Source: Histomonas meleagridis 2922-C6/04-290x (taxonomy: Eukaryota; Protista; Parabasalia). Taken from it: a stretch of 64,000 nucleotides of DNA. Where the stretch lies: NCBI GenBank assembly GCA_020184695.1, contig JAANOX010000063.1:1-64000 (forward strand), read 5' to 3'. Shown here piece after piece: positions 1 through 64,000 of this stretch. Position numbers and translations under genes: made by a program. A model generated the notes under the pieces. That model saw only the letters and a list, made by a program, of their open reading frames with translations, had not been told where the DNA came from and did no database searches. Every line of letters starts with the position of its first letter. Within the stretch, counting starts at the first letter, position 1.

Positions 1-2
1 AA

Positions 3-140
3 GACAAGGTTTGTGTTGATGGAAACATAATTACATCACGTGGACCAGGAACATCAATGTATTTTGCTATTGCAATTGTTGAAGCTCTTTGTGGAAAAGA
101 AAAGGCTGAATCAATTAAGAATGGAACACTCTTGCAGTAA
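3..140 (+). CDS. DJ-1/PfpI family protein, C-terminal end (gene starts before the window)
   Basis: Frame 3 reads [45 protein letters not shown]; [14 protein letters not shown] is the typical DJ-1 C-terminal motif. Confidence 0.85.
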
Positions 141-321
141 ATATTAAACTGCAATTTTTTTACTTTAATTTTGCATATTAAATATTAATTTGAAGTTTCA
201 AAAAATGAACAATTATATGTTCTCATTCAACAATAAAATTTTTCGTTCACTTTTAACAAGAGTAATATTAAAGAATATAAATGTATGGAATAAAATTAAT
301 GTCCAAAAAATTTATAATAAT

Positions 322-765
322 TTATTGTGGTAATGCAGACGGTGGCAAAACCGAAGGCGCTGCTTTCATGGATGAATTTACAATTCCAGTAGTTTGGGCT
401 GGCTTTGGCATATTTGTTGATTTTTGAGCAGAAGCGTTTTTATCATGAGGTACACCTGGTTGGTGTGTTGTTGAAGAAGTTGATGTAGCAATTTTGTTTC
501 CCGTTGGTGGTGGTGGACCAATTACATCCACATGAACAACAGAATCTCCTCTAAGAATCATAAGGCCTATATTTCTTTTAATTTCTCTTGGTCCTCCTGG
601 TTTTCTATTTTTCAATTGTCTGTATTCTTCGCAATCTTTTAATACGATATTTGAATGAATATCAAATCCGAGAAGTTGTCCAATAAAGCGACGTTTGTCA
701 TTGATAGATATGCTTACTCTGTGATTAACAAATTTTCCAAGCTTTGATCCATGTGGTGCCAGCAT
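322..765 (-). CDS. SNRPB: Small nuclear ribonucleoprotein SmB/B'
   Basis: Sm1 motif (FIGQLLGFDIHSNIVLKDCEEYR), Sm2 motif (IGLMILRGDSVV) and GPPP followed by a Pro-rich tail. Confidence 0.85.
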   Translation of the reverse strand: MLAPHGSKLGKFVNHRVSISINDKRRFIGQLLGFDIHSNIVLKDCEEYRQLKNRKPGGPREIKRNIGLMILRGDSVVHVDVIGPPPPTGNKIATSTSSTTHQPGVPHDKNASAQKSTNMPKPAQTTGIVNSSMKAAPSVLPPSALPQ

Positions 766-864
766 ATATAACTAGGAAAAGTGGCTTTTAAACGGCTGAT
801 TGGATTTCTGTCACTTTTCAAGAATAACGAACACACATTCAAAAAGTGGAATTCGTTACTTCCT

Positions 865-2454
865 ATGTGTGAAGATACAGAAGGATCTCTTGATTACTTA
901 TCTACACCAATAAGGATCAAATTTCAGTTATTGAGCAAGTAAGGGAAACCTATTAAAAATAGTTTCTGATTTTGGGATCAGACCGACCAATTGATTACTT
1001 TGAACCTTTTCATACATTTCCTCTTAAAGAAGAACGACAAACCGAAGAAAATCCACTTCTTAATCTTCACCAACAAGGTTGTCCTGATTTTGTAGCAATA
1101 TCTAAAGCAAAATCAAGAATTCAAACACAACTTTTTCCAAAAGAACGACTTACAGCTGAAGTTGAAGAGGAAGAAGAAATTAATGAACAACTAGAGGGTG
1201 AAACACCAGAAAACCATGAGGAAGAAGAAGAGGAACCTACTGAAGGAGTAGTTCGGTGATAGTTTCTTCCTGACATGAAGTTTCCTTCATGAAGTTGGAC
1301 CTGGGCTTACAACTCATGAAACTATTCTTTTACAGCTTTCCTATTCAAAAACTACTCCGATCAGTGATCCAATATCGACAGCACTGATTTGGGGCAATGT
1401 CAATGGTGTAGAGCGTGATTATTACATTGTTGAAGTTGAGTTTCATGAAGGGTCACGTCCACATCCAGAAACCAATGAAGAAGAAGGCACATGTTACACA
1501 ATCCAGATAGATGATCTCCAATTGAAGAAGAAACTGGTCCAAACACATACAACTACTTTGTATGCAGCACACGTTAGGGTGGGAAATGGACACTTACTCA
1601 GACATTGAGCCTATCTCGTATTTCTTTATCCTCACGATGTATCAAACAAAATGTTTACTGGCGATCTTAATGCAGAAGTTAATTCCCCGCCGAATCGTTT
1701 CAAAGGCACTGAGAAAGAACTGCTTCGTTCCTTTATAGCGCGAGTTTATCATTCATGTACCATATCACCGAAAGGGCAATATATCTCTGAAGAAGAACCT
1801 GAAGAAGATTTACCACTTTATTCCAATGCGCCCATTGTCTTAAACGAAGAGCATGAATTTAAAGCGCTTAAAGGAATGGAAGACTTTGTACATCGAACAG
1901 CTTTTACCAGAGGCCGCGTTGATTATTATCATCCGATAAATGAAGAAGAAGAGAAAAATGAAAACGAAGAAGAGATGTTAAATGACATTGAAGTCGGACC
2001 TCCAATACTTCGTTCTATTGTTGAAGATGAACCAATTAATGGCAATATTCCAAGTTGGAGTATTCGAGTTAATAATGATAAAATATTTTGGCTGAGATCA
2101 AACACTTGGCCTGGATTAAATGTCGTGAGTAATTATAATGGCGAAAGAGTAATAAATGTTTACTTCGGTTGGGGAATGAAAGCAACTGAAGCTGAAGAGT
2201 GGCCGCCGATTATCGAGAAGAAGAAAGAGAACAAAGAAGAAGAAGAAAAGAACGAAAAAGAAAACGAAAATGGGAATAATGAAGAAGAAAATGAAAATGA
2301 GGAAAATGAAAAAGAAAATGAAAACGAAACAAAACAAAATAATGAAGAAAATGATAAAGGAGATAACGAAGAAATCACAAGTAGCGCTGTATATGACGGT
2401 ACTTCAGAAACGTATACTTATGAAGGATCTGCGTATGACGAATCAGTTGCATAA
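865..2454 (+). pseudogene. Radial spoke head protein RSP4/6 (RSPH4A/6A-like); 5' half broken by several frameshifts and stops, 3' half (1651-2454) open; start approximate
   Basis: Motifs stitched across frames: GPGLTTHET..IWGNVNGVERDYYIVEVEF, TGPNTYNYFVC, MFTGDLNAEV..LLRSFIARV..TISPKGQY, WLRSNTWPG, NVYFGWGMK; acidic E/N-rich tail. Confidence 0.8.
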
Positions 2455-2586
2455 ATAATAAATATTTTATTGATATCTATTTGCCATTCTTTGAATGCCA
2501 TGTTTAAGAAAAAGGATTCTTTTCATGAAGAATTGTTTTATATATATAAACAGAAAATATAAATTAATAACAAAAATACAGACATT

Positions 2587-3749
2587 TTATTTATAATGAT
2601 CTATTATTTTATCAGCAATTTCAGCTACTGCTTGTTCATCTTTATATGTTAATTCCTCTATGATTCCGATATATTGGCTATTGATTAAGAAATCATGTAA
2701 TTCTCTTGATTCACATTCTTTTTCCGTATTCAATGCGTACAATATACTATCGAGAATTAGTAATTTCATTTCATATTGATCACTCGTCAAACATTCACAG
2801 AAGGAATTGAACACAATTTCATTCATAACCAATTTTATATGTTCACAATCTCCTTTATACAAAATATTTGAAGCAAGAGAAATCGCTTCGATTCTTTCTT
2901 TAAAATATCCATTCTCTATACACTCATTAATTAACTCAACAAAACCATATTCACATATCTCATTTACTTCCATATGACCAAAAGAAGCAATATTAGACAA
3001 AATAGATAAAATTTCACATATATATTCATTACTAGTTAAAGAAAGTTCGGAAAGAACGGAATAAAGTCCTCCATCGATTAACGTCGAAGTTGGAAGAAAA
3101 TTTAACGTTGAAAGTTTACGGAAGAAATAAAGAATTTGTCGAATCGTTTCACCTGATATAATCTTTGATGAAAGAAGAGAAAGTGTTTGATAAAGAAGTT
3201 CAGAATCATCAAAAATTAATGAGTTAATGTTCGGCCGTGAAAGAATTACATTAAATAATTTGAAAACTGATAGAAAATTTTCATCTGAATTAAATTGAAG
3301 CAAAACATTTCGACCATATGAAAAGCCATATGTTTCAAAATTGTTTTCACTGTATTGAATTATGAAAGAAATTGTATCAATGACTATTGGATTAGGCATA
3401 AGATTTGAAATTACTGAAAAAAATTGTTCATTACATATCATTTTGTTAAGTGATATGTCATTGATAGCAATAAGACGTTGTAAACATTTTAGCAAATACA
3501 CTTTAAAAATTTATCAGAATTGTAAAAACAAAACGTATGTGTGCACGAAAAATTAGTTAATGTTTCTGCTAAATTTTGAATATTATCCTTGGGAAATTGA
3601 AAAAAGTTAGAGAGAATTGTTGGAAAATCATTCATAACACAATCGGAATTTGCTACACTATTTGAGTTTTTACTAAACCTATCAACACGAAGAACATCCT
3701 GCTGCTTTTTTCTCAAAAATTGTAGGTATTCTTGATGAGAATTGTTCAT
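2587..3749 (-). CDS. ARM/HEAT-repeat (importin-alpha-like) protein split by one frameshift near 3500
   Basis: ORFs 3489-3749 and 2587-3501 overlap by 13 nt at a T/A homopolymer; ARM-like segments ILSILSNIA and EAISLASNI; same general architecture as 54291-55604. Confidence 0.55.
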
Positions 3750-4323
3750 GCAGGCACTTCAGGAAAAAACGTTAAATATTTAACGTTAAACATTTTATTT
3801 TCACTTTTTTAGAATCCAAAATGTTCGCCCTCGTAACTGTGGAAACGGTCGACGTTCAACAAAAACCGTAAAATCTTTATATAAAAATTGTGTAAAATTC
3901 CTCCATCTTTTGATCAGTATCGGAGAATTTCCATCGTTTATCTTTGATATCAACAAATAACCATTTGGACTTTTGTCATTCATTTGAATACCAACCTATC
4001 TCATTATTTAAAATTTCTTGTCATACTGAATGTGAATAAAAAAGACATTATGCCATTGTAAATAAAAAACTTTCCAATTAACATCGACAAGTAAAAGAAA
4101 TAAAATTATTTGAAAATATTTTTGTTTTTTATCACTTTTCAACAATGTCACTTTAGTTTCATAACATTTTAGACCAGAACCAGCGTTGTTTGAGTTATTT
4201 CTGAGATTTACTTAGAATAATTGTTGTTTTCTGAATTTTTTTTTTGAATCAAAAACGATATATCAGGCAAATAGAATTTTGAGTAATTTTTTGAAAAAGT
4301 CTGAAGCGCACTTATTTTATTTT

Positions 4324-5151
4324 ATGACTTCTGAAACACAATTTCGACCACTTTTTGCTATTGCTGATAGCTACCTGGTGGACTCATTAAACAAAATATC
4401 CCCCGAAATTATGGATCATTTGAAATCAACTCTTCACAAATATATTGATAATGAAATTACATTAGATGAAGCAACTGCCGTTTTCCAGCTTTATTCTGTG
4501 TCAAAAAGAGCCCTCGATCGAATCTCAGCTATTCTTAATGTGTCTTCCTCCCCAATTTCACCGACAGAAACAAATTCCCAAATAAATATGATGAATGGAA
4601 CCAGAAAGAAAACTCATCCATGGAATGAATATGAAGATCAGCGTTTGCTGTGCGCAATTAACAAGTATGGCTTAGATAATTGGTCGCCAGTCTCCGCATT
4701 TGTAGGAAACGGAAGAACAAGAGCTCAGTGCTCACAAAGGTGGTTCCGTGGACTCGATCCAAGAATATCTAAAGTCTTATGGTCACCAGAAGAAGAACAA
4801 AATTTACTTCAACTTATCGACAAATATGGTGATCGTGCATGGACAAAGATATCTGCAGAGCTTGGAAATAGGAGTGATGCACAATGCCGCTACCATTATC
4901 GTCAGATGATGAAAGAAAAGAATATGAGTATGAATTTAGCACAAGAAAGGCACCAAATCTCAGCAACAATGTCAGCACCTTCATCTATATTAAGAACAGA
5001 AATACAATCAATGATGCCTTTATTTCAGACAGGATATATTAGCCAATCTCCTTCAAGACCAGCACTTCCACCAATTTCTAGTATTCTAGATTCGATTGAT
5101 AGTGGATTCCCAGTATTTCCTAACCGAGGTCCATTTCAATTCCTTAATTAA
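4324..5151 (+). CDS. R2R3 Myb-like DNA-binding protein
   Basis: Two Myb repeats, PWNEYEDQRLL..NWSPVSAFVGNGRTRAQCSQRW and LWSPEEEQNLL..AWTKISAELGNRSDAQCRYHY; first ATG at 4324. Confidence 0.9.
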   Translation: MTSETQFRPLFAIADSYLVDSLNKISPEIMDHLKSTLHKYIDNEITLDEATAVFQLYSVSKRALDRISAILNVSSSPISPTETNSQINMMNGTRKKTHPWNEYEDQRLLCAINKYGLDNWSPVSAFVGNGRTRAQCSQRWFRGLDPRISKVLWSPEEEQNLLQLIDKYGDRAWTKISAELGNRSDAQCRYHYRQMMKEKNMSMNLAQERHQISATMSAPSSILRTEIQSMMPLFQTGYISQSPSRPALPPISSILDSIDSGFPVFPNRGPFQFLN

Positions 5152-6317
5152 TTCGATAATCAAGGAGATAACGTCTCACTAAACCATGGGTTTTTCTGTA
5201 TTTTATTCAACAACTTTTCTGTGTGAATAATCAAACCGACGTTTTTTCATAAGGTTAAATTTATGACTTGATGATAATCCTGTGAAAAAGCTGTTGTATT
5301 CGGAATGTCAGCCAAAATCTCTTTCCGATAGGACCATTCAATTAACTACTTTTTGAATTATTTTCTTGGTTGTTTTCAATGCATAAATGTCTGCGAATGT
5401 TCTTCTTATCTGGCCCGATGCAAAAACAGGTTTCTCATATTATTATCAAATTTTTCAAACTAAAAAAATGCTTTTAATATGTATTATATATGAAGCATAA
5501 AAATTAATATGATGAAATAAGATTAATATTGAGATATTGATATTTTTATTTGGTCGAAATCACACTTGCTGAATTTTTGAAATTCATTCAAAAATTGACA
5601 TGATAAAATCTCGATGAATATTTATCATTTTCTGACAAAATTAATCGGCTTTAATAAGCAGTGTAAACTCTAACGTTGAAAATCCAAAGATTTCAAAAAA
5701 TCTTTTTATCTAATCAGATTATTTTAAATTCTTCAATAAAATCATATTCAAAAAATATGTTTCTGTGATTTTGTTATCATTTTAATTGTGTTTCTGTAAC
5801 ATATTAAAAAAATCGAAAATGGCTCCATTTTTGTAGTAACGATGTTAAGGTATATTTATCAGGGTATATCTTGGCAAATAAATTATTGTTTTGTTTAATG
5901 TTGCCCTAATGGATGAAATGATCTAAAAAATTTTGGACATTAGTCAAAAAATTTATTCAACATTTGTTGCAGGTTTAAATGAATGTGATATCATTCCTAC
6001 ACATAAGTTTCATTAAATAATGAAAGAATTTGAAGATAACAACCGAATTCAAAGTAAAAAACACAAAGTTTTTTTTCAATGATTTTAGAAGTTCAATCAC
6101 ATGAACAAGATTATTTTCTTGAGATGATGACTCATGAAAATTAATGTGAATCAAACAGATGAGAAATTATTTAATGCATTGTATGTCCGAAAAAAAAATA
6201 TTTAAAACTAAATATAGGAAACATTGATAAACCTTCCTTTAAAAAAAAAAAAAAACGGAAGCTTCATATGCAATTGATTATGCAAAAAAAAAATTTATAT
6301 CTATTGATAAGGTTTAT

Positions 6318-8545
6318 TCAAATGTCCTCCACATTGACATTTCCCCATGAAATATCATCATTTGTTTTTAGCATTAATATCAATTTCTTCTTGTTCAAGA
6401 AGTAATTCAACTATTTCTGTATGACCTTTTGAAGATGCATACATAAGTGCTGTCCAAAATAATTTAATTAATTTCCAAATATTATTTTGAAATATTAAAT
6501 TATTAAAATAAATATTAAATAAAACAAATAAATATTTTTAGCATTAATATCAATTCCTTCTTGTTCAAGAAGTAATTTAACGATTTCTGTATGACCATAA
6601 TAAGATGCCCAAATAAGTGCTGTATTAAATAATTTAAATAATTTCCAAATATTATTTTGGAATATAAATTTCAAATAAAACAAATAAGTATCTTTAGCAT
6701 TAATTTCAATTCCTTCTTGTTCAAGAAGTAATTTAACTATTTCAATATGACCTTTTTCCAATGATAAAATAAGTGCTGTTTTAAATAATATGAATAATTT
6801 CCAAATATTATTTTTAAATATTAAAATATTAAAATAAATATCAAATAAAACAAATAAATATCTTTAGAATTGACATAAATTCTTTTTTGTTCAATTAGTA
6901 ATTTAACTATTTCTATATTATTATTTCTAACTGCTATATGAAGTGCTGTATAAAATTATTTAAATAATTTCCAAATATTATTTTGAAATCCAAAATTATT
7001 AAAATAAATTTTAAATAAAACAAATAAATATCTTTAGCATTAATATCAATTCCTTCTTGTTCAAGAAGTAATTTAACTATTTCTGTATATCCATTTAAAG
7101 ATGCCAAAATAAGCGCTGTATCAAATGATTTAAATAATTTCCAAATATTATTTTGAAATATAAAATTATTAAAATAAATTCTAAATAAAACATATAAATA
7201 TTTTTAGCATTAATATTAATTCCTTTTTGTTCAAGAAGTAATTCAACAATTTCGAGATAGCCTTTTATAGATGCTTTAATAAGTGCAGTTTCAAATACAA
7301 TAAATAAGTTTCAAATATTATTTAAAAATATAAAATTATTGGAATAAATATCAAATAAAACAAATAAATATTTTGAGCATTTATGTTAATATGTTTTTTA
7401 CTAAATAAATATCTAACAAATTCAATATTTCCTGATTCTACAGAAAATACGATTAACTCATTGGGAATTTGATATTTTTTAAGAAAATATTTTGTTAAAA
7501 ATAAATTTCCAATTTTTGCTGATTCAATAATAATACTATTATCAATTCTCATTCCTTTTTCTTCCAAAAATGTAAAAATTTCATAATTATGATAATAAAT
7601 GCATTTCGTTCCTAATTTTTCTAAATTATCAATTTTTTCAATTTTATTTTCATAAAGATATTTAAAAATTTCATTTCGATGAAACACAATTGCTGTTTCA
7701 TATGCATTTTCAAATGATGAATGATTTTGTTCACATAAATGAATGATTTCTAAATTTCCACCTGCAACTGCATATTTACCTGTGTTATTTACTTTTGTAG
7801 AATTCATAAGTAAATATTTAAAACATTTGTTTGAAGAAAAAAATGCTGCATAATCAATTAATGAAACATTTATTTTATTAACAAAATCACATCGTTCATA
7901 AAGTGATTTTCGAATTGTTTGATTAAAATCAAAATTTGTTTGTGATGATATTTCTTGAAGTTTTTCTATTTCATCATTTCGAATTATTTTTGCTATTTCA
8001 TCCGGATTAACTCCTTCTTTAACTAATTGCTTATGAAGTGCAAAATCATTCTTTGAAAGTTCTTCATAAGAAATATTTTCTTTATCAAATAAATATTTAT
8101 ATTCATAAAATTTATCTTGATTAATATGAACAAAAAATGGTTTATTTATATTTTGGATGATTTTTGATTCAAGTAAATTATAATTAATCATGTAATTAAG
8201 TAAATGAAATGATTCTTGTGTGTTTTCTTTAAGTAGAAATTGAGAAAATAAATTTATTATTTTTGTGTTAATTTTATTATTTTCTTCATACTTTTCAATT
8301 TCTTGTAACAATCTCAAATATATATCAAAATTATTACTATTAATCAGAAAAGATGTATATATCATTTGGCATATGATGATATCATAAGATATTGGATATT
8401 CTTTACAAAACTTGCTGATAATAAAATTTGATGATTGAGCAAAATTGTCTATATTCAAACCAAAGATTATGTTTTCGAGCGCTGTAAATGTTTCCCATTC
8501 GTATTGTGATTTCTGGTTTGTTGTTGCTGTTTGATTTTGATTCAT
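6318..8545 (-). CDS. Trichomonad-type ankyrin protein: DUF3447-like N-terminal region (open to 7322) followed by six ankyrin modules separated by non-coding spacers
   Basis: 407-aa ORF with EIAKIIRNDEIEKLQ, SLIDYAAFFSSNKCFKYL and GKYAVAGGNLEIIHLCEQ, then six open 30-codon TALxxAxxxGHxEIVKLLLEQ modules at a 170-nt period. Confidence 0.75.
6364..7369 (-). repeat. 170-bp periodic array 1: 90-nt ankyrin module plus 80-nt AT-rich spacer, six units
   Basis: Spacers at 7290-7369, 7120-7199, 6950-7029, 6780-6859 and 6454-6533 are each 80 nt; 6624-6689 is 66 nt. Confidence 0.9.
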
Positions 8546-9299
8546 TTGAAAAAATTAACTAAGGTCGAAGTGGATCTCAAAAAGTGTCTCTCCCACCTGA
8601 CTAGCTTTTATATATATATATATAATGATGAATTTACATGTTTATCTTCATTAACTTAGAAAAAACAATAATTAATAAAATAATATTATTAACTTATAAA
8701 ACGTAAATATTATAACTATTTATAATATGCCTAATTAAGTGAGAGATATAATAAATAATATTGGAAGAAATATTAAGACTATATATATATATATATGTTT
8801 ATCATTATTATTTTGTCATTAGCTCAAAGATAACATAGATTTATAAAAAATGTATTACTATTAAATAAAAAGTATAAAAATTCATAAATAAAAGAAAATT
8901 TTATTTTAATACAAGAATAAAGTAGAAAGAAAAAAAATTAATAAAAAAGGGAATCATATTAGTATGTGGGATCTCGCCGGTTGACATAAAATAGGGAAAA
9001 AATGGCCAGCGCAAAGTGCTGGCGTAATTTTTTTAATATATCCAGTCAACTCAAGGGTGAGAAAGGAAAAAAGTGCATAAGTAAATCATTAAATTAAAAC
9101 AGATGAAATGTCAAAAACATAGAAATAAGAATTTTGAAGCAAAAAAATAATAATTTATAAAAAAAATCATATTTTAAAAGGTACACATCATATTAATAAT
9201 TATTTTAAAAAGTGTAATCACTGTAATTTTGTCAACATATATTTTTTTGGAAGCCTACTTTTCATTTTATATAAAATTGTACAAGAATCTCTGAAGCAC

Positions 9300-9890
9300 A
9301 ATAGCACCCACAGACAACTTTAGAGCGGCGTCAAATTCTTCAATAAAATTCCATATTATATTAAATAATCTCAAATTATTGAAATAAATAATAAATATAA
9401 CAAATAAATATTTTTCACATTGATATCAATATCTTTATGTTCAAGAAGTAATTTAACAATTTCTGTGTGATTATTTTCACAGACTTCCATAAGAGCTGTT
9501 CGAAATAAAATGAACATTTTCTAAAATTTATTTTTAAACTCTAAATTATTATAACAGAATACAAACATATTTAATTAACAGATCTTGAATTGACATCAAT
9601 ATCTTTTTGCGCGAGAAGTGATTTCGCTATATCTAAATATCCAAAATGAGATGCTACAATTAATGCAGTTCAAAATAAATCAAATAATTTCTATATATCA
9701 CCAAAAAATTGAAAATTAATAAAACAGACTTTTCATAAAATAAACAAATATTTTTAATATTAATAGCAACATCTTTATTTTGAAGAAGAAATTGAACTCT
9801 TTTAGTGTAACCGTTTTTAGCTGCGATCATTAGTGCTGTTTGATGTAATTTGACTAAATTCCAAATATTATTTTACACGTTATTTATTTT
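9300..9890 (-). repeat. Ankyrin module/spacer array 2 (orphan, no N-terminal domain)
   Basis: Modules TALMIAAKNGYTKRVQFLLQNKDVAINIKN, TALIVASHFGYLDIAKSLLAQKDIDVNSRS and TALMEVCENNHTEIVKLLLEHKDIDINVKN; spacers 9330-9409, 9500-9579 and 9670-9749 are all 80 nt. Confidence 0.85.
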
Positions 9891-9924
9891 AATTAATTTT
9901 AATTTTTATATAATTAGATATTCA

Positions 9925-10050
9925 AAAAAATTGGAAATTATTTGAAACTGCATTTATGATAGCATCTTTAATTGTATGTATCATACAGGAATCGTACTTC
10001 TTGAAATGGATTGAATTGATCATCAAAATGAAAATATTTATTTTTTATAT
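9925..10050 (+). pseudogene. Single degenerate ankyrin module, inverted relative to array 2
   Basis: TTGGAAATTATTTGAA-ACTGCATTTATG (spacer 3' end plus TAFM) on the + strand, followed by a frameshifted module. Confidence 0.6.
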
Positions 10051-10214
10051 TTAGAGCCAAGTGTATTTTTGTAAATGACATTTTTCCATAAATTCACATT
10101 AATAATTTGATTTTCATTGCAATAATTGCATTGCAAAACACATCTGATTCACCCATAAAAAACACATAAAAATATTTCATGTTTATTTTTACATTCAAAT
10201 GAAAAAACAAGATA

Positions 10215-12401
10215 TTACTTCTTTTCTCTTTTTCTAAATTTCTTTGATTCCTCATAGAATTTTCTACTTTTTTCAATTATTTGCAATGATTTATTTTCCA
10301 TTTCGTTCAATTTCTCAGTTATTTTATGCGCGTTTATTAAAAGTTCTTGTAACATATTTGCAGTATCATTGATGTCTTTAGTTATTCTTTGATGATGAAA
10401 TGCTTTTCCTATGTCAACAATAGTTTTCTTTGTCGGAGTTCCCAAAAGTTTATCACGTTTTCTTTTCGTATCCAAAACAATTGGCGGATTATCTGGTGAA
10501 AGTTTATGCTTCACAATATCTTTTGCATAAACAGTTACTTTACCATTCGACATAACAACTGCTCCGACATAAGGTATAAGTTTTATAACAGCGTTTTGAT
10601 CTGTTATTGGAAGGAAACTATGAATTTCATGTTTAACATTCGGTAAATATAAAATTTCGATACGATTTGTATATAACAATAAAAGAGAACCCCAATCAGT
10701 AACAGTTGCATCTATTGGTGCTTCTTTAAACTTCATTTTAATAAGAAGTTTCATACTAATTGGTTCGATAGTCTTTATTGAAGTACTCGAAACAATAAGT
10801 AAATAATTATCTTTATCATTTGTAGATATTTTCCCATCGATTCCAATGATATCCATAAAAAGAAGTTTCGATTTTTTAACAAGAAATTTCTTGATGGATT
10901 TATCACCAATTTTTAATGTGTTATCATGAGTTATTTGAGCAAAAATTCTTTGGTCAACATTAACTTTAGAAATAACACACCAAGAAATAGTATCACTATT
11001 AATCCCAGGACTATCGACATATTCGAACGAAAAACTACGAGAATGAAGATCAATAACAAACATTTTATTATTAGTTAAAACAATATAAAGATGATCACGT
11101 GATGAATGTGTACAAAATATTTCACCAGGAAGATTAAAAAGTGATGTCTCATCATCATCAATTGGATCGAAAAGAATCAAATTATTATTTTTAAGACACA
11201 AAAAATTGGAATTCTTAAAAGCAAGAGGAAAAGTACATTGGAATGATACCTTTTTAAAATAAGTAAACTCACGAAAAACATAAAAATCACATCCATTAGT
11301 TATATTATTATGTTCGACAATGAATAAATTATTACCGTCGAGATAAGGAACAAAGTTTTGTTCAATTATAGGGATGAATGTATCACGATTACGATTTTCA
11401 TCATTTAAAAATATTAATGAACCATTAGTAGTAGCAAAAACAAGTGATTGAGCACCAATTTTATCAAAATATTCCGAATAATCGATAAGAAGATTCGGAA
11501 CTATAAAATCATTAGTTAATTCCTTATAAAGCTTATTGTTAATATATATTTGATCGAAGTCATCATATCGAAACACATTAATCCATTGATTATTATCATC
11601 AATATATGATGAATAAATACATTTCGAATCTGATGGCGTTTTAAATGTTGTTTCTTCTTTGCCTTTTTTTAGTAGCTTAGATAAACCTTCTTCAGTAATA
11701 ACAGATGAATAATCGCCGTGAATATCAATAGAAAGAACTTTTTCATCGGAATATTTACTAATTTGACAGTTTTGAAGATTTAATATTTCAATTCCATTTT
11801 CATGACAGACATAATAACAATATATATTGATGGATTGAAGACACGTGATTAAATTCGGCTTGAATGCATCAATATAAAGTTCAGTAACAGACATATCTTC
11901 AATAGAAAAGCCAAAGATTGACCCATCATTTGTTGAAAAAAGTAAATATAATGGATTGAATGGTGAAAGCGCTGCAGAGGTAATGTTTTGTTTGATGTTT
12001 TCTGTCCGAATTTTAATGTTTTGATTTTCTATAACCCAATGTGTGATTTGTGAATAGTTTGGAAATTGAGATTTTGAATACTTATCACGAAACTCAGCGA
12101 TTTTTTGGTGTGGGTGATTTTTAAATAAATAAGGCGAATAAAAAGAAACAAAAGAAGAAGTATTTGGACAAGGTATAATTGAACAAATTGGAGAACCTGT
12201 TGTGACTGTGGAGTTGATACTGTATCCATGTTCATCATACATAAAAACATATCCATTAACGGAGCCTAAAGCAATAATTTTATAACGTGGCTCATATGCA
12301 GATGACATAATTTCAGAATCACTTCCTATTTCTACAAATTGCATTTCTGCTCCTGCTTGTTCTTCATTTGGTTGGAGGGAGCTGAATTTTATGTTTTTCA
12401 T
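10215..12401 (-). CDS. WD40/beta-propeller protein with C-terminal coiled coil, tomosyn/Sro7/Lgl-like
   Basis: N-terminal AYEPRYKIIALGSVNG resembles the tomosyn/Lgl first blade; C-terminal LQELLINAHKITEKLNEMENKSLQIIEKSRKF resembles an R-SNARE-like helix. Confidence 0.55.
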   Translation of the reverse strand: MKNIKFSSLQPNEEQAGAEMQFVEIGSDSEIMSSAYEPRYKIIALGSVNGYVFMYDEHGYSINSTVTTGSPICSIIPCPNTSSFVSFYSPYLFKNHPHQKIAEFRDKYSKSQFPNYSQITHWVIENQNIKIRTENIKQNITSAALSPFNPLYLLFSTNDGSIFGFSIEDMSVTELYIDAFKPNLITCLQSINIYCYYVCHENGIEILNLQNCQISKYSDEKVLSIDIHGDYSSVITEEGLSKLLKKGKEETTFKTPSDSKCIYSSYIDDNNQWINVFRYDDFDQIYINNKLYKELTNDFIVPNLLIDYSEYFDKIGAQSLVFATTNGSLIFLNDENRNRDTFIPIIEQNFVPYLDGNNLFIVEHNNITNGCDFYVFREFTYFKKVSFQCTFPLAFKNSNFLCLKNNNLILFDPIDDDETSLFNLPGEIFCTHSSRDHLYIVLTNNKMFVIDLHSRSFSFEYVDSPGINSDTISWCVISKVNVDQRIFAQITHDNTLKIGDKSIKKFLVKKSKLLFMDIIGIDGKISTNDKDNYLLIVSSTSIKTIEPISMKLLIKMKFKEAPIDATVTDWGSLLLLYTNRIEILYLPNVKHEIHSFLPITDQNAVIKLIPYVGAVVMSNGKVTVYAKDIVKHKLSPDNPPIVLDTKRKRDKLLGTPTKKTIVDIGKAFHHQRITKDINDTANMLQELLINAHKITEKLNEMENKSLQIIEKSRKFYEESKKFRKREKK

Positions 12402-12623
12402 TTGTTGCCAACCTCAAAAACGAATATTAACGGTCGACATACATTCCGATAAATTCCTACAGTTGTTTTAGGTTTTTTATATAAAAGGGATTCGAATGTT
12501 TATTTTACCATATTCTAATGTATTTTTTGAATTTATTTAATATTGTCAATTTGAATAATATTTTATTCAAAAGTGGTATTCCTTTTTTTTTTTATTTTAT
12601 TTTATTTTATTTTCTTAATAAAC

Positions 12624-12785
12624 ATGCAAATCGATGAAGAAGAGAATAAAAAATCTGAAGAATTAGAAACATTACTCTCTATCTACAGGATAATATTTAA
12701 TTTGGATAAAGAGAATGTTATTCAATCTTCAAATGTTATAATCAACAAAATTGATGATAATTATCCCTTATCTTTAATACATTAA
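12624..12785 (+). pseudogene. Truncated N-terminus of a trichomonad ankyrin/DUF3447-family gene
   Basis: ETLLSIYRIIFNLDKENVIQSSNVII aligns by eye with ETFTALENIIFGLNIDNFAQSSNFII at the start of the 8545 gene. Confidence 0.45.
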
Positions 12786-12967
12786 AACTATGGCTCAAAC
12801 AATGACAATTGAAAAAGAGGAAGAAAGAAAAGAGCCAAATATTTAATCACTTGAGCCCTTCGGGCGAACAAAAATAATCGTTGACAAATTTTAACTATAT
12901 AATGCTTTAACATAAAACTACATGTAGTTTTTCCTTAATTAAATCAATTTTATTCAATTGATCAATT

Positions 12968-14119
12968 TCAAATAACATTAAGTAATGTTATTAGAATGAA
13001 ACTAATGATTGTGAATGATGCCAAACTTTTCACTCTTATTCCATGGCTTGGTTCACCGCTTTCACTTTCTTCACCTCCAGTAATTTCACTTTCATCGCCA
13101 CCGTCTGGTGTTATATGGAACATTGGATCATCCTCAATTGTATATTTAATGTTACTTGGAATTCCAGATGTATCAATGAATTGTCTATTTTTATCAGACG
13201 CAAGAAGCTTCAAGCTAAAGTCACTGATATTTTCCCATTCTCCAGTGAAATTAAATCCAATTGTTGCATTTCTTTCGTAGCCATTTTGATAATAAAAACT
13301 CAAATACCAAAAATCTGGAACAATTTCAAAATAATACATATTGGATGCATCATCAAAATAAATTGTTAATGATTTAGTTTGCATTGCTCCCTCCGAAAGA
13401 ATCATGTTAATGACTGTTGGCTGATAAATATATGGTGAAATCATTAAAGAAGTTTCACTTGGAATTTGAACATCATCAACAGAAAGATTGTTTTGATTAA
13501 ATCTAATAGATTTAGTTTTCGAATTAAAATAAATTTTATTTGTTGCATGGATTTGTGGATTTTCGAATAAGCTTGTTTCATCAGTTATGAAATTGTTTAT
13601 GGTAACTTCTCCTGTAACATTGGCTTTGAGATCTAAATTTGTATCCCCAATATATACTGTATTAAATTTAATGTGATTAACAAATCTTACCCTCGTATCA
13701 AAAAACATTATATATGGTAGTGATTGTGAAACATCAGAACTTGTATTACACAATATATTTATACTTTGTCACTTTGGAAAATCAAATCCCAAAAGTTTGT
13801 TATTGAGGTTGGATAGTTCAACTGTTGTAGGCCTACAGCCAATATACATAATATCATAATTGCCAATATAATCTGAAAGAAAAAGTGAACCACTTGCTTT
13901 AGGTTTGAATTCACATGTACACGCTGAAAGAATTTCTAATGAATCGCTACACATTTTCTGGTAAAGTTCTATATCCTTATACTTTTTAGAATATTCACGG
14001 ATTTCTGCTTCATATGAAATTTCTATTGAACCTTCTTCTTCTCCATAATAAAGATAATTAAATGGAATACATGAGATCACTCCGAATAATAAAGAGAACA
14101 TAACTTGAAGAAATGCCAT
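12968..14119 (-). pseudogene. Predicted surface protein (signal peptide, acidic Gly/Ser stalk, C-terminal hydrophobic anchor) with one in-frame TGA at 13769-13771
   Basis: ORFs 13769-14119 and 12968-13753 are in the same frame (CCA AAG TGA CAA AGT ATA); hydrophobic N- and C-termini. Confidence 0.65.
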
Positions 14120-14188
14120 CTAAAGGAAAAAAATGCCACTGAAACAACTTGTATACCCAAAAAAACAAATTAATTGCAACAGAACAGA

Positions 14189-14262
14189 CTCTCGGAGATG
14201 TCCCTTCAGAAAATTTGTAATTACTTTTTCAAGTATATACACTTAAAATATTAAAAAAATTT
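14189..14262 (-). promoter_or_regulatory. Conserved ~74-bp element upstream of surface-protein genes (copies at 28571-28643, ~40093-40157 and ~44539-44613)
   Basis: 29/34 and 28/29 identical blocks versus 28571-28643; same orientation relative to the downstream ATG. Confidence 0.55.
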
Positions 14263-14636
14263 TATAGTAAAAATTATTCGTCTAGATTCGGATTATTCGA
14301 GTATATGACTTTTATATATATAAATTAAATATTTCGAAATTTGATCGAAAAATTATTTCATAATTTTTTGATGATTTATACATATTGATATGCACAATAA
14401 TATTGCTAAGTATGCTATTAGGTTTTTTCTAAAATAAATATTATTGATTTTGAGAAAAAGTACATTTATTATGAAAATTTACATGCCGAAAGATCATCAA
14501 GACTCTAGAAACTCACCCTTTTTTTTCTTTTAAAAATTTTATATGAGAATTTACATATTTTATATTTTATTAGTTTGAAATATTTATGGATTTCTTATGC
14601 TGAATTTCGAAAAAAAGTATTATTTTGCACGACGGT

Positions 14637-15467
14637 TTAAAACCGTAATTTATTATTCAAATATTTACGGTTATAAACTTTTTGTATGAAAAATAATCGT
14701 TGGTAGAAAAAAACATGTTTATTATCTGCATCCGGAAGAAGACCACTCCCTATTTTAATTTGTTCGAAGTATATATCTGAACTGACAGGCCCTTCAATGA
14801 AGACCAGTTTTGATTTAAAATTTAAACCAGGGGCACCCCAAATCATTACCTTTTTTGGGTGTGCTACTTTTTCTGCACATACCATTGGAGAATAGTCATC
14901 TACATGCCGCCATTACCATCTACGGTTTCGATCTAATTCAAACCAACTTTCATCAGAAAACACTACGTTATGAAAAGTTGTTCCGTTCTGAATATGAAAT
15001 TGACACCAATTAACCCTTGCAATTTTAACATGATCGCTTAACTTAACTACAGATCTAGGTGGCGCATATTTTATTTTCAGTTTCTTCCTAGCTGAACCAA
15101 CAGTATTAGCTGAACAGTGTTTGATGTCAGGAAAAGTTTCAACCAATAAATCAGCAAGTTGTTCATTCGTAATATAATGATTATTTAATGTTTGGACCTC
15201 AATAAATATTTCATGGTGCTTTTTGATGATTGGTTCTGGTCCAGATTTTGCAATATAAAGAGGAGGATGTTGGATGAAATTTAAAGCTGTTTTCACAGTA
15301 TTATATGTACATCCTACATATGAGGCAGTTTTATAAATGTTCCCATTAAACTGTTCGATGCATAGTTTTCTTAAAAAATTATAGCGATCTTGAATCTGCA
15401 TAGACATGATAGCCTTGTACATTTATTGATTGAAAAATTGAACTGTTAACCGATTTTGAGCTCACTA
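14637..15467 (-). mobile_element. Tc1/IS630-like DNA transposon, 3'-truncated, one in-frame stop
   Basis: VVFSDESWFELDRNRRW*W..KVMIWGA..FIEGPVSSDIY; 5' end TA|TAGTG at 15463-15469 matches the terminus of the element at 18473. Confidence 0.8.
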
Positions 15468-15469
15468 TA

Positions 15470-16330
15470 AATTATCTTGATCTATCGAAAATTTAATGAG
15501 AAGAAATTTAGATATAATAATTCTATGCCAAAAGAAAAAGCCATTATTGCTTTTGATGCTGTTAGTGTAACAAAATCTTCAAAAAATTACAAAATGGGAT
15601 AGTTTCAGGTATGTTAAAAATTTTTAATGTTACCCAAGAGGAACTTAATACAATTCGAAACTCTTATTAAAAATTTGAACAATTTATTATAAATAACTCC
15701 AAAAATTCTATTAATTCTGCTTTTGTTTTTCAACTTCAGCCAATTAACCATTCAAATCCTTGTATTATAATTCATGTGATTCCTTCAAATTGTAGTAAAG
15801 CCAATACAAACATTATTAAAAAAATTAGATGAATTAAAAATTATTATTGAGAATCATACTAATTTCAGTATAATTGCATATGCTTCTGATGGTGATGATT
15901 CTTATCGGTACTTTTTGAGAGAACAAGTTTTAAATGATAAAAATAATTCATCGATATTATTTTATTAAGATTATTTACACTTATCAAAAAGAAGTAGATT
16001 ATGGTTTTTAAACCATTTAAATCAATATACACCAGATATCAATCAATTCGAAAATAATTTTCGCAATGAATACAATTTACCATCAATCATTATGTCAGAC
16101 AAAAATGCATGATTCTTTACCAATTGAACTATTTGGCATTTATACATTTATTAAATCTTTCGACAAATCTCATAATCAAATTTTTCAATATTTTTTCCCA
16201 TGGTCACTTTTTATTATTTCAATCAATAACGATCACATTTCTGTCAAAAGTAGATGTAAATATCTGAAACTCGCAAGAAGGGGCGACAATAATTTCCTAT
16301 GAACAAAATTCATAGTAATTTCAAAAATAA
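15470..16330 (+). mobile_element. Degraded P-element/THAP9-like transposase relic
   Basis: Broken frames give IIAFDAVS, IAYASDGDDSY, DYLHLSKRSR and KMHDSLPIELF, paralleling the relic at 16473-18400. Confidence 0.5.
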
Positions 16331-16472
16331 ACTCTCTGTATATCAGTTAATTCACGAAAATTCGATATTTTTGAAATTCCATCGTAACGTTTTGCAAAAA
16401 TGTTGTTTGTATATTTCAATGCACGATGAGAATTTCTAATGTTTATTTTGTACGTTAAAACAAAGTTGCTGG

Positions 16473-18400
16473 GTGAAACCAACATGTACTAGGGGTTTTA
16501 AACAAAGAACGAATGATTCTCAAGATGCAATTGATGCTCAACTGCGATGCCAAGTTTTACGTTTTCAAGAAGAGGTTAAAAATTTAAGAAAATCATTAAA
16601 TTCACATTCATCCAAATACAAGCAATTATGGAAAGAAAACGAAAAATTAAAAAAGATATTCAGTTATTACATTCCAAAACTGAGCTTTTGCATACTATAG
16701 AAAATAATTGCTTTTTAAAAAATGCATGTCGATTCTTTTCCAACAAAGAGATATAACAAATAAGCTATACCTGATTACATTTGTATGTCTAATATGGGGC
16801 AGTCGTTATGGATGTCAATGGAGTGCAATTTGGGATTCCCTTGTTGGAGAACAATCCAACGTTGAAAAAATGAAGTATTTAAAAAGTTGAATATTACAAA
16901 TAAAGTGTTTGATGGGAGTATTCAACATATAGACCATCTTCTGAAAATGTTTTTAGATGAAAATTATTCCCAAAATAATCTTGATATAATGCTAGCAGTT
17001 GATGCAGCTGGTATATAACCAAATGTTATCATACATAAAGACGGATTTATTGAAGGTTTAATAGATGAATATTATATTGACAGAGATATAGCTGATCATT
17101 TGAGATCATCTTCAGATGCATTAATATCATTTATAAATAAAAACAGACAAGGTATTATTAATGATTATTTTGTTAATTATATATGTCCAATATCTTCCAG
17201 AAATGATGGTTTCCCAATATGTATAAAATCAGAAGAAAATGGTACATCTGACAATGAAATTATATTTCAATTAGAAATAATTGCAATTTTGCTTGGTGAC
17301 TTGAGTATAAATGTTGTTGGCATATCATTTGACGGAGATACTTATTATTTAAAGTATGTTAAATCTATTTGTGATCGATTTCAAAATTTTATTATTTATT
17401 GTTCTTTACCCAATTTAATAGATAATTTAAACATGTCTCTTGTTTTTGAAGATATGCTCCATCTTGTAAAATGCATAAGGTATAGAATCGTATGCGGAAG
17501 TTATATTTGTGTTTTACCTGATAAAGATTTGATTATTAACATATAAGATTATATTGATGTTGGTATTCCAGAATTTATTTTGGATGGTAGTCATAGTAAA
17601 AAGATGGATGATATGCAACCAATAATGTTATTTTCTGATAATAACATTTTCAGAGCATTTAAAACGAACAAATTAGTATTAATATCACTTATTCCTGCAA
17701 CATTACTTATTAAGTTTGTTATGGATAGAAATTTAAGAAGAACTCAAAGGATTGAATGCTTATCATTATGTTGGGTATTAATGTATCTTTATAAAGAAAC
17801 TTATAATATAAAAATACGAGATCGAAAACAGACACACACAATGTCAGAAGGAAAAAACCCTCGCATGTGTATATACGATATAAATATTATTGATAAAGTG
17901 ATGTCACTTGTATATTCTTTAAGTAATATTATTTGTCAAAACAAAGATATTCATCTTGGTACCTTCGGTACTCATTGGCTTGAGCATTTTTTTGGCCAAG
18001 TTAGGAGGTTGTGTCATTATAATCATAGTGCAACCAATTTTATGCATAAGAAAATATATATATACCAAATAAAGACATAAAAATATCGAAAAGAATTTCA
18101 TATAGTTTCGCATTTCTTAATAAAGATGAAGAAATTCTACATTTTGAAATTTCTAAATACATCAAGGAAGCTGCGACAATTCTTGAATTAGATCAAAATC
18201 TGATTTCTGAAAAAATGAAAACATTATTTCATACAATAAATGAAACAATTACTGATGAAATTTCTCTAAATGACTTTATATATAAGTATTTTCAAATAAT
18301 TAATGATAAAAAATGAGTATCAATAAGAAATTCAAGACTTGTATCATCAACTGGATATGCTACCATTAGAAGAAATGTTGAATCATCGCAATTGACTTAG
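16473..18400 (+). mobile_element. P-element/THAP9-like transposase, fragmented
   Basis: Ordered motifs: N-terminal coiled coil, LAVDAAG, GISFDGD, EDMLHLVKCIRYR, KKMDD and THWLEHFFGQVR (D, D, DxxH, E pattern of P-like transposases). Confidence 0.6.
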
Positions 18401-18472
18401 TTAATTTTTCTTCTTATTCGTTTTTATAATATTAAGCGGCTTCACCGTCCGACCAGATAGACTCAAATAATA

Positions 18473-19722
18473 TAGTGGAAGACATTGCGGTTGAACCTCA
18501 CAAAATCACTGTTTGTATGAAACAAATTAATAAACGGCATTTGTCAAATGAAAAGTTTTATAAAATCTATTCCTATTGCGCAAAGATACGCATACATCAG
18601 ACACGTTTACATTACGCTGGGTGGGAATATAAACCTGAATCAAAAAGTTTTAGATATTTCCAAAAATACTATATATGATACATTATCAAATCTAATGCCA
18701 ACGCAAAGAATTTATGAGAAAAAAATCAAAGATGTTTATTCGGTGTACATTCACTGCAGAACAATTGAAGATCCTCATATATCTGGTGAAAAATTAGCTC
18801 ATGAATTATATGAATTTTTTGGATTGAAAATTTCAGGTAGAACTGTGAATAGGCATAGAAGGGAAAATGGTCTAATTTAAAGATTACCAATTCGATCCGT
18901 ATATATCACAGCTGCAGCTCAGAATAGATATGAATTTACAAAATTTCATATTGTAAATAATACAAATTTTTTGAAAACTGTGTTTACTGATGAATCGTGG
19001 TTTATTTTGGGACGAAATAAACGCTGGGTTTGGGTTGACAAAACTCAGATAACCAATGAAGTCTTATCGAATCAAAAATCGCATTCATCAAAAATTATGA
19101 TATGGGGTGGCATTGGATATCAATTTAAAACGGACTTGGTAATCATTGAAGGAACACTGAACTCAGAGAATTATATTGAACAAATAATTTTCGGTTCTAA
19201 TTTAATTGAAGATACAGATAAAACGTACGGGATCGGCGAATGGACACGCATGCAGGACAATGCTCGTCCTCTTATTTCCAAAGAAACAATGTGCGTTTTA
19301 AATGAATTGGAGATAAATATTTCGAAAGATTGGCCTCCATATAGCTCAGACTTGAACATTATTGTAATAGTCTGCGCAATTATGGAAACCAGAGTAGAAG
19401 CACTTCAGCCCAAAACCATTGATGGTTTGGTAAGAATTGTAAAGGATGTTTGGAAGGCCCTCCAATGGCAGACGATAAACGGACTTGTCATGAGTATTTA
19501 AAAGAGGCTGAGAATTGTAAATGCCACCCCAGATCGAACGATTTTTAGACTTTATGGAGATCCAGAATAACTTTTTCAATGATTTTCAATAAAACCATTT
19601 TGATTTGAATGAGACATATTCTTTGAACATTTGATAGAAATGTAAAGTTGTGAAAATATATGTAAACATTTCGAAAAATAGCTTTATGAGAAAAAAAAAT
19701 TCAATCGACGTGTCTCCCACTA
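18473..19722 (+). mobile_element. Full-length Tc1-like element (1250 bp) with TIRs and TA target duplication; transposase inactivated
   Basis: TIRs 18473-18495 and 19700-19722 (18/23 match), TA at 18471-72 and 19723-24; ORF 18548-19501 has an in-frame TAA at 18878; FTDES, MQDNARP and WPPYSSDLNIIV (catalytic E replaced by V). Confidence 0.9.
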
Positions 19723-20119
19723 TAATATCGAAAAAATGGTTTATTGAATTCAATTGTAAGGTTATATATTTCAATGTGAAAGATCCACTTTTTGAATCCA
19801 TCATGAATGAAATTAGGGAAATTTCTGGAAAAAAACAAAATAATAATAATGATACTATATGCAGCACAAAAGACATGACGTTGAATCCATCTTCTCAATT
19901 TAATATACGAGGAAGACAAGAAATGGATCAATCTGGAAGAAAATTTTGTGCTTGGACAAAAAAAGAAGAAAAAAACTCACCGATTTAAACAGCGACTTTG
20001 ATGATGATTTCAATTCATTTATGAAATATTTTCCTGATCGCTCTCCAGAGTCAAAAAAAAAAAAAAAAAAAAACAAGAATGAACGTTAAGTTAAATTCTT
20101 AACTTTATTTCCCATTTTT

Positions 20120-22944
20120 TTGTGAGAATAATTAGTCGGAACCACTCTAGTTATTAATTAAACAATTTCAGCATCTCCAAAACAAGAACCAATAAAAAAA
20201 GCTGTATCATATATTTGAAATAATTTCCATTTGATATTATAAAATTAAAAATTGTTGAAGTAAACATTAACCAAAATAAATAAATAAATATATTTAGCAT
20301 TAACATAAATTCATTTTTGTTTAACAGATATTTTAATAATTTTTGTGTGACATTTTTCAGTTGCATACATAAGTGCTGTTTCAAATATTATACATAATTT
20401 ACAAATTATATATTAAAAATTAAAATACTTAGAAAAAATATTAAATAAAACGAATAAATATCTTTGTTATTAACATCTATACCTTTTTGATCAAGAAGTA
20501 ATTTAATTATTTATATATAATAATTATTTGTTACATAAATAAGTGTAGTTCTAAATAATTTAAATAATTTCCAAATATTATTTTGAAATATGAAATTATT
20601 AAATTAAATTATATCTTTGGTATTAATACAGATTTTAATCTAAATGGGTTAAATAGTTTTCATGAAAAAGTGGTGGAAACTCAAAATAAAACAAAAATAT
20701 CTTCATTAATAAGCAATATTTTTTAAAAGTTATAGATATATTTACAATGCAAATAGATATATAATTTTATATTAAAATATTATCTTTAAAATTAGAAAAA
20801 TTGTTTATTTATGAATCAAAACTCTCTACTTCTTGCTCCAGGGAAATTATAGGGATGTGTAGAAGTATCAAAAATAAAACCTGCATTCAAAAATGCAGAT
20901 CTATTGTTAGAAGAGATTGTAGCAATCTCGAACGTTTTTAAATATTTATATATATTGTGTGCTTGCGAATTTTTTGGGAATGGTGAAGTGATACTTGGTT
21001 TAATATGCTTTAAAACGCCAAAAGTGACTAAATCAAGCATTTGAAAAATATGGGAGGCATGTGGCGGGAACGTGATCATTTTAATTTTGTTCAGACCCAA
21101 TATTGTTTTCACCTTATCTGATAGATGCGAACTACATTTATCAAGAAATAAAATTGCCTCTTCATTCTGTAAATTGAAGGAATTTCTTGTGTCATTCACA
21201 AAAGTGACAAAAAATGTTCAATCCATTCCTCAAAGATTAACGAATTAATATACCCAGATTCTGAATACCTCAGAATAACGTCGGTTCCTTCCCTTAAACC
21301 TTTTGCATATAATTCATTGACTACTGTTTTCCTTGAATGGATCAAAACAGGTGTTAATACATCACCTGCAGCTGAAATGCATCCTAACATTGTTTGTAAT
21401 TTTGTAGATCTTTTAACTTTGTGAGTAATACGTACGGCTTCACCATGACATGGCACAATGACATTTTGGGTTTTTTTGTTTATCCATTCAGATGAACCCA
21501 TTTCATCAACATTAAATACTAATTCGGCGAATTTTCCATTCACTTCATTTTTTAAGATGTATAGATAATAATAACATTGTTCTTTTGTTATTAATAAACG
21601 CTTATCTTCTTGGGGGTATGAAACAGCCCTCTGAATTCGATTAGAATGTCGCTTTATAAATTTTTTAAGCCACCCATTCGTTAATTCTATTTTGAGTTGT
21701 TTCGAACAAAAATCTAGAATTTCTTTTGGAGAGAGAGGCATGTGGTCATTGCACTTATCACAAATATGCTGAATTACTGTTTCTTCTTGTTCATCAGTTA
21801 ATTTTTTCTTATTACCTATTGGATTTCTTTGTTTACTAAATTTCTTTTGTGCTTTTGTAATAATCTGTTATATTTACAAATGTCACCTAGCTTTATACAT
21901 GTCACAGGCCTAAGATCATCTAGCTCGATTGTCATTTTCAAATATCCAATTTGCTGGTAACGCATTTTATAATTGAATCCTGCGAGTACTCTGATAATAT
22001 GTCTTGAAGTTCTTGGAGAATAAAATTTGAGTAATCCTTTCATTAAATCTCCAGTGGGAATTGGTTTTGATAACTCTTTTATGGTTTTAGATGAGTTTGA
22101 TTTCATTAAAAAATGGTGGGGAAAAAACGGTTAAACCCATTTGGATTGGATAACCCCATTTAGATTGGAATCTGTATCAATTTCTTTTTCTTCTAAAATA
22201 TATTTTATAAGTTCAATATTTTTTGATTCTACAGAACATATTAAAACATTTTCTGGAATTTGACTATTTTTGAGTAAATACTTAACAAAATATATGTTAC
22301 CAGTTTTTATTGTTTCATAAATAATGCTATTATTGATTTTCATTCCTTTTTCAATCAAAAATGAAAAAATTTCAAAATTTCTAAATAGCAATACATTTCT
22401 CTCCGAAAAATTCAAAATTAAGAATTTTAATAATGTTGCTTTCATAAAAATATTTAAAAATATCATTTTGATGAAACATAATAGCTGTTGTAAAAGCATC
22501 TTCAAATGATGAATTATTTTGTTCACATAAATGTATAATTTCTTCATTTCCACCTGCAACTGCATATTTACCTGAGTTATTTATTTTAGCTCCATTCACA
22601 AGTAAATATCTAAAACATTTAACAGATCCAAAAAATGCTGCATAATCAATTAATGTAACACCTTTTTTTACTTAAATTAATAAATCATTTATATATTCAC
22701 TATTAATAAGTGAAAATCTTTCATATATGGATTTAGGTATAATCTGATTAAAATCGAAATTTGTTTGTGATGATATTTCTTGAAGTTTTTCTATTTCATC
22801 ATTTCGAATTATTTTTGCTATTTCATTCGGATTGGTTCCTTCTCTAATTAACTTCTTATGAAGTTCCCAATCATTCTTTGAAAGTTCTTTGTAATTTTTT
22901 AATGAAGTATTTTTATATTCCGAAAAAAGTATGGTCGAAATCAC
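20120..22944 (-). pseudogene. Ankyrin/DUF3447-family gene with module/spacer array 3, interrupted by a pogo element; left end approximate
   Basis: N-terminal fragments 22672-22944, 22381-22599 and 22131-22565 are paralogous to the 8545 gene; removing 20629-22174 plus one TA restores EIDINTKD; spacers 20550-20612 (63 nt), 20380-20459 (80 nt) and 20206-20289 (84 nt). Confidence 0.8.
20629..22174 (-). mobile_element. pogo/Tigger-like (DDE_1) DNA transposon, 1546 bp, frameshifted and 3'-deleted
   Basis: TIRs CAGATTTTAATCTAAATGGG and CAGATTCCAATCTAAATGGG (18/20), TA at 20627-28 and 22175-76; motifs LTNGWLKKFIKRH, FNVDEMG, LFLDKCSSH and FPPHASHIFQMLDLVTFG. Confidence 0.92.
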
Positions 22945-23107
22945 ATTTAGAAAGATTGAACAAATGAAATTTCATAACGATAATGTTTTTGTAATCTTCT
23001 ACATATGGCATCCTTAACCTAAATAACATAGCAAGATTTGAACCTTCATAATCCTGACCCCCCCTATCGATATTTGAAACCGTTTAAATTCCAAACCAAC
23101 AAAGGAA

Positions 23108-25111
23108 ATGAATCTTGAAAGTCAAAAACAACAATTAATCTCACGAATGAATTCATACAAGCAACAAGAAGAAGCACTTCAATCTTTTATTGCTTCAAAT
23201 GAGCATCAGCAAACAGAATCAATCAACACATTCAAAAAAGAATTAAACTCTGCATTATCTTCTTTGTTAGAAATTCCGAGGATATTCTCAAGTTCATCCA
23301 AGCAAATAAATTCTGTTTTTATATTAGCAAGTGATCTTTCAGATAGAATAGAAGAAGTGGATACTGCAATTTCTAGGTGTACTCAGACCGCATCATATGT
23401 TAAAAATTTAGCAGATCTAACTGAGTGTCTTGGAACAATTGACAATTATATTTCCAAAAAAGACATTATTCAATGTTGTGATCACATTCACCGCTTACTT
23501 CAAATCCCGCATCACCTACTATCTCCAACAGATTCTGCTAAAATTGATTCAGCTCGAAAAGCTACTCTACTTATTCTCAATGAAAAACTTGAAGAAAATC
23601 CAACGGAGATCTTTCAATATTACAACAAATGCGGTGCACAAGTTGAAGGTATCAATCAACTTGCCGATTTACAACACAAACAGATTCTTGAAGAAACACG
23701 AGACATTCGCATCAATCTCATCCAATCCATCAAGCCAACGTCGAACAACGATGAAAACAGGGCACCCCACGTTGAGGTGTACGTTAAATTTCTTGATTGC
23801 ATATCGTCTCATATTCTTACCTCGATACCAATTTTATCTGATCCTGGACAATTTGCTGTTTTCATACGACTTCTTTTAGATCGCTGTGATGATAAAATTG
23901 AAGAAATTATTTCTAATTATTCTGATTATCGTAATCTTCATGATTTAGAAATGAAATGTTCCGAATCTAAAGAAATCAAACCAGCAATATTAGATTTAGT
24001 TAATGATGAAATTTCCATTTTTGCACATCAATTTGCTCTTTTTGATAATTTCATTAAGACCAAAATCAAATTTGGTATTAAAACAGATTTTTTCAAAAAT
24101 TATAAATTCAAATTTTCAACATCAAATTCAGGTACACCACAACATACTAAATTTACACGATCGATTCAATTTCTACTTGTTCAATATGCATTATTCACGC
24201 AATATTATTTACGAAGTGTCACCAAAGAACTTTTAGCAATTATTCAATCAATGTCTAATACAGAATCTGTTGTTAATGCTATTGATGATTTATTTTTCAT
24301 TCTACATCGTACACTTAATCGTTCTGTTATTACAGACTCTGCTTCGACTACATGTACCATTTTTAATGTTATCTCATTAGCTATTCGTGATCAATTAATG
24401 CCAATTATTAAAACAACTACATCTAAACTTGGCGGTAATCAAAGTCGTAATTGTATATTAATGAACACAATGGATGGAGTTAAAATGTATATATCGAAAT
24501 TATCTTCTATGATTGAGACGACTGTATCTAAACATTTCACTGATGATGATCTTGCTGCAATTTCATCGGGCTTAAATGACCTTAAAAATTGCGGAAAACA
24601 ACTCGAAGCTGATCTTGAAATACAATTTGACGCTTTAATAAGAAATTTACGTCCACAAACAGAAAAACTTTGCGACGTATTTCTTAGAGCTCAAATGGCA
24701 AACGACGTTTCCGTTGAAATGGAAATACAATTGCAAGAAGATTTTAAGGCCGGATTCGGGAAAATATTTAATGGATATAAGGATTTGTTGAACAAAAGTA
24801 ATTATGAATTACTGTTGAAGTCTTTAGCGCCTTATTTTACAAAAAGATTGGAAACAGTAATAATGTCGAAGAAATTCGATGCAAATGGCGCTGTTTTAAT
24901 GAGAAGAATCGTGAATTGGTTGGAAACATTCTTCTTCTGCCCATCAGCATTCGAAAGAGTTATTGATATTACAAAAGTGTTAACAATGCAATCACCGGAT
25001 GAATTAAACTTCAAAAATAACGAAAAAAATAAGCTGTCTATTGAACAAAGTATAATTATACGCATTACAAGATTAAGAGTGGACTGGCAGTCAACTGACA
25101 ACAAAATGTAA
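23108..25111 (+). CDS. COG4: Conserved oligomeric Golgi complex subunit 4-like
   Basis: N-terminal coiled coil with RIEEVDTAISRC..DL..C..CCDHIHRLL and C-terminal KKFDANGAVLMRRIVNWL, resembling COG4 by eye. Confidence 0.7.
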   Translation: MNLESQKQQLISRMNSYKQQEEALQSFIASNEHQQTESINTFKKELNSALSSLLEIPRIFSSSSKQINSVFILASDLSDRIEEVDTAISRCTQTASYVKNLADLTECLGTIDNYISKKDIIQCCDHIHRLLQIPHHLLSPTDSAKIDSARKATLLILNEKLEENPTEIFQYYNKCGAQVEGINQLADLQHKQILEETRDIRINLIQSIKPTSNNDENRAPHVEVYVKFLDCISSHILTSIPILSDPGQFAVFIRLLLDRCDDKIEEIISNYSDYRNLHDLEMKCSESKEIKPAILDLVNDEISIFAHQFALFDNFIKTKIKFGIKTDFFKNYKFKFSTSNSGTPQHTKFTRSIQFLLVQYALFTQYYLRSVTKELLAIIQSMSNTESVVNAIDDLFFILHRTLNRSVITDSASTTCTIFNVISLAIRDQLMPIIKTTTSKLGGNQSRNCILMNTMDGVKMYISKLSSMIETTVSKHFTDDDLAAISSGLNDLKNCGKQLEADLEIQFDALIRNLRPQTEKLCDVFLRAQMANDVSVEMEIQLQEDFKAGFGKIFNGYKDLLNKSNYELLLKSLAPYFTKRLETVIMSKKFDANGAVLMRRIVNWLETFFFCPSAFERVIDITKVLTMQSPDELNFKNNEKNKLSIEQSIIIRITRLRVDWQSTDNKM

Positions 25112-25291
25112 TAAATTATTTCTATCGAAATTGTTTATAAAATTGTGAAAATTATAATCCATTGAACATAAAAAGTCGATGCTATCGGTACTAAGTTGAA
25201 ATTTCAAATTTCTCATGTTTTAGATCGAAAATGAAACGAATTTAAGCTTTCACTGTAAAGTAAAAGAATATTGAGGGCTAAAATTAATTTT

Positions 25292-25942
25292 TTAGTGCTT
25301 CAAACCTCTTTGTTCGAGTAATGCCTTATAAGCTTCAGCCTTCTTGGCGGCTGCTTCCCTGCGTGCCTTCTTTTCCTTCAAAAACTTGGCCTTGCGAGCA
25401 AGACGACGTGGTGTAATAAGGCGTTGGATCTTTGGTTGTGTGAATTTACCTGGCTTAACTTCACGACGAAGAACAAGTTTGGTAACATCAGCCTTCTTAT
25501 CAGCGCCGAAGATGGCCCTAATCCTTGTTGCACGCTTTGGACCATAACGACGAGGAACTACTTTATCTGTAAGTCCTTCAATTTCAGCATCACCCTTCTT
25601 AAGAACAATGAGGTGAAGAGCGGAAATTTCGGAAGAAATGACACAGCCACGAACTGTCTTCCTTTTACGTTCACCATCTTTACGTGGACGATAGCATGAT
25701 GTACCAGCGCGAAGAAGAAGACGAACACGACGTGGGGTAAGAACACCTTGTTTCATTGGGAAACCTTGTTTATCAAAGCCACCTCCAAGACGGAAAAGAT
25801 AACCAGCAAATTGTTGGCCAAGAATGGAACCATCAATATCTTGTCCAAGACGGTGATCGTAAAGACTGTTGAGGGCAACTGGATCTTCTACATCAATGCA
25901 AATTTGTGTGCCATGATCAGGATAAGCGAGGGTAAGCCTCAT
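25292..25942 (-). CDS. RPS6: 40S ribosomal protein S6 (eS6)
   Basis: GGFDKQGFPMKQGVLTPRRVRLLL, CYRPRKDGERKRKTVRGC and VPRRYGPKRA; codon bias typical of a highly expressed gene. Confidence 0.97.
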   Translation of the reverse strand: MRLTLAYPDHGTQICIDVEDPVALNSLYDHRLGQDIDGSILGQQFAGYLFRLGGGFDKQGFPMKQGVLTPRRVRLLLRAGTSCYRPRKDGERKRKTVRGCVISSEISALHLIVLKKGDAEIEGLTDKVVPRRYGPKRATRIRAIFGADKKADVTKLVLRREVKPGKFTQPKIQRLITPRRLARKAKFLKEKKARREAAAKKAEAYKALLEQRGLKH

Positions 25943-26009
25943 TTGAGCAAAGGCCAGACCAAAACCGTTGATGACCGTTAGTATTATTTCACCTCACAAT
26001 TCTACATAA

Positions 26010-26501
26010 ATGGGGAAAACAATTTTTGTTTGCGTTGGTTCAACACATTTTGATGCTTTAATCTCAAAAATTGATAGTAAAGAATTTCTTGAAATTAGTA
26101 AGTCTTTAGGTTATGATAAAATTATTGCACAAGTCGGTTGTTACGAAAAAGAAGTTAAATATCTTGACCAATATTTTTCATATGCAAGTCCAGAAGAATT
26201 TCATAAATATTTAGAAACATCAGATTTTATTATTGGACATGCAGGAGCAGGTACGATCTTAGAAGTTCTTCAACTTGATAAAGCACTTTTAGTTGTAATG
26301 AATGAAGAATTGATGGAAAATCATCAGCTTGAATTAGCGACAGAATGTCATCAAAAAGGATTATTACAAATAGCGAATGTTGAAAATTTTCTCGAAACTT
26401 TTCGAAAAGTTGGAAAAATTCAAGCACAAAAGATAGAATTTGATGGCACAGAATTTGTTTCAGCAATTAATGAACATTTCCATTTTAATATTGTAAAATA
26501 A
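26010..26501 (+). CDS. ALG13: UDP-GlcNAc transferase catalytic subunit ALG13 (copy 1)
   Basis: IFVCVGSTHFDAL, IIGHAGAGTILEVL and VVMNEELMENHQLELA (GT28 C-terminal motifs). Confidence 0.9.
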   Translation: MGKTIFVCVGSTHFDALISKIDSKEFLEISKSLGYDKIIAQVGCYEKEVKYLDQYFSYASPEEFHKYLETSDFIIGHAGAGTILEVLQLDKALLVVMNEELMENHQLELATECHQKGLLQIANVENFLETFRKVGKIQAQKIEFDGTEFVSAINEHFHFNIVK

Positions 26502-26532
26502 AAAATATATAAAGATTTATTTAAAAAAAAAT

Positions 26533-26793
26533 TTATTTTTCTTCTTCTTCTTCAACTTGATCAATTGCAAGAATATGAGGGAATCGAACAACTGCAGTCC
26601 CAAGTTTTCGAGGTTTGAAATTTTCTGTTTTAGTTAAAGGAATCGTTTCAAAACATTCTCCTATAACAAGATTCCCAAATTGATCATAACCATTAAGAAT
26701 ACCTCGAATTTCTCGTCCTCCTTGCATTTCAATAACTATCTTTTTTTATGAATATATTCATCAAGTGGCCAACAAAAGAAGAATTTTCTCCAT
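26533..26793 (-). pseudogene. LSm/Sm protein copy with two 5' homopolymer frameshifts (+1, +2)
   Basis: Near-identical to 37008-37265, but the extra bases create a TGA after codon 10; may be an assembly error. Confidence 0.7.
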
Positions 26794-26804
26794 TTGGCGT
26801 TTTC

Positions 26805-27001
26805 ATGTCACATGTCTGCTCCAAATTTATAATGAATTTGAATCAAAAAATGATTCTTTTTGGTGAATTACAAGGAATTTTAAATGAAGAAGCACAAACC
26901 AATGGATTAGAATTAAATTTAAATATAAATAATCAAATAAAAATAATTTCTTCATCAAATCATTCAATTCATATTGTTTTAGAAAATGGTTCTGTATATT
27001 C
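26805..27001 (+). pseudogene. 5' fragment of the RCC1-like gene fused to the BspA 3' flank
   Basis: Near-identical to the reverse complement of 36800-36996; homology ends at GGTTCTG(T/C)ATATTC. Confidence 0.9.
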
Positions 27002-27187
27002 GGAAAGGGAACTTAAGATTACAAATCTTTTACAAGATATATATTCTGATTATTATCTTTATTGAATAACTAAAAAATGTTATTTGTCAAACACATAAGA
27101 AGTTGATTTTGTTAAATTTAACCTTTAGTTATGTTTTAAAGAACTTTGGATTTTCTTTAATTTTTAAGAGCTATATTACTGTAAAAC

Positions 27188-28411
27188 TTATAAATTTTCC
27201 TGAAGAGTTGTAGTTTCTTTCTTTCGGGATTTAATAACGAAAATTGTTACTAAAACACCAATTAAAACAAGTAAAGCAGGGACAGTTACACCAACTACGA
27301 TTGCCGTGGTATTTGATTTGGATTTTGATTCTGCTGAACTAGATAGTATGTTTGATTGTGTATTTGAATTTGTTGTCGTAAATCTATTTGGTTTTGTAAA
27401 TGTATTGGATTGTGTAAATGTACTTGTTGGCCATGCACCGCAACCTTCAATTGTAGTTCCAATTGATAAATTAAAGTCACCAAATTTCGTCGAATTATAA
27501 GAACCGATAATCATTACAGTTTTTGCAGGACATCCATCAAATGCAGTTTCATTTACATTAGGTTCTTTGTTGCCATAAAAATAAATGCATGAAAGAGAAG
27601 AACAATTCCAAAATGCCCCAAATCCGATTGAAGATACCTTTTCTCCTAAAATAAGTCTTGATAAATTATAACAAAAAGCAAATGCTTCTTTGTCAATCAA
27701 AGTTACTGAATTTGGAATTTCAACGCTTTTAAGGGAACTACAATAAGCAAATGCATATTGGCCAATTTTAGATAACTTTTCTCCAAAAAGAATTTCTTTT
27801 AGTTTTATGCATTCATAAAATGCATGTGCTTGAATTGTGATTATTGAATTTGGTAATTTAATTTTTTCAAGTGAAGAACATTTATTAAAAGTAGATACAT
27901 TAATTGTAATTATACTTTCTCCTAAACTGACATTAACTAATTTGGTACATTCTGAAAATGCTTGTTTTTCTATTATAGAAACTGAATTTGATAATTTAAT
28001 TTTTTCAAGTGATGAACAATTAGCAAATGAATACATCTCAATTTTTTTGAGACTTTCTCCAAATGTAATTTCTTTTAATTTTATGCACCTTAAAAAAGCG
28101 CCGTAAGAAATTGTATTAATTTTTTCACCAAAAATAACATTTGATAAATTGAAACACTCGTAAAATGCTACGCGATTAATTATAGTTACTGAATTCCCGA
28201 TTTTAGCCGAAGTCAGATTCTCCCATCCTTTAAATGTTCCGTTTGGTATTGATGTAATTCCATCAGCAATTATTAAAATTGATGTTCTTTCTGCATATTG
28301 TCTTGCATTTTTAAAATCAGTTTCATTCTCTATTGTAAGTGTTTTTGTTGCATTATCGAATTTGATCTCTAAAGTTGGAACGATAAGAATAGAAAATAAA
28401 AGAGTAAACAT
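27188..28411 (-). CDS. BspA-like (TpLRR) type I surface protein, intact (copy A)
   Basis: Signal-like N-terminus, about 10 23-aa IxxxAFxxCxxLxxIxLP/FG repeats, Ser/Thr stalk, TM helix and short cytosolic tail. Confidence 0.92.
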   Translation of the reverse strand: MFTLLFSILIVPTLEIKFDNATKTLTIENETDFKNARQYAERTSILIIADGITSIPNGTFKGWENLTSAKIGNSVTIINRVAFYECFNLSNVIFGEKINTISYGAFLRCIKLKEITFGESLKKIEMYSFANCSSLEKIKLSNSVSIIEKQAFSECTKLVNVSLGESIITINVSTFNKCSSLEKIKLPNSIITIQAHAFYECIKLKEILFGEKLSKIGQYAFAYCSSLKSVEIPNSVTLIDKEAFAFCYNLSRLILGEKVSSIGFGAFWNCSSLSCIYFYGNKEPNVNETAFDGCPAKTVMIIGSYNSTKFGDFNLSIGTTIEGCGAWPTSTFTQSNTFTKPNRFTTTNSNTQSNILSSSAESKSKSNTTAIVVGVTVPALLVLIGVLVTIFVIKSRKKETTTLQENL

Positions 28412-28854
28412 TCGTATTGCTCTAATAAAAATGAAATGGAAATTTTAACACAAAAACCAGTTGATAAACAAAAAAAAACATAACAAATAAGTTATGAATG
28501 AGTTAATAAATGTTTGTTTGTCTGTCTTCGACTTATTTAATAAACGGAGGACACTATAGAGTATTTCCTGCTCTTGGTGATGTTCCTTCAGAAATTTTAT
28601 AATTTTTTTTCTAATATATACACTTAAAATATCAAAAAAATTTTTATTAAGTTTCTATTACATCGATGGAATATTAAAATGTATGTTCAGATCAAAATGT
28701 TTAAATTTTAAATCAAATTTATCTGATAACTTTTCTTGTAATCATTTTCTTTTTTTTCGAAACAATTTTCCAACAAACTTCAGATAAGGGTAAATCTAAT
28801 AATATAGTTTATATTACTCAAACGCATGAGAAATATTATTGAATACTTGTAATA

Positions 28855-29900
28855 TTATTGAATACTAGAATTCTTTTTTCTTCGGTACCTAATAACAAAA
28901 ATGACTACTAAAACAACAATCACAATTAATTGAGAAGAAACACCTAAACCAACTGCAATTGATGTGGTTTTTGCTGTCGATTTGGATGGTACTAAGTTAG
29001 ATATGATGTTTGATTGAGAAAATGCATTAGATGGTTTAATAGAACTTGTATGCGATTTAGAAATAGTGTTTATTTTTGTATATGTATTTGAGTGAGTATA
29101 TGTGTTTGATATAGTATATGTATGTGTGATAGAAAATGTATTTGAAATAAAAAATGTATTTGATTGTGTAAATGTATTTGTTGGCCATGGTTTGCAATCA
29201 TCAATTGTTGTCCCTTTCGATAAATTAAATTTATCAAATTTTGTTGAATTATATGAATCTAATGTCATTACATATTGAGCAGAACAATTATCAAATGTTG
29301 TTTTATCAATCTTAGGTTCTTTGTTACCATAATAATAAATACACATAAGGGAATGTCAATTACAAAATTCTTGATGTCCAATTGAATCTACATTAGAACC
29401 AATAATTAGCGCTGATAAATTAGTACAAAATCCAAATGCCAATCTATCAATTGAAGACTGAATTTGGAAGCCTAATATTTACAAGTGACATGCATCTAAA
29501 AAATGCATATGGATATATTTTAGTAAGTTTTTCTCCAAAAATAACTTCTGTCAAATAATAACATCTATAAAATGAATGGTTTTCAATCTGAGTAATCGTA
29601 TTTGATAATTTTATTCTTTTGCATGCATTCCATAAATGAACCTGAACTGATTTCAGTTAGCTTTTCTCCAAAAAGAACTGTGGCTAATTTATAACAATAA
29701 GAAAATGCATATTCTTCGATTATCAAAACTAAATCTGGGATTTTAAGAAATTTAAGTGATGAACAATTTGCAAATGAATGATGACCAATTGTAGTTATAT
29801 TATATCCCAAGATAACATCTAATAATTTATAACATCTTTCAAATGCACCATATGATATTGTGCTAACATTGTCACCGATGGTAACTTTAGATAAATTGGA
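28855..29900 (-). pseudogene. BspA-like gene G, N-terminally deleted and frameshifted
   Basis: TpLRR fragments at 29583-29945 and C-terminus 28855-29346 (YYGNKEP..CKPWPT stalk, TM). Confidence 0.8.
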
Positions 29901-30548
29901 ACAAAATAATAAAAAACTTAAAATTATAACACAAAAACCAGACACAAACTAAACCCAATATTTTACATAGATAATATATTTATTTGTCTTCACAATATAT
30001 GGTAATACAAAACCTTTATATTAAAAAAATTTATTAGGTAAAAGATTGTTAGTTATGTGTTCAATTCATGAATGCACATAAAAATAATAAAATTAATTTT
30101 ATTTTAATATTTCATGAGACCCTTCATGCATAAGATAAAAATTTTTTTTTAAAAAATAATAATAAATATGAATTAATAAGTAATCAAAATAAAATTGGGT
30201 AAGTCAATTAAAAAAATTTATAAAAATATAAAACTAATTTTTATTTTTTTAAAAATATTAATAGATAAAATTTTTTCTTAGGTGTTTCATAAGAACCTAT
30301 TTAGATATTTATAATAGAATGGTAAATAATTTATTTTAAATAATCAAAAGAAACGAATATTTTTTTTAATATTGAGAATGTTTTACTCAATTTTTATTAA
30401 AAACATTAACTATTTAAAGATAGGAATTATTTTCAAAAGAATATTATGATGATAATAGTAGGTAGGACATTAATTATTAGTAAAATTAGTCCATTTAAAT
30501 TTCATTACATCAAAATTCAAAAATATTTAAGCGTTAATTAGGTTTATT

Positions 30549-32055
30549 TTATGCTTTAAAATTACTTATATTTTGGAAGTTTTTGTATCTAATCACGAAA
30601 ATTGTGATTATGACAATGATTACAACTACCAAGCAAGCAGCACCTGCGCTAAGAGCAATTACTGCAGTTTTTGGAATTGACTTAGAGGAATTTGATTGAG
30701 AGAATGAATTAGTTGATGCAATAGAATTTTTGTCTGAGCTAGCAAGCCCATTTAAATTTAAAGCTGAAGGTAAATATGGTTGTGTAAATGTATTTGATGG
30801 CCATGGATTACATTCTTGAATTGTTGTCCCTTTCGATACATCAAAGTTACCAAATTTTGATGAATCATATGAATCTAATGTCATTACAGATTGAATAGGA
30901 CAATTATCAAATGCATTCTGGTCAATAATAGGTGCATTGTTACCATAGTAATAAACACATGTAAGAGAAGTACAATCACAAAATGCTTGCTGTCCGATTG
31001 AATCAACATTACAACCAAGAAGAAGCACTGATAATTTGGAACAATATCAGAATGCCATTGCTCCAATAGAAGTTACTGAATTTGGAATTTGGATTTTGAT
31101 AATAGAATCACAAAAAGCAAATGAACCTGAACCAAGTGAAGTAACTTCGTTTCCTAAAATAATGTTTGTAATTTGAGTACAATGAGAAAATGTATAATCT
31201 TTAATTGTTGTTAACGAGTTTGGCAATTGAATGCTTTGGATTGATGAACAATCTGAAAATGCATGATCGCCAATTGATGTTAAACTTTCTCCAAAGATAA
31301 CATCTGTTAATTTCTTACATTCAGAAAATGAATAAGATCCAATTTCAGAAAGTGAATTTGGGAATGGAAATCTTAAAAGTGATTCACAAGAAGAAAATGC
31401 ATGTTCCTTAATATTAACTAAGTTTTCTCCAACAGTAACATATGTTAATTTAGAACATTCAAAAAATGCATAGTCTTCAATCAAGGTTACTGAATTTGGT
31501 AATATGATATTTTCAAGTGATGAAGATTTTTCAAATGATTTTCTAGGGATTTTTTTTAAGATTTTCACCTAAGTTGATGTTTGTTAATTTTTTGCACTCA
31601 GAAAATGCTTTTTCTTCAATTGAAGAAACAGTTGCTGATAACTTAACAGTTTTAAGTGATGAACATTCAGCAAATGAATGATGACCAATTGTCGCAAGAT
31701 TATCACCAAAAATAGCTTCTGATAATTGATAACACCTATAAAATGCACCTCTCTCAATTGTGTTTACATTATTGCCAAAGGTAACATTGATTAAGTTGAA
31801 ACATTCTTTAAAAGCAGATTCTCCAATTGAAGTGACTGAATTTCCAATATTAACGCATGATATTTTCTCCCATCCTTCAAATGCTTTAGATGGTATTGAT
31901 GCAATTTCATCTTCAATTATTAAATGTAATGTTTCATCTTTAAATTCTGTTGAGGTTTGAAAATCTTCTTCAGTTTGTATTCTAAGATTTTTTGTACTAT
32001 TATCGAAAATTTCGAAAGTAGGAATAATAAGGTTACAAAGGAGTAGAGCAATCAT
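30549..32055 (-). pseudogene. BspA-like gene F, split into three frames
   Basis: ATG at 32055 (MIALLLCNLIIPTFEIFDNSTK); ORFs 31543-, 31047-31568 and 30549-31028 join through frameshifts near 31555 and 31040. Confidence 0.8.
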
Positions 32056-32348
32056 TCTGATTAGAATATTAATGAAATGGTAATGTGAAGACAAAAAACC
32101 AGACACAAAAATTAATGAATTGCACAATATTATAATCAATGAATAAATGTTTGTCTTCTTTCTATTAATAGCCACAAAAATCTTACGGTAGAAAAATTGA
32201 ATAACATAATGAATGCTCTAAAATTCATACTTTGATTAACTAAGGACAAACAAAAAATTTTTAATAAACAAAAATAAATTATTAAAATTGAAATCGATTC
32301 TCATAATTAATAACTTATTTAATTTGATCAATTCCATTTATTTTTATA

Positions 32349-32640
32349 TTGAAATTGTTTCAAAATATTGTACGTGAAGACACTCTGATCTTGACGATCT
32401 ATGACTATTTGTTTGTTGTCTATGGACCATTTACTGATATCAGTAATTTTGACGGGAAGTTTGCGTTTATTTACCACATTGAATACCCCAAATTAAGCTG
32501 CATGAAAGTGTGCATAACAAGTGTTAGCACTAGACTAACTGTTCTAATTTTTGTTGGTGATGAAGTGATCAATTAAATCTTTATCAACATTTTTAATACA
32601 AAATCCAAAAGCTTTGTGCTTGTTACAAACATCATTGATT
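32349..32640 (-). pseudogene. Degraded metacaspase paralogue
   Basis: Minus strand reads KDLIDHFITNKN..KRKLPVKI..VIDRQDQSVFTYNILK, versus DELIDHLINNKN..GRELPDKI..VIERQDQGVFTYNLTK in 40842-41591. Confidence 0.75.
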
Positions 32641-32816
32641 TTTTGATGTAGTTCATGATTTGAGATATCAGTAAAAACTTAAAATATACTAATATGTAAT
32701 TACCTTTATAAAAAATTTGTGAGAAAAAAAATTCTATTATATATTTTCTTAATGTTTTAATTTATTTTGTTATTCCGAAGCTTTGCAGACATGACAAAAG
32801 TGACACAAGGTCTGTT

Positions 32817-33191
32817 ATGAGAGAAGAATCAGCTTTTTTAATTTCATCCAACACCATATTATTTGGTGACCATCCACAGAAGAACATTTTCGAGCAAGAA
32901 ACAGAAGAAATCAATGCTTTTAACGAAGATGTTAATCAACATTGGAAACTCACATATCAACCACGCGTTATAGAAAACGAAGAAATCAAAACAGATGAAC
33001 CGAAAGTTTCTGCTCCAGCCAAACCACAGAAGCGACAAGAGCTCATCAGGAATTCGACTGGTTCCAAGATATTTCAACTTCTCCAAAACTTCAAACCGAA
33101 CACTGCGCATCGCCAGCCGCCGAAAATCGAGGAACCAAAGGCGAAAGACGATGTTAGGCCAAACAAGCGAAAACTTCAGTTTCAATTGTAA
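32817..33191 (+). CDS. Hypothetical hydrophilic protein (124 aa)
   Basis: ATG-initiated open frame with coding-like composition, convergent with RanBP1 (17-bp gap); no family recognised. Confidence 0.5.
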   Translation: MREESAFLISSNTILFGDHPQKNIFEQETEEINAFNEDVNQHWKLTYQPRVIENEEIKTDEPKVSAPAKPQKRQELIRNSTGSKIFQLLQNFKPNTAHRQPPKIEEPKAKDDVRPNKRKLQFQL

Positions 33192-33208
33192 ATGTTAAAT
33201 TGAATTAT

Positions 33209-33796
33209 TTACTCCTTTTTTTCTTCTGCCTTTTCCATTTTGTCAATTTGTTCCTTATTGATCTTTTGAGCTTCTTCGAATTGTTTCTTAAATTCTTGAG
33301 TGATCTCGGCTGTCTTGAAACGGACAGAAAGAACATCATGCGATTCAGTACCATCGGCAAAATCAGTAGCAGTCCAAATTAAAGCGCGTTCACTGCCTGC
33401 ATGTGGCTTAAGTTCCATCTGTGGAAGAATGTAATGGTTTGCGCATACACGGAATGTTTGATTGCGTCTCATTAAAATACGGCATCTTCCGGTTTCCTTG
33501 CTCTTAAGAATCTTGATGAATCCAACACCACGTTCCTTCCATTCTTTGCTTGTTGCATCAAAGCGGTAGAGAATTGCCTTATCTCCAAAAAGCTTATCTT
33601 CGCCAGCATCTGGATCTTCTTGTTCAACAGCTGTTGATGGAGCTTCCTTATGGCTATCATCAACTGCATTTGCATCATCTTGAGCAGAAGTTGCTGCTGG
33701 TGTTGCTGCAACAGTTACTGTTAAGTTTAATGTTACATTAGGTGTTGCTTTTGTTTTTGCGGCTGTATCTGGAGTTGCTGGATCTTTGTCTGACAT
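33209..33796 (-). CDS. RANBP1: Ran-binding protein 1 (RanBD)
   Basis: AILYRFD..EWKERGVGFIKILK..RILMRRNQTFRVCANH..RALIW..DFADG; likely ATG at 33796. Confidence 0.9.
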   Translation of the reverse strand: MSDKDPATPDTAAKTKATPNVTLNLTVTVAATPAATSAQDDANAVDDSHKEAPSTAVEQEDPDAGEDKLFGDKAILYRFDATSKEWKERGVGFIKILKSKETGRCRILMRRNQTFRVCANHYILPQMELKPHAGSERALIWTATDFADGTESHDVLSVRFKTAEITQEFKKQFEEAQKINKEQIDKMEKAEEKKE

Positions 33797-34559
33797 TAAA
33801 TATAAATGACCATGAATAACCGTCACCCAAACGATCAAATTTATTTGAATAATTGACCAGATTGCCGATACAATATCAAAAAAGAGCTGGTTTGATGCGA
33901 GCAAAGATTGTGAATTCACATTTGCGAAATCCCATCAAAAAATTGGAAAATTTATGAATTTTTGAATATTCATATCATGAAATTTAATTGTTTTTTTTTG
34001 CTTTTTACAAACATTATTCCAGGAAAATGTATGATCCATTTATATTTTCAAATAAATCTCGCAACATATTTGGAATATTATAACCATAAAAACTCAATAC
34101 AATAAGAGAAAATTTATTCTAATACTTTAAGCTAAGGGTTTTCTTGTGACTTTGTCTATAAAAAACTTTTGGCTAGAAAAAATTCCTCCTCTTGCCATGT
34201 AAAAAATGCCATTTCCAAGGTGAAGTGAGTTTGTTGCACAAATTTTGTGGCAAAATCTAATGCATTCAATTGAAAGTTGGCCAACTTAACGATACAGAGT
34301 TACAACATCATCACATAGGATCAAAAAATATTATTTTGCAATGTATTTCTAAATAAATCAGATTAATGTGAAGAATAAACTTAATATGTTTTGCACTAAT
34401 GTTTAATTTAGGATATATATTTTATCTTTATCATTAATATTCCAAATATACTTGAGTTTAGGATTTCCAATTTCTAAAACAAAAATTAATAAATTTTGAG
34501 TAATTTCATTATTTTTTAGAAAAAACACTTGACTAGAAATAAGTTACCAATTTTTGCTG

Positions 34560-34860
34560 ATTCATCAATAATCATTACAAATTTCCATTCCTTCTTCAAT
34601 CAAATCTAAAATGATTATTATTAATCCTTATATAAAATGTATTTCTTTCATAATTCCCCTATTATTACAATATTATCTTTATAAAGATATCAAAAGATAT
34701 CATTTTAATGAAACAGAATTGCTGCTTTATAAGCATTTTCAAATAATGAATGAGCTTGCTCACATTAATGAATGATTTCCACTTGCACTTGCATATTTAC
34801 CTGGATATTGTAGAAGTGCGCCAATAAGCAATACTCAAATTTGAGTTGTTCATTTAATTG
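34560..34860 (-). pseudogene. Relic of an ankyrin/DUF3447-family N-terminal region; boundaries approximate
   Basis: Broken minus-strand PGKYASASGN..EQAHSLFENAYKAAILFH matches TGKYAVAGGN..EQNHSSFENAYETAIVFH of the 8545 gene. Confidence 0.55.
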
Positions 34861-35129
34861 AACAAAATATTATTAATAAAAAAATAAATGAAACATTAAG
34901 TTTTTCTGCAGAAAAAAATAAAGCTTATTCATAAAGCATATTTCATTCTACTAATAGTCATATGAAAGAGCATGGAAGATAGTTATCAAATATTTTAAAT
35001 AATGAAAGAATTGATTAAGAAAAATTTTCTATATTTAGTCCAACTCTAAAAAAAATAACGATACAGAAACAGACGTTTAATTATGTACGTTAATTTCTGT
35101 ACGTTTAGGATATTCAAACATTTGGGTGT

Positions 35130-35852
35130 ATGAGAAGAAATAAAAGTAAGCCGCTTGTTCCAAAAGGCTCAACAAGCTTAGAAAATATTCCACCCAATGT
35201 TAGTGATAAATCTGAAAAAAAGGGATTTTTTGGTAGATTATTTTCCAAAAAAGATGAATCAAAAAAAATAAAACAGACAGCAGCAACAACAACAAGAAGG
35301 AGAAGGAAATCGAAACTTGCAAAAGAAAGTGTTGAAGATGATGGTGATGCCATTACAAAAGAAATAATTCAAGCTCAAACAAATATACAGAAATTAGAAA
35401 CAGAAATTGCCAGTGATTTGATAGAACTTGTAGGGTTGCAACAGAATGGAATCATAGAATTTGATCAATCTAATTATATTTCAGATTCTGAAAACACATT
35501 TGAATCTGAACAATCAACTATCAATACAGAATCCGAGCAACCAAGTTCTATTCTTCCTCCTCCTCCACCACCACCTCCCCCTCCTCCATCAACTTCTTTA
35601 CTTCATCCCTCTCAAAGTCCTAAAAATCCAACGAATCAATTAAATAGGGCTGACTTCCTTTCAGAAATCCGAAATATGGACAAATCTAAGCTAAAATCCA
35701 CAGGAGTTCGAAGATCCATAGGAGGAACACCAATCAAAGAAAAGAAACAATATGCAATGACAGGTGAAGCTGAAATATTTGCATCGATTGTTATTAGAGA
35801 TTCTTCATCATCTTATGAAGAAAGTGATGAAAGCTCCGATGAAGGATTTTAA
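35130..35852 (+). CDS. Coiled-coil plus poly-Pro plus WH2-like protein
   Basis: PPPPPPPPPPP followed by RADFLSEIRNMDKSKLKSTG (WH2-like helix plus LK[K/S]T) and RRSIGGTP. Confidence 0.6.
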   Translation: MRRNKSKPLVPKGSTSLENIPPNVSDKSEKKGFFGRLFSKKDESKKIKQTAATTTRRRRKSKLAKESVEDDGDAITKEIIQAQTNIQKLETEIASDLIELVGLQQNGIIEFDQSNYISDSENTFESEQSTINTESEQPSSILPPPPPPPPPPPSTSLLHPSQSPKNPTNQLNRADFLSEIRNMDKSKLKSTGVRRSIGGTPIKEKKQYAMTGEAEIFASIVIRDSSSSYEESDESSDEGF

Positions 35853-35946
35853 ATAATTCATTCAGCCTCGGAAGAAATAACTAAAATACCTACATAATAT
35901 TTATTTACTTTTTACAAACATTTTTATTAAATCAAAAAGAACATCC

Positions 35947-36996
35947 TTACTGAAAAATATCTTCAGATTTTTCATATGAACAATTTAAATTTTCCGCAGT
36001 GAAATCTTCTTCTTTCATTGAAAGCAAAGAAGAATCAAAATTATCACACAAGAACACACAAAAACTCAAACCACCAACAGCTTTTCTAACATTTTGCAGA
36101 TTTGTTTCTGTTAGAATATATCGATTTTTTTTAGTTCCATCTCCAATTTTTCCGTATGAATTATCACCAAAACCATAAACAAATCCATTAGAATTAACAA
36201 ATATACAAAACGTCGGCATAGCAAAGACATTAATTATATCATTAGCAATTGGCGTTGTTTTTATATTACGTTGATGAGAACAAATATTCCCATATGCCCA
36301 ACAATCATTGTTTTCATCTAAAGTTATAATATAATCTAAAGATGAAACAACTTTAATGACATTAATCACACGTTGTGATCGAATATTTACCAATGGAATC
36401 ATTGAAGATGTTGAATCAACTTTAAATGCAATGTTATTACATAAAACAACAGCAAATCCTTCTCCACATGAAATATCTGTTGCAGGAGAAGGAAGTGGTA
36501 TTGTAATTGGATCTTTGCAGTCAATAAAATTTGGCCACAAAAAAATGTTTTTGTTATTAGCAAATGATAGCGTATTACCAAATGCAGAAATTGCTGTTAC
36601 ATGTTCAAATGGAAATAGTGTTGGCTGGTCACCAAATGATTTACCGGAAATATATATGTTATTTGATTTGTCAGTCCAAACTGTAAATATTTCACCACAA
36701 CTAACGCTTGTGAAAAACATGTCTGTTTTTACTCGATAAAATTCTTTTGCAAACTCAATTGAACCAATACCAAGATCTCCATGTTTATTGCTCCCTAGTG
36801 AATATGCAGAACCATTTTCTAAAACAATATGAATTGAATGATTTGATGAAGAAATTATTTTTATTTGATTATTTATATTTAAATTTAATTCTAATCCATT
36901 GGTTTGTGCTTCTTCATTTGAAATTCCTTGTAATTCACCAAAAAGAATCATTTTTTGATTCAAATTCATTATAAATTTGGAGCAGACATGTGACAT
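35947..36996 (-). CDS. RCC1/BLIP-II repeat protein (complete copy)
   Basis: YSLGSNKHGDLGIG, VSCGEIFTV, ISCGEGF and VYGFGDNSYGKIGDG; start at ATG 36996 or 36969. Confidence 0.8.
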   Translation of the reverse strand: MSHVCSKFIMNLNQKMILFGELQGISNEEAQTNGLELNLNINNQIKIISSSNHSIHIVLENGSAYSLGSNKHGDLGIGSIEFAKEFYRVKTDMFFTSVSCGEIFTVWTDKSNNIYISGKSFGDQPTLFPFEHVTAISAFGNTLSFANNKNIFLWPNFIDCKDPITIPLPSPATDISCGEGFAVVLCNNIAFKVDSTSSMIPLVNIRSQRVINVIKVVSSLDYIITLDENNDCWAYGNICSHQRNIKTTPIANDIINVFAMPTFCIFVNSNGFVYGFGDNSYGKIGDGTKKNRYILTETNLQNVRKAVGGLSFCVFLCDNFDSSLLSMKEEDFTAENLNCSYEKSEDIFQ

Positions 36997-37007
36997 GAAA
37001 ACGCCAA

Positions 37008-37265
37008 ATGGAGAAAATTCTTCTTTGTTGGCCACTTGATGAATATATTCATAAAAAGATAGTTATTGAAATGCAAGGAGGACGAGAAATTCGAGGTATT
37101 CTTAATGGTTATGATCAATTTGGGAATCTTGTTATAGGAGAATGTTTTGAAACGATTCCTTTAACTAAAACAGAAAATTTCAAACCTCGAAAACTTGGGA
37201 CTGCAGTTGTTCGATTCCCTCATATTCTTGCAATTGATCAAGTTGAAGAAGAAGAAGAAAAATAA
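37008..37265 (+). CDS. LSm/Sm-fold protein (LSm7/SmG-like; subunit uncertain)
   Basis: PLDEYIHKKIVIEMQGGREIRGILNGYDQFGNLVI (Sm1) and RKLGTAVVR (Sm2). Confidence 0.8.
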   Translation: MEKILLCWPLDEYIHKKIVIEMQGGREIRGILNGYDQFGNLVIGECFETIPLTKTENFKPRKLGTAVVRFPHILAIDQVEEEEEK

Positions 37266-38728
37266 ATTTTTTTAAATAAATCTTTATATATTTTTTATTT
37301 TACAATATTAAAATGGAAATGGTTGCGAAACCATTTAACAGAAATTTTCACATCACATTTCATATTAATTTTGAAGGATCATCATTTTCTAAAAATTCCA
37401 TGTTTATTTTTCAATTATTCCAGTATCATCTAAACTCTTTCATTGCCATATAAAATTCTAAAAATATAGCAAGCACGTTGCAAAAAAATCGAAACACATT
37501 TTTTAAAAAGTGGCTACAAAAAAGTCTATCGGAGCGGTTATTATCGTACTCATAAAAAGTTTGTTTTCATATAAAACTTTTTTTGCATTCTTCTCTTAAA
37601 GCAAAATAAAATTAATGTTTCGTTTGATTTTTGAAAGTCATTTATGCCACCACATGAGCATAAATATTATTTCTATTTTTTTGAAATTTGTGATGATATT
37701 CTTGTTTAAAAAGTGGTACCACTTTTTAATTTCTGAAGGAATTGTGATATGAAAAATGATCGTTGCAAGGGCTTTGAAAATGAGGTAGTCATCTTGACAA
37801 GCTATATGAAAAACTGACACCATAAACAAAAAATTCAAATATCTCTACATATGATCCATAAAATTCTGAATAAATATAAATATAATAATATATATCGCGA
37901 ATTAATATTAAATATTATGTATCATATAAATATATTATTTTATTAATAAAATTGATCTTTTTTATTCCTTTATTGTATTAATATTTTTTCACGTTAATAA
38001 TGAAGGAAATAACGTAAATAATTAATTTTCAATCACAAAAATGAAATTAATTTTCGAGGCATTGCTAAAAATAGAGAAATTCAAAAAAATATTACAAAAA
38101 TTATTTGGTATATTATGATGTGTATATATGATTATTTGTGTATATCACGAGATTGGCCGTTAAATTTTTCTTGAAACTCAAAAATAATATATAACATATT
38201 GCCACATGGCACAATTGCCCCCAATTGAAAGAGTTTAGTATCACCATGTACTTTTGCATTTGTAAAAGACACTGTCAACCAACTTTTCCTCTTATAAATT
38301 TCTTTTTAATTTTAAAGTTATATGTAATGTATTTGATACATTTCAGATTTTAACATATAATGACAGTAGACGTATTTTTTATGAAGATATAATAATTTTT
38401 AAAAAATTTCCTTTAAATTTGTGTACGTTACAATACAAAAACGGTCATCTAGCATATATTTTTTTAATATTTTTTTTATGCAGATGTTTTATAAAGACAA
38501 AAATCAATTTAAATATGATATTATTTTAATTCAATAAGTATTCATCATGAAAATACAAAAAATTTTATAAAGTTAAACATATGCATATATGCAAATATAA
38601 TTTATATGTTTAAAATAATTTTTTCAATTTAGAGAAAAAGTGGAATTAATTTTGTTTAAACAACTCTTCTTTATTTATAAAGAACTTTGAGTTTTGTTTG
38701 ATTTTTAAGAGCTACATTACTGTAAAAC

Positions 38729-39929
38729 TTATAAATTTTCCTGAAGAGTTGTAGTTTCTTTCTTTCGGGATTTAATAACGTAAATGGTTACTAAAACACC
38801 AATTAAAACTAGTAAAGCAGGGACAATTATGCCAACTATGATTGTTGTGTTATTTGAATTGGATTTTGATTTTGATGAGTCAGATGGCATGTTTGCTGGC
38901 GTAAAGATATTTTGTTTTGTAAATGTATTGGATTGTGTAAATGTACTTGTTGGCCATGCACCACAACCTTCAATTGTAGTTCCAATTGATACATTAAGTT
39001 TACCAAATTTCGTCGAATTATAAGAACCGATAATCATTACAATTTTTGCAGGACATCCTTCAAATGCAGTTTCATTTACATTAGGCTCTTTGTTGCCATA
39101 AAAATAAATGCATGAAAGAGAAGAACAATTCCAAAATGCCCCAGATCCGATTGAAGATACCTTTTCTCCCAAAAAAAGTGTTGATAAATTATGACAAAAA
39201 GCAAATGATACATTATCAATCAAAGTTACTGAATTTGGAATTTCAACGCTTTTAAGGGAATTACAAGAAGCAAATGCATATTGGCCAATTTTAGATAACT
39301 TTTCTCCAAAAAGAATTTCTTTTAGTTTTATGCATTCATAAAATGCATGTGCTTGAATTGTGATTATTGAATTTGGTAATTTTTTCAAGTGAAGAACATT
39401 TATTAAAAGTAGATACATTAATTGTAATTATACTTTCTCCTAAACTAACATTAACTAATTTGGTACATTCTGAAAATGCTTGTTTTTCTATTATAGAAAC
39501 TGAATTTGATAATTTAATTTTTTCAAGTGATGAACATCGAGCAAATGCCTTTATCTCAATTTTTTTGAGACTTTCTCCAAATGTAATTTCTTTTAATTTT
39601 ATGCACTTGTAAAATGCACTATCAGAAATTGTACTAATTTTTTCACCAAAAGTAACATTTGATAAATTGGAACACTCGTAAAATGCTACGCGATTAATTA
39701 TAGTTACTGAATTCCCGATTGTAACCGAAGTCAGATTCGCCCACCTGTTAAATGGTTCGCTTGGTATTGATGTAATTCCATCAGCAATTATTAAAATTAA
39801 TGTTTTTTCTTTATAAGATAATGCATCTTCAAAATCAGTTTCATTCTCTATTGTAAGTGTTTTTGTTGCATTATCGAATTTGATCTCTAAAGTTGGAACG
39901 ATAAGAATAGAAAATAAAAGAGTAAACAT
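38729..39929 (-). pseudogene. BspA-like copy B, 5-bp deletion frameshift near 39380
   Basis: Direct paralogue of 27188-28411; GAAAAAATT[AAATT]ACCA deletion splits it into ORFs 39336-39929 and 38729-39418. Confidence 0.88.
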
Positions 39930-40645
39930 TCGTATTGCTCTAATAAAAATGAAGTGGAAATTTTAACACAAAAACCAGTTGATAAACAAAAACAAAAAAA
40001 CATAACAAATAAGTTATGAATGAGTTAATAAATGTTTGTTTGTCTGTCTTCGACTTATTTAATAAACGGAGGACACTATAGAGTATTTCCTGCTCTTGGT
40101 GATGTTCCTTCAGAAATTTTATAATCTAATATATACACTTAAAAATATCATTTTTTTATTAAGTTTCTATTACATCGATGAAATATAAAAATGTATGTTC
40201 AGATCAAAATGTTTAAATTTTAAATCAAATTTATCTGATAACTTTTCTTGTAATCATTTTCTTTTTTTTCGAAACAATTTTCCAACAAACTTCAGATAAG
40301 GGTAAATCTAATAATATAGTTTATATTACTCAAACGCATGATTTATCTAGAAATATTGGAAATTGTGTTGTAAGTAATTATTATTTCACATTTTATATAT
40401 CTATGAAAATGGCGATGAATGAAGTAAATATTTAAATTTCGTTAATATTCTTTAAAATGAATTGCATTTTTATAATTATTTTGCTTATATAATCTTTTCA
40501 TGTTTTCATATGTGTGTTATGAAAAAAAGAAATACCAATTTCCTATTTATTCTCACTAAAAGGATATAAATTAGAAAGTTATATTAGTATCATTTGAATA
40601 AATATTGTTTTGAAATTTTTTTGGAAAATAATTATTGAATAAACC

Positions 40646-40685
40646 ATCACTAATATATATATATATATATATATATATTAGTGAT
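40646..40685. repeat. Perfect 40-bp palindrome with a (TA)n core
   Basis: ATCAC TAATATATAT ATATATATAT ATATATATTA GTGAT equals its own reverse complement. Confidence 0.95.
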
Positions 40686-40841
40686 ACTAAAATAATTAAT
40701 GATTTTTAAGAAATTATATCAAAATTGAAATCGATTTCAATATTAATTCCATTTATATAAAAAATCATTTTTAAAATCATTAAATCATAAAGCATATTCA
40801 TTAAATATAATAATAATAAAATTTATTTAGTTATTATTTAG

Positions 40842-41591
40842 TTATTCGAATAATGGCATATCAAGGAGCTCATTAGATGTGGTAGCTACTGTGAATGTCT
40901 GTGCATACTTACGAAGACTCTTAGTCATTGCTGTCTTGAGCTCTTTCGGTGTGATTGTTGGGTTGCTTTTGATGGTCTTTGTCAAGTTATATGTGAAGAC
41001 GCCCTGATCCTGACGTTCGATAACTGTTTGTTTTGCTGTTTGTCGATCGTTTGCTGCTGAAATTGAGATGATTTTGTCGGGAAGTTCTCGCCCATTTACA
41101 TCACCTCCTTGAATATCCCAGATTGAACCAGAATGACATGCATCTGTAATAAGCGTTATACGATTATTTGGATTTTTGTTGTTAATTAAGTGATCAATTA
41201 ACTCATCATCAACAATATTTCCATCATCAAAGACAAAAGCTTCATCATTCCCATCATCTTCATCTCCATCAAGATCTCTAACCGTTGTGCCATGCCCAAC
41301 ATAGAAGAAAACTAAGTGATCTGTTGTGAATTGAAAGAAATGATCAAGATATTTTAAAAAATTTCTTGAATGAGGATTGTGCAAGAAGTAAATATGAAAC
41401 CCAAAGTTCTTCACGCATTTAGCCAATGAAACGGCATCATTTAATGGCCCAGTACCAAGATTAAGGCGGTATGATTGGTATGTATTAACACAAATAAAAC
41501 ATGCTTTATCAAACTCAGTCGGTAGACGTGAAATAGGAATGCTACCAAGATCTCGACCATATGTTCGAAGACGTGTGACTGGATCAGACAT
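40842..41591 (-). CDS. Metacaspase-like cysteine peptidase (clan CD, C14)
   Basis: His-Cys dyad in FFYVGHG and ITDACHSG; DGDEDDGNDEAFVFDD; ISAANDRQTAKQ; ATG at 41591. Confidence 0.9.
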   Translation of the reverse strand: MSDPVTRLRTYGRDLGSIPISRLPTEFDKACFICVNTYQSYRLNLGTGPLNDAVSLAKCVKNFGFHIYFLHNPHSRNFLKYLDHFFQFTTDHLVFFYVGHGTTVRDLDGDEDDGNDEAFVFDDGNIVDDELIDHLINNKNPNNRITLITDACHSGSIWDIQGGDVNGRELPDKIISISAANDRQTAKQTVIERQDQGVFTYNLTKTIKSNPTITPKELKTAMTKSLRKYAQTFTVATTSNELLDMPLFE

Positions 41592-41818
41592 TTTCCTCGA
41601 ATATAATATGTCTAACGTATTATACCTCAATTAACTGCTTTTTAAACGTTCAAAAAGGGTTTTGGATTTTCGGAAAAGTGCAGTATTTTTGAATACAGAA
41701 AAAGTTCTTGCTTGGGAGAAACGATAGAAGCGGTTATGGAATACGTTTAAATAAAAGGTTTTTTTGAATAACTCTGCCAGTGAAGATGATTAAAGCCTAA
41801 AAAAAAAAAAAAACATTT

Positions 41819-43600
41819 TTAGAAACTAGAAAAAAAAATTGCTTCTTCTTCTATGGCTTTTTTCGTTTTTGTAATAAGATCTGATCGAATTTTTTGAAGC
41901 CTCGAAAATGCTCGTTCTGCTGCGGCTTCAGTGGATTGTATCAATAAGATCTGCTGTCTGATTCTTGCGAATGGTCTCCAATCTTCAATTGTATACAATA
42001 CACTAAAATATCCATAAGACGAAGTCTTACTGCTTGGATAAAATGGAAGCTGATTGTCACTCAATGTGAACCAATCAATAAACTTGCATGAAACTTTTTC
42101 GATATCTCAATCTGAATAATTATGCATGTGACAAATCTTCGTCATTCGCTCCAACAAACTTTGTAATGAAACATCTGCTTCAACGTTTGAATTTTCGAGG
42201 TTTCCATCTAGTACAGCAAAATAATCAAATTCTTCCCTATCGGCCTCTTCTTCCTCTTGTACTTAAATAGGTTCAATTTCACCTCCGGTTATCATTTCAT
42301 CATATACTAAATTCTCGTCAATTTCAATTTGATTATAATCTTCTTCTAATTGCTCATTAAATTGTTTTATGCTATTAAGTAGCATCTTGTCGTTTTGTTC
42401 AAGTTTAAGTTTTTGATTTAAATTACTCGTATCCACATCCCTTTGGGCAACTTCGACTTCTTTTGCATATTCTCTTCCTTGTAAAGTGAGAGAGAATGAA
42501 AGTTTAATTAATTGATAATCTCCTGTCGTTTGCAATCTTCTGATAATTTTATTATAATGAATATGATCATAATCGAATGTCGTATCATTATAATTATTGA
42601 TTTCATAATACGAATCAGGCAAACAGAGAATAAGTGGATAAATGTTTGACGCAGGGAAATGATCTCCTTCAATTGTTTTTATTAGTTTAATGAGAGGTAA
42701 TAATAAAAGATTTGTATTTGAAATTACATCTATGAGCATGAACTTGATGAAGCTTAAATCATCATCACTATTGAACAGATTTGTATCATTTAATATTTGT
42801 TTGATTTTACCAATCTTACGAATTCACCATTCACAAATCTCAAATGTATTAAACCATCTTGTTAGACAAAATCCGGGACATACTTCTCGCATTGTTGAAC
42901 TGATTGGTTTGGATCGAAAAATTTTCGAAAATCTCGAAATATAATCTTGAATCATTGACAAATTGTCCGATTGAAATGTGTCTTTGATACCTAATGCTAT
43001 TGTATGTGCAATACATGGGAAAAAAATAATTGGATAATTGTTCTCATGCATTGATGTGAAATGAAATGAATTTAGTGATTCTGGATCAATGGCTGATTTT
43101 TGTACTGGTAGGTTGTCCGCAGTGATCGATCCAATCGCAACGTTGTATGATTTTAATTGATCAATAATATTAATAACAACGCATTTATAGTTCTGTAAGT
43201 TCCCAATAAAATTCTTATTTGCTGAAATTATTAGTGGTTTTAAATCTAATGCTATAGGGTTTGAAATTATTGCTATTAAATAAGAAACGCCATGATTCAT
43301 CCCAGCATCAATCACTAAAGAATTATAAGGAAACAAATAATACTTCTGAAGTGTGGCCTTTTTTAGTTGGTTTTCGCATATTGGCAGAAGTTTTTTATCA
43401 GTGTGTTTCTTGAGTTGAATGAAAATAATGAATCGATTTCTGCGTTTGGATTACTTTGGCCCAGCTGAATACACATCTTAATCATACATTTGAGGACTTG
43501 ATGCAGCATTGATTGAAAGATCTAGACTTGCGATTAAAGAGTGAAATTGAACATCTATATTTTTGGAAATTTTCGTTATGCCAAAATAATTTTCAAGAAG
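41819..43600 (-). mobile_element. hAT-superfamily transposase relic, fragmented; ends not defined
   Basis: Ordered motifs LVIDAG, SITADN, FFPCIAHTIALGIKD, CLTRWFNT and QSTEAAAERAFS. Confidence 0.75.
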
Positions 43601-43965
43601 TGTAATTGTGGTTGATTGTGTATATATATTTGATTTTGTTATTGTTGTTGTATTTGAATTTGTTAATGTACTTGATTTTGTATATGAGTTTGTTGGAAAT
43701 AGAGTACAATTACTTATATTTGATCCAACAGAAACGTTAAGTTTACCAAATTTTGACGAATTATATATATGTTTAATGTCATCACACATCCTACAAAACA
43801 ACAATCGAATGCTGTGTTATCAATATTAGGTTCTGTGTTACCGCAATAATAAACACATATAAGAGAAGTGCAATTACAAAATGTTTAAATCCAATTGAAG
43901 CTAAATTTTCACAAAGAATAAGTACTGATAAATTAGAACAAAGTCCAAATGCCATTGTTCCAATT
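43600..43965 (-). pseudogene. BspA-like internal fragment E (last LRR, cap, partial stalk)
   Basis: IGTMAFGLCSNLSVLIL, SSKFGKLNVSVG and CTLFPTNSYTKS; stalk runs into hAT sequence. Confidence 0.7.
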
Positions 43966-44127
43966 GTGTTTCGATTTTTTTGCATACGTGCTTGCTATAT
44001 TTTTAGAATTTAATATGGTAACAAAAGAGTTTTCATTGAAATTATAGTAATTGGATTTTTTTTTTTTTTTTTTTTTTTTTGCAATCTTATAATTCCATCT
44101 TTTGGATTTTACTATAACACTACAAAA

Positions 44128-44180
44128 ATGATGAGTTAATTGATCACTTAATTAACAACAAAAATCCAAATAATCGTATA
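44128..44180 (+). other. 53-bp captured fragment of the metacaspase CDS
   Basis: Exact reverse complement of 41157-41209 (DDELIDHLINNKNPNNR). Confidence 0.95.
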
Positions 44181-44776
44181 TATATATATATATTAGTGAT
44201 GGTTTATTCAATAATTACTTTCCACAAAATTTCAAAACAATATTTATTCAAATGATACTAATATAACTTTCTAATTTATATCCTTTTAGTGAGAATAAAT
44301 AGGAAATTGGTATTTCTTTTTTTCATAACACACATATGAAAACATGAAAAGATTATATAAGCAAAATAATTATAAAAATGCAATTCATTTTAAAGAATAT
44401 TAACGAAATTTAAATATTTACTTCATTCATCGCCATTTTCATAGATATATAAAATGTGAAATAATAATTACTTACAACACAATTTCCAATATTTCTAGAA
44501 CATTTTAATATTCCATCGATGTAATAGAAACTTAATAAAAATTTTTTTTTGATATTTTAAGTGTATATATTAGAAAAAAAATTATAAAATTTCTGAAGGA
44601 ACATCACCAAGAGCAGGAAATACTCTATAGTGTCCTCCGTTTATTAAATAAGTCGAAGACAGACAAACAAACATTTATTAACTCATTCATAACTTATTTG
44701 TTATGTTTTTTTGTTTTTGTTTATCAACTGGTTTTTGTGTTAAAATTTCCATTTCATTTTTATTAGAGCAATACGA

Positions 44777-46069
44777 ATGTTTACTCTTTTATTTTCTATT
44801 CTTATCGTTCCAACTTTAGAGATCAAATTCGATAATGCAACAAAAAAACACTTACAATAGAGAATGAAACTGATTTTAAAAATGCAAGACAATATGCAGA
44901 AAGAACATCAATTTTAATAATTGCTGATGGAATTACATCAATACCAAACGGAACATTTAAAGGATGGGAGAATCTAACTTCGGCTAAAATCGGGAATTCA
45001 GTAACTATAATTAATCGCGTAGCATTTTACGAGTGTTTCAATTTATCAAATGTTATTTTTGGTAAAAAAATTAATACAATTTCTTACGGCGCTTTTTTAA
45101 GGTGCATAAAATTAAAAGAAATTACATTTGGAGAAAGTCTCAAAAAAATTGAGATGAGGGCATTTGCTAATTGTTCATCACTTGAAAAAATTAAATTATC
45201 AAATTCAGTTTCTATAATAGAAAAACAAGCATTTTCAGAATGTACCAAATTAGTTAGTGTCAGTTTAGGAGAAAGTATAATTACAATTAATGTATCTACT
45301 TTTAATAAATGTTCTTCACTTGAAAAATTAAATTACCAAATTCAATAATCACAATTCAAGCACATGCATTTTTATGAATGCATAAAACTAAAAAGAAATT
45401 CTTTTTGGAGAAAAGTTATCTAAAATTGGCCAATATGCATTTGCTTATTGTAGTTCCCTTAAAAGCGTTGAAATTCCAAATTCAGTAACTTTGATTGACA
45501 AAGAAGCATTTGCTTTTTGTTATAATTTATCAAGACTTATTTTAGGAGAAAAGGTATCTTCAATCGGATTTGGGGCATTTTGGAATTGTTCTTCTCTTTC
45601 ATGCATTTATTTTTATGGCAACAAAGAACCTAATGTAAATGAAACTGCATTTGATGGATGTCCTGCAAAAACTGTAATGATTATCGGTTCTTATAATTCG
45701 ACGAAATTTGGTGACTTTAATTTATCAATTGGAACTACAATTGAAGGTTGCGGTGCATGGCCAACAAGTACATTTACACAATCCAATACATTTACAAAAC
45801 CAAATAGATTTACGACAACAAATTCAAATATACAATCAAACATACAGACAAGTTCATCTGCAACTCCAGTTACATCATCTACTCCAATCACATATACACA
45901 ATCAAACATACTATCTAGTTCAGCAGAATCAAAATCCAAATCAAATACCACGGCAATCGTAGTTGGTGTAACTGTCCCTGCTTTACTTGTTTTAATTGGT
46001 GTTTTAGTAACAATTTTCGTTATTAAACCCCGAAAGAAAAAAACTACAACTCTTCAGGAAAATTTATAA
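44777..46069 (+). pseudogene. BspA-like copy C with three homopolymer frameshifts
   Basis: Near-identical to copy A; +2 near 44845, -1 near 45328, +1 near 45392. Confidence 0.88.
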
Positions 46070-46255
46070 GTTTTACAGTAATATAGCTCTTAAAAATTAA
46101 AGAAAATCCAAAGTTCTTTAAAACATAACTAAAGGTTAAATTTAACAAAATCAACTTCTTATGTGTTTGACAAATAACATTTTTTAGTTATTCAATAAAG
46201 ATAATAATCAGAATATATATCTTGTAAAAGATTTGTAATCTTAAGTTCCCTTTCC

Positions 46256-46452
46256 GAATATACAGAACCATTTTCTAAAACAATATGAATTGAATGATTT
46301 GATGAAGAAATTATTTTTATTTGATTATTTATATTTAAATTTAATTCTAATCCATTGGTTTGTGCTTCTTCATTTAAAATCCCTTGTAATTCACCAAAAA
46401 GAATCATTTTTTGATTCAAATTCATTATAAATTTGGAGCAGACATGTGACAT
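46256..46452 (-). pseudogene. RCC1-like 5' fragment (copy C)
   Basis: Same junction as 26805-27001. Confidence 0.9.
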
Positions 46453-46463
46453 GAAAACGCCAA

Positions 46464-46718
46464 ATGGAGAAAATTCTTCTTTGTTGGCCACTTGATGAAT
46501 ATATTCATAAAAAGATAGTTATTGAAATGCAAGGAGGACGAGAAATTCGAGGTATTCTTAATGGTTATGATCAATTTGGGAATCTTGTTATAGGAGAATG
46601 TTTTGAAACGATTCCTTTAACTAAAACAGAAAATTTCAAACCTCGAAAACTTGGGACTGCAGTTGTTCGATTCCCTCATATTCTTGCAATTGATCAAGTT
46701 GAAGAAGAAGAAAAATAA
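46464..46718 (+). CDS. LSm/Sm-fold protein, duplicate (84 aa)
   Basis: Identical protein to 37008-37265 except one fewer Glu. Confidence 0.8.
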   Translation: MEKILLCWPLDEYIHKKIVIEMQGGREIRGILNGYDQFGNLVIGECFETIPLTKTENFKPRKLGTAVVRFPHILAIDQVEEEEK

Positions 46719-46749
46719 ATTTTTTTTTAAATAAATCTTTATATATTTT

Positions 46750-47241
46750 TTATTTTACAATATTAAAATGGAAATGTTCATTAATTGCTGAAACAAATTC
46801 TGTGCCATCAAATTCTATCTTTTGTGCTTGAATTTTTCCAACTTTTCGAAAAGTTTCGAGAAAATTTTCAACATTCGATATTTGTAATAATCCTTTTTGA
46901 TGACATTCTGTCGCTAATTCAAGCTGATGATTTTCCATCAATTCTTCATTCATTACAACTAAAAGTGCTTTATCAAGTTGAAGAACTTCTAAGATCGTAC
47001 CTGCTCCTGCATGTCCAATAATAAAATCTGATGTTTCTAAATATTTATGAAATTCTTCTGGACTTGCATATGAAAAATATTGGTCAAGATATTTAACTTC
47101 TTTTTCGTAACAACCGACTTGTGCAATAATTTTATCATAACCTAAAGACTTACTAATTTCAAGAAATTCTTTACTATCAATTTTTGAGATTAAAGCATCA
47201 AAATGTGTTGAACCAACGCAAACAAAAATTGTTTTCCCCAT
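46750..47241 (-). CDS. ALG13: ALG13 (copy 2)
   Basis: Identical protein to copy 1 except QIANVE to QISNVE. Confidence 0.88.
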   Translation of the reverse strand: MGKTIFVCVGSTHFDALISKIDSKEFLEISKSLGYDKIIAQVGCYEKEVKYLDQYFSYASPEEFHKYLETSDFIIGHAGAGTILEVLQLDKALLVVMNEELMENHQLELATECHQKGLLQISNVENFLETFRKVGKIQAQKIEFDGTEFVSAINEHFHFNIVK

Positions 47242-47594
47242 TTATGTAGAATTGTGAGGTGAAATAATACTAACGGTCATCATTGTATATCCCAATATTT
47301 TTATTTTTTTATGTTTATTAGACAAGTCTATTAAATTTATTAATTTCAAACAACTTCATATATATATTATGGAAATATTATACATCACATAGCTATTCAG
47401 AAATTTAGAGCTTTTCATTTTGGCTTTAACTTTTTAGATCAAAATAAATATTTTTATTTATTTTTTATAATAAATATATTTAATAATTAAAAAATTATTA
47501 GTATGTTCATTATCAACGAATAAAATAACTCACATCAATAATATTAAAGTTTATATGAATATAAGTAAGAGATTAATATGCTTTTATAAAGTAC

Positions 47595-48230
47595 ATTTAC
47601 GACAACAAATTCAAATACACAATCAAACATGCAGACAAGTTCATCTGCAACTCCAGTTACATCATCTACTCCAATCACATATACACAATCAAACATACTA
47701 TCTAGCTCAGCAGAATCAAAATCCAAATCAAATACCGCGGCAATCGTAGTTGGTGTAACTGTCCCTGCTTTACTTGTTTTAATTGGTGTTTTAGTAACAA
47801 TTTTCGTTATTAAATCCCGAAAGAAAAAAACTACAACTCTTCAGGAAAATTTATAAGTTTTACAGTAATATAGCTCTTAAAAATTAAAGAAAATTCAAAG
47901 TTCTTTAAAACATAACTAAAGGTTAAATTTAACAAAATCAACTTCTTATGTGTTTGACAAATAACATTTTTTAGTTATTCAATAAAGATAATAATCAGAA
48001 TATATATCTTGTAAAAGATTTGTAATCTTAAGTTCCCTTTCCGAATATACAGAACCATTTTCTAAAACAATATGAATTGAATGATTTGATGAAGAAATTA
48101 TTTTTATTTGATCATTTATATTTAAATTTAATTCCAATCCATTGGTTTGTGCTTCTTCATTTGAAATCCCTTGTAATTCACCAAAAAGAATAATTTTTTG
48201 ATTAAAAATTCATTAAAATGGAGAAAATTC
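47595..48230 (+). repeat. Copy D: BspA stalk/TM/3' flank plus RCC1 5' fragment (direct repeat of 45808-46476)
   Basis: Homology starts at ATTTACGACAAC and ends at GGAGAAAATTC; several substitutions and one internal deletion. Confidence 0.9.
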
Positions 48231-48458
48231 ATGCTTGCTATAATTTTTAAAAAAAACACGATCACCCCGAGCATAATGTACATTTCGCGATAAACGAATG
48301 TTTGATTTTCAAATAGAAATTTCCCCATTTTATCAAAAACCATTATGTTATAAAATTGATTTTTTTTAAATCATATCGTTCAAAGAGTTCCAAAATTGAA
48401 ACAGTTTTATTAAAACCGTTTGATTTTTTAGGGGGGGTTTAAAATGTTTTTCTTTTGA

Positions 48459-51400
48459 ATGAACAAGGGTGGCAATTCCTCAATTAAATTAATTGAAGAA
48501 AGGATAAATGAACAGTTGCCTCCAAATTCAGCCACACCTTTATTTGCGGATTGGCTCCATTCGTCATTATCTATTACAGAGCAATGTAATTTTTCGCCTG
48601 AACCAATTCGTTTTCCATTTCCAAGTCTCACAAAAGTTGGATTAATTGTTGCACTTACCCAACACCAGTCTCAATCGATTTCTCTTGGGATGAATTGGAT
48701 CAAATCAAATGGGAATTCTTCACAAGAAACAGTAGCTTCTCTTCGTTCTCTTTACCATGACTTAAGACCAGATGCTAAAATAAATGCAATAATTAATCCA
48801 ACTCTCACTGAAATTAATTCATCAATTGAAAGTTTTTCAATACCAAAATTTACCAAAAACGGACCAAAACTTAGGAGTATTTTTCATTATGTTTCCACTA
48901 ATCCTATTCAAACTTCACCCACTCATCTTCCTATATTTTCTAATGATAAAAAATCCATTTCATTCTTTCCTATTGAAACAATACTAACCTCAAGTTCCAG
49001 TTGTTGGATCCATATTATTGACTGCAACAAAGCAGGGTGTCTTCTTCCCACATATTCCAAATTCATAAAAGATTCATGTGATCTTGGTAACGAAATTGAT
49101 CTTTTTGCCTTCTTTTCATGCGGTCCTAATGAAAATCTTCCACGTTCACCAGGGCTTCCATATGCACTTTTTACGTCATGTATGACATCACCAGCACAGA
49201 CAGCCCTTCTAATTCATTCTAATCATTACTTCTGTTTTAAGGATGGACCTCTTCATCCTTTTTCTCCTGATTTCTTTAGCTCCGTTTCGCCCGACATTTT
49301 TGATGAAATTTTGAAGTCACTTCACCTCCTTATCGAAGCGATGGCGTTTGATGTGTTTCCGCGCGAACTTTTTGTGCGGACTTTTCGGACCGATCCAACG
49401 GTTTCTCAGTTAGTTTGTAATTTCTATTTATCATCTCGGTTAATGGGTTTTTTTGGAGTTACACCATTATCGTTTCCAATATTACCTGATTTAAGGAAAC
49501 ATCATTTATGGGATTCATTTGATCTTCGTTTAGATGCAGCAATGCTTCAAATTAATTCATCAAACTTACAACAAACATCATATGTTTCTTATTTGGATGA
49601 TTTTTTAAAGACACTTCAAAACCTAATGAATGCTACGACAAAAGATTTTCAGTTTCCTTGTTTATTAGCTTGTATATCCGAATGCTTAAAATATGATTCA
49701 TTAAAAGATAAAACATTTGAACTATTAGCGAAATATATTGATAAATCTCCTGATTCAATTCAACAAGTTTTATGTTTCCCAATTTTAGAATTATTATTTC
49801 AAATATTACTTACTAAATCGAACCTACAAAATAACAATTTATTATTTTGCATCATAAAAATCCTTTCTTTTACCAATATACCATTTCTAAATTATCACAT
49901 TTTAAATGAAATTTTGTTTCCGTTATTCAAAACAGAGAAACCGTTATTTCCGTTAATTATTTCCACTTTTTGCATATGCAAAATTGAGATAATCCGTCAG
50001 TTTCAACACAATTGGATTGAATTCATTAGGCCGTTATTTAAAAACAAATATTCGGATGTAAGACTTTGGTCTTTATTATTTGTTTATACACTTTCTAAAG
50101 GAGTACAAAACTTAAGCGAATTGTTGAATGATATTATTGACTTATTAAATGATGATTATCCAGAAGTTCGAATTACAGCTCTTTATACGATTTGTGAATT
50201 CATTGGTAAAGATGAAGATCAAAAAATATTAAAATCAATTTCATTATTAAAAGATGATCCAAACCCATCAGTTAGATTACAGTTAATATTAACTTTATCT
50301 AAGTTTAAAATGTGTAAAGAAATCGAACAACTTTATGAATTCTTGAAATTCGATCCTTATCCTCAAGTGCATAAACAATTAGCAATCGATAAATCGAAAA
50401 ACATTTCATATGTTTATGATTGGATGATATCAACGCTTTCAAACCCAATTTATGATATTGTTAAATCACCTGAAAAACGAATTATCGAAGTACAGCCAAT
50501 CGAATTTAATATTTCTTTAACAAATAATAATAATAATAATAAAAAACTAATGGCGTCATATTCAAAATTAATTAAAGGGCCAATAATTTCATGCGATTCA
50601 CAAATAACATCGAATTTCTCGAATTCTGGTGAAAATCAATTCATTTTCGGAACTAAAAACGGTGACATATCATATTGCGTTTGGGGTGCCCAGCAAAAAC
50701 CGTTTTCAAGGCGGTTGTCGGGTACCCCAATCACACACGTTCAATACATTACAAATTACGGTTTTCCGTTGGTTTTTGCTTCAAATACCGACGGTTATTT
50801 GTATGCTTTACAATTCAGCAACAGAGCTTTTAATCTGGCTAGCTGTTTTAAGGCTTGCTCAAGTCAGTTTAGTTTCGAATGCGATGAATGCCAAAGAAGA
50901 CTTTATACGAATTCAAATGGCTCAAATGTCTTAATTTATGACTTACAAAAAGAAAAGAAAATTGGAGAATTTAAGTCAAGTTATGGACAGATCAAGTATA
51001 TCCATGCGATTCCAAAAGTAAGAGACGTCATTGTTGTTTGTAGTGACATTCTTGAATTTTATGATACTCGAATTGGTTGTGATAGTATAATACAATTCGG
51101 AATACAAACACATGCATTCGATGTTGGTACTATCGATAGGTCTCCAACCGAATTCGCTTTGAGTTTTACTGATTGCTCAGTTGGACTATTTGATATTAGA
51201 TCAACAAACTCTCTAAGAAAATACCAACTAGCACAGACACCAACACAAGCTTTGTCTTTTGCGGTACATAGTTCTTCTGCATCAGTTGCAATCGGTCATG
51301 AAAATGGAATTTTTGCTGTCGATTTAAATAACGGAACAAAACAAGAAATAAAAAGCGTCACGCAATTGTTCACGATAAAAAGAATTAGGACAGTGACAAA

Positions 51401-51479
51401 TTGCTTGTTTCATCCAAATAGATTCATCTTGTCTTTTCCCCAAGAACACGAAATTATAACATTAATAGAAGACAACTAG
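48459..51479 (+). CDS. RPTOR: Raptor/KOG1-like protein (RNC domain, HEAT, WD40)
   Basis: FFSCGPNENLPRSPGLPYALFTSCMTSP, RTFRTDPTVSQLVCNFYLSSRLM, HHLWDSFDLRLD, DDYPEVRITALY and a C-terminal WD40 region. Confidence 0.85.
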   Translation: MNKGGNSSIKLIEERINEQLPPNSATPLFADWLHSSLSITEQCNFSPEPIRFPFPSLTKVGLIVALTQHQSQSISLGMNWIKSNGNSSQETVASLRSLYHDLRPDAKINAIINPTLTEINSSIESFSIPKFTKNGPKLRSIFHYVSTNPIQTSPTHLPIFSNDKKSISFFPIETILTSSSSCWIHIIDCNKAGCLLPTYSKFIKDSCDLGNEIDLFAFFSCGPNENLPRSPGLPYALFTSCMTSPAQTALLIHSNHYFCFKDGPLHPFSPDFFSSVSPDIFDEILKSLHLLIEAMAFDVFPRELFVRTFRTDPTVSQLVCNFYLSSRLMGFFGVTPLSFPILPDLRKHHLWDSFDLRLDAAMLQINSSNLQQTSYVSYLDDFLKTLQNLMNATTKDFQFPCLLACISECLKYDSLKDKTFELLAKYIDKSPDSIQQVLCFPILELLFQILLTKSNLQNNNLLFCIIKILSFTNIPFLNYHILNEILFPLFKTEKPLFPLIISTFCICKIEIIRQFQHNWIEFIRPLFKNKYSDVRLWSLLFVYTLSKGVQNLSELLNDIIDLLNDDYPEVRITALYTICEFIGKDEDQKILKSISLLKDDPNPSVRLQLILTLSKFKMCKEIEQLYEFLKFDPYPQVHKQLAIDKSKNISYVYDWMISTLSNPIYDIVKSPEKRIIEVQPIEFNISLTNNNNNNKKLMASYSKLIKGPIISCDSQITSNFSNSGENQFIFGTKNGDISYCVWGAQQKPFSRRLSGTPITHVQYITNYGFPLVFASNTDGYLYALQFSNRAFNLASCFKACSSQFSFECDECQRRLYTNSNGSNVLIYDLQKEKKIGEFKSSYGQIKYIHAIPKVRDVIVVCSDILEFYDTRIGCDSIIQFGIQTHAFDVGTIDRSPTEFALSFTDCSVGLFDIRSTNSLRKYQLAQTPTQALSFAVHSSSASVAIGHENGIFAVDLNNGTKQEIKSVTQLFTIKRIRTVTNCLFHPNRFILSFPQEHEIITLIEDN

Positions 51480-51758
51480 CGTTATATAGATTATTTGCAT
51501 AGAAATATTCATGAATAAATGTTTAAATTTTATAAAATTGTCTGATATTGTGATTTCGAATAAACGCATTTTGAATAATAAGATCAAATATTATTATTAT
51601 TTGACACCAATATAATAAATTGCGTTCAACTTTAAGTTCTTATTGTTTAAAATAATGGAAGAACTCCAAATAAAAAAACGGTTAACTTTTTTGCCATCTC
51701 ATATTTGGTGCACCCCAAAAATTAAACGGTTTATTACCAATTCCTTCTTTTGTTGTAA

Positions 51759-54038
51759 ATGGAAATCTACATTTCACACATACCACCAAGTTCAACTTTA
51801 AGCGAAATAAAAAATGAACTTTTAAGATATGGAGAAATTGAAAATATTAAAATATTTTATCATTATTATTTAGGCGAAAATCATACAGAACAACAATATT
51901 CATCAGGGTACGGGCTTGTTAAATTTTCTTCAAGGGGTAGTGGTATGGCGTGTCTCAGAGATGAAGATCCTATTATTTTAGATGGATATGTTCTTAAATT
52001 TGAAGCAGCACCAGATGAAATCAACGAAACAATATCAAAGTCTCTTTTTATTGCATTTCCAGGCCCAGGTGTTACACAAAATACCCTTAAACTTCTTTTT
52101 GGAAAGAAATTTGATTCAATCAAAATCTTCCACCCAGTGAAATACAACAAACCAGGAATGGCACTTGTTACTTTTGTAAACAAAGATGCAAAGGTTAGTG
52201 TAATGGAGCAATTTAAAAATTCTTCTGATTTTATTTGTCAATCTCCAACATATGACCTTGAAACGCTTGTTTTTACAGATGACGATACTGACGTATCTCA
52301 CCTTAGATACTTGCCAAGTAAATTTAAGTATGATCATCAAATTGAAAATAATTTTCTTGACTTTGAAATACAATTTCTTGACCACGTTATCAAAGTTAAT
52401 TCCTATTTAGCAGCAGAATTTTCTACCAAAATCCGGAACCAATTAATTAATTCTTCTCATAAAAATTCATATGTTTCTCCTCTTACAGAAAGCGGTCCTT
52501 TTGAGCTAATTGCCAAAGCTCTAAATGGTCACTCAATTCAGATCAATACAGGGAATGCAATCTTTTTATATCTTTGTGCAAGAGATCTTGAAATGGATCA
52601 ACTCAAAGAAGCTTGCCTTCAAGTAATCAATGACTTTACTGACATTGAAACAGTATTTTATTTTTGTAGAGAGCTATACAACCACAATCTCGACACATCA
52701 AAGCACGTTAACTTCATCATCCAAAAATTCAATGAGTGCATTGAATATCCAGCTTTCAAAACGATACCCATTGAAATTGTTCTTAAAGTTCTCAATTCAG
52801 AAGAATTGAAAAATTTACATTCCGAATTATCAAGTTGGTTTTTAGATTTCGTCAAAAAAGATGAAGATGCGCAGTCGAAGCTTAAACCTTTCCTTATAAA
52901 GTTTTCCGAAAAGCTTGATGCGAAAATGCTTCGCTCAATGATTTCAAAACCTTCATCAAATATTAACGATCTTAGATTAGCTCTTAAAAATGCATTTCTT
53001 CCAGCTCAAAACGAAAAAAAGGCTGATCATGGATTTCACGATTGCCCATATATCCCAACAAAGAGTAGTTATGGTATATTTTCTTATATTAAACAAGTAT
53101 TTGGAAAACCTGCATCAGATATTGTAAAAGTTACAGGGACAACAAATCTTCCGCTTATCCTTGACCCACAGTCAAGCGAGTCTGAATATTATGCTTCGCC
53201 TCCGATGGAAAATATGTGGATTCAATTCAATCTTGAAAAGCACCCATTCACACTTCGCTCTTATACACTTCAAACAGTATTTCATGATGATGCTCCTCAC
53301 ATTCGTCAATGGTGTATCCAAGGCTCAGATGATGAAGTTAATTGGGTTGATCTTCATCGTGTCGAAAAAACAGACGCTTTACATGGGTGTGGCAAATCTA
53401 ATACCTGGCATGTTGACAACAATACAGAATACAAATATATTCGACTTGTTCAAACAGGTCCTAATTGGCATAATACATATTCTCTTGTTTTACAAACCAT
53501 CGAATTTTATGGAAACACACGCTTAAAAGATAAGGATACCACTGTATATCAGCAGGGAAGAGAATGGTGTGGTTTGTTTAATCTTTTGTATAAGAAATTT
53601 TCTACTAATCCTGCTCTTAATAACCAAGTTCAACTAACAACTGCAGCAGACCCATCAAATCTCCTTAACCCTGAATGGAGTAAGAGCTTTTCAGTGTGGG
53701 GTTCTTCCTACAGCTCTTCGATGCCATGGGTGATGCTTGACTTTAACCAAATGGAAGTTTTTGTAACGACCTACAAACTGAAAACCGCCCAAGGTCCGGG
53801 GTACCCCGTCAGCTGGGACCTTGAGGGGTCCACCGATGGGATAACGTGGACGGTTATAGATTCAAGGACTAACCGCTCAGAAATGGGGCACCCCTTTACG
53901 GAGTATTTATTCTCTGTTAGAAAGCAATCATCACAACCTTTTACACAACTGAGAATTAAGATGACAGAGCCTAATAGTTCTGATTTAAATACTTTTATGT
54001 TGTCGGGAATTGAAATTTATGGTAAAATAAGGATTTGA
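51759..54038 (+). CDS. RRM-RRM-BTB/POZ-(F5/8 type C)x2 protein
   Basis: IYISHIP..GYGLVKF (RRM1), LFIAFP..GMALVTF (RRM2), DFEIQF..KVNSYLAAEFSTKI (BTB), two WIQF/WVMLDF..Y.L...W...GS.DG..W..(L/I).. discoidin-like repeats. Confidence 0.75.
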   Translation: MEIYISHIPPSSTLSEIKNELLRYGEIENIKIFYHYYLGENHTEQQYSSGYGLVKFSSRGSGMACLRDEDPIILDGYVLKFEAAPDEINETISKSLFIAFPGPGVTQNTLKLLFGKKFDSIKIFHPVKYNKPGMALVTFVNKDAKVSVMEQFKNSSDFICQSPTYDLETLVFTDDDTDVSHLRYLPSKFKYDHQIENNFLDFEIQFLDHVIKVNSYLAAEFSTKIRNQLINSSHKNSYVSPLTESGPFELIAKALNGHSIQINTGNAIFLYLCARDLEMDQLKEACLQVINDFTDIETVFYFCRELYNHNLDTSKHVNFIIQKFNECIEYPAFKTIPIEIVLKVLNSEELKNLHSELSSWFLDFVKKDEDAQSKLKPFLIKFSEKLDAKMLRSMISKPSSNINDLRLALKNAFLPAQNEKKADHGFHDCPYIPTKSSYGIFSYIKQVFGKPASDIVKVTGTTNLPLILDPQSSESEYYASPPMENMWIQFNLEKHPFTLRSYTLQTVFHDDAPHIRQWCIQGSDDEVNWVDLHRVEKTDALHGCGKSNTWHVDNNTEYKYIRLVQTGPNWHNTYSLVLQTIEFYGNTRLKDKDTTVYQQGREWCGLFNLLYKKFSTNPALNNQVQLTTAADPSNLLNPEWSKSFSVWGSSYSSSMPWVMLDFNQMEVFVTTYKLKTAQGPGYPVSWDLEGSTDGITWTVIDSRTNRSEMGHPFTEYLFSVRKQSSQPFTQLRIKMTEPNSSDLNTFMLSGIEIYGKIRI

Positions 54039-54290
54039 CTTTCCTCAATTACACAAGTTTAAATAATAAAAGATTTTTATTAGGGATTAAGTTGTGTCTT
54101 TTAATAGAAATGTGTTATTTCTGTGTTTTTGTTTTGATAATTAAAAAAATTAATTTAATGATTTTACAATCTTTTGTTATTATGAAATTAAGTAATGAGA
54201 ATACATTTGGTTTTTCCTTATCTTTAATATTTTGCCTAAACAAACTTTGCTGCAGCATGAGGTCCTCATTAAACTAAGTGAAATCTTCAA

Positions 54291-55604
54291 ATGTATAAGA
54301 AGTTAACCAAAAAGAAAACAATTGATACTTTTAGAAATGATATTAAAGACAACTTAGAAGAAACAGAGAGAAGGGAATTAGGATTTCAAAGCGAAAATTG
54401 TTTTTTTGATTATTTACAATTTAATGCTTTTTTAATGTCTCCTGATTCTTCCATAATCCCAATGCAAAAAATAGAAGAATTTTATAAATTTCACTCAAGG
54501 TATCATTTTTTAATTTCCGATGAATCTGTAAAAACCATAACATTATTATTTTCTTTAATCAATTTTTTTGGCAATAACATGTTGTTAATAAATTCGTTGA
54601 TACTTCTAACCTATGATAATCGGATAGATCCCATGATTTTTATACATGGTATAGAATCAAATTATCAATTAATTCTTTTAAATATTCCAATTTTACTTAA
54701 ATTATTTGCACGCCTTTCATGCAAGAAGTCCATACGATCACAAATTCTTGGATTAATTCCATCTCAAATTCTTATTCCTCAAATTAAACCTCACAATATC
54801 CATATTATTTCTAAAATTTTATATAAATATTCTAATCTATATTGTTTAGGCAGTTCACATTTTCCTTATTTCTTCCAGTTTCTTCAAACAGTTTTCCAAA
54901 ATTATCCCAAAGAAAACAATCTGTCTCTTCAAATTATATTAAATCTTACAAAGAATTCAGAGTTTTCTTATGACATGTTAAATACTTTTAATATATTTCC
55001 ACATTTTAATTTTCTATTAAATTCTTCAAATGATATATCCACAATTTCATTAATTTTCCAAATATTTGTAGTTTTACTCGACTCAGGTTTTAATGAGTTA
55101 TCAAAAATTGATATTCATAAAGCATTTGATTTTCTAAATTGTGATTCGATTATTATCCAAAAACATTTACTAAACTTTTTGATTTCGTTAACTCAAGTAG
55201 CAGTAGCAGATGGAATTGTTGGCATATTTGATTACTTTAGAGATAAAAATGTTTTGGCAATTATTTATCATAATTTTTCAATTGGCCCATCATACGAAAT
55301 CAAAATGCTCATCATAAAATTGATATCAAACCTTGTGTCCTTTTATGGAATTGCCGAGATAAGCGAATTTTTAGTTAATGAATTCATTGAAGAAATTTGC
55401 TTATTCTCTGAAAGCTTACAGACATCAGATGATGCTTACGCATTAGTTTCTTTACTATTAAAGCTAATGAACTCCAATTCTAATGAAATCGTTGAAGCAA
55501 TAAAGAATTATCTTTCTATCGAAAGCCTTATGTGCATATGTGATGACATGGATCCTATAATTTCACTTCGGGTCAACACTTTAATTGAAGAACTAAGCCA
55601 ATAA
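54291..55604 (+). CDS. ARM/HEAT-like helical protein
   Basis: 437-aa Leu/Ile-rich helical ORF; C-terminal YEIKMLIIKLISNL resembles the trichomonad importin-alpha-like family. Confidence 0.55.
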   Translation: MYKKLTKKKTIDTFRNDIKDNLEETERRELGFQSENCFFDYLQFNAFLMSPDSSIIPMQKIEEFYKFHSRYHFLISDESVKTITLLFSLINFFGNNMLLINSLILLTYDNRIDPMIFIHGIESNYQLILLNIPILLKLFARLSCKKSIRSQILGLIPSQILIPQIKPHNIHIISKILYKYSNLYCLGSSHFPYFFQFLQTVFQNYPKENNLSLQIILNLTKNSEFSYDMLNTFNIFPHFNFLLNSSNDISTISLIFQIFVVLLDSGFNELSKIDIHKAFDFLNCDSIIIQKHLLNFLISLTQVAVADGIVGIFDYFRDKNVLAIIYHNFSIGPSYEIKMLIIKLISNLVSFYGIAEISEFLVNEFIEEICLFSESLQTSDDAYALVSLLLKLMNSNSNEIVEAIKNYLSIESLMCICDDMDPIISLRVNTLIEELSQ

Positions 55605-55924
55605 AAACTGTTTGTAATTTTTTTTTTTTGCAAAAGTTGACTGTAACTAAAACGATGACTGTTAACTAAATTTTCACGATTTCCCCACTTTTTGGATCAA
55701 TAAATCACACAAAAACCCGACAAATAACGAGGGCAATTTCTCCATTCAAAAAAAAGTAATATTGATTTTTTCTGAAGTTTATATACAGAAATACTGTGAA
55801 AGATTTCGGGCCAAAGAAACCCGCCAAGAATTTTCGGAGGTTATTCCACTTTTTAAACGAAAACACGTTACATATTTTCTAAAAGTTAAATATTTGACAA
55901 CTCCATTGAATAATTAAAAATAAC

Positions 55925-55929
55925 TCATT
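55925..55929 (+). promoter_or_regulatory. Putative initiator (Inr) TCATT
   Basis: Matches the trichomonad TCA(C/T)(T/A) Inr, 18 nt upstream of ATG 55947. Confidence 0.5.
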
Positions 55930-55946
55930 CAATTCTGTGCCAAATA

Positions 55947-58900
55947 ATGGCGTCAGTAACAACAACTGTATTGTCAACTTCTCAAAAGACTAAAGGCCAA
56001 TCTGGTATTGACGACATTACAACCACAGAATCTGAGAGCTGGAAGCTCAAGCTCACTACAGAAGATTTTTTATATCCATTATATGAAGAATGTTCAACTC
56101 ACAGTAAAATACCAAGCGTAATAGTTATACTTCATTTTATAGTTCAATTTATCCAGCTCTCAGTTGTTTCATCAATGCTTTTATCAAAGAAAATTAATTC
56201 TGATACTTTCCATCCAGCATTTTATATTTTACTTAAGTTTGCAGATTTTGGCATGACATATCAAACATTTGATGGCTGTTTCACACAATTTCTTGTGTTA
56301 GTAATCATATATGCTTTAATGTTATTATTTATCATTTTTATGGTTATCTATCACAAAGCCAAAAAGACGTTTTTAAAATTTCAAGTTGCAATATGGCAAA
56401 CATTTTCTATGATAATAGTTAATGTTCTTATATGTCCAACCGCAGTATATTCTGGGAAAGCATTTGTTGCTCTAACAACAGATGCAAGTCTTAAAAACAT
56501 TGTTTTATTCATAGTTTCAATACTTATGTTTTTGTCATTTTTTAGTGTCTTTATTTTTTCCTCATATATGTTTACATTAACTCCATATTTAGTTGATTGT
56601 ATTTCATATGGATGGGATCCACGACCTAATTTGATTTTGTCATTTATATTATTTTTAGGTGCAATTACAGGAACAGCAGTTGAAGTATTTGCAGATTGGT
56701 TAATGTATTTATTTGTCATATTTATTTTTTTATTATTTATGGTTGTTTATCGATATTATTTATATTTCCCACATTTTTATTATGGTTATACGGTAATATC
56801 ATCATCATTAATACTATTTTATATGTATAATTGTATAATATCAATACTTAAATTAATAAATTTCTTCCCTATTACATATAATGAAGTTGTTGCAGCTATT
56901 GGTGCAGGTATTATTATTATATCATTGATTATTAATATAATTACATTTAAAATTAGAAAAGATAAAAATTTAAAAATATTGAATAATGAAGAACCAAGAA
57001 ATGATAAAGAAAAGTATATATATTTTGATACATTAACATTTAAAAACATTGATCATGCGAAAATGCTTTTAAGATTAGGTATTAAATATCATTGTAAATT
57101 ATTCATTGATTTTTCATTTATAAGATATCTTATTGATTATTATTCACATCCACAAATTCTAATAGATATATTACAAATTTTATCTTTGTTTCCTGGTCAA
57201 CAACAAATGTTAAGTTTATGTTTATCATTAGTATCGAATTTACCTAAATTAAATATATTCCAAGGTTATTTAATATATCAAGTTCATCGAATTCATATCT
57301 TAAGACAAAGTACAATATCTATTGAAGGTAATAAACAATTAACTTCATTAGAAAAACATTCGAATAAAGTAATAGCTACAATTCGTGGATTTTGGAATGA
57401 AGTATCTAAATCTAAGGCAGTAACAATGGCATCATTTAAATCATTAGCAGATTTATCAAATGAAACAAATTCTGTGTTTTTAGATACCATTGAGAAATAT
57501 CCAAATTCACAAAAAATATATGAATCTTATTGTAAATTTTTAATCGAAGGAATGGGAGATTATAATTCGGCAATTAAAATTGCTAAAATTTGTACTGATA
57601 TGGAATTAGGTAAAAGGAAATCAGTTGATCATTCATATCATTTATTTGTAAATTTGTTTCCAGATTATATTAAATTAGGAATCCTTAATCAAAAAGGTTA
57701 TTTCACTAACACAGAAACAGAATTAAAGTCAGAACAAAGTTTAAATGCTGTTGATTCGTATGAAACATTTCAAGATGGATTAAATAAGAAATATGATGAA
57801 TTATCAACAACATTATTTAATCATAGTAAATTAAGATTAACAATACAAAACTCATTAGATAATTATAAATTCCATTCTTTAACTAATTCAAGAATTATTG
57901 GAATTTCACAATTTATTTTATTAATTGCTTTAGCATTAATAATTATTTACTTATGTTCATATTGTACAAGTCCTTTATTACAATACTTTAGAATTAATCC
58001 AATCATTACAAATATTTCAACTTCTTTACAATATATATCTGTTGTAGGTTCCGTTGATATTTTAATGGTTCAAGGATTATATGATAAACAACAAATGATT
58101 AATGATATATTTCCAAGTACTGAAGAACAACAAAATTTAGAGAATTTTTCCACTTCTTATTTTGATACAACTGTTTTAACAGGAAATGATATATATAAAG
58201 AAATAAAAGAAAAAACAGATGAAGAATTAAGAACTATATATAGTAATGCTGAAGCATATTCACAACAAATAAATGTTTTAGGGAATATTTCAAATTCTTA
58301 TGTCCATGTTACAGAATTTAATACTTTTTCAGGTTTCCCTTCAAGTCTTAGAAGTTATATTCATTATGCAACATCAGTTTTAAATGATTTACTTTCAAGG
58401 TTTTCATTAATATATATAAACCCTACTGGGATGTTAAAGTATATTCAACCATTTATTGTAAACACTCCACGATTTTCAAATCGATTTATTGAATTGTCAG
58501 AAGTATTAAAACAACAAATTGATGAAGAAGGTTCATATATGTCACAATTAATTATAATATTACCACTTGTTTTAGGATTTATAGTATTAATTGCTTTTAT
58601 TTTATTGGGTTTACCATTCTTTACAAGTATTAAAAAAGATACAAGTAAAATCTTGAAGATATTAGAAAATGTAAAAGATGAAGATATTCAAGAATCATTT
58701 AATCCTATTTATCTTAAAACTAAAGGTAAATTAACATTAAATTTCTCACATTCATCACAAAAGAAAGATACAATTGATATCGGACTTATAGTTATTACAT
58801 CAGTAGCAATAATATTATTAGTGTTTTTGTTTGTATTCTTAATTATATCTACTAGAAATATTATTAGATATTTACAAGATATAAGTTCGATGGCTGAACT

Positions 58901-60596
58901 TTGTTCTGTTCGAATTATTACATTACTTTCTACATTATTAAGATCTATCATTGATAGAACTTCATATCGTATATTATTCCAAAGTGATCCACTTGATTAT
59001 TCAAGTATACTTAATGAATTAAATGATTATAACTTAGAAATTTTACAAAGAATTGTTGGCCTTAATGATGATTCAAGTTACTATTTAAATGATGAATGTG
59101 ATATTCATCAAAATTTAACATATTCCAAATATTTACAATGTGTTAGTATGAATACAAAAATGAATATATTAATGAAAAAATTTAAGGAATTTCTTACAGG
59201 TACAACATTTCGTACTTCTTCATTCTCTACTATACTTTATTTAATCGATTTATATCTTTTTGATGATTTACGTAATTTCCAAAATACAATATATCAAATC
59301 ACTTATAGTTATTCAATGAGAGAACTTTATGGAGTTTATGGACTTGTTGGTGGTTTAGCAATAGTTACAATAATTTTATTAATATATGAATTAACATATA
59401 TTCATGTTTATTCAGTATCATTTAACTTCTTTAAACAATTAATGTTATTTTTACCTCCATTATCAATAGTTAATAATAAAACATTTATGGACTTTATCTT
59501 AGAAAATACTAATGAAACTAAAGTAATGACACCAAGTGAATCGATACTTAATTCTACTTCATTTGCAATAATAACTGTTGATTCCAATTTAATAATACAA
59601 AATGTTAATTCATCTTTTCAACATTTAACTGGATTATTACCAGATCAAATCTTAGGGCGTTCTTTAAATTGGTTTATCCCTACACCAAATTCATTTGAAA
59701 CAGATTCGAAACAACGAATCTTTTCAGCACGATTTTATTCATGTATTAATGAAATCCAAGCAGAAAACAGAGAAGCAGATCAAACATTACAATTATATTG
59801 TATGAAAGAAAATGGTTCAACAATATTTGTGAAAGTTTCATTAATTCCTTTATTAGATGAAAACACGAATAAATTATCTTCAATTACTTTATTAATTGAA
59901 AGTTTAGAGACTGAAACTACACAAAAACAAATGATACATGATGTTAAAGAGAAATGTAAACAACTTATGAATGCTTTATTACCGAAAGAAATGATAGAAA
60001 ATATTAACTTTTCAAATCAACAAGAAAAAAGTTTAACTTATAAATCTGATTCATCAATTGTTATATTCGTTGAACTTGTAGGCGCTGAAAATAATGTGTT
60101 TTCAATGTTACCGAAAAATTTGATTTCTTCTTTAACAAAAATTTATGATGCATTTGAAGAGATCGAAAAGAGTTTCCAATTCATTAGGACAATTAAAGCA
60201 AATGGTACAAATATCATTGCTTGTACTGACTTATTTGAGAATAATAAATCAGATGACGACTTATATGATAAAGCTAAAGAAGTCATTATGTTTTGCGAAG
60301 AATTAATTGAACATTTCGAAAGTCCAAATTCCACTTTCAACTTGAGTATTCAGCCAAGAATTGGTATCGCGAAAGGAGAATTAATGTGTAACATTGAATT
60401 GAACCAGGAAATACCTCTGTACAGAATTGTAGGTAATGCTATAGATTTGGCAGAAGATGTTGTGTTGGATGCGCCGCTGGGTACAGTGGTGGTGACGAAG
60501 GATATAAAGGATTTGTTGTCAGAAAAAGAATTCAAAATTTCGGAGAGCTACAGAAAGGATTTGTTTAACGTTGAGTCTATTCGACTTAAAAAATAA
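55947..60596 (+). CDS. Multi-pass membrane PAS plus class III nucleotidyl cyclase-like protein (degenerate active site)
   Basis: Many TM helices, PAS (IITVDSNLIIQNVNSSFQHLTGLLPDQILGRSL), cyclase fold (LMNALLPKEM, PRIGIAKG, YRIVGNAI). Confidence 0.85.
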   Translation: MASVTTTVLSTSQKTKGQSGIDDITTTESESWKLKLTTEDFLYPLYEECSTHSKIPSVIVILHFIVQFIQLSVVSSMLLSKKINSDTFHPAFYILLKFADFGMTYQTFDGCFTQFLVLVIIYALMLLFIIFMVIYHKAKKTFLKFQVAIWQTFSMIIVNVLICPTAVYSGKAFVALTTDASLKNIVLFIVSILMFLSFFSVFIFSSYMFTLTPYLVDCISYGWDPRPNLILSFILFLGAITGTAVEVFADWLMYLFVIFIFLLFMVVYRYYLYFPHFYYGYTVISSSLILFYMYNCIISILKLINFFPITYNEVVAAIGAGIIIISLIINIITFKIRKDKNLKILNNEEPRNDKEKYIYFDTLTFKNIDHAKMLLRLGIKYHCKLFIDFSFIRYLIDYYSHPQILIDILQILSLFPGQQQMLSLCLSLVSNLPKLNIFQGYLIYQVHRIHILRQSTISIEGNKQLTSLEKHSNKVIATIRGFWNEVSKSKAVTMASFKSLADLSNETNSVFLDTIEKYPNSQKIYESYCKFLIEGMGDYNSAIKIAKICTDMELGKRKSVDHSYHLFVNLFPDYIKLGILNQKGYFTNTETELKSEQSLNAVDSYETFQDGLNKKYDELSTTLFNHSKLRLTIQNSLDNYKFHSLTNSRIIGISQFILLIALALIIIYLCSYCTSPLLQYFRINPIITNISTSLQYISVVGSVDILMVQGLYDKQQMINDIFPSTEEQQNLENFSTSYFDTTVLTGNDIYKEIKEKTDEELRTIYSNAEAYSQQINVLGNISNSYVHVTEFNTFSGFPSSLRSYIHYATSVLNDLLSRFSLIYINPTGMLKYIQPFIVNTPRFSNRFIELSEVLKQQIDEEGSYMSQLIIILPLVLGFIVLIAFILLGLPFFTSIKKDTSKILKILENVKDEDIQESFNPIYLKTKGKLTLNFSHSSQKKDTIDIGLIVITSVAIILLVFLFVFLIISTRNIIRYLQDISSMAELCSVRIITLLSTLLRSIIDRTSYRILFQSDPLDYSSILNELNDYNLEILQRIVGLNDDSSYYLNDECDIHQNLTYSKYLQCVSMNTKMNILMKKFKEFLTGTTFRTSSFSTILYLIDLYLFDDLRNFQNTIYQITYSYSMRELYGVYGLVGGLAIVTIILLIYELTYIHVYSVSFNFFKQLMLFLPPLSIVNNKTFMDFILENTNETKVMTPSESILNSTSFAIITVDSNLIIQNVNSSFQHLTGLLPDQILGRSLNWFIPTPNSFETDSKQRIFSARFYSCINEIQAENREADQTLQLYCMKENGSTIFVKVSLIPLLDENTNKLSSITLLIESLETETTQKQMIHDVKEKCKQLMNALLPKEMIENINFSNQQEKSLTYKSDSSIVIFVELVGAENNVFSMLPKNLISSLTKIYDAFEEIEKSFQFIRTIKANGTNIIACTDLFENNKSDDDLYDKAKEVIMFCEELIEHFESPNSTFNLSIQPRIGIAKGELMCNIELNQEIPLYRIVGNAIDLAEDVVLDAPLGTVVVTKDIKDLLSEKEFKISESYRKDLFNVESIRLKK

Positions 60597-60905
60597 AATG
60601 TATTGAAATTTCATTTGTTTTTTGTTATTTCGTTTAAATCTTCTGGTGATACTCAAATGATTAGAAAAAGTTAAATTTTTGTTTTGGATTTTTTCAAAAT
60701 ATGAACATTAAAGAATATTATACATATGTGCGTTTGTATGTATGACTTCGATGAAGCCTTCTACTTGGCTGTTGCTTTTGGAGGTGTAAAGAAAAATTGT
60801 ATGTGAAAACCGGCTTCACTTAAAAGTTGTGTTTACAAATTTGAATGCATTGAAAATCTACCTGCTTTCCATTGAATTCACCTCACAGGAGGTAGAAGGA
60901 AGAAC

Positions 60906-60915
60906 TCACTTCATT
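60906..60915 (+). promoter_or_regulatory. Tandem putative Inr elements TCACT and TCATT
   Basis: Located 8-17 nt upstream of the beta-amylase ATG at 60923. Confidence 0.5.
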
Positions 60916-60922
60916 GTCAATT

Positions 60923-62194
60923 ATGTTTGCATTATTATTCGCTAGTGCATTCTCAGGGTGTGACGTTTTCGTCATGGCACCACTTGTAATGTTTGATTCA
61001 TATCAAAACCTTCTTGACTCAGGAAAATATGAATATTGGTTCGGGCAACTTCAAGGCGCAGGTGTTAGAGGTATTATGATCGATGTTTGGTGGGGTCTTT
61101 GTGAACAAACACAAAAGAATTACAAGTTCTCAGGTTATAGAACAGTATTCAATATGATGAAGAACAAAGGACTCAAAATTATTCCAGTTATGTCATTCCA
61201 TCGTTGTGGTGGTAATGTTGGTGATTCATGCAATATCCCAATTCCAGATTTTGTTTTCCAAGGTTCAGTTCAACCATATTTCGTTGATGTTCTTGGTAAG
61301 ACTGACTCTGAATATATTTCATTTGCTTATGATGATATCACAATTAATAACAGAACGCCACTTCAAATGTATCATGACTTCATGGTCGCATTCAGAGATG
61401 AATTCATTGATTTAATTAACGATGGAACAATTGTCGAAATCGAAGTTGGTGCAGGACCATGTGGTGAACTTCGTTATCCATCATATCAACTTGACAGATG
61501 GTCATATTCAGGATGTGGTGCATATCAATGCTATGATCCAATGATGAAGAATAAGTTCAAACAAGCCGCAGCTGCTGCAGGTCATCCAGAATGGGATTCA
61601 CCACCAACAGATACAGGTGATTATAATGTTCGTCCAGGAGGTTCATCATATTGGAGCAATGGTTGGAACATTGAATATGGAAAATTCTTTAACAAATGGT
61701 ATGCTAATCTTCTTGTTGAACATGGTGCAAACGTTTTAAAGGATGCACGTGAAATCTTTGGCAATAACCTTCGACTTTCTTGCAAGATTTCTGGTATTCA
61801 TTGGCACTATACATCAGCCTGTCACTGTGCTGAACTCACTGCAGGTTATTATAACATTTGGGATTATGATGGTTATCAAACAATCATTAATATGTTCAAA
61901 CAATATAACATCGAAGTTTGCTTCACATGCCTTGAAATGACTGGTGAAGATTACAACGCAGGAAGTAACCCACCAGCACTTGTTTCACAAATCTTAAGAG
62001 ATACTAAGAATGCTGGACTTAAGTTTGAAGGTGAAAACGCTCTTGAAAGATATGATTGGACTGCATACAACCAAATCAAATCTTGGGTTTACCAAGGATT
62101 ATCAACTTTCACTTACTTGAGACTTGGTGATACTTTGATGAACAATAACTTTAACGACTTCAAGAACTTTGTGAACCAAATGAACAATGCTTAG
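60923..62194 (+). CDS. Beta-amylase (glycoside hydrolase family 14), secreted
   Basis: GIMIDVWWG, MSFHRCGGNVGD, VGAGPCGELRYPSY (catalytic Glu) and FEGENAL (second catalytic Glu); signal peptide. Confidence 0.97.
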   Translation: MFALLFASAFSGCDVFVMAPLVMFDSYQNLLDSGKYEYWFGQLQGAGVRGIMIDVWWGLCEQTQKNYKFSGYRTVFNMMKNKGLKIIPVMSFHRCGGNVGDSCNIPIPDFVFQGSVQPYFVDVLGKTDSEYISFAYDDITINNRTPLQMYHDFMVAFRDEFIDLINDGTIVEIEVGAGPCGELRYPSYQLDRWSYSGCGAYQCYDPMMKNKFKQAAAAAGHPEWDSPPTDTGDYNVRPGGSSYWSNGWNIEYGKFFNKWYANLLVEHGANVLKDAREIFGNNLRLSCKISGIHWHYTSACHCAELTAGYYNIWDYDGYQTIINMFKQYNIEVCFTCLEMTGEDYNAGSNPPALVSQILRDTKNAGLKFEGENALERYDWTAYNQIKSWVYQGLSTFTYLRLGDTLMNNNFNDFKNFVNQMNNA

Positions 62195-62623
62195 ATAAAC
62201 AAAAACTTATAATTTTATCTCATTTATTAATTAATTAATTGAAACTTTTTTCAGTGTTATTAATTTAAAAACTTTGGAAAAATTACTTAATATGAAATAA
62301 AGTAATATATGACCAGAAAAACAAAATAATAATTTGTTAAATTGGAAAAACAGTTCATCAATATTTATCAGAAATCACTTGCTAATCTAAATTAATAGAA
62401 CTTGAGTATTAAAAAAATAAAAATACAGTATTTCGTTTGGAATAATTAAAGTACGACTTCATTTAAAAAAATAATGATTAAACATAGAAATTTTGTTTTC
62501 ATCAATTTTTCATGTAATTTTAGGGAAATAACTTAATATATTTTTTAGATCTAATGCATAATTTTCATATTTTAAAATAATTACAAAAATAATTTATTAT
62601 TTTACAAAAGAATAAAATTTAAT

Positions 62624-63991
62624 CTATAAAATGAAATAGTTAAAGAAAAGTCTCAAACATTTTTCGCTTTGTACTGCCAAAACAAATCTTCTTGACGTTT
62701 GCCAGTCGTGTCTATCCCACGCGTGGTATTGCATTGATATTGCACCCACTTGTGAGTTTGACATTTGGAATATTTGCGCCGAATATTTTTCGATGTAATA
62801 TCCTCTTTTACACATTTTCGAAATTGCGTTAAACGAGAACGACGACCGAAAAGTTCCCAAACATTCATTTGTCGCCGTCATGAACAATATGTCGACCAAA
62901 GCAGACGCGTGATCGAAATCGGGCCTCTTCACAGAGTCCGTCAAAATCGTATAATTACCGAAAACTTTAAGAAACTCTTTTTCCATATCTTTACTATCCG
63001 ATGTGAACGCGAACATTGTTGGTTTATTATTCATTTTGTCCAGAAGAAATGGAACTAACGCTTTCATGTTCGGCTGAATTCCATATGTGAAATAATGTCC
63101 GGGCATATGAAATCGCAAATGTATTCCGAAAATTCGAACGTTTTTGGGAACAGTTTTAAAGAGTTTTAAGATGTATTCCAAGTTCTCATTTGGAATTTCA
63201 ATGAGAAAATTACTTAGAAAATAAATGGCGTGCATGCCGAAATGTGAATATGCAAATGCAGAAAGTTGATGTTGAACATATATCATCGAGGAGAAGATAA
63301 GAAGGTTAAGACAAAGGGTTTTGCCACCCTGTGAATAGAAATCGGAACTATACCAGCCTGAAAATGTGTCGATCTCTTTTTGTGGACGTTTGGAAAGGAT
63401 TTGTGAAAATGTATTGTTCATGTCATAAATGTGCTTGCGATATTTATATGCATTACCACTTTGACTTACAATATGACCTTGTTGAACAAAATTACCTTGA
63501 ATAACCATCGTACGATTTGTCATAAGAGATAGTAAAAACATAGTAATATCCATGCTAATTCGATTACCTACACCATTTGTTACATGATTGATCTTGATAT
63601 ATTCTCTATTTTCAATTGTGGTATTATCCATGTATGTTATCCAACGCTTAATGGTACGCCAAGCTTCTATGATTTGAGGGCATGTAACTTCGCTCTTTGG
63701 TGAGGTACATGGAACGTATGATCGAGACCATGTTGGAAGATGCAACCCTTTGATTGCTTCATCAAGTTCTTGTTGTGTATATGGAAATGGTGAAGGTTCA
63801 GGTGGCAAACGATTGTCAACTTGAGAATATTTATTTTTTGGAATTATATTATTCGATATTTTAACCTTTGATCTGAAAAATATTAAAATATTAAGAACAA
63901 TAGAAAGGATAATGACTATATCAATGGTAATTGTTACCAGCTTGTGAAGTGACTCCGCTTTGTCTTGGAAAACAATGGGAGCCTTCATCAA
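62624..63991 (-). CDS. Type II membrane GT-B glycosyltransferase, fucosyltransferase-like (NodZ/FUT8/FUT1-type motifs)
   Basis: N-terminal TM, NGVGNRI, FGIHLRF (motif I), FAFTSDS (motif II) and ALVDILFM..CLGTFRSSFS (motif III). Confidence 0.7.
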   Translation of the reverse strand: MMKAPIVFQDKAESLHKLVTITIDIVIILSIVLNILIFFRSKVKISNNIIPKNKYSQVDNRLPPEPSPFPYTQQELDEAIKGLHLPTWSRSYVPCTSPKSEVTCPQIIEAWRTIKRWITYMDNTTIENREYIKINHVTNGVGNRISMDITMFLLSLMTNRTMVIQGNFVQQGHIVSQSGNAYKYRKHIYDMNNTFSQILSKRPQKEIDTFSGWYSSDFYSQGGKTLCLNLLIFSSMIYVQHQLSAFAYSHFGMHAIYFLSNFLIEIPNENLEYILKLFKTVPKNVRIFGIHLRFHMPGHYFTYGIQPNMKALVPFLLDKMNNKPTMFAFTSDSKDMEKEFLKVFGNYTILTDSVKRPDFDHASALVDILFMTATNECLGTFRSSFSFNAISKMCKRGYYIEKYSAQIFQMSNSQVGAISMQYHAWDRHDWQTSRRFVLAVQSEKCLRLFFNYFIL

Positions 63992-64000
63992 GTTAGACGA

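What the first reader, a model, noticed from the sequence alone, without database searches (positions are those of the whole stretch)
27188..48230. One intact BspA gene among six broken or partial relatives: possible antigenic-variation archive
Seen: seven BspA-type loci (A 27188-28411 intact; G, F, B and C frameshifted or deleted; E and D fragments). A and B share a near-identical ~430-bp 5' flank and a near-identical central block of about 90 codons. Their differences cluster at the xxAFxxC positions of the LRRs: YGAFLRC/DSAFYKC, MYSFANC/IKAFARC, KEAFAFCY/NVSFAFCH, NGTFKGWE/SEPFNRWA, KNARQYAERTS/EDALSYKEKTL. By eye the changes are overwhelmingly amino-acid altering. Known: these positions form the variable binding face of TpLRR proteins, and an expressed-gene plus pseudogene-donor layout underlies variation by gene conversion in Borrelia vls, Anaplasma msp2 and trypanosome VSG. 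Inference: diversifying selection and/or segmental conversion is generating a variable surface repertoire.
Basis: partly seen in the sequence, partly recalled or inferred. Interest (0 to 1): 0.75.

Follow-up and report, generated by a model that had tools for sequence, protein, structure and literature searches.

The report
Duplicated BspA surface-gene cluster, not archive
A poultry parasite's cluster of one intact and six damaged surface-adhesin (BspA) genes comes from recent duplication, sequence exchange between copies and selection for change at five positions per repeat, and nothing shows that it works as a pseudogene store for switching surface coats.

Summary
The window is from the published ONT/Illumina assembly of the attenuated Histomonas meleagridis strain; contig count and total length match exactly.

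**Observation: confirmed.** There are seven BspA-type (LRR_5) loci. A is intact. B has one 5-nt deletion. C has four homopolymer-length differences. F and G are old pseudogenes, and E and D are fragments.

**What the tests show**
- A and B are mosaics. Two tracts are 0-0.4% diverged, inside sequence that is 6-13% diverged (24% in the 3' flank). The runs test gives p<5e-5, which supports gene conversion.
- Whole-gene A-B dN/dS is 1.18 (not significant).
- 23 of 30 A-B residue changes in the LRRs fall in 6 of 23 repeat columns.
- dN at the x positions of xxAFxxCx is 4 times the LRR-wide dS for A-B.
- The same excess is 2-12 times in eight independent paralogue pairs elsewhere in the genome (combined p 3e-20).

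**What is not supported: the expressed-gene-plus-pseudogene-archive model.**
- B and C keep the promoter flank and the start codon.
- A-specific patches have no donor anywhere in the genome.
- Housekeeping genes sit between the copies, and some were duplicated with them.
- Dozens of intact BspA genes lie elsewhere.
- C's frame breaks, and possibly B's, look like unpolished nanopore errors.

Other first readers raised similar ideas on other pieces of this genome; those notes are unchecked.

The parts
27188..28411 (-). BspA-like gene A. It is intact at 407 aa: signal peptide, 10-11 TpLRR repeats of 23 residues, a Ser/Thr-rich stalk, a TM helix and a short basic tail.
   Evidence: The ORF is. Pfam LRR_5 matches at E=4e-56. 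The F..C motif repeats every 23 residues from F60 to F267/F291. The AF2 model has pLDDT 84 with a helix at 377-406. Foldseek hits 4fs7, 4gt6, 4cp6 and 6mlx.
28412..28829 (-). 5' flank of A. It is shared with B (39930-40341), and its proximal ~270 nt are shared with C (44500-44776).
   Evidence: Alignments. A and B differ at 9 of 378 aligned positions plus 3 indels.
27746..28018 (-). Codons 132-222 of A, a gene-conversion tract shared with B (about 39269-39536) and with C.
   Evidence: A and B differ at 1 of 269 positions here, against 12.9% in codons 34-131. A-H divergence stays at 9.9%. The fragment test gives p=0.0002-0.0016.
28030..28033 (-). Four contiguous substitutions specific to A, in LRR columns 15-16 of repeat 4. 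They arose after the A/C duplication.
   Evidence: There are 11 A-C substitutions in 2.79 kb, and 4 of them are here. C, B and H resemble one another at this spot. No donor exists in the genome.
28858..29948 (-). Locus G, an old 5'-truncated BspA pseudogene about 45% aa identical to A.
   Evidence: tblastn finds pieces in three frames. The frame map shows an in-frame stop.
30552..32217 (-). Locus F, an old BspA pseudogene 43-53% aa identical to A, with one frameshift and one in-frame stop.
38732..39929 (-). Locus B, a full-length paralogue 85% aa identical to A. It reads in two frames because of one 5-nt deletion near 39382/39383, inside the tract that is identical to A and C.
43601..43994 (-). 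Locus E, a fragment of about 130 codons in three frames. It is related to G and F (74-75% nt identity).
44777..46066 (+). Locus C, an inverted near-identical copy of A. It differs at four homopolymer run lengths (44842, 45323, 45369, 45390), by a 66-nt in-frame length difference in the stalk (45828-45893) and by five point substitutions.
47590..47853 (+). Locus D, the C-terminal 88 codons plus 3' flank, copied from C (97.6% nt identity).
25969..28682 (.). Left arm of a 2.8-kb inverted segmental duplication. It carries an Alg13-like gene, an LSM copy, gene A and part of A's 5' flank.
   Evidence: Self-blastn gives 96.2% identity over 2790 columns.
44500..47282 (.). Right arm of the inverted duplication. 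It carries C, an LSM copy and the Alg13-like copy.

Best explanation
This is a young, locally duplicated cluster of BspA-like (TpLRR) type-I membrane protein genes in Histomonas meleagridis. It evolves by birth-and-death with gene conversion, as LRR receptor and adhesin families generally do, and is not a programmed switching system.

**Shown.**
- Two lineages are present. F, G and E are old remnants, truncated or carrying stops. A, B, C and D are young, with a fourth full copy (H) on another contig.
- The young copies were made by a 1.7-kb direct and a 2.8-kb inverted segmental duplication. The same duplications also copied neighbouring Alg13-like and LSM genes.
- A and B exchanged sequence by ectopic gene conversion. 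The first tract covers the 5' flank to codon 33. The second covers codons 132-222.
- Amino-acid differences concentrate at the x positions of xxAFxxCx. At those positions dN exceeds dS several-fold across the whole family, while the scaffold positions are under purifying selection.

**Inferred.**
- These five positions per repeat form an exposed stripe on the variable-segment side of the solenoid. That stripe contacts host or bacterial ligands, or antibodies, and duplication plus positive selection diversifies the repertoire over evolutionary time.
- C's four frame breaks are probably residual nanopore errors (about 60% likely). B's single break may be too (about 40% likely). Short-read polishing is blind where copies are identical. 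If so, A, B and C would be three functional recent paralogues.
For: **Organism and assembly method.** G000 has 43,133,364 bp in 281 contigs. This equals Table 1 of PMC8529796 for the attenuated strain, assembled with ONT Flye and three rounds of racon with Illumina reads.

**Duplication map.**

**Mosaic structure.**

**Subfamily member H.**

**Selection.**
- The A-B differences are enriched in particular LRR columns.
- Eight independent pairs all show dN at the variable columns above dS: combined p 3e-20, pooled omega 4.4 against 0.64.

**Indel census.**

| Pair | Substitutions | Indels | Indels in homopolymers |
|---|---|---|---|
| A-C | 9-11 | 7-10 | 5-7 |
| A-B | 107 | 6 | 0 |
| A-H | 177 | 11 | 0 |

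- At all four C frame breaks, A agrees with every copy that aligns there: B at all four sites and H at three, with H unalignable at 44842.
- B's deletion lies inside the tract that is identical to A and C.

**Context.**
- The neighbouring genes are housekeeping genes.
- Most BspA paralogues elsewhere have no internal stops.
Against: - No read-level or RNA data could be reached, so the breaks in B and C may be real.
- B's lesion is 5 nt, which is not a typical homopolymer error.
- For A-B alone, omega at the variable columns measured against their own dS is only 1.6 (p=0.3). The multi-nucleotide patches could also come from complex mutations or from unsampled donors.
- The set of variable columns was chosen from A-B and the family consensus, and one column was dropped before the eight-pair test.
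- A static genome cannot exclude somatic switching.
Confidence: 0.72

Rival explanations
1. Antigenic-variation archive. A is the expression copy. B-G are silent donors that feed segments into A by unidirectional gene conversion and so change the surface coat during infection.
For: - One intact gene sits among six defective relatives within 21 kb.
- Mosaic tracts exist between A and B.
- The variable positions are under diversifying selection.
- A has one very recent 4-nt patch at variable columns.
- Noel et al. 2010 floated a pseudogene reservoir for T. vaginalis BspA genes.
Against: - B and C carry the same 5' flank, ATG and signal peptide as A, so they are not promoterless cassettes.
- A-specific patches have no donor in the cluster or in the genome.
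- The tracts that A and B share are the conserved parts, not the variable ones.
- Housekeeping genes are interspersed and were co-duplicated.
- Many intact BspA genes lie on other contigs.
- C's lesions look like assembly errors.
Confidence: 0.06
2. Plain decay. All the lesions are real. B, C, D, E, F and G are dead duplicates drifting neutrally. The conversion tracts are incidental, and the cluster adds nothing to the functional repertoire beyond A.
For: - Whole-gene A-B dN/dS is 1.18 and A-C is 8 nonsynonymous to 1 synonymous, as expected for neutral change.
- F and G carry in-frame stops and truncations that polishing errors do not explain.
- H on another contig carries 9 stops.
Against: - The A-B differences are not placed at random. 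23 of 30 fall in the variable columns, and the scaffold columns show omega of about 0.5-0.66. Most of the divergence therefore arose while both copies were under selection.
- The homopolymer-only pattern in C is absent from the far more diverged A-B and A-H comparisons.
Confidence: 0.18
3. Slipped-strand phase variation. Homopolymer tracts in C, and the AAATT repeat hit in both B and C, act as reversible on/off switches like bacterial contingency loci.
For: - All four frame breaks in C are run-length changes.
- B and C are both hit at the same short repeat.
Against: - Four separate tracts would have to revert together.
- The runs are only 4-7 nt long.
- The same runs are length-stable in the older A-B-H comparisons.
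- The assembly is nanopore-based, and homopolymers are its main error mode.
Confidence: 0.04

Closest known systems
TvBspA family of Trichomonas vaginalis (Noel et al. 2010, PMC2843621)
   Same: - Both are parabasalid TpLRR surface proteins with a TM domain and a short cytoplasmic tail.
- Both are large families with many pseudogenes and stalk-length variation.
- The authors suggested positive selection and a pseudogene reservoir for recombination.
   Different: - The family here is much smaller: 94 annotated genes against 911.
- Here dN/dS by repeat column and mosaic tracts were actually measured. That paper proposed these tests but did not run them.
Plant NBS-LRR resistance-gene clusters (birth-and-death evolution with diversifying selection on exposed LRR residues; from my own knowledge, see Leister 2004 cited in PMC2843621)
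   Same: Both show tandem and segmental duplicates, pseudogenes and fragments, gene-conversion mosaics, and omega above 1 at x positions within a conserved LRR scaffold.
   Different: - This is a different LRR class and a different organism.
- The selected positions here lie in the variable segment around AFxxC, not in the concave xxLxLxx strand.
Gene-conversion antigenic variation: Borrelia vlsE/vls cassettes, Anaplasma msp2, trypanosome VSG, Neisseria pilE/pilS
   Same: Both have one intact gene near defective relatives. Both have conserved framework segments flanking variable ones, which could guide recombination.
   Different: - The putative donors here keep the promoter and the start codon.
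- No donor-to-recipient relation is visible.
- The array is not dedicated or contiguous.
- Many other intact family members exist.
- No clonal switching data are available.
Entamoeba BspA-like genes under diversifying selection (Wilson et al. 2019, PMC6414313)
   Same: A BspA family in a gut protist is flagged as evolving under diversifying selection.
   Different: That study reports whole-gene pN/pS between strains. Here the signal is resolved to five positions per repeat between paralogues.

Membership tests
BspA-like / TpLRR proteins (Pfam LRR_5, PF13306) | Significant match to the LRR_5 profile | tested here: met
   E=4.1e-56 and 188.8 bits against a cut-off of 27.7.
BspA-like / TpLRR proteins (Pfam LRR_5, PF13306) | 23-residue repeat with the consensus LxxIxIxxxVxxIxxxAFxxCxx | tested here: met
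   The F..C motif falls at positions 60, 83, 106 ... 267, exactly 23 apart, with an 11th at 291 (24 apart).
BspA-like / TpLRR proteins (Pfam LRR_5, PF13306) | Fold like the solved BspA-type LRR structures | tested here: met
   The AF2 model has pLDDT 84. Foldseek gives 4fs7 at E=1e-12 and also 4gt6, 4h09, PcpA (4cp6) and TpLRR (6mlx).
Gene-conversion antigenic variation (vls / msp2 / VSG / pilS type) | Donors are promoterless, truncated cassettes, and one expression site holds the promoter | tested here: not met
   B and C share A's 5' flank, ATG and signal peptide. Only D, E and G are truncated.
Gene-conversion antigenic variation (vls / msp2 / VSG / pilS type) | Variable segments of the expressed copy are traceable to donor copies | tested here: not met
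   A-specific patches occur only in A, or in A and C. There is no donor in the window, in 20 close paralogues or in whole-genome pattern searches.
Gene-conversion antigenic variation (vls / msp2 / VSG / pilS type) | A dedicated, contiguous donor array | tested here: not met
   RanBP1, RCC1-like, LSM, metacaspase and Alg13-like genes lie between the copies.
Gene-conversion antigenic variation (vls / msp2 / VSG / pilS type) | High-frequency segmental change of the expressed gene within a clonal lineage | not testable with these tools
Birth-and-death LRR gene cluster with diversifying selection | Recent tandem or segmental duplicates together with pseudogenes and fragments | tested here: met
Birth-and-death LRR gene cluster with diversifying selection | Mosaic tracts (gene conversion) between paralogues | tested here: met
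   Runs test p<5e-5. Fragment tests p=0.0002-0.014.
Birth-and-death LRR gene cluster with diversifying selection | dN above dS at the variable repeat positions and dN below dS at the scaffold positions | tested here: met
   In eight independent pairs, pooled omega is 4.4 against 0.64, combined p 3e-20. For A-B the ratio to LRR-wide dS is 4.1, p=4e-4. Measured against the variable columns' own dS it is only 1.6, not significant.
Phase-variable contingency locus | Reversible length change of a repeat tract within a population switches the reading frame | not testable with these tools
   Only one assembly is available. The tracts are length-stable across A, B and H.

The most novel reading that the evidence does not exclude
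Histomonas BspA clusters are a working variation system. Copies kept one lesion from expression, or silent but intact, would exchange segments with an expressed gene through the conserved LRR scaffold. This would give clonal surface variation at a ligand- or antibody-facing stripe that lies on the non-concave side of the TpLRR solenoid.
Probability: 0.06. Interest if true: 0.8.

Novelty: new member of a known kind. Interest (0 to 1): 0.4.

Why it matters
BspA-like proteins are the main candidate adhesins of Histomonas, a poultry pathogen with no licensed treatment. The analysis shows which five positions per repeat are under strong diversifying selection. It also shows that these positions lie outside the canonical concave LRR face. 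That points to the likely interaction surface and to the parts of these proteins that would make poor vaccine targets. It also gives a practical warning: apparent 'pseudogenes' among near-identical copies in this nanopore-based assembly may be polishing artefacts. Counts of broken BspA genes, and models built on them, need read-level checks.

Tried and rejected
- **Donor search for the divergent patches.** I ran BLAST of the variable regions of A and B against the whole genome. I ran a k-mer search with up to one mismatch in the window and 20 paralogues. I also ran whole-genome pattern searches for two A-specific patches. The only near matches were in eight non-BspA loci. No donor was found, so micro-conversion from an existing paralogue is not supported.\n- **Independent check of the frame breaks.** The look-up of encoding contigs had no record of protein A. 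I recomputed the same test from the stored alignment.\n- **Structure.** Model coordinates are not exposed, so solvent exposure of the variable columns was judged only from the DSSP string.\n- **Not available.** codeml site models, GARD and 3SEQ could not be run.
Full report
**Origin of the window.** The window encodes eukaryotic housekeeping proteins: COG4, Raptor, ribosomal protein S6e, RanBP1, an LSM protein, a GH14 beta-amylase and DUF3447 ankyrin proteins. Its genome has 43,133,364 bp in 281 contigs at about 28% GC. These figures equal Table 1 of Palmieri et al. 2021 for the attenuated Histomonas meleagridis strain. That assembly was built from ONT reads with Flye and polished by three rounds of racon with Illumina reads (PMC8529796). 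The method matters for every frameshift discussed below.

tblastn with protein A finds seven loci; frame maps are.
- A (27188-28411, minus strand) is an intact 407-aa type-I membrane protein. It has a signal peptide and ten 23-residue TpLRR repeats in exact register, plus an eleventh one residue out of step. It then has a disordered Ser/Thr stalk, a TM helix and a short basic tail. It matches Pfam LRR_5 at E=4e-56. Its AF2 model matches solved BspA-type LRR structures, including 4fs7 and TpLRR 6mlx.
- F and G lie head-to-tail upstream of A. They are 43-53% identical to A and carry frameshifts, in-frame stops and, in G, a 5' truncation.
- E is a fragment in three frames, related to F and G.
- B is 85% identical to A and reads in two frames because of a single 5-nt deletion.
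- C is an inverted copy about 99% identical to A. It has four homopolymer run-length differences and a 66-nt in-frame difference in the stalk.
- D is the last 88 codons, copied from C.

**How the cluster was built.** Self-comparison shows a 2.8-kb inverted duplication (25969-28682 against 47282-44500, 96%). That duplication also carries an Alg13-like gene and an LSM gene. There is also a 1.7-kb direct duplication (27103-28829 against 38646-40341, 92%) and several smaller copies. Housekeeping genes lie between the BspA copies. A fourth full member of the A/B/C subfamily, here called H, lies on contig 207. It is a pseudogene.

**Mosaic structure.** A-B divergence by segment is shown below. A-H divergence stays at 7-14% throughout.

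| Segment | A-B divergence |
|---|---|
| 5' flank | 2.4% |
| codons 1-33 | 0 of 99 positions |
| codons 34-131 | 12.9% |
| codons 132-222 | 0.4% |
| codons 223-320 | 6.1% |
| codons 321-407 | 9.7% |
| 3' flank | 23.5% |

- Along the A/B/H alignment, the sites where one sequence is the odd one out form 93 runs, against 144+-6.5 after shuffling (p<5e-5).
- GENECONV-like longest-fragment tests are significant for A=B (p=0.0002-0.0016), A=H (p=0.002) and B=H (p=0.014).
- Ectopic gene conversion between A and B is therefore well supported.
- B's variable region has no better match anywhere in the genome than A or C at 88%. The simplest history is an older A/B split that was later homogenised in two tracts, not an import of foreign segments.

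**Selection.**
- Over the whole gene, A and B differ by 64.3 nonsynonymous and 15.7 synonymous changes. dN/dS is 1.18 (p=0.68), which is the neutral proportion in this AT-rich gene.
- The changes are not placed at random. In the LRR register, 23 of 30 residue differences fall in columns 14-16, 18, 19 and 21. These are the x positions around AF..C (p=1e-8).
- In the unconverted repeats, dN at these columns is 0.32 against an LRR-wide dS of 0.076. The ratio is 4.1 (p=4e-4). Against the synonymous changes of those same codons the ratio is only 1.6 (not significant). This is because several of those codons are replaced at two or three bases at once.
- To test the idea independently, I fetched paralogues from other contigs and took eight phylogenetically disjoint pairs.
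- In every pair, dN at columns 14, 15, 18, 19 and 21 exceeds the LRR-wide dS. The ratio is 2.2 to 11.8 in six pairs, and in the other two no synonymous change was seen at all. The excess is individually significant in six of the eight pairs (p=0.10 and 0.14 in the other two).
- Combined p is 3e-20. Pooled omega is 4.4 at those columns and 0.64 at the others (earlier versions).
- Diversifying selection on these positions is therefore a property of the family.
- In the model, strands occupy columns 2-5 and 11-12. The selected columns lie in the coil after the second strand. This is the 'variable segment', not the concave sheet that most LRR proteins use.

**Are B and C really broken?** The indel census is.

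| Pair | Substitutions | Indels | Indels in homopolymer runs |
|---|---|---|---|
| A-C | 9-11 | 7-10 | 5-7 |
| A-B | 107 | 6 | 0 |
| A-H | 177 | 11 | 0 |

- At all four frame breaks in C, A agrees with every copy that aligns there: B at all four and H at three, with H unalignable at 44842.
- B's one lesion lies inside the 273-nt tract that is identical in A, B and C.
- These are the places where short reads cannot be assigned to a copy, so racon cannot correct nanopore indels there.
- I rate C's breaks as probably artefacts (about 60%) and B's as possibly so (about 40%).
- F, G, E and D are genuine remnants.

**Against the archive model.**
- B and C keep A's upstream flank, start codon and signal peptide, so they are whole-gene duplicates.
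- The patches derived in A or in A and C have no donor in the window, in 20 close paralogues or in whole-genome searches. These patches are codons 126-128, 240-243 and 312-315.
- What A and B share by conversion is the conserved part of the gene.
- Most BspA paralogues on other contigs show no internal stops, and 94 are annotated. A is therefore not a unique expression site.
- Noel et al. 2010 already suggested that BspA pseudogenes might serve as a recombination reservoir in T. vaginalis. They proposed dN/dS tests but did not run them.
- Whole-gene diversifying selection on BspA genes is reported for Entamoeba.

**Verdict.** This is an ordinary but clearly documented case of duplication, gene conversion and positive selection in an LRR surface-protein family. 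Programmed switching is not excluded by a static sequence, but nothing here supports it. Other first readers left similar unchecked notes on other pieces of this genome.

Noticed in passing
window 26010-26501 and 46750-47241; 26533-26790, 37008-37265, 46464-46718: Housekeeping genes were copied along with the BspA genes. An Alg13-like GT28 C-terminal-domain gene is present twice at about 100% identity. An LSM gene is present three times, with ORF lengths of 64, 85 and 84 aa. The length differences coincide with homopolymer indels in the flank.
   Followed up: partly
window 36800-37321: A 98.7% copy of A's 3' flank ends inside the 5' end of the RCC1-like gene (35947-37035). A duplication boundary therefore lies within that gene.
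   Followed up: no
window 27860-27867 (A coordinates); B near 39382; C 45323: B and C are both shortened at the same short A-run/AAATT repeat, by 5 nt and 1 nt. An identical sequence context about 140 nt upstream is intact in all copies. This could be a slippage hotspot or a context-specific nanopore error.
   Followed up: partly
window 28030-28033: The intact gene A carries four contiguous base changes, altering two residues at variable LRR columns. They arose after the A/C duplication and are A's only changes in 2.8 kb. No donor exists in the genome.
   Followed up: yes
L003-L019 (paralogues on other contigs) versus window 27188-27300: The family uses two kinds of membrane anchor. A, B, C, D and L007 have a TM helix plus a short basic cytoplasmic tail. 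Most other close paralogues end in a hydrophobic C-terminus with no tail.
   Followed up: no
window 29158-29469 versus 30774-31087: The old pseudogenes G and F share a tract that is 81% identical inside sequence that is about 68% identical. This suggests past conversion in that lineage too.
   Followed up: no
window 6335-7470, 9381-9850, 20261-20560: A repeat family with about 170-nt spacing lies next to DUF3447-ankyrin genes. The ankyrin gene at 7322-8545 also has a 78-85% identical copy near 22348-22894.
   Followed up: no
window 45828-45893: C carries a 66-nt stalk segment that A and B lack. H has part of it, and it is bounded by a short direct repeat. Stalk length therefore varies between copies, as described for the T. 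vaginalis protein TvBspA625.
   Followed up: partly
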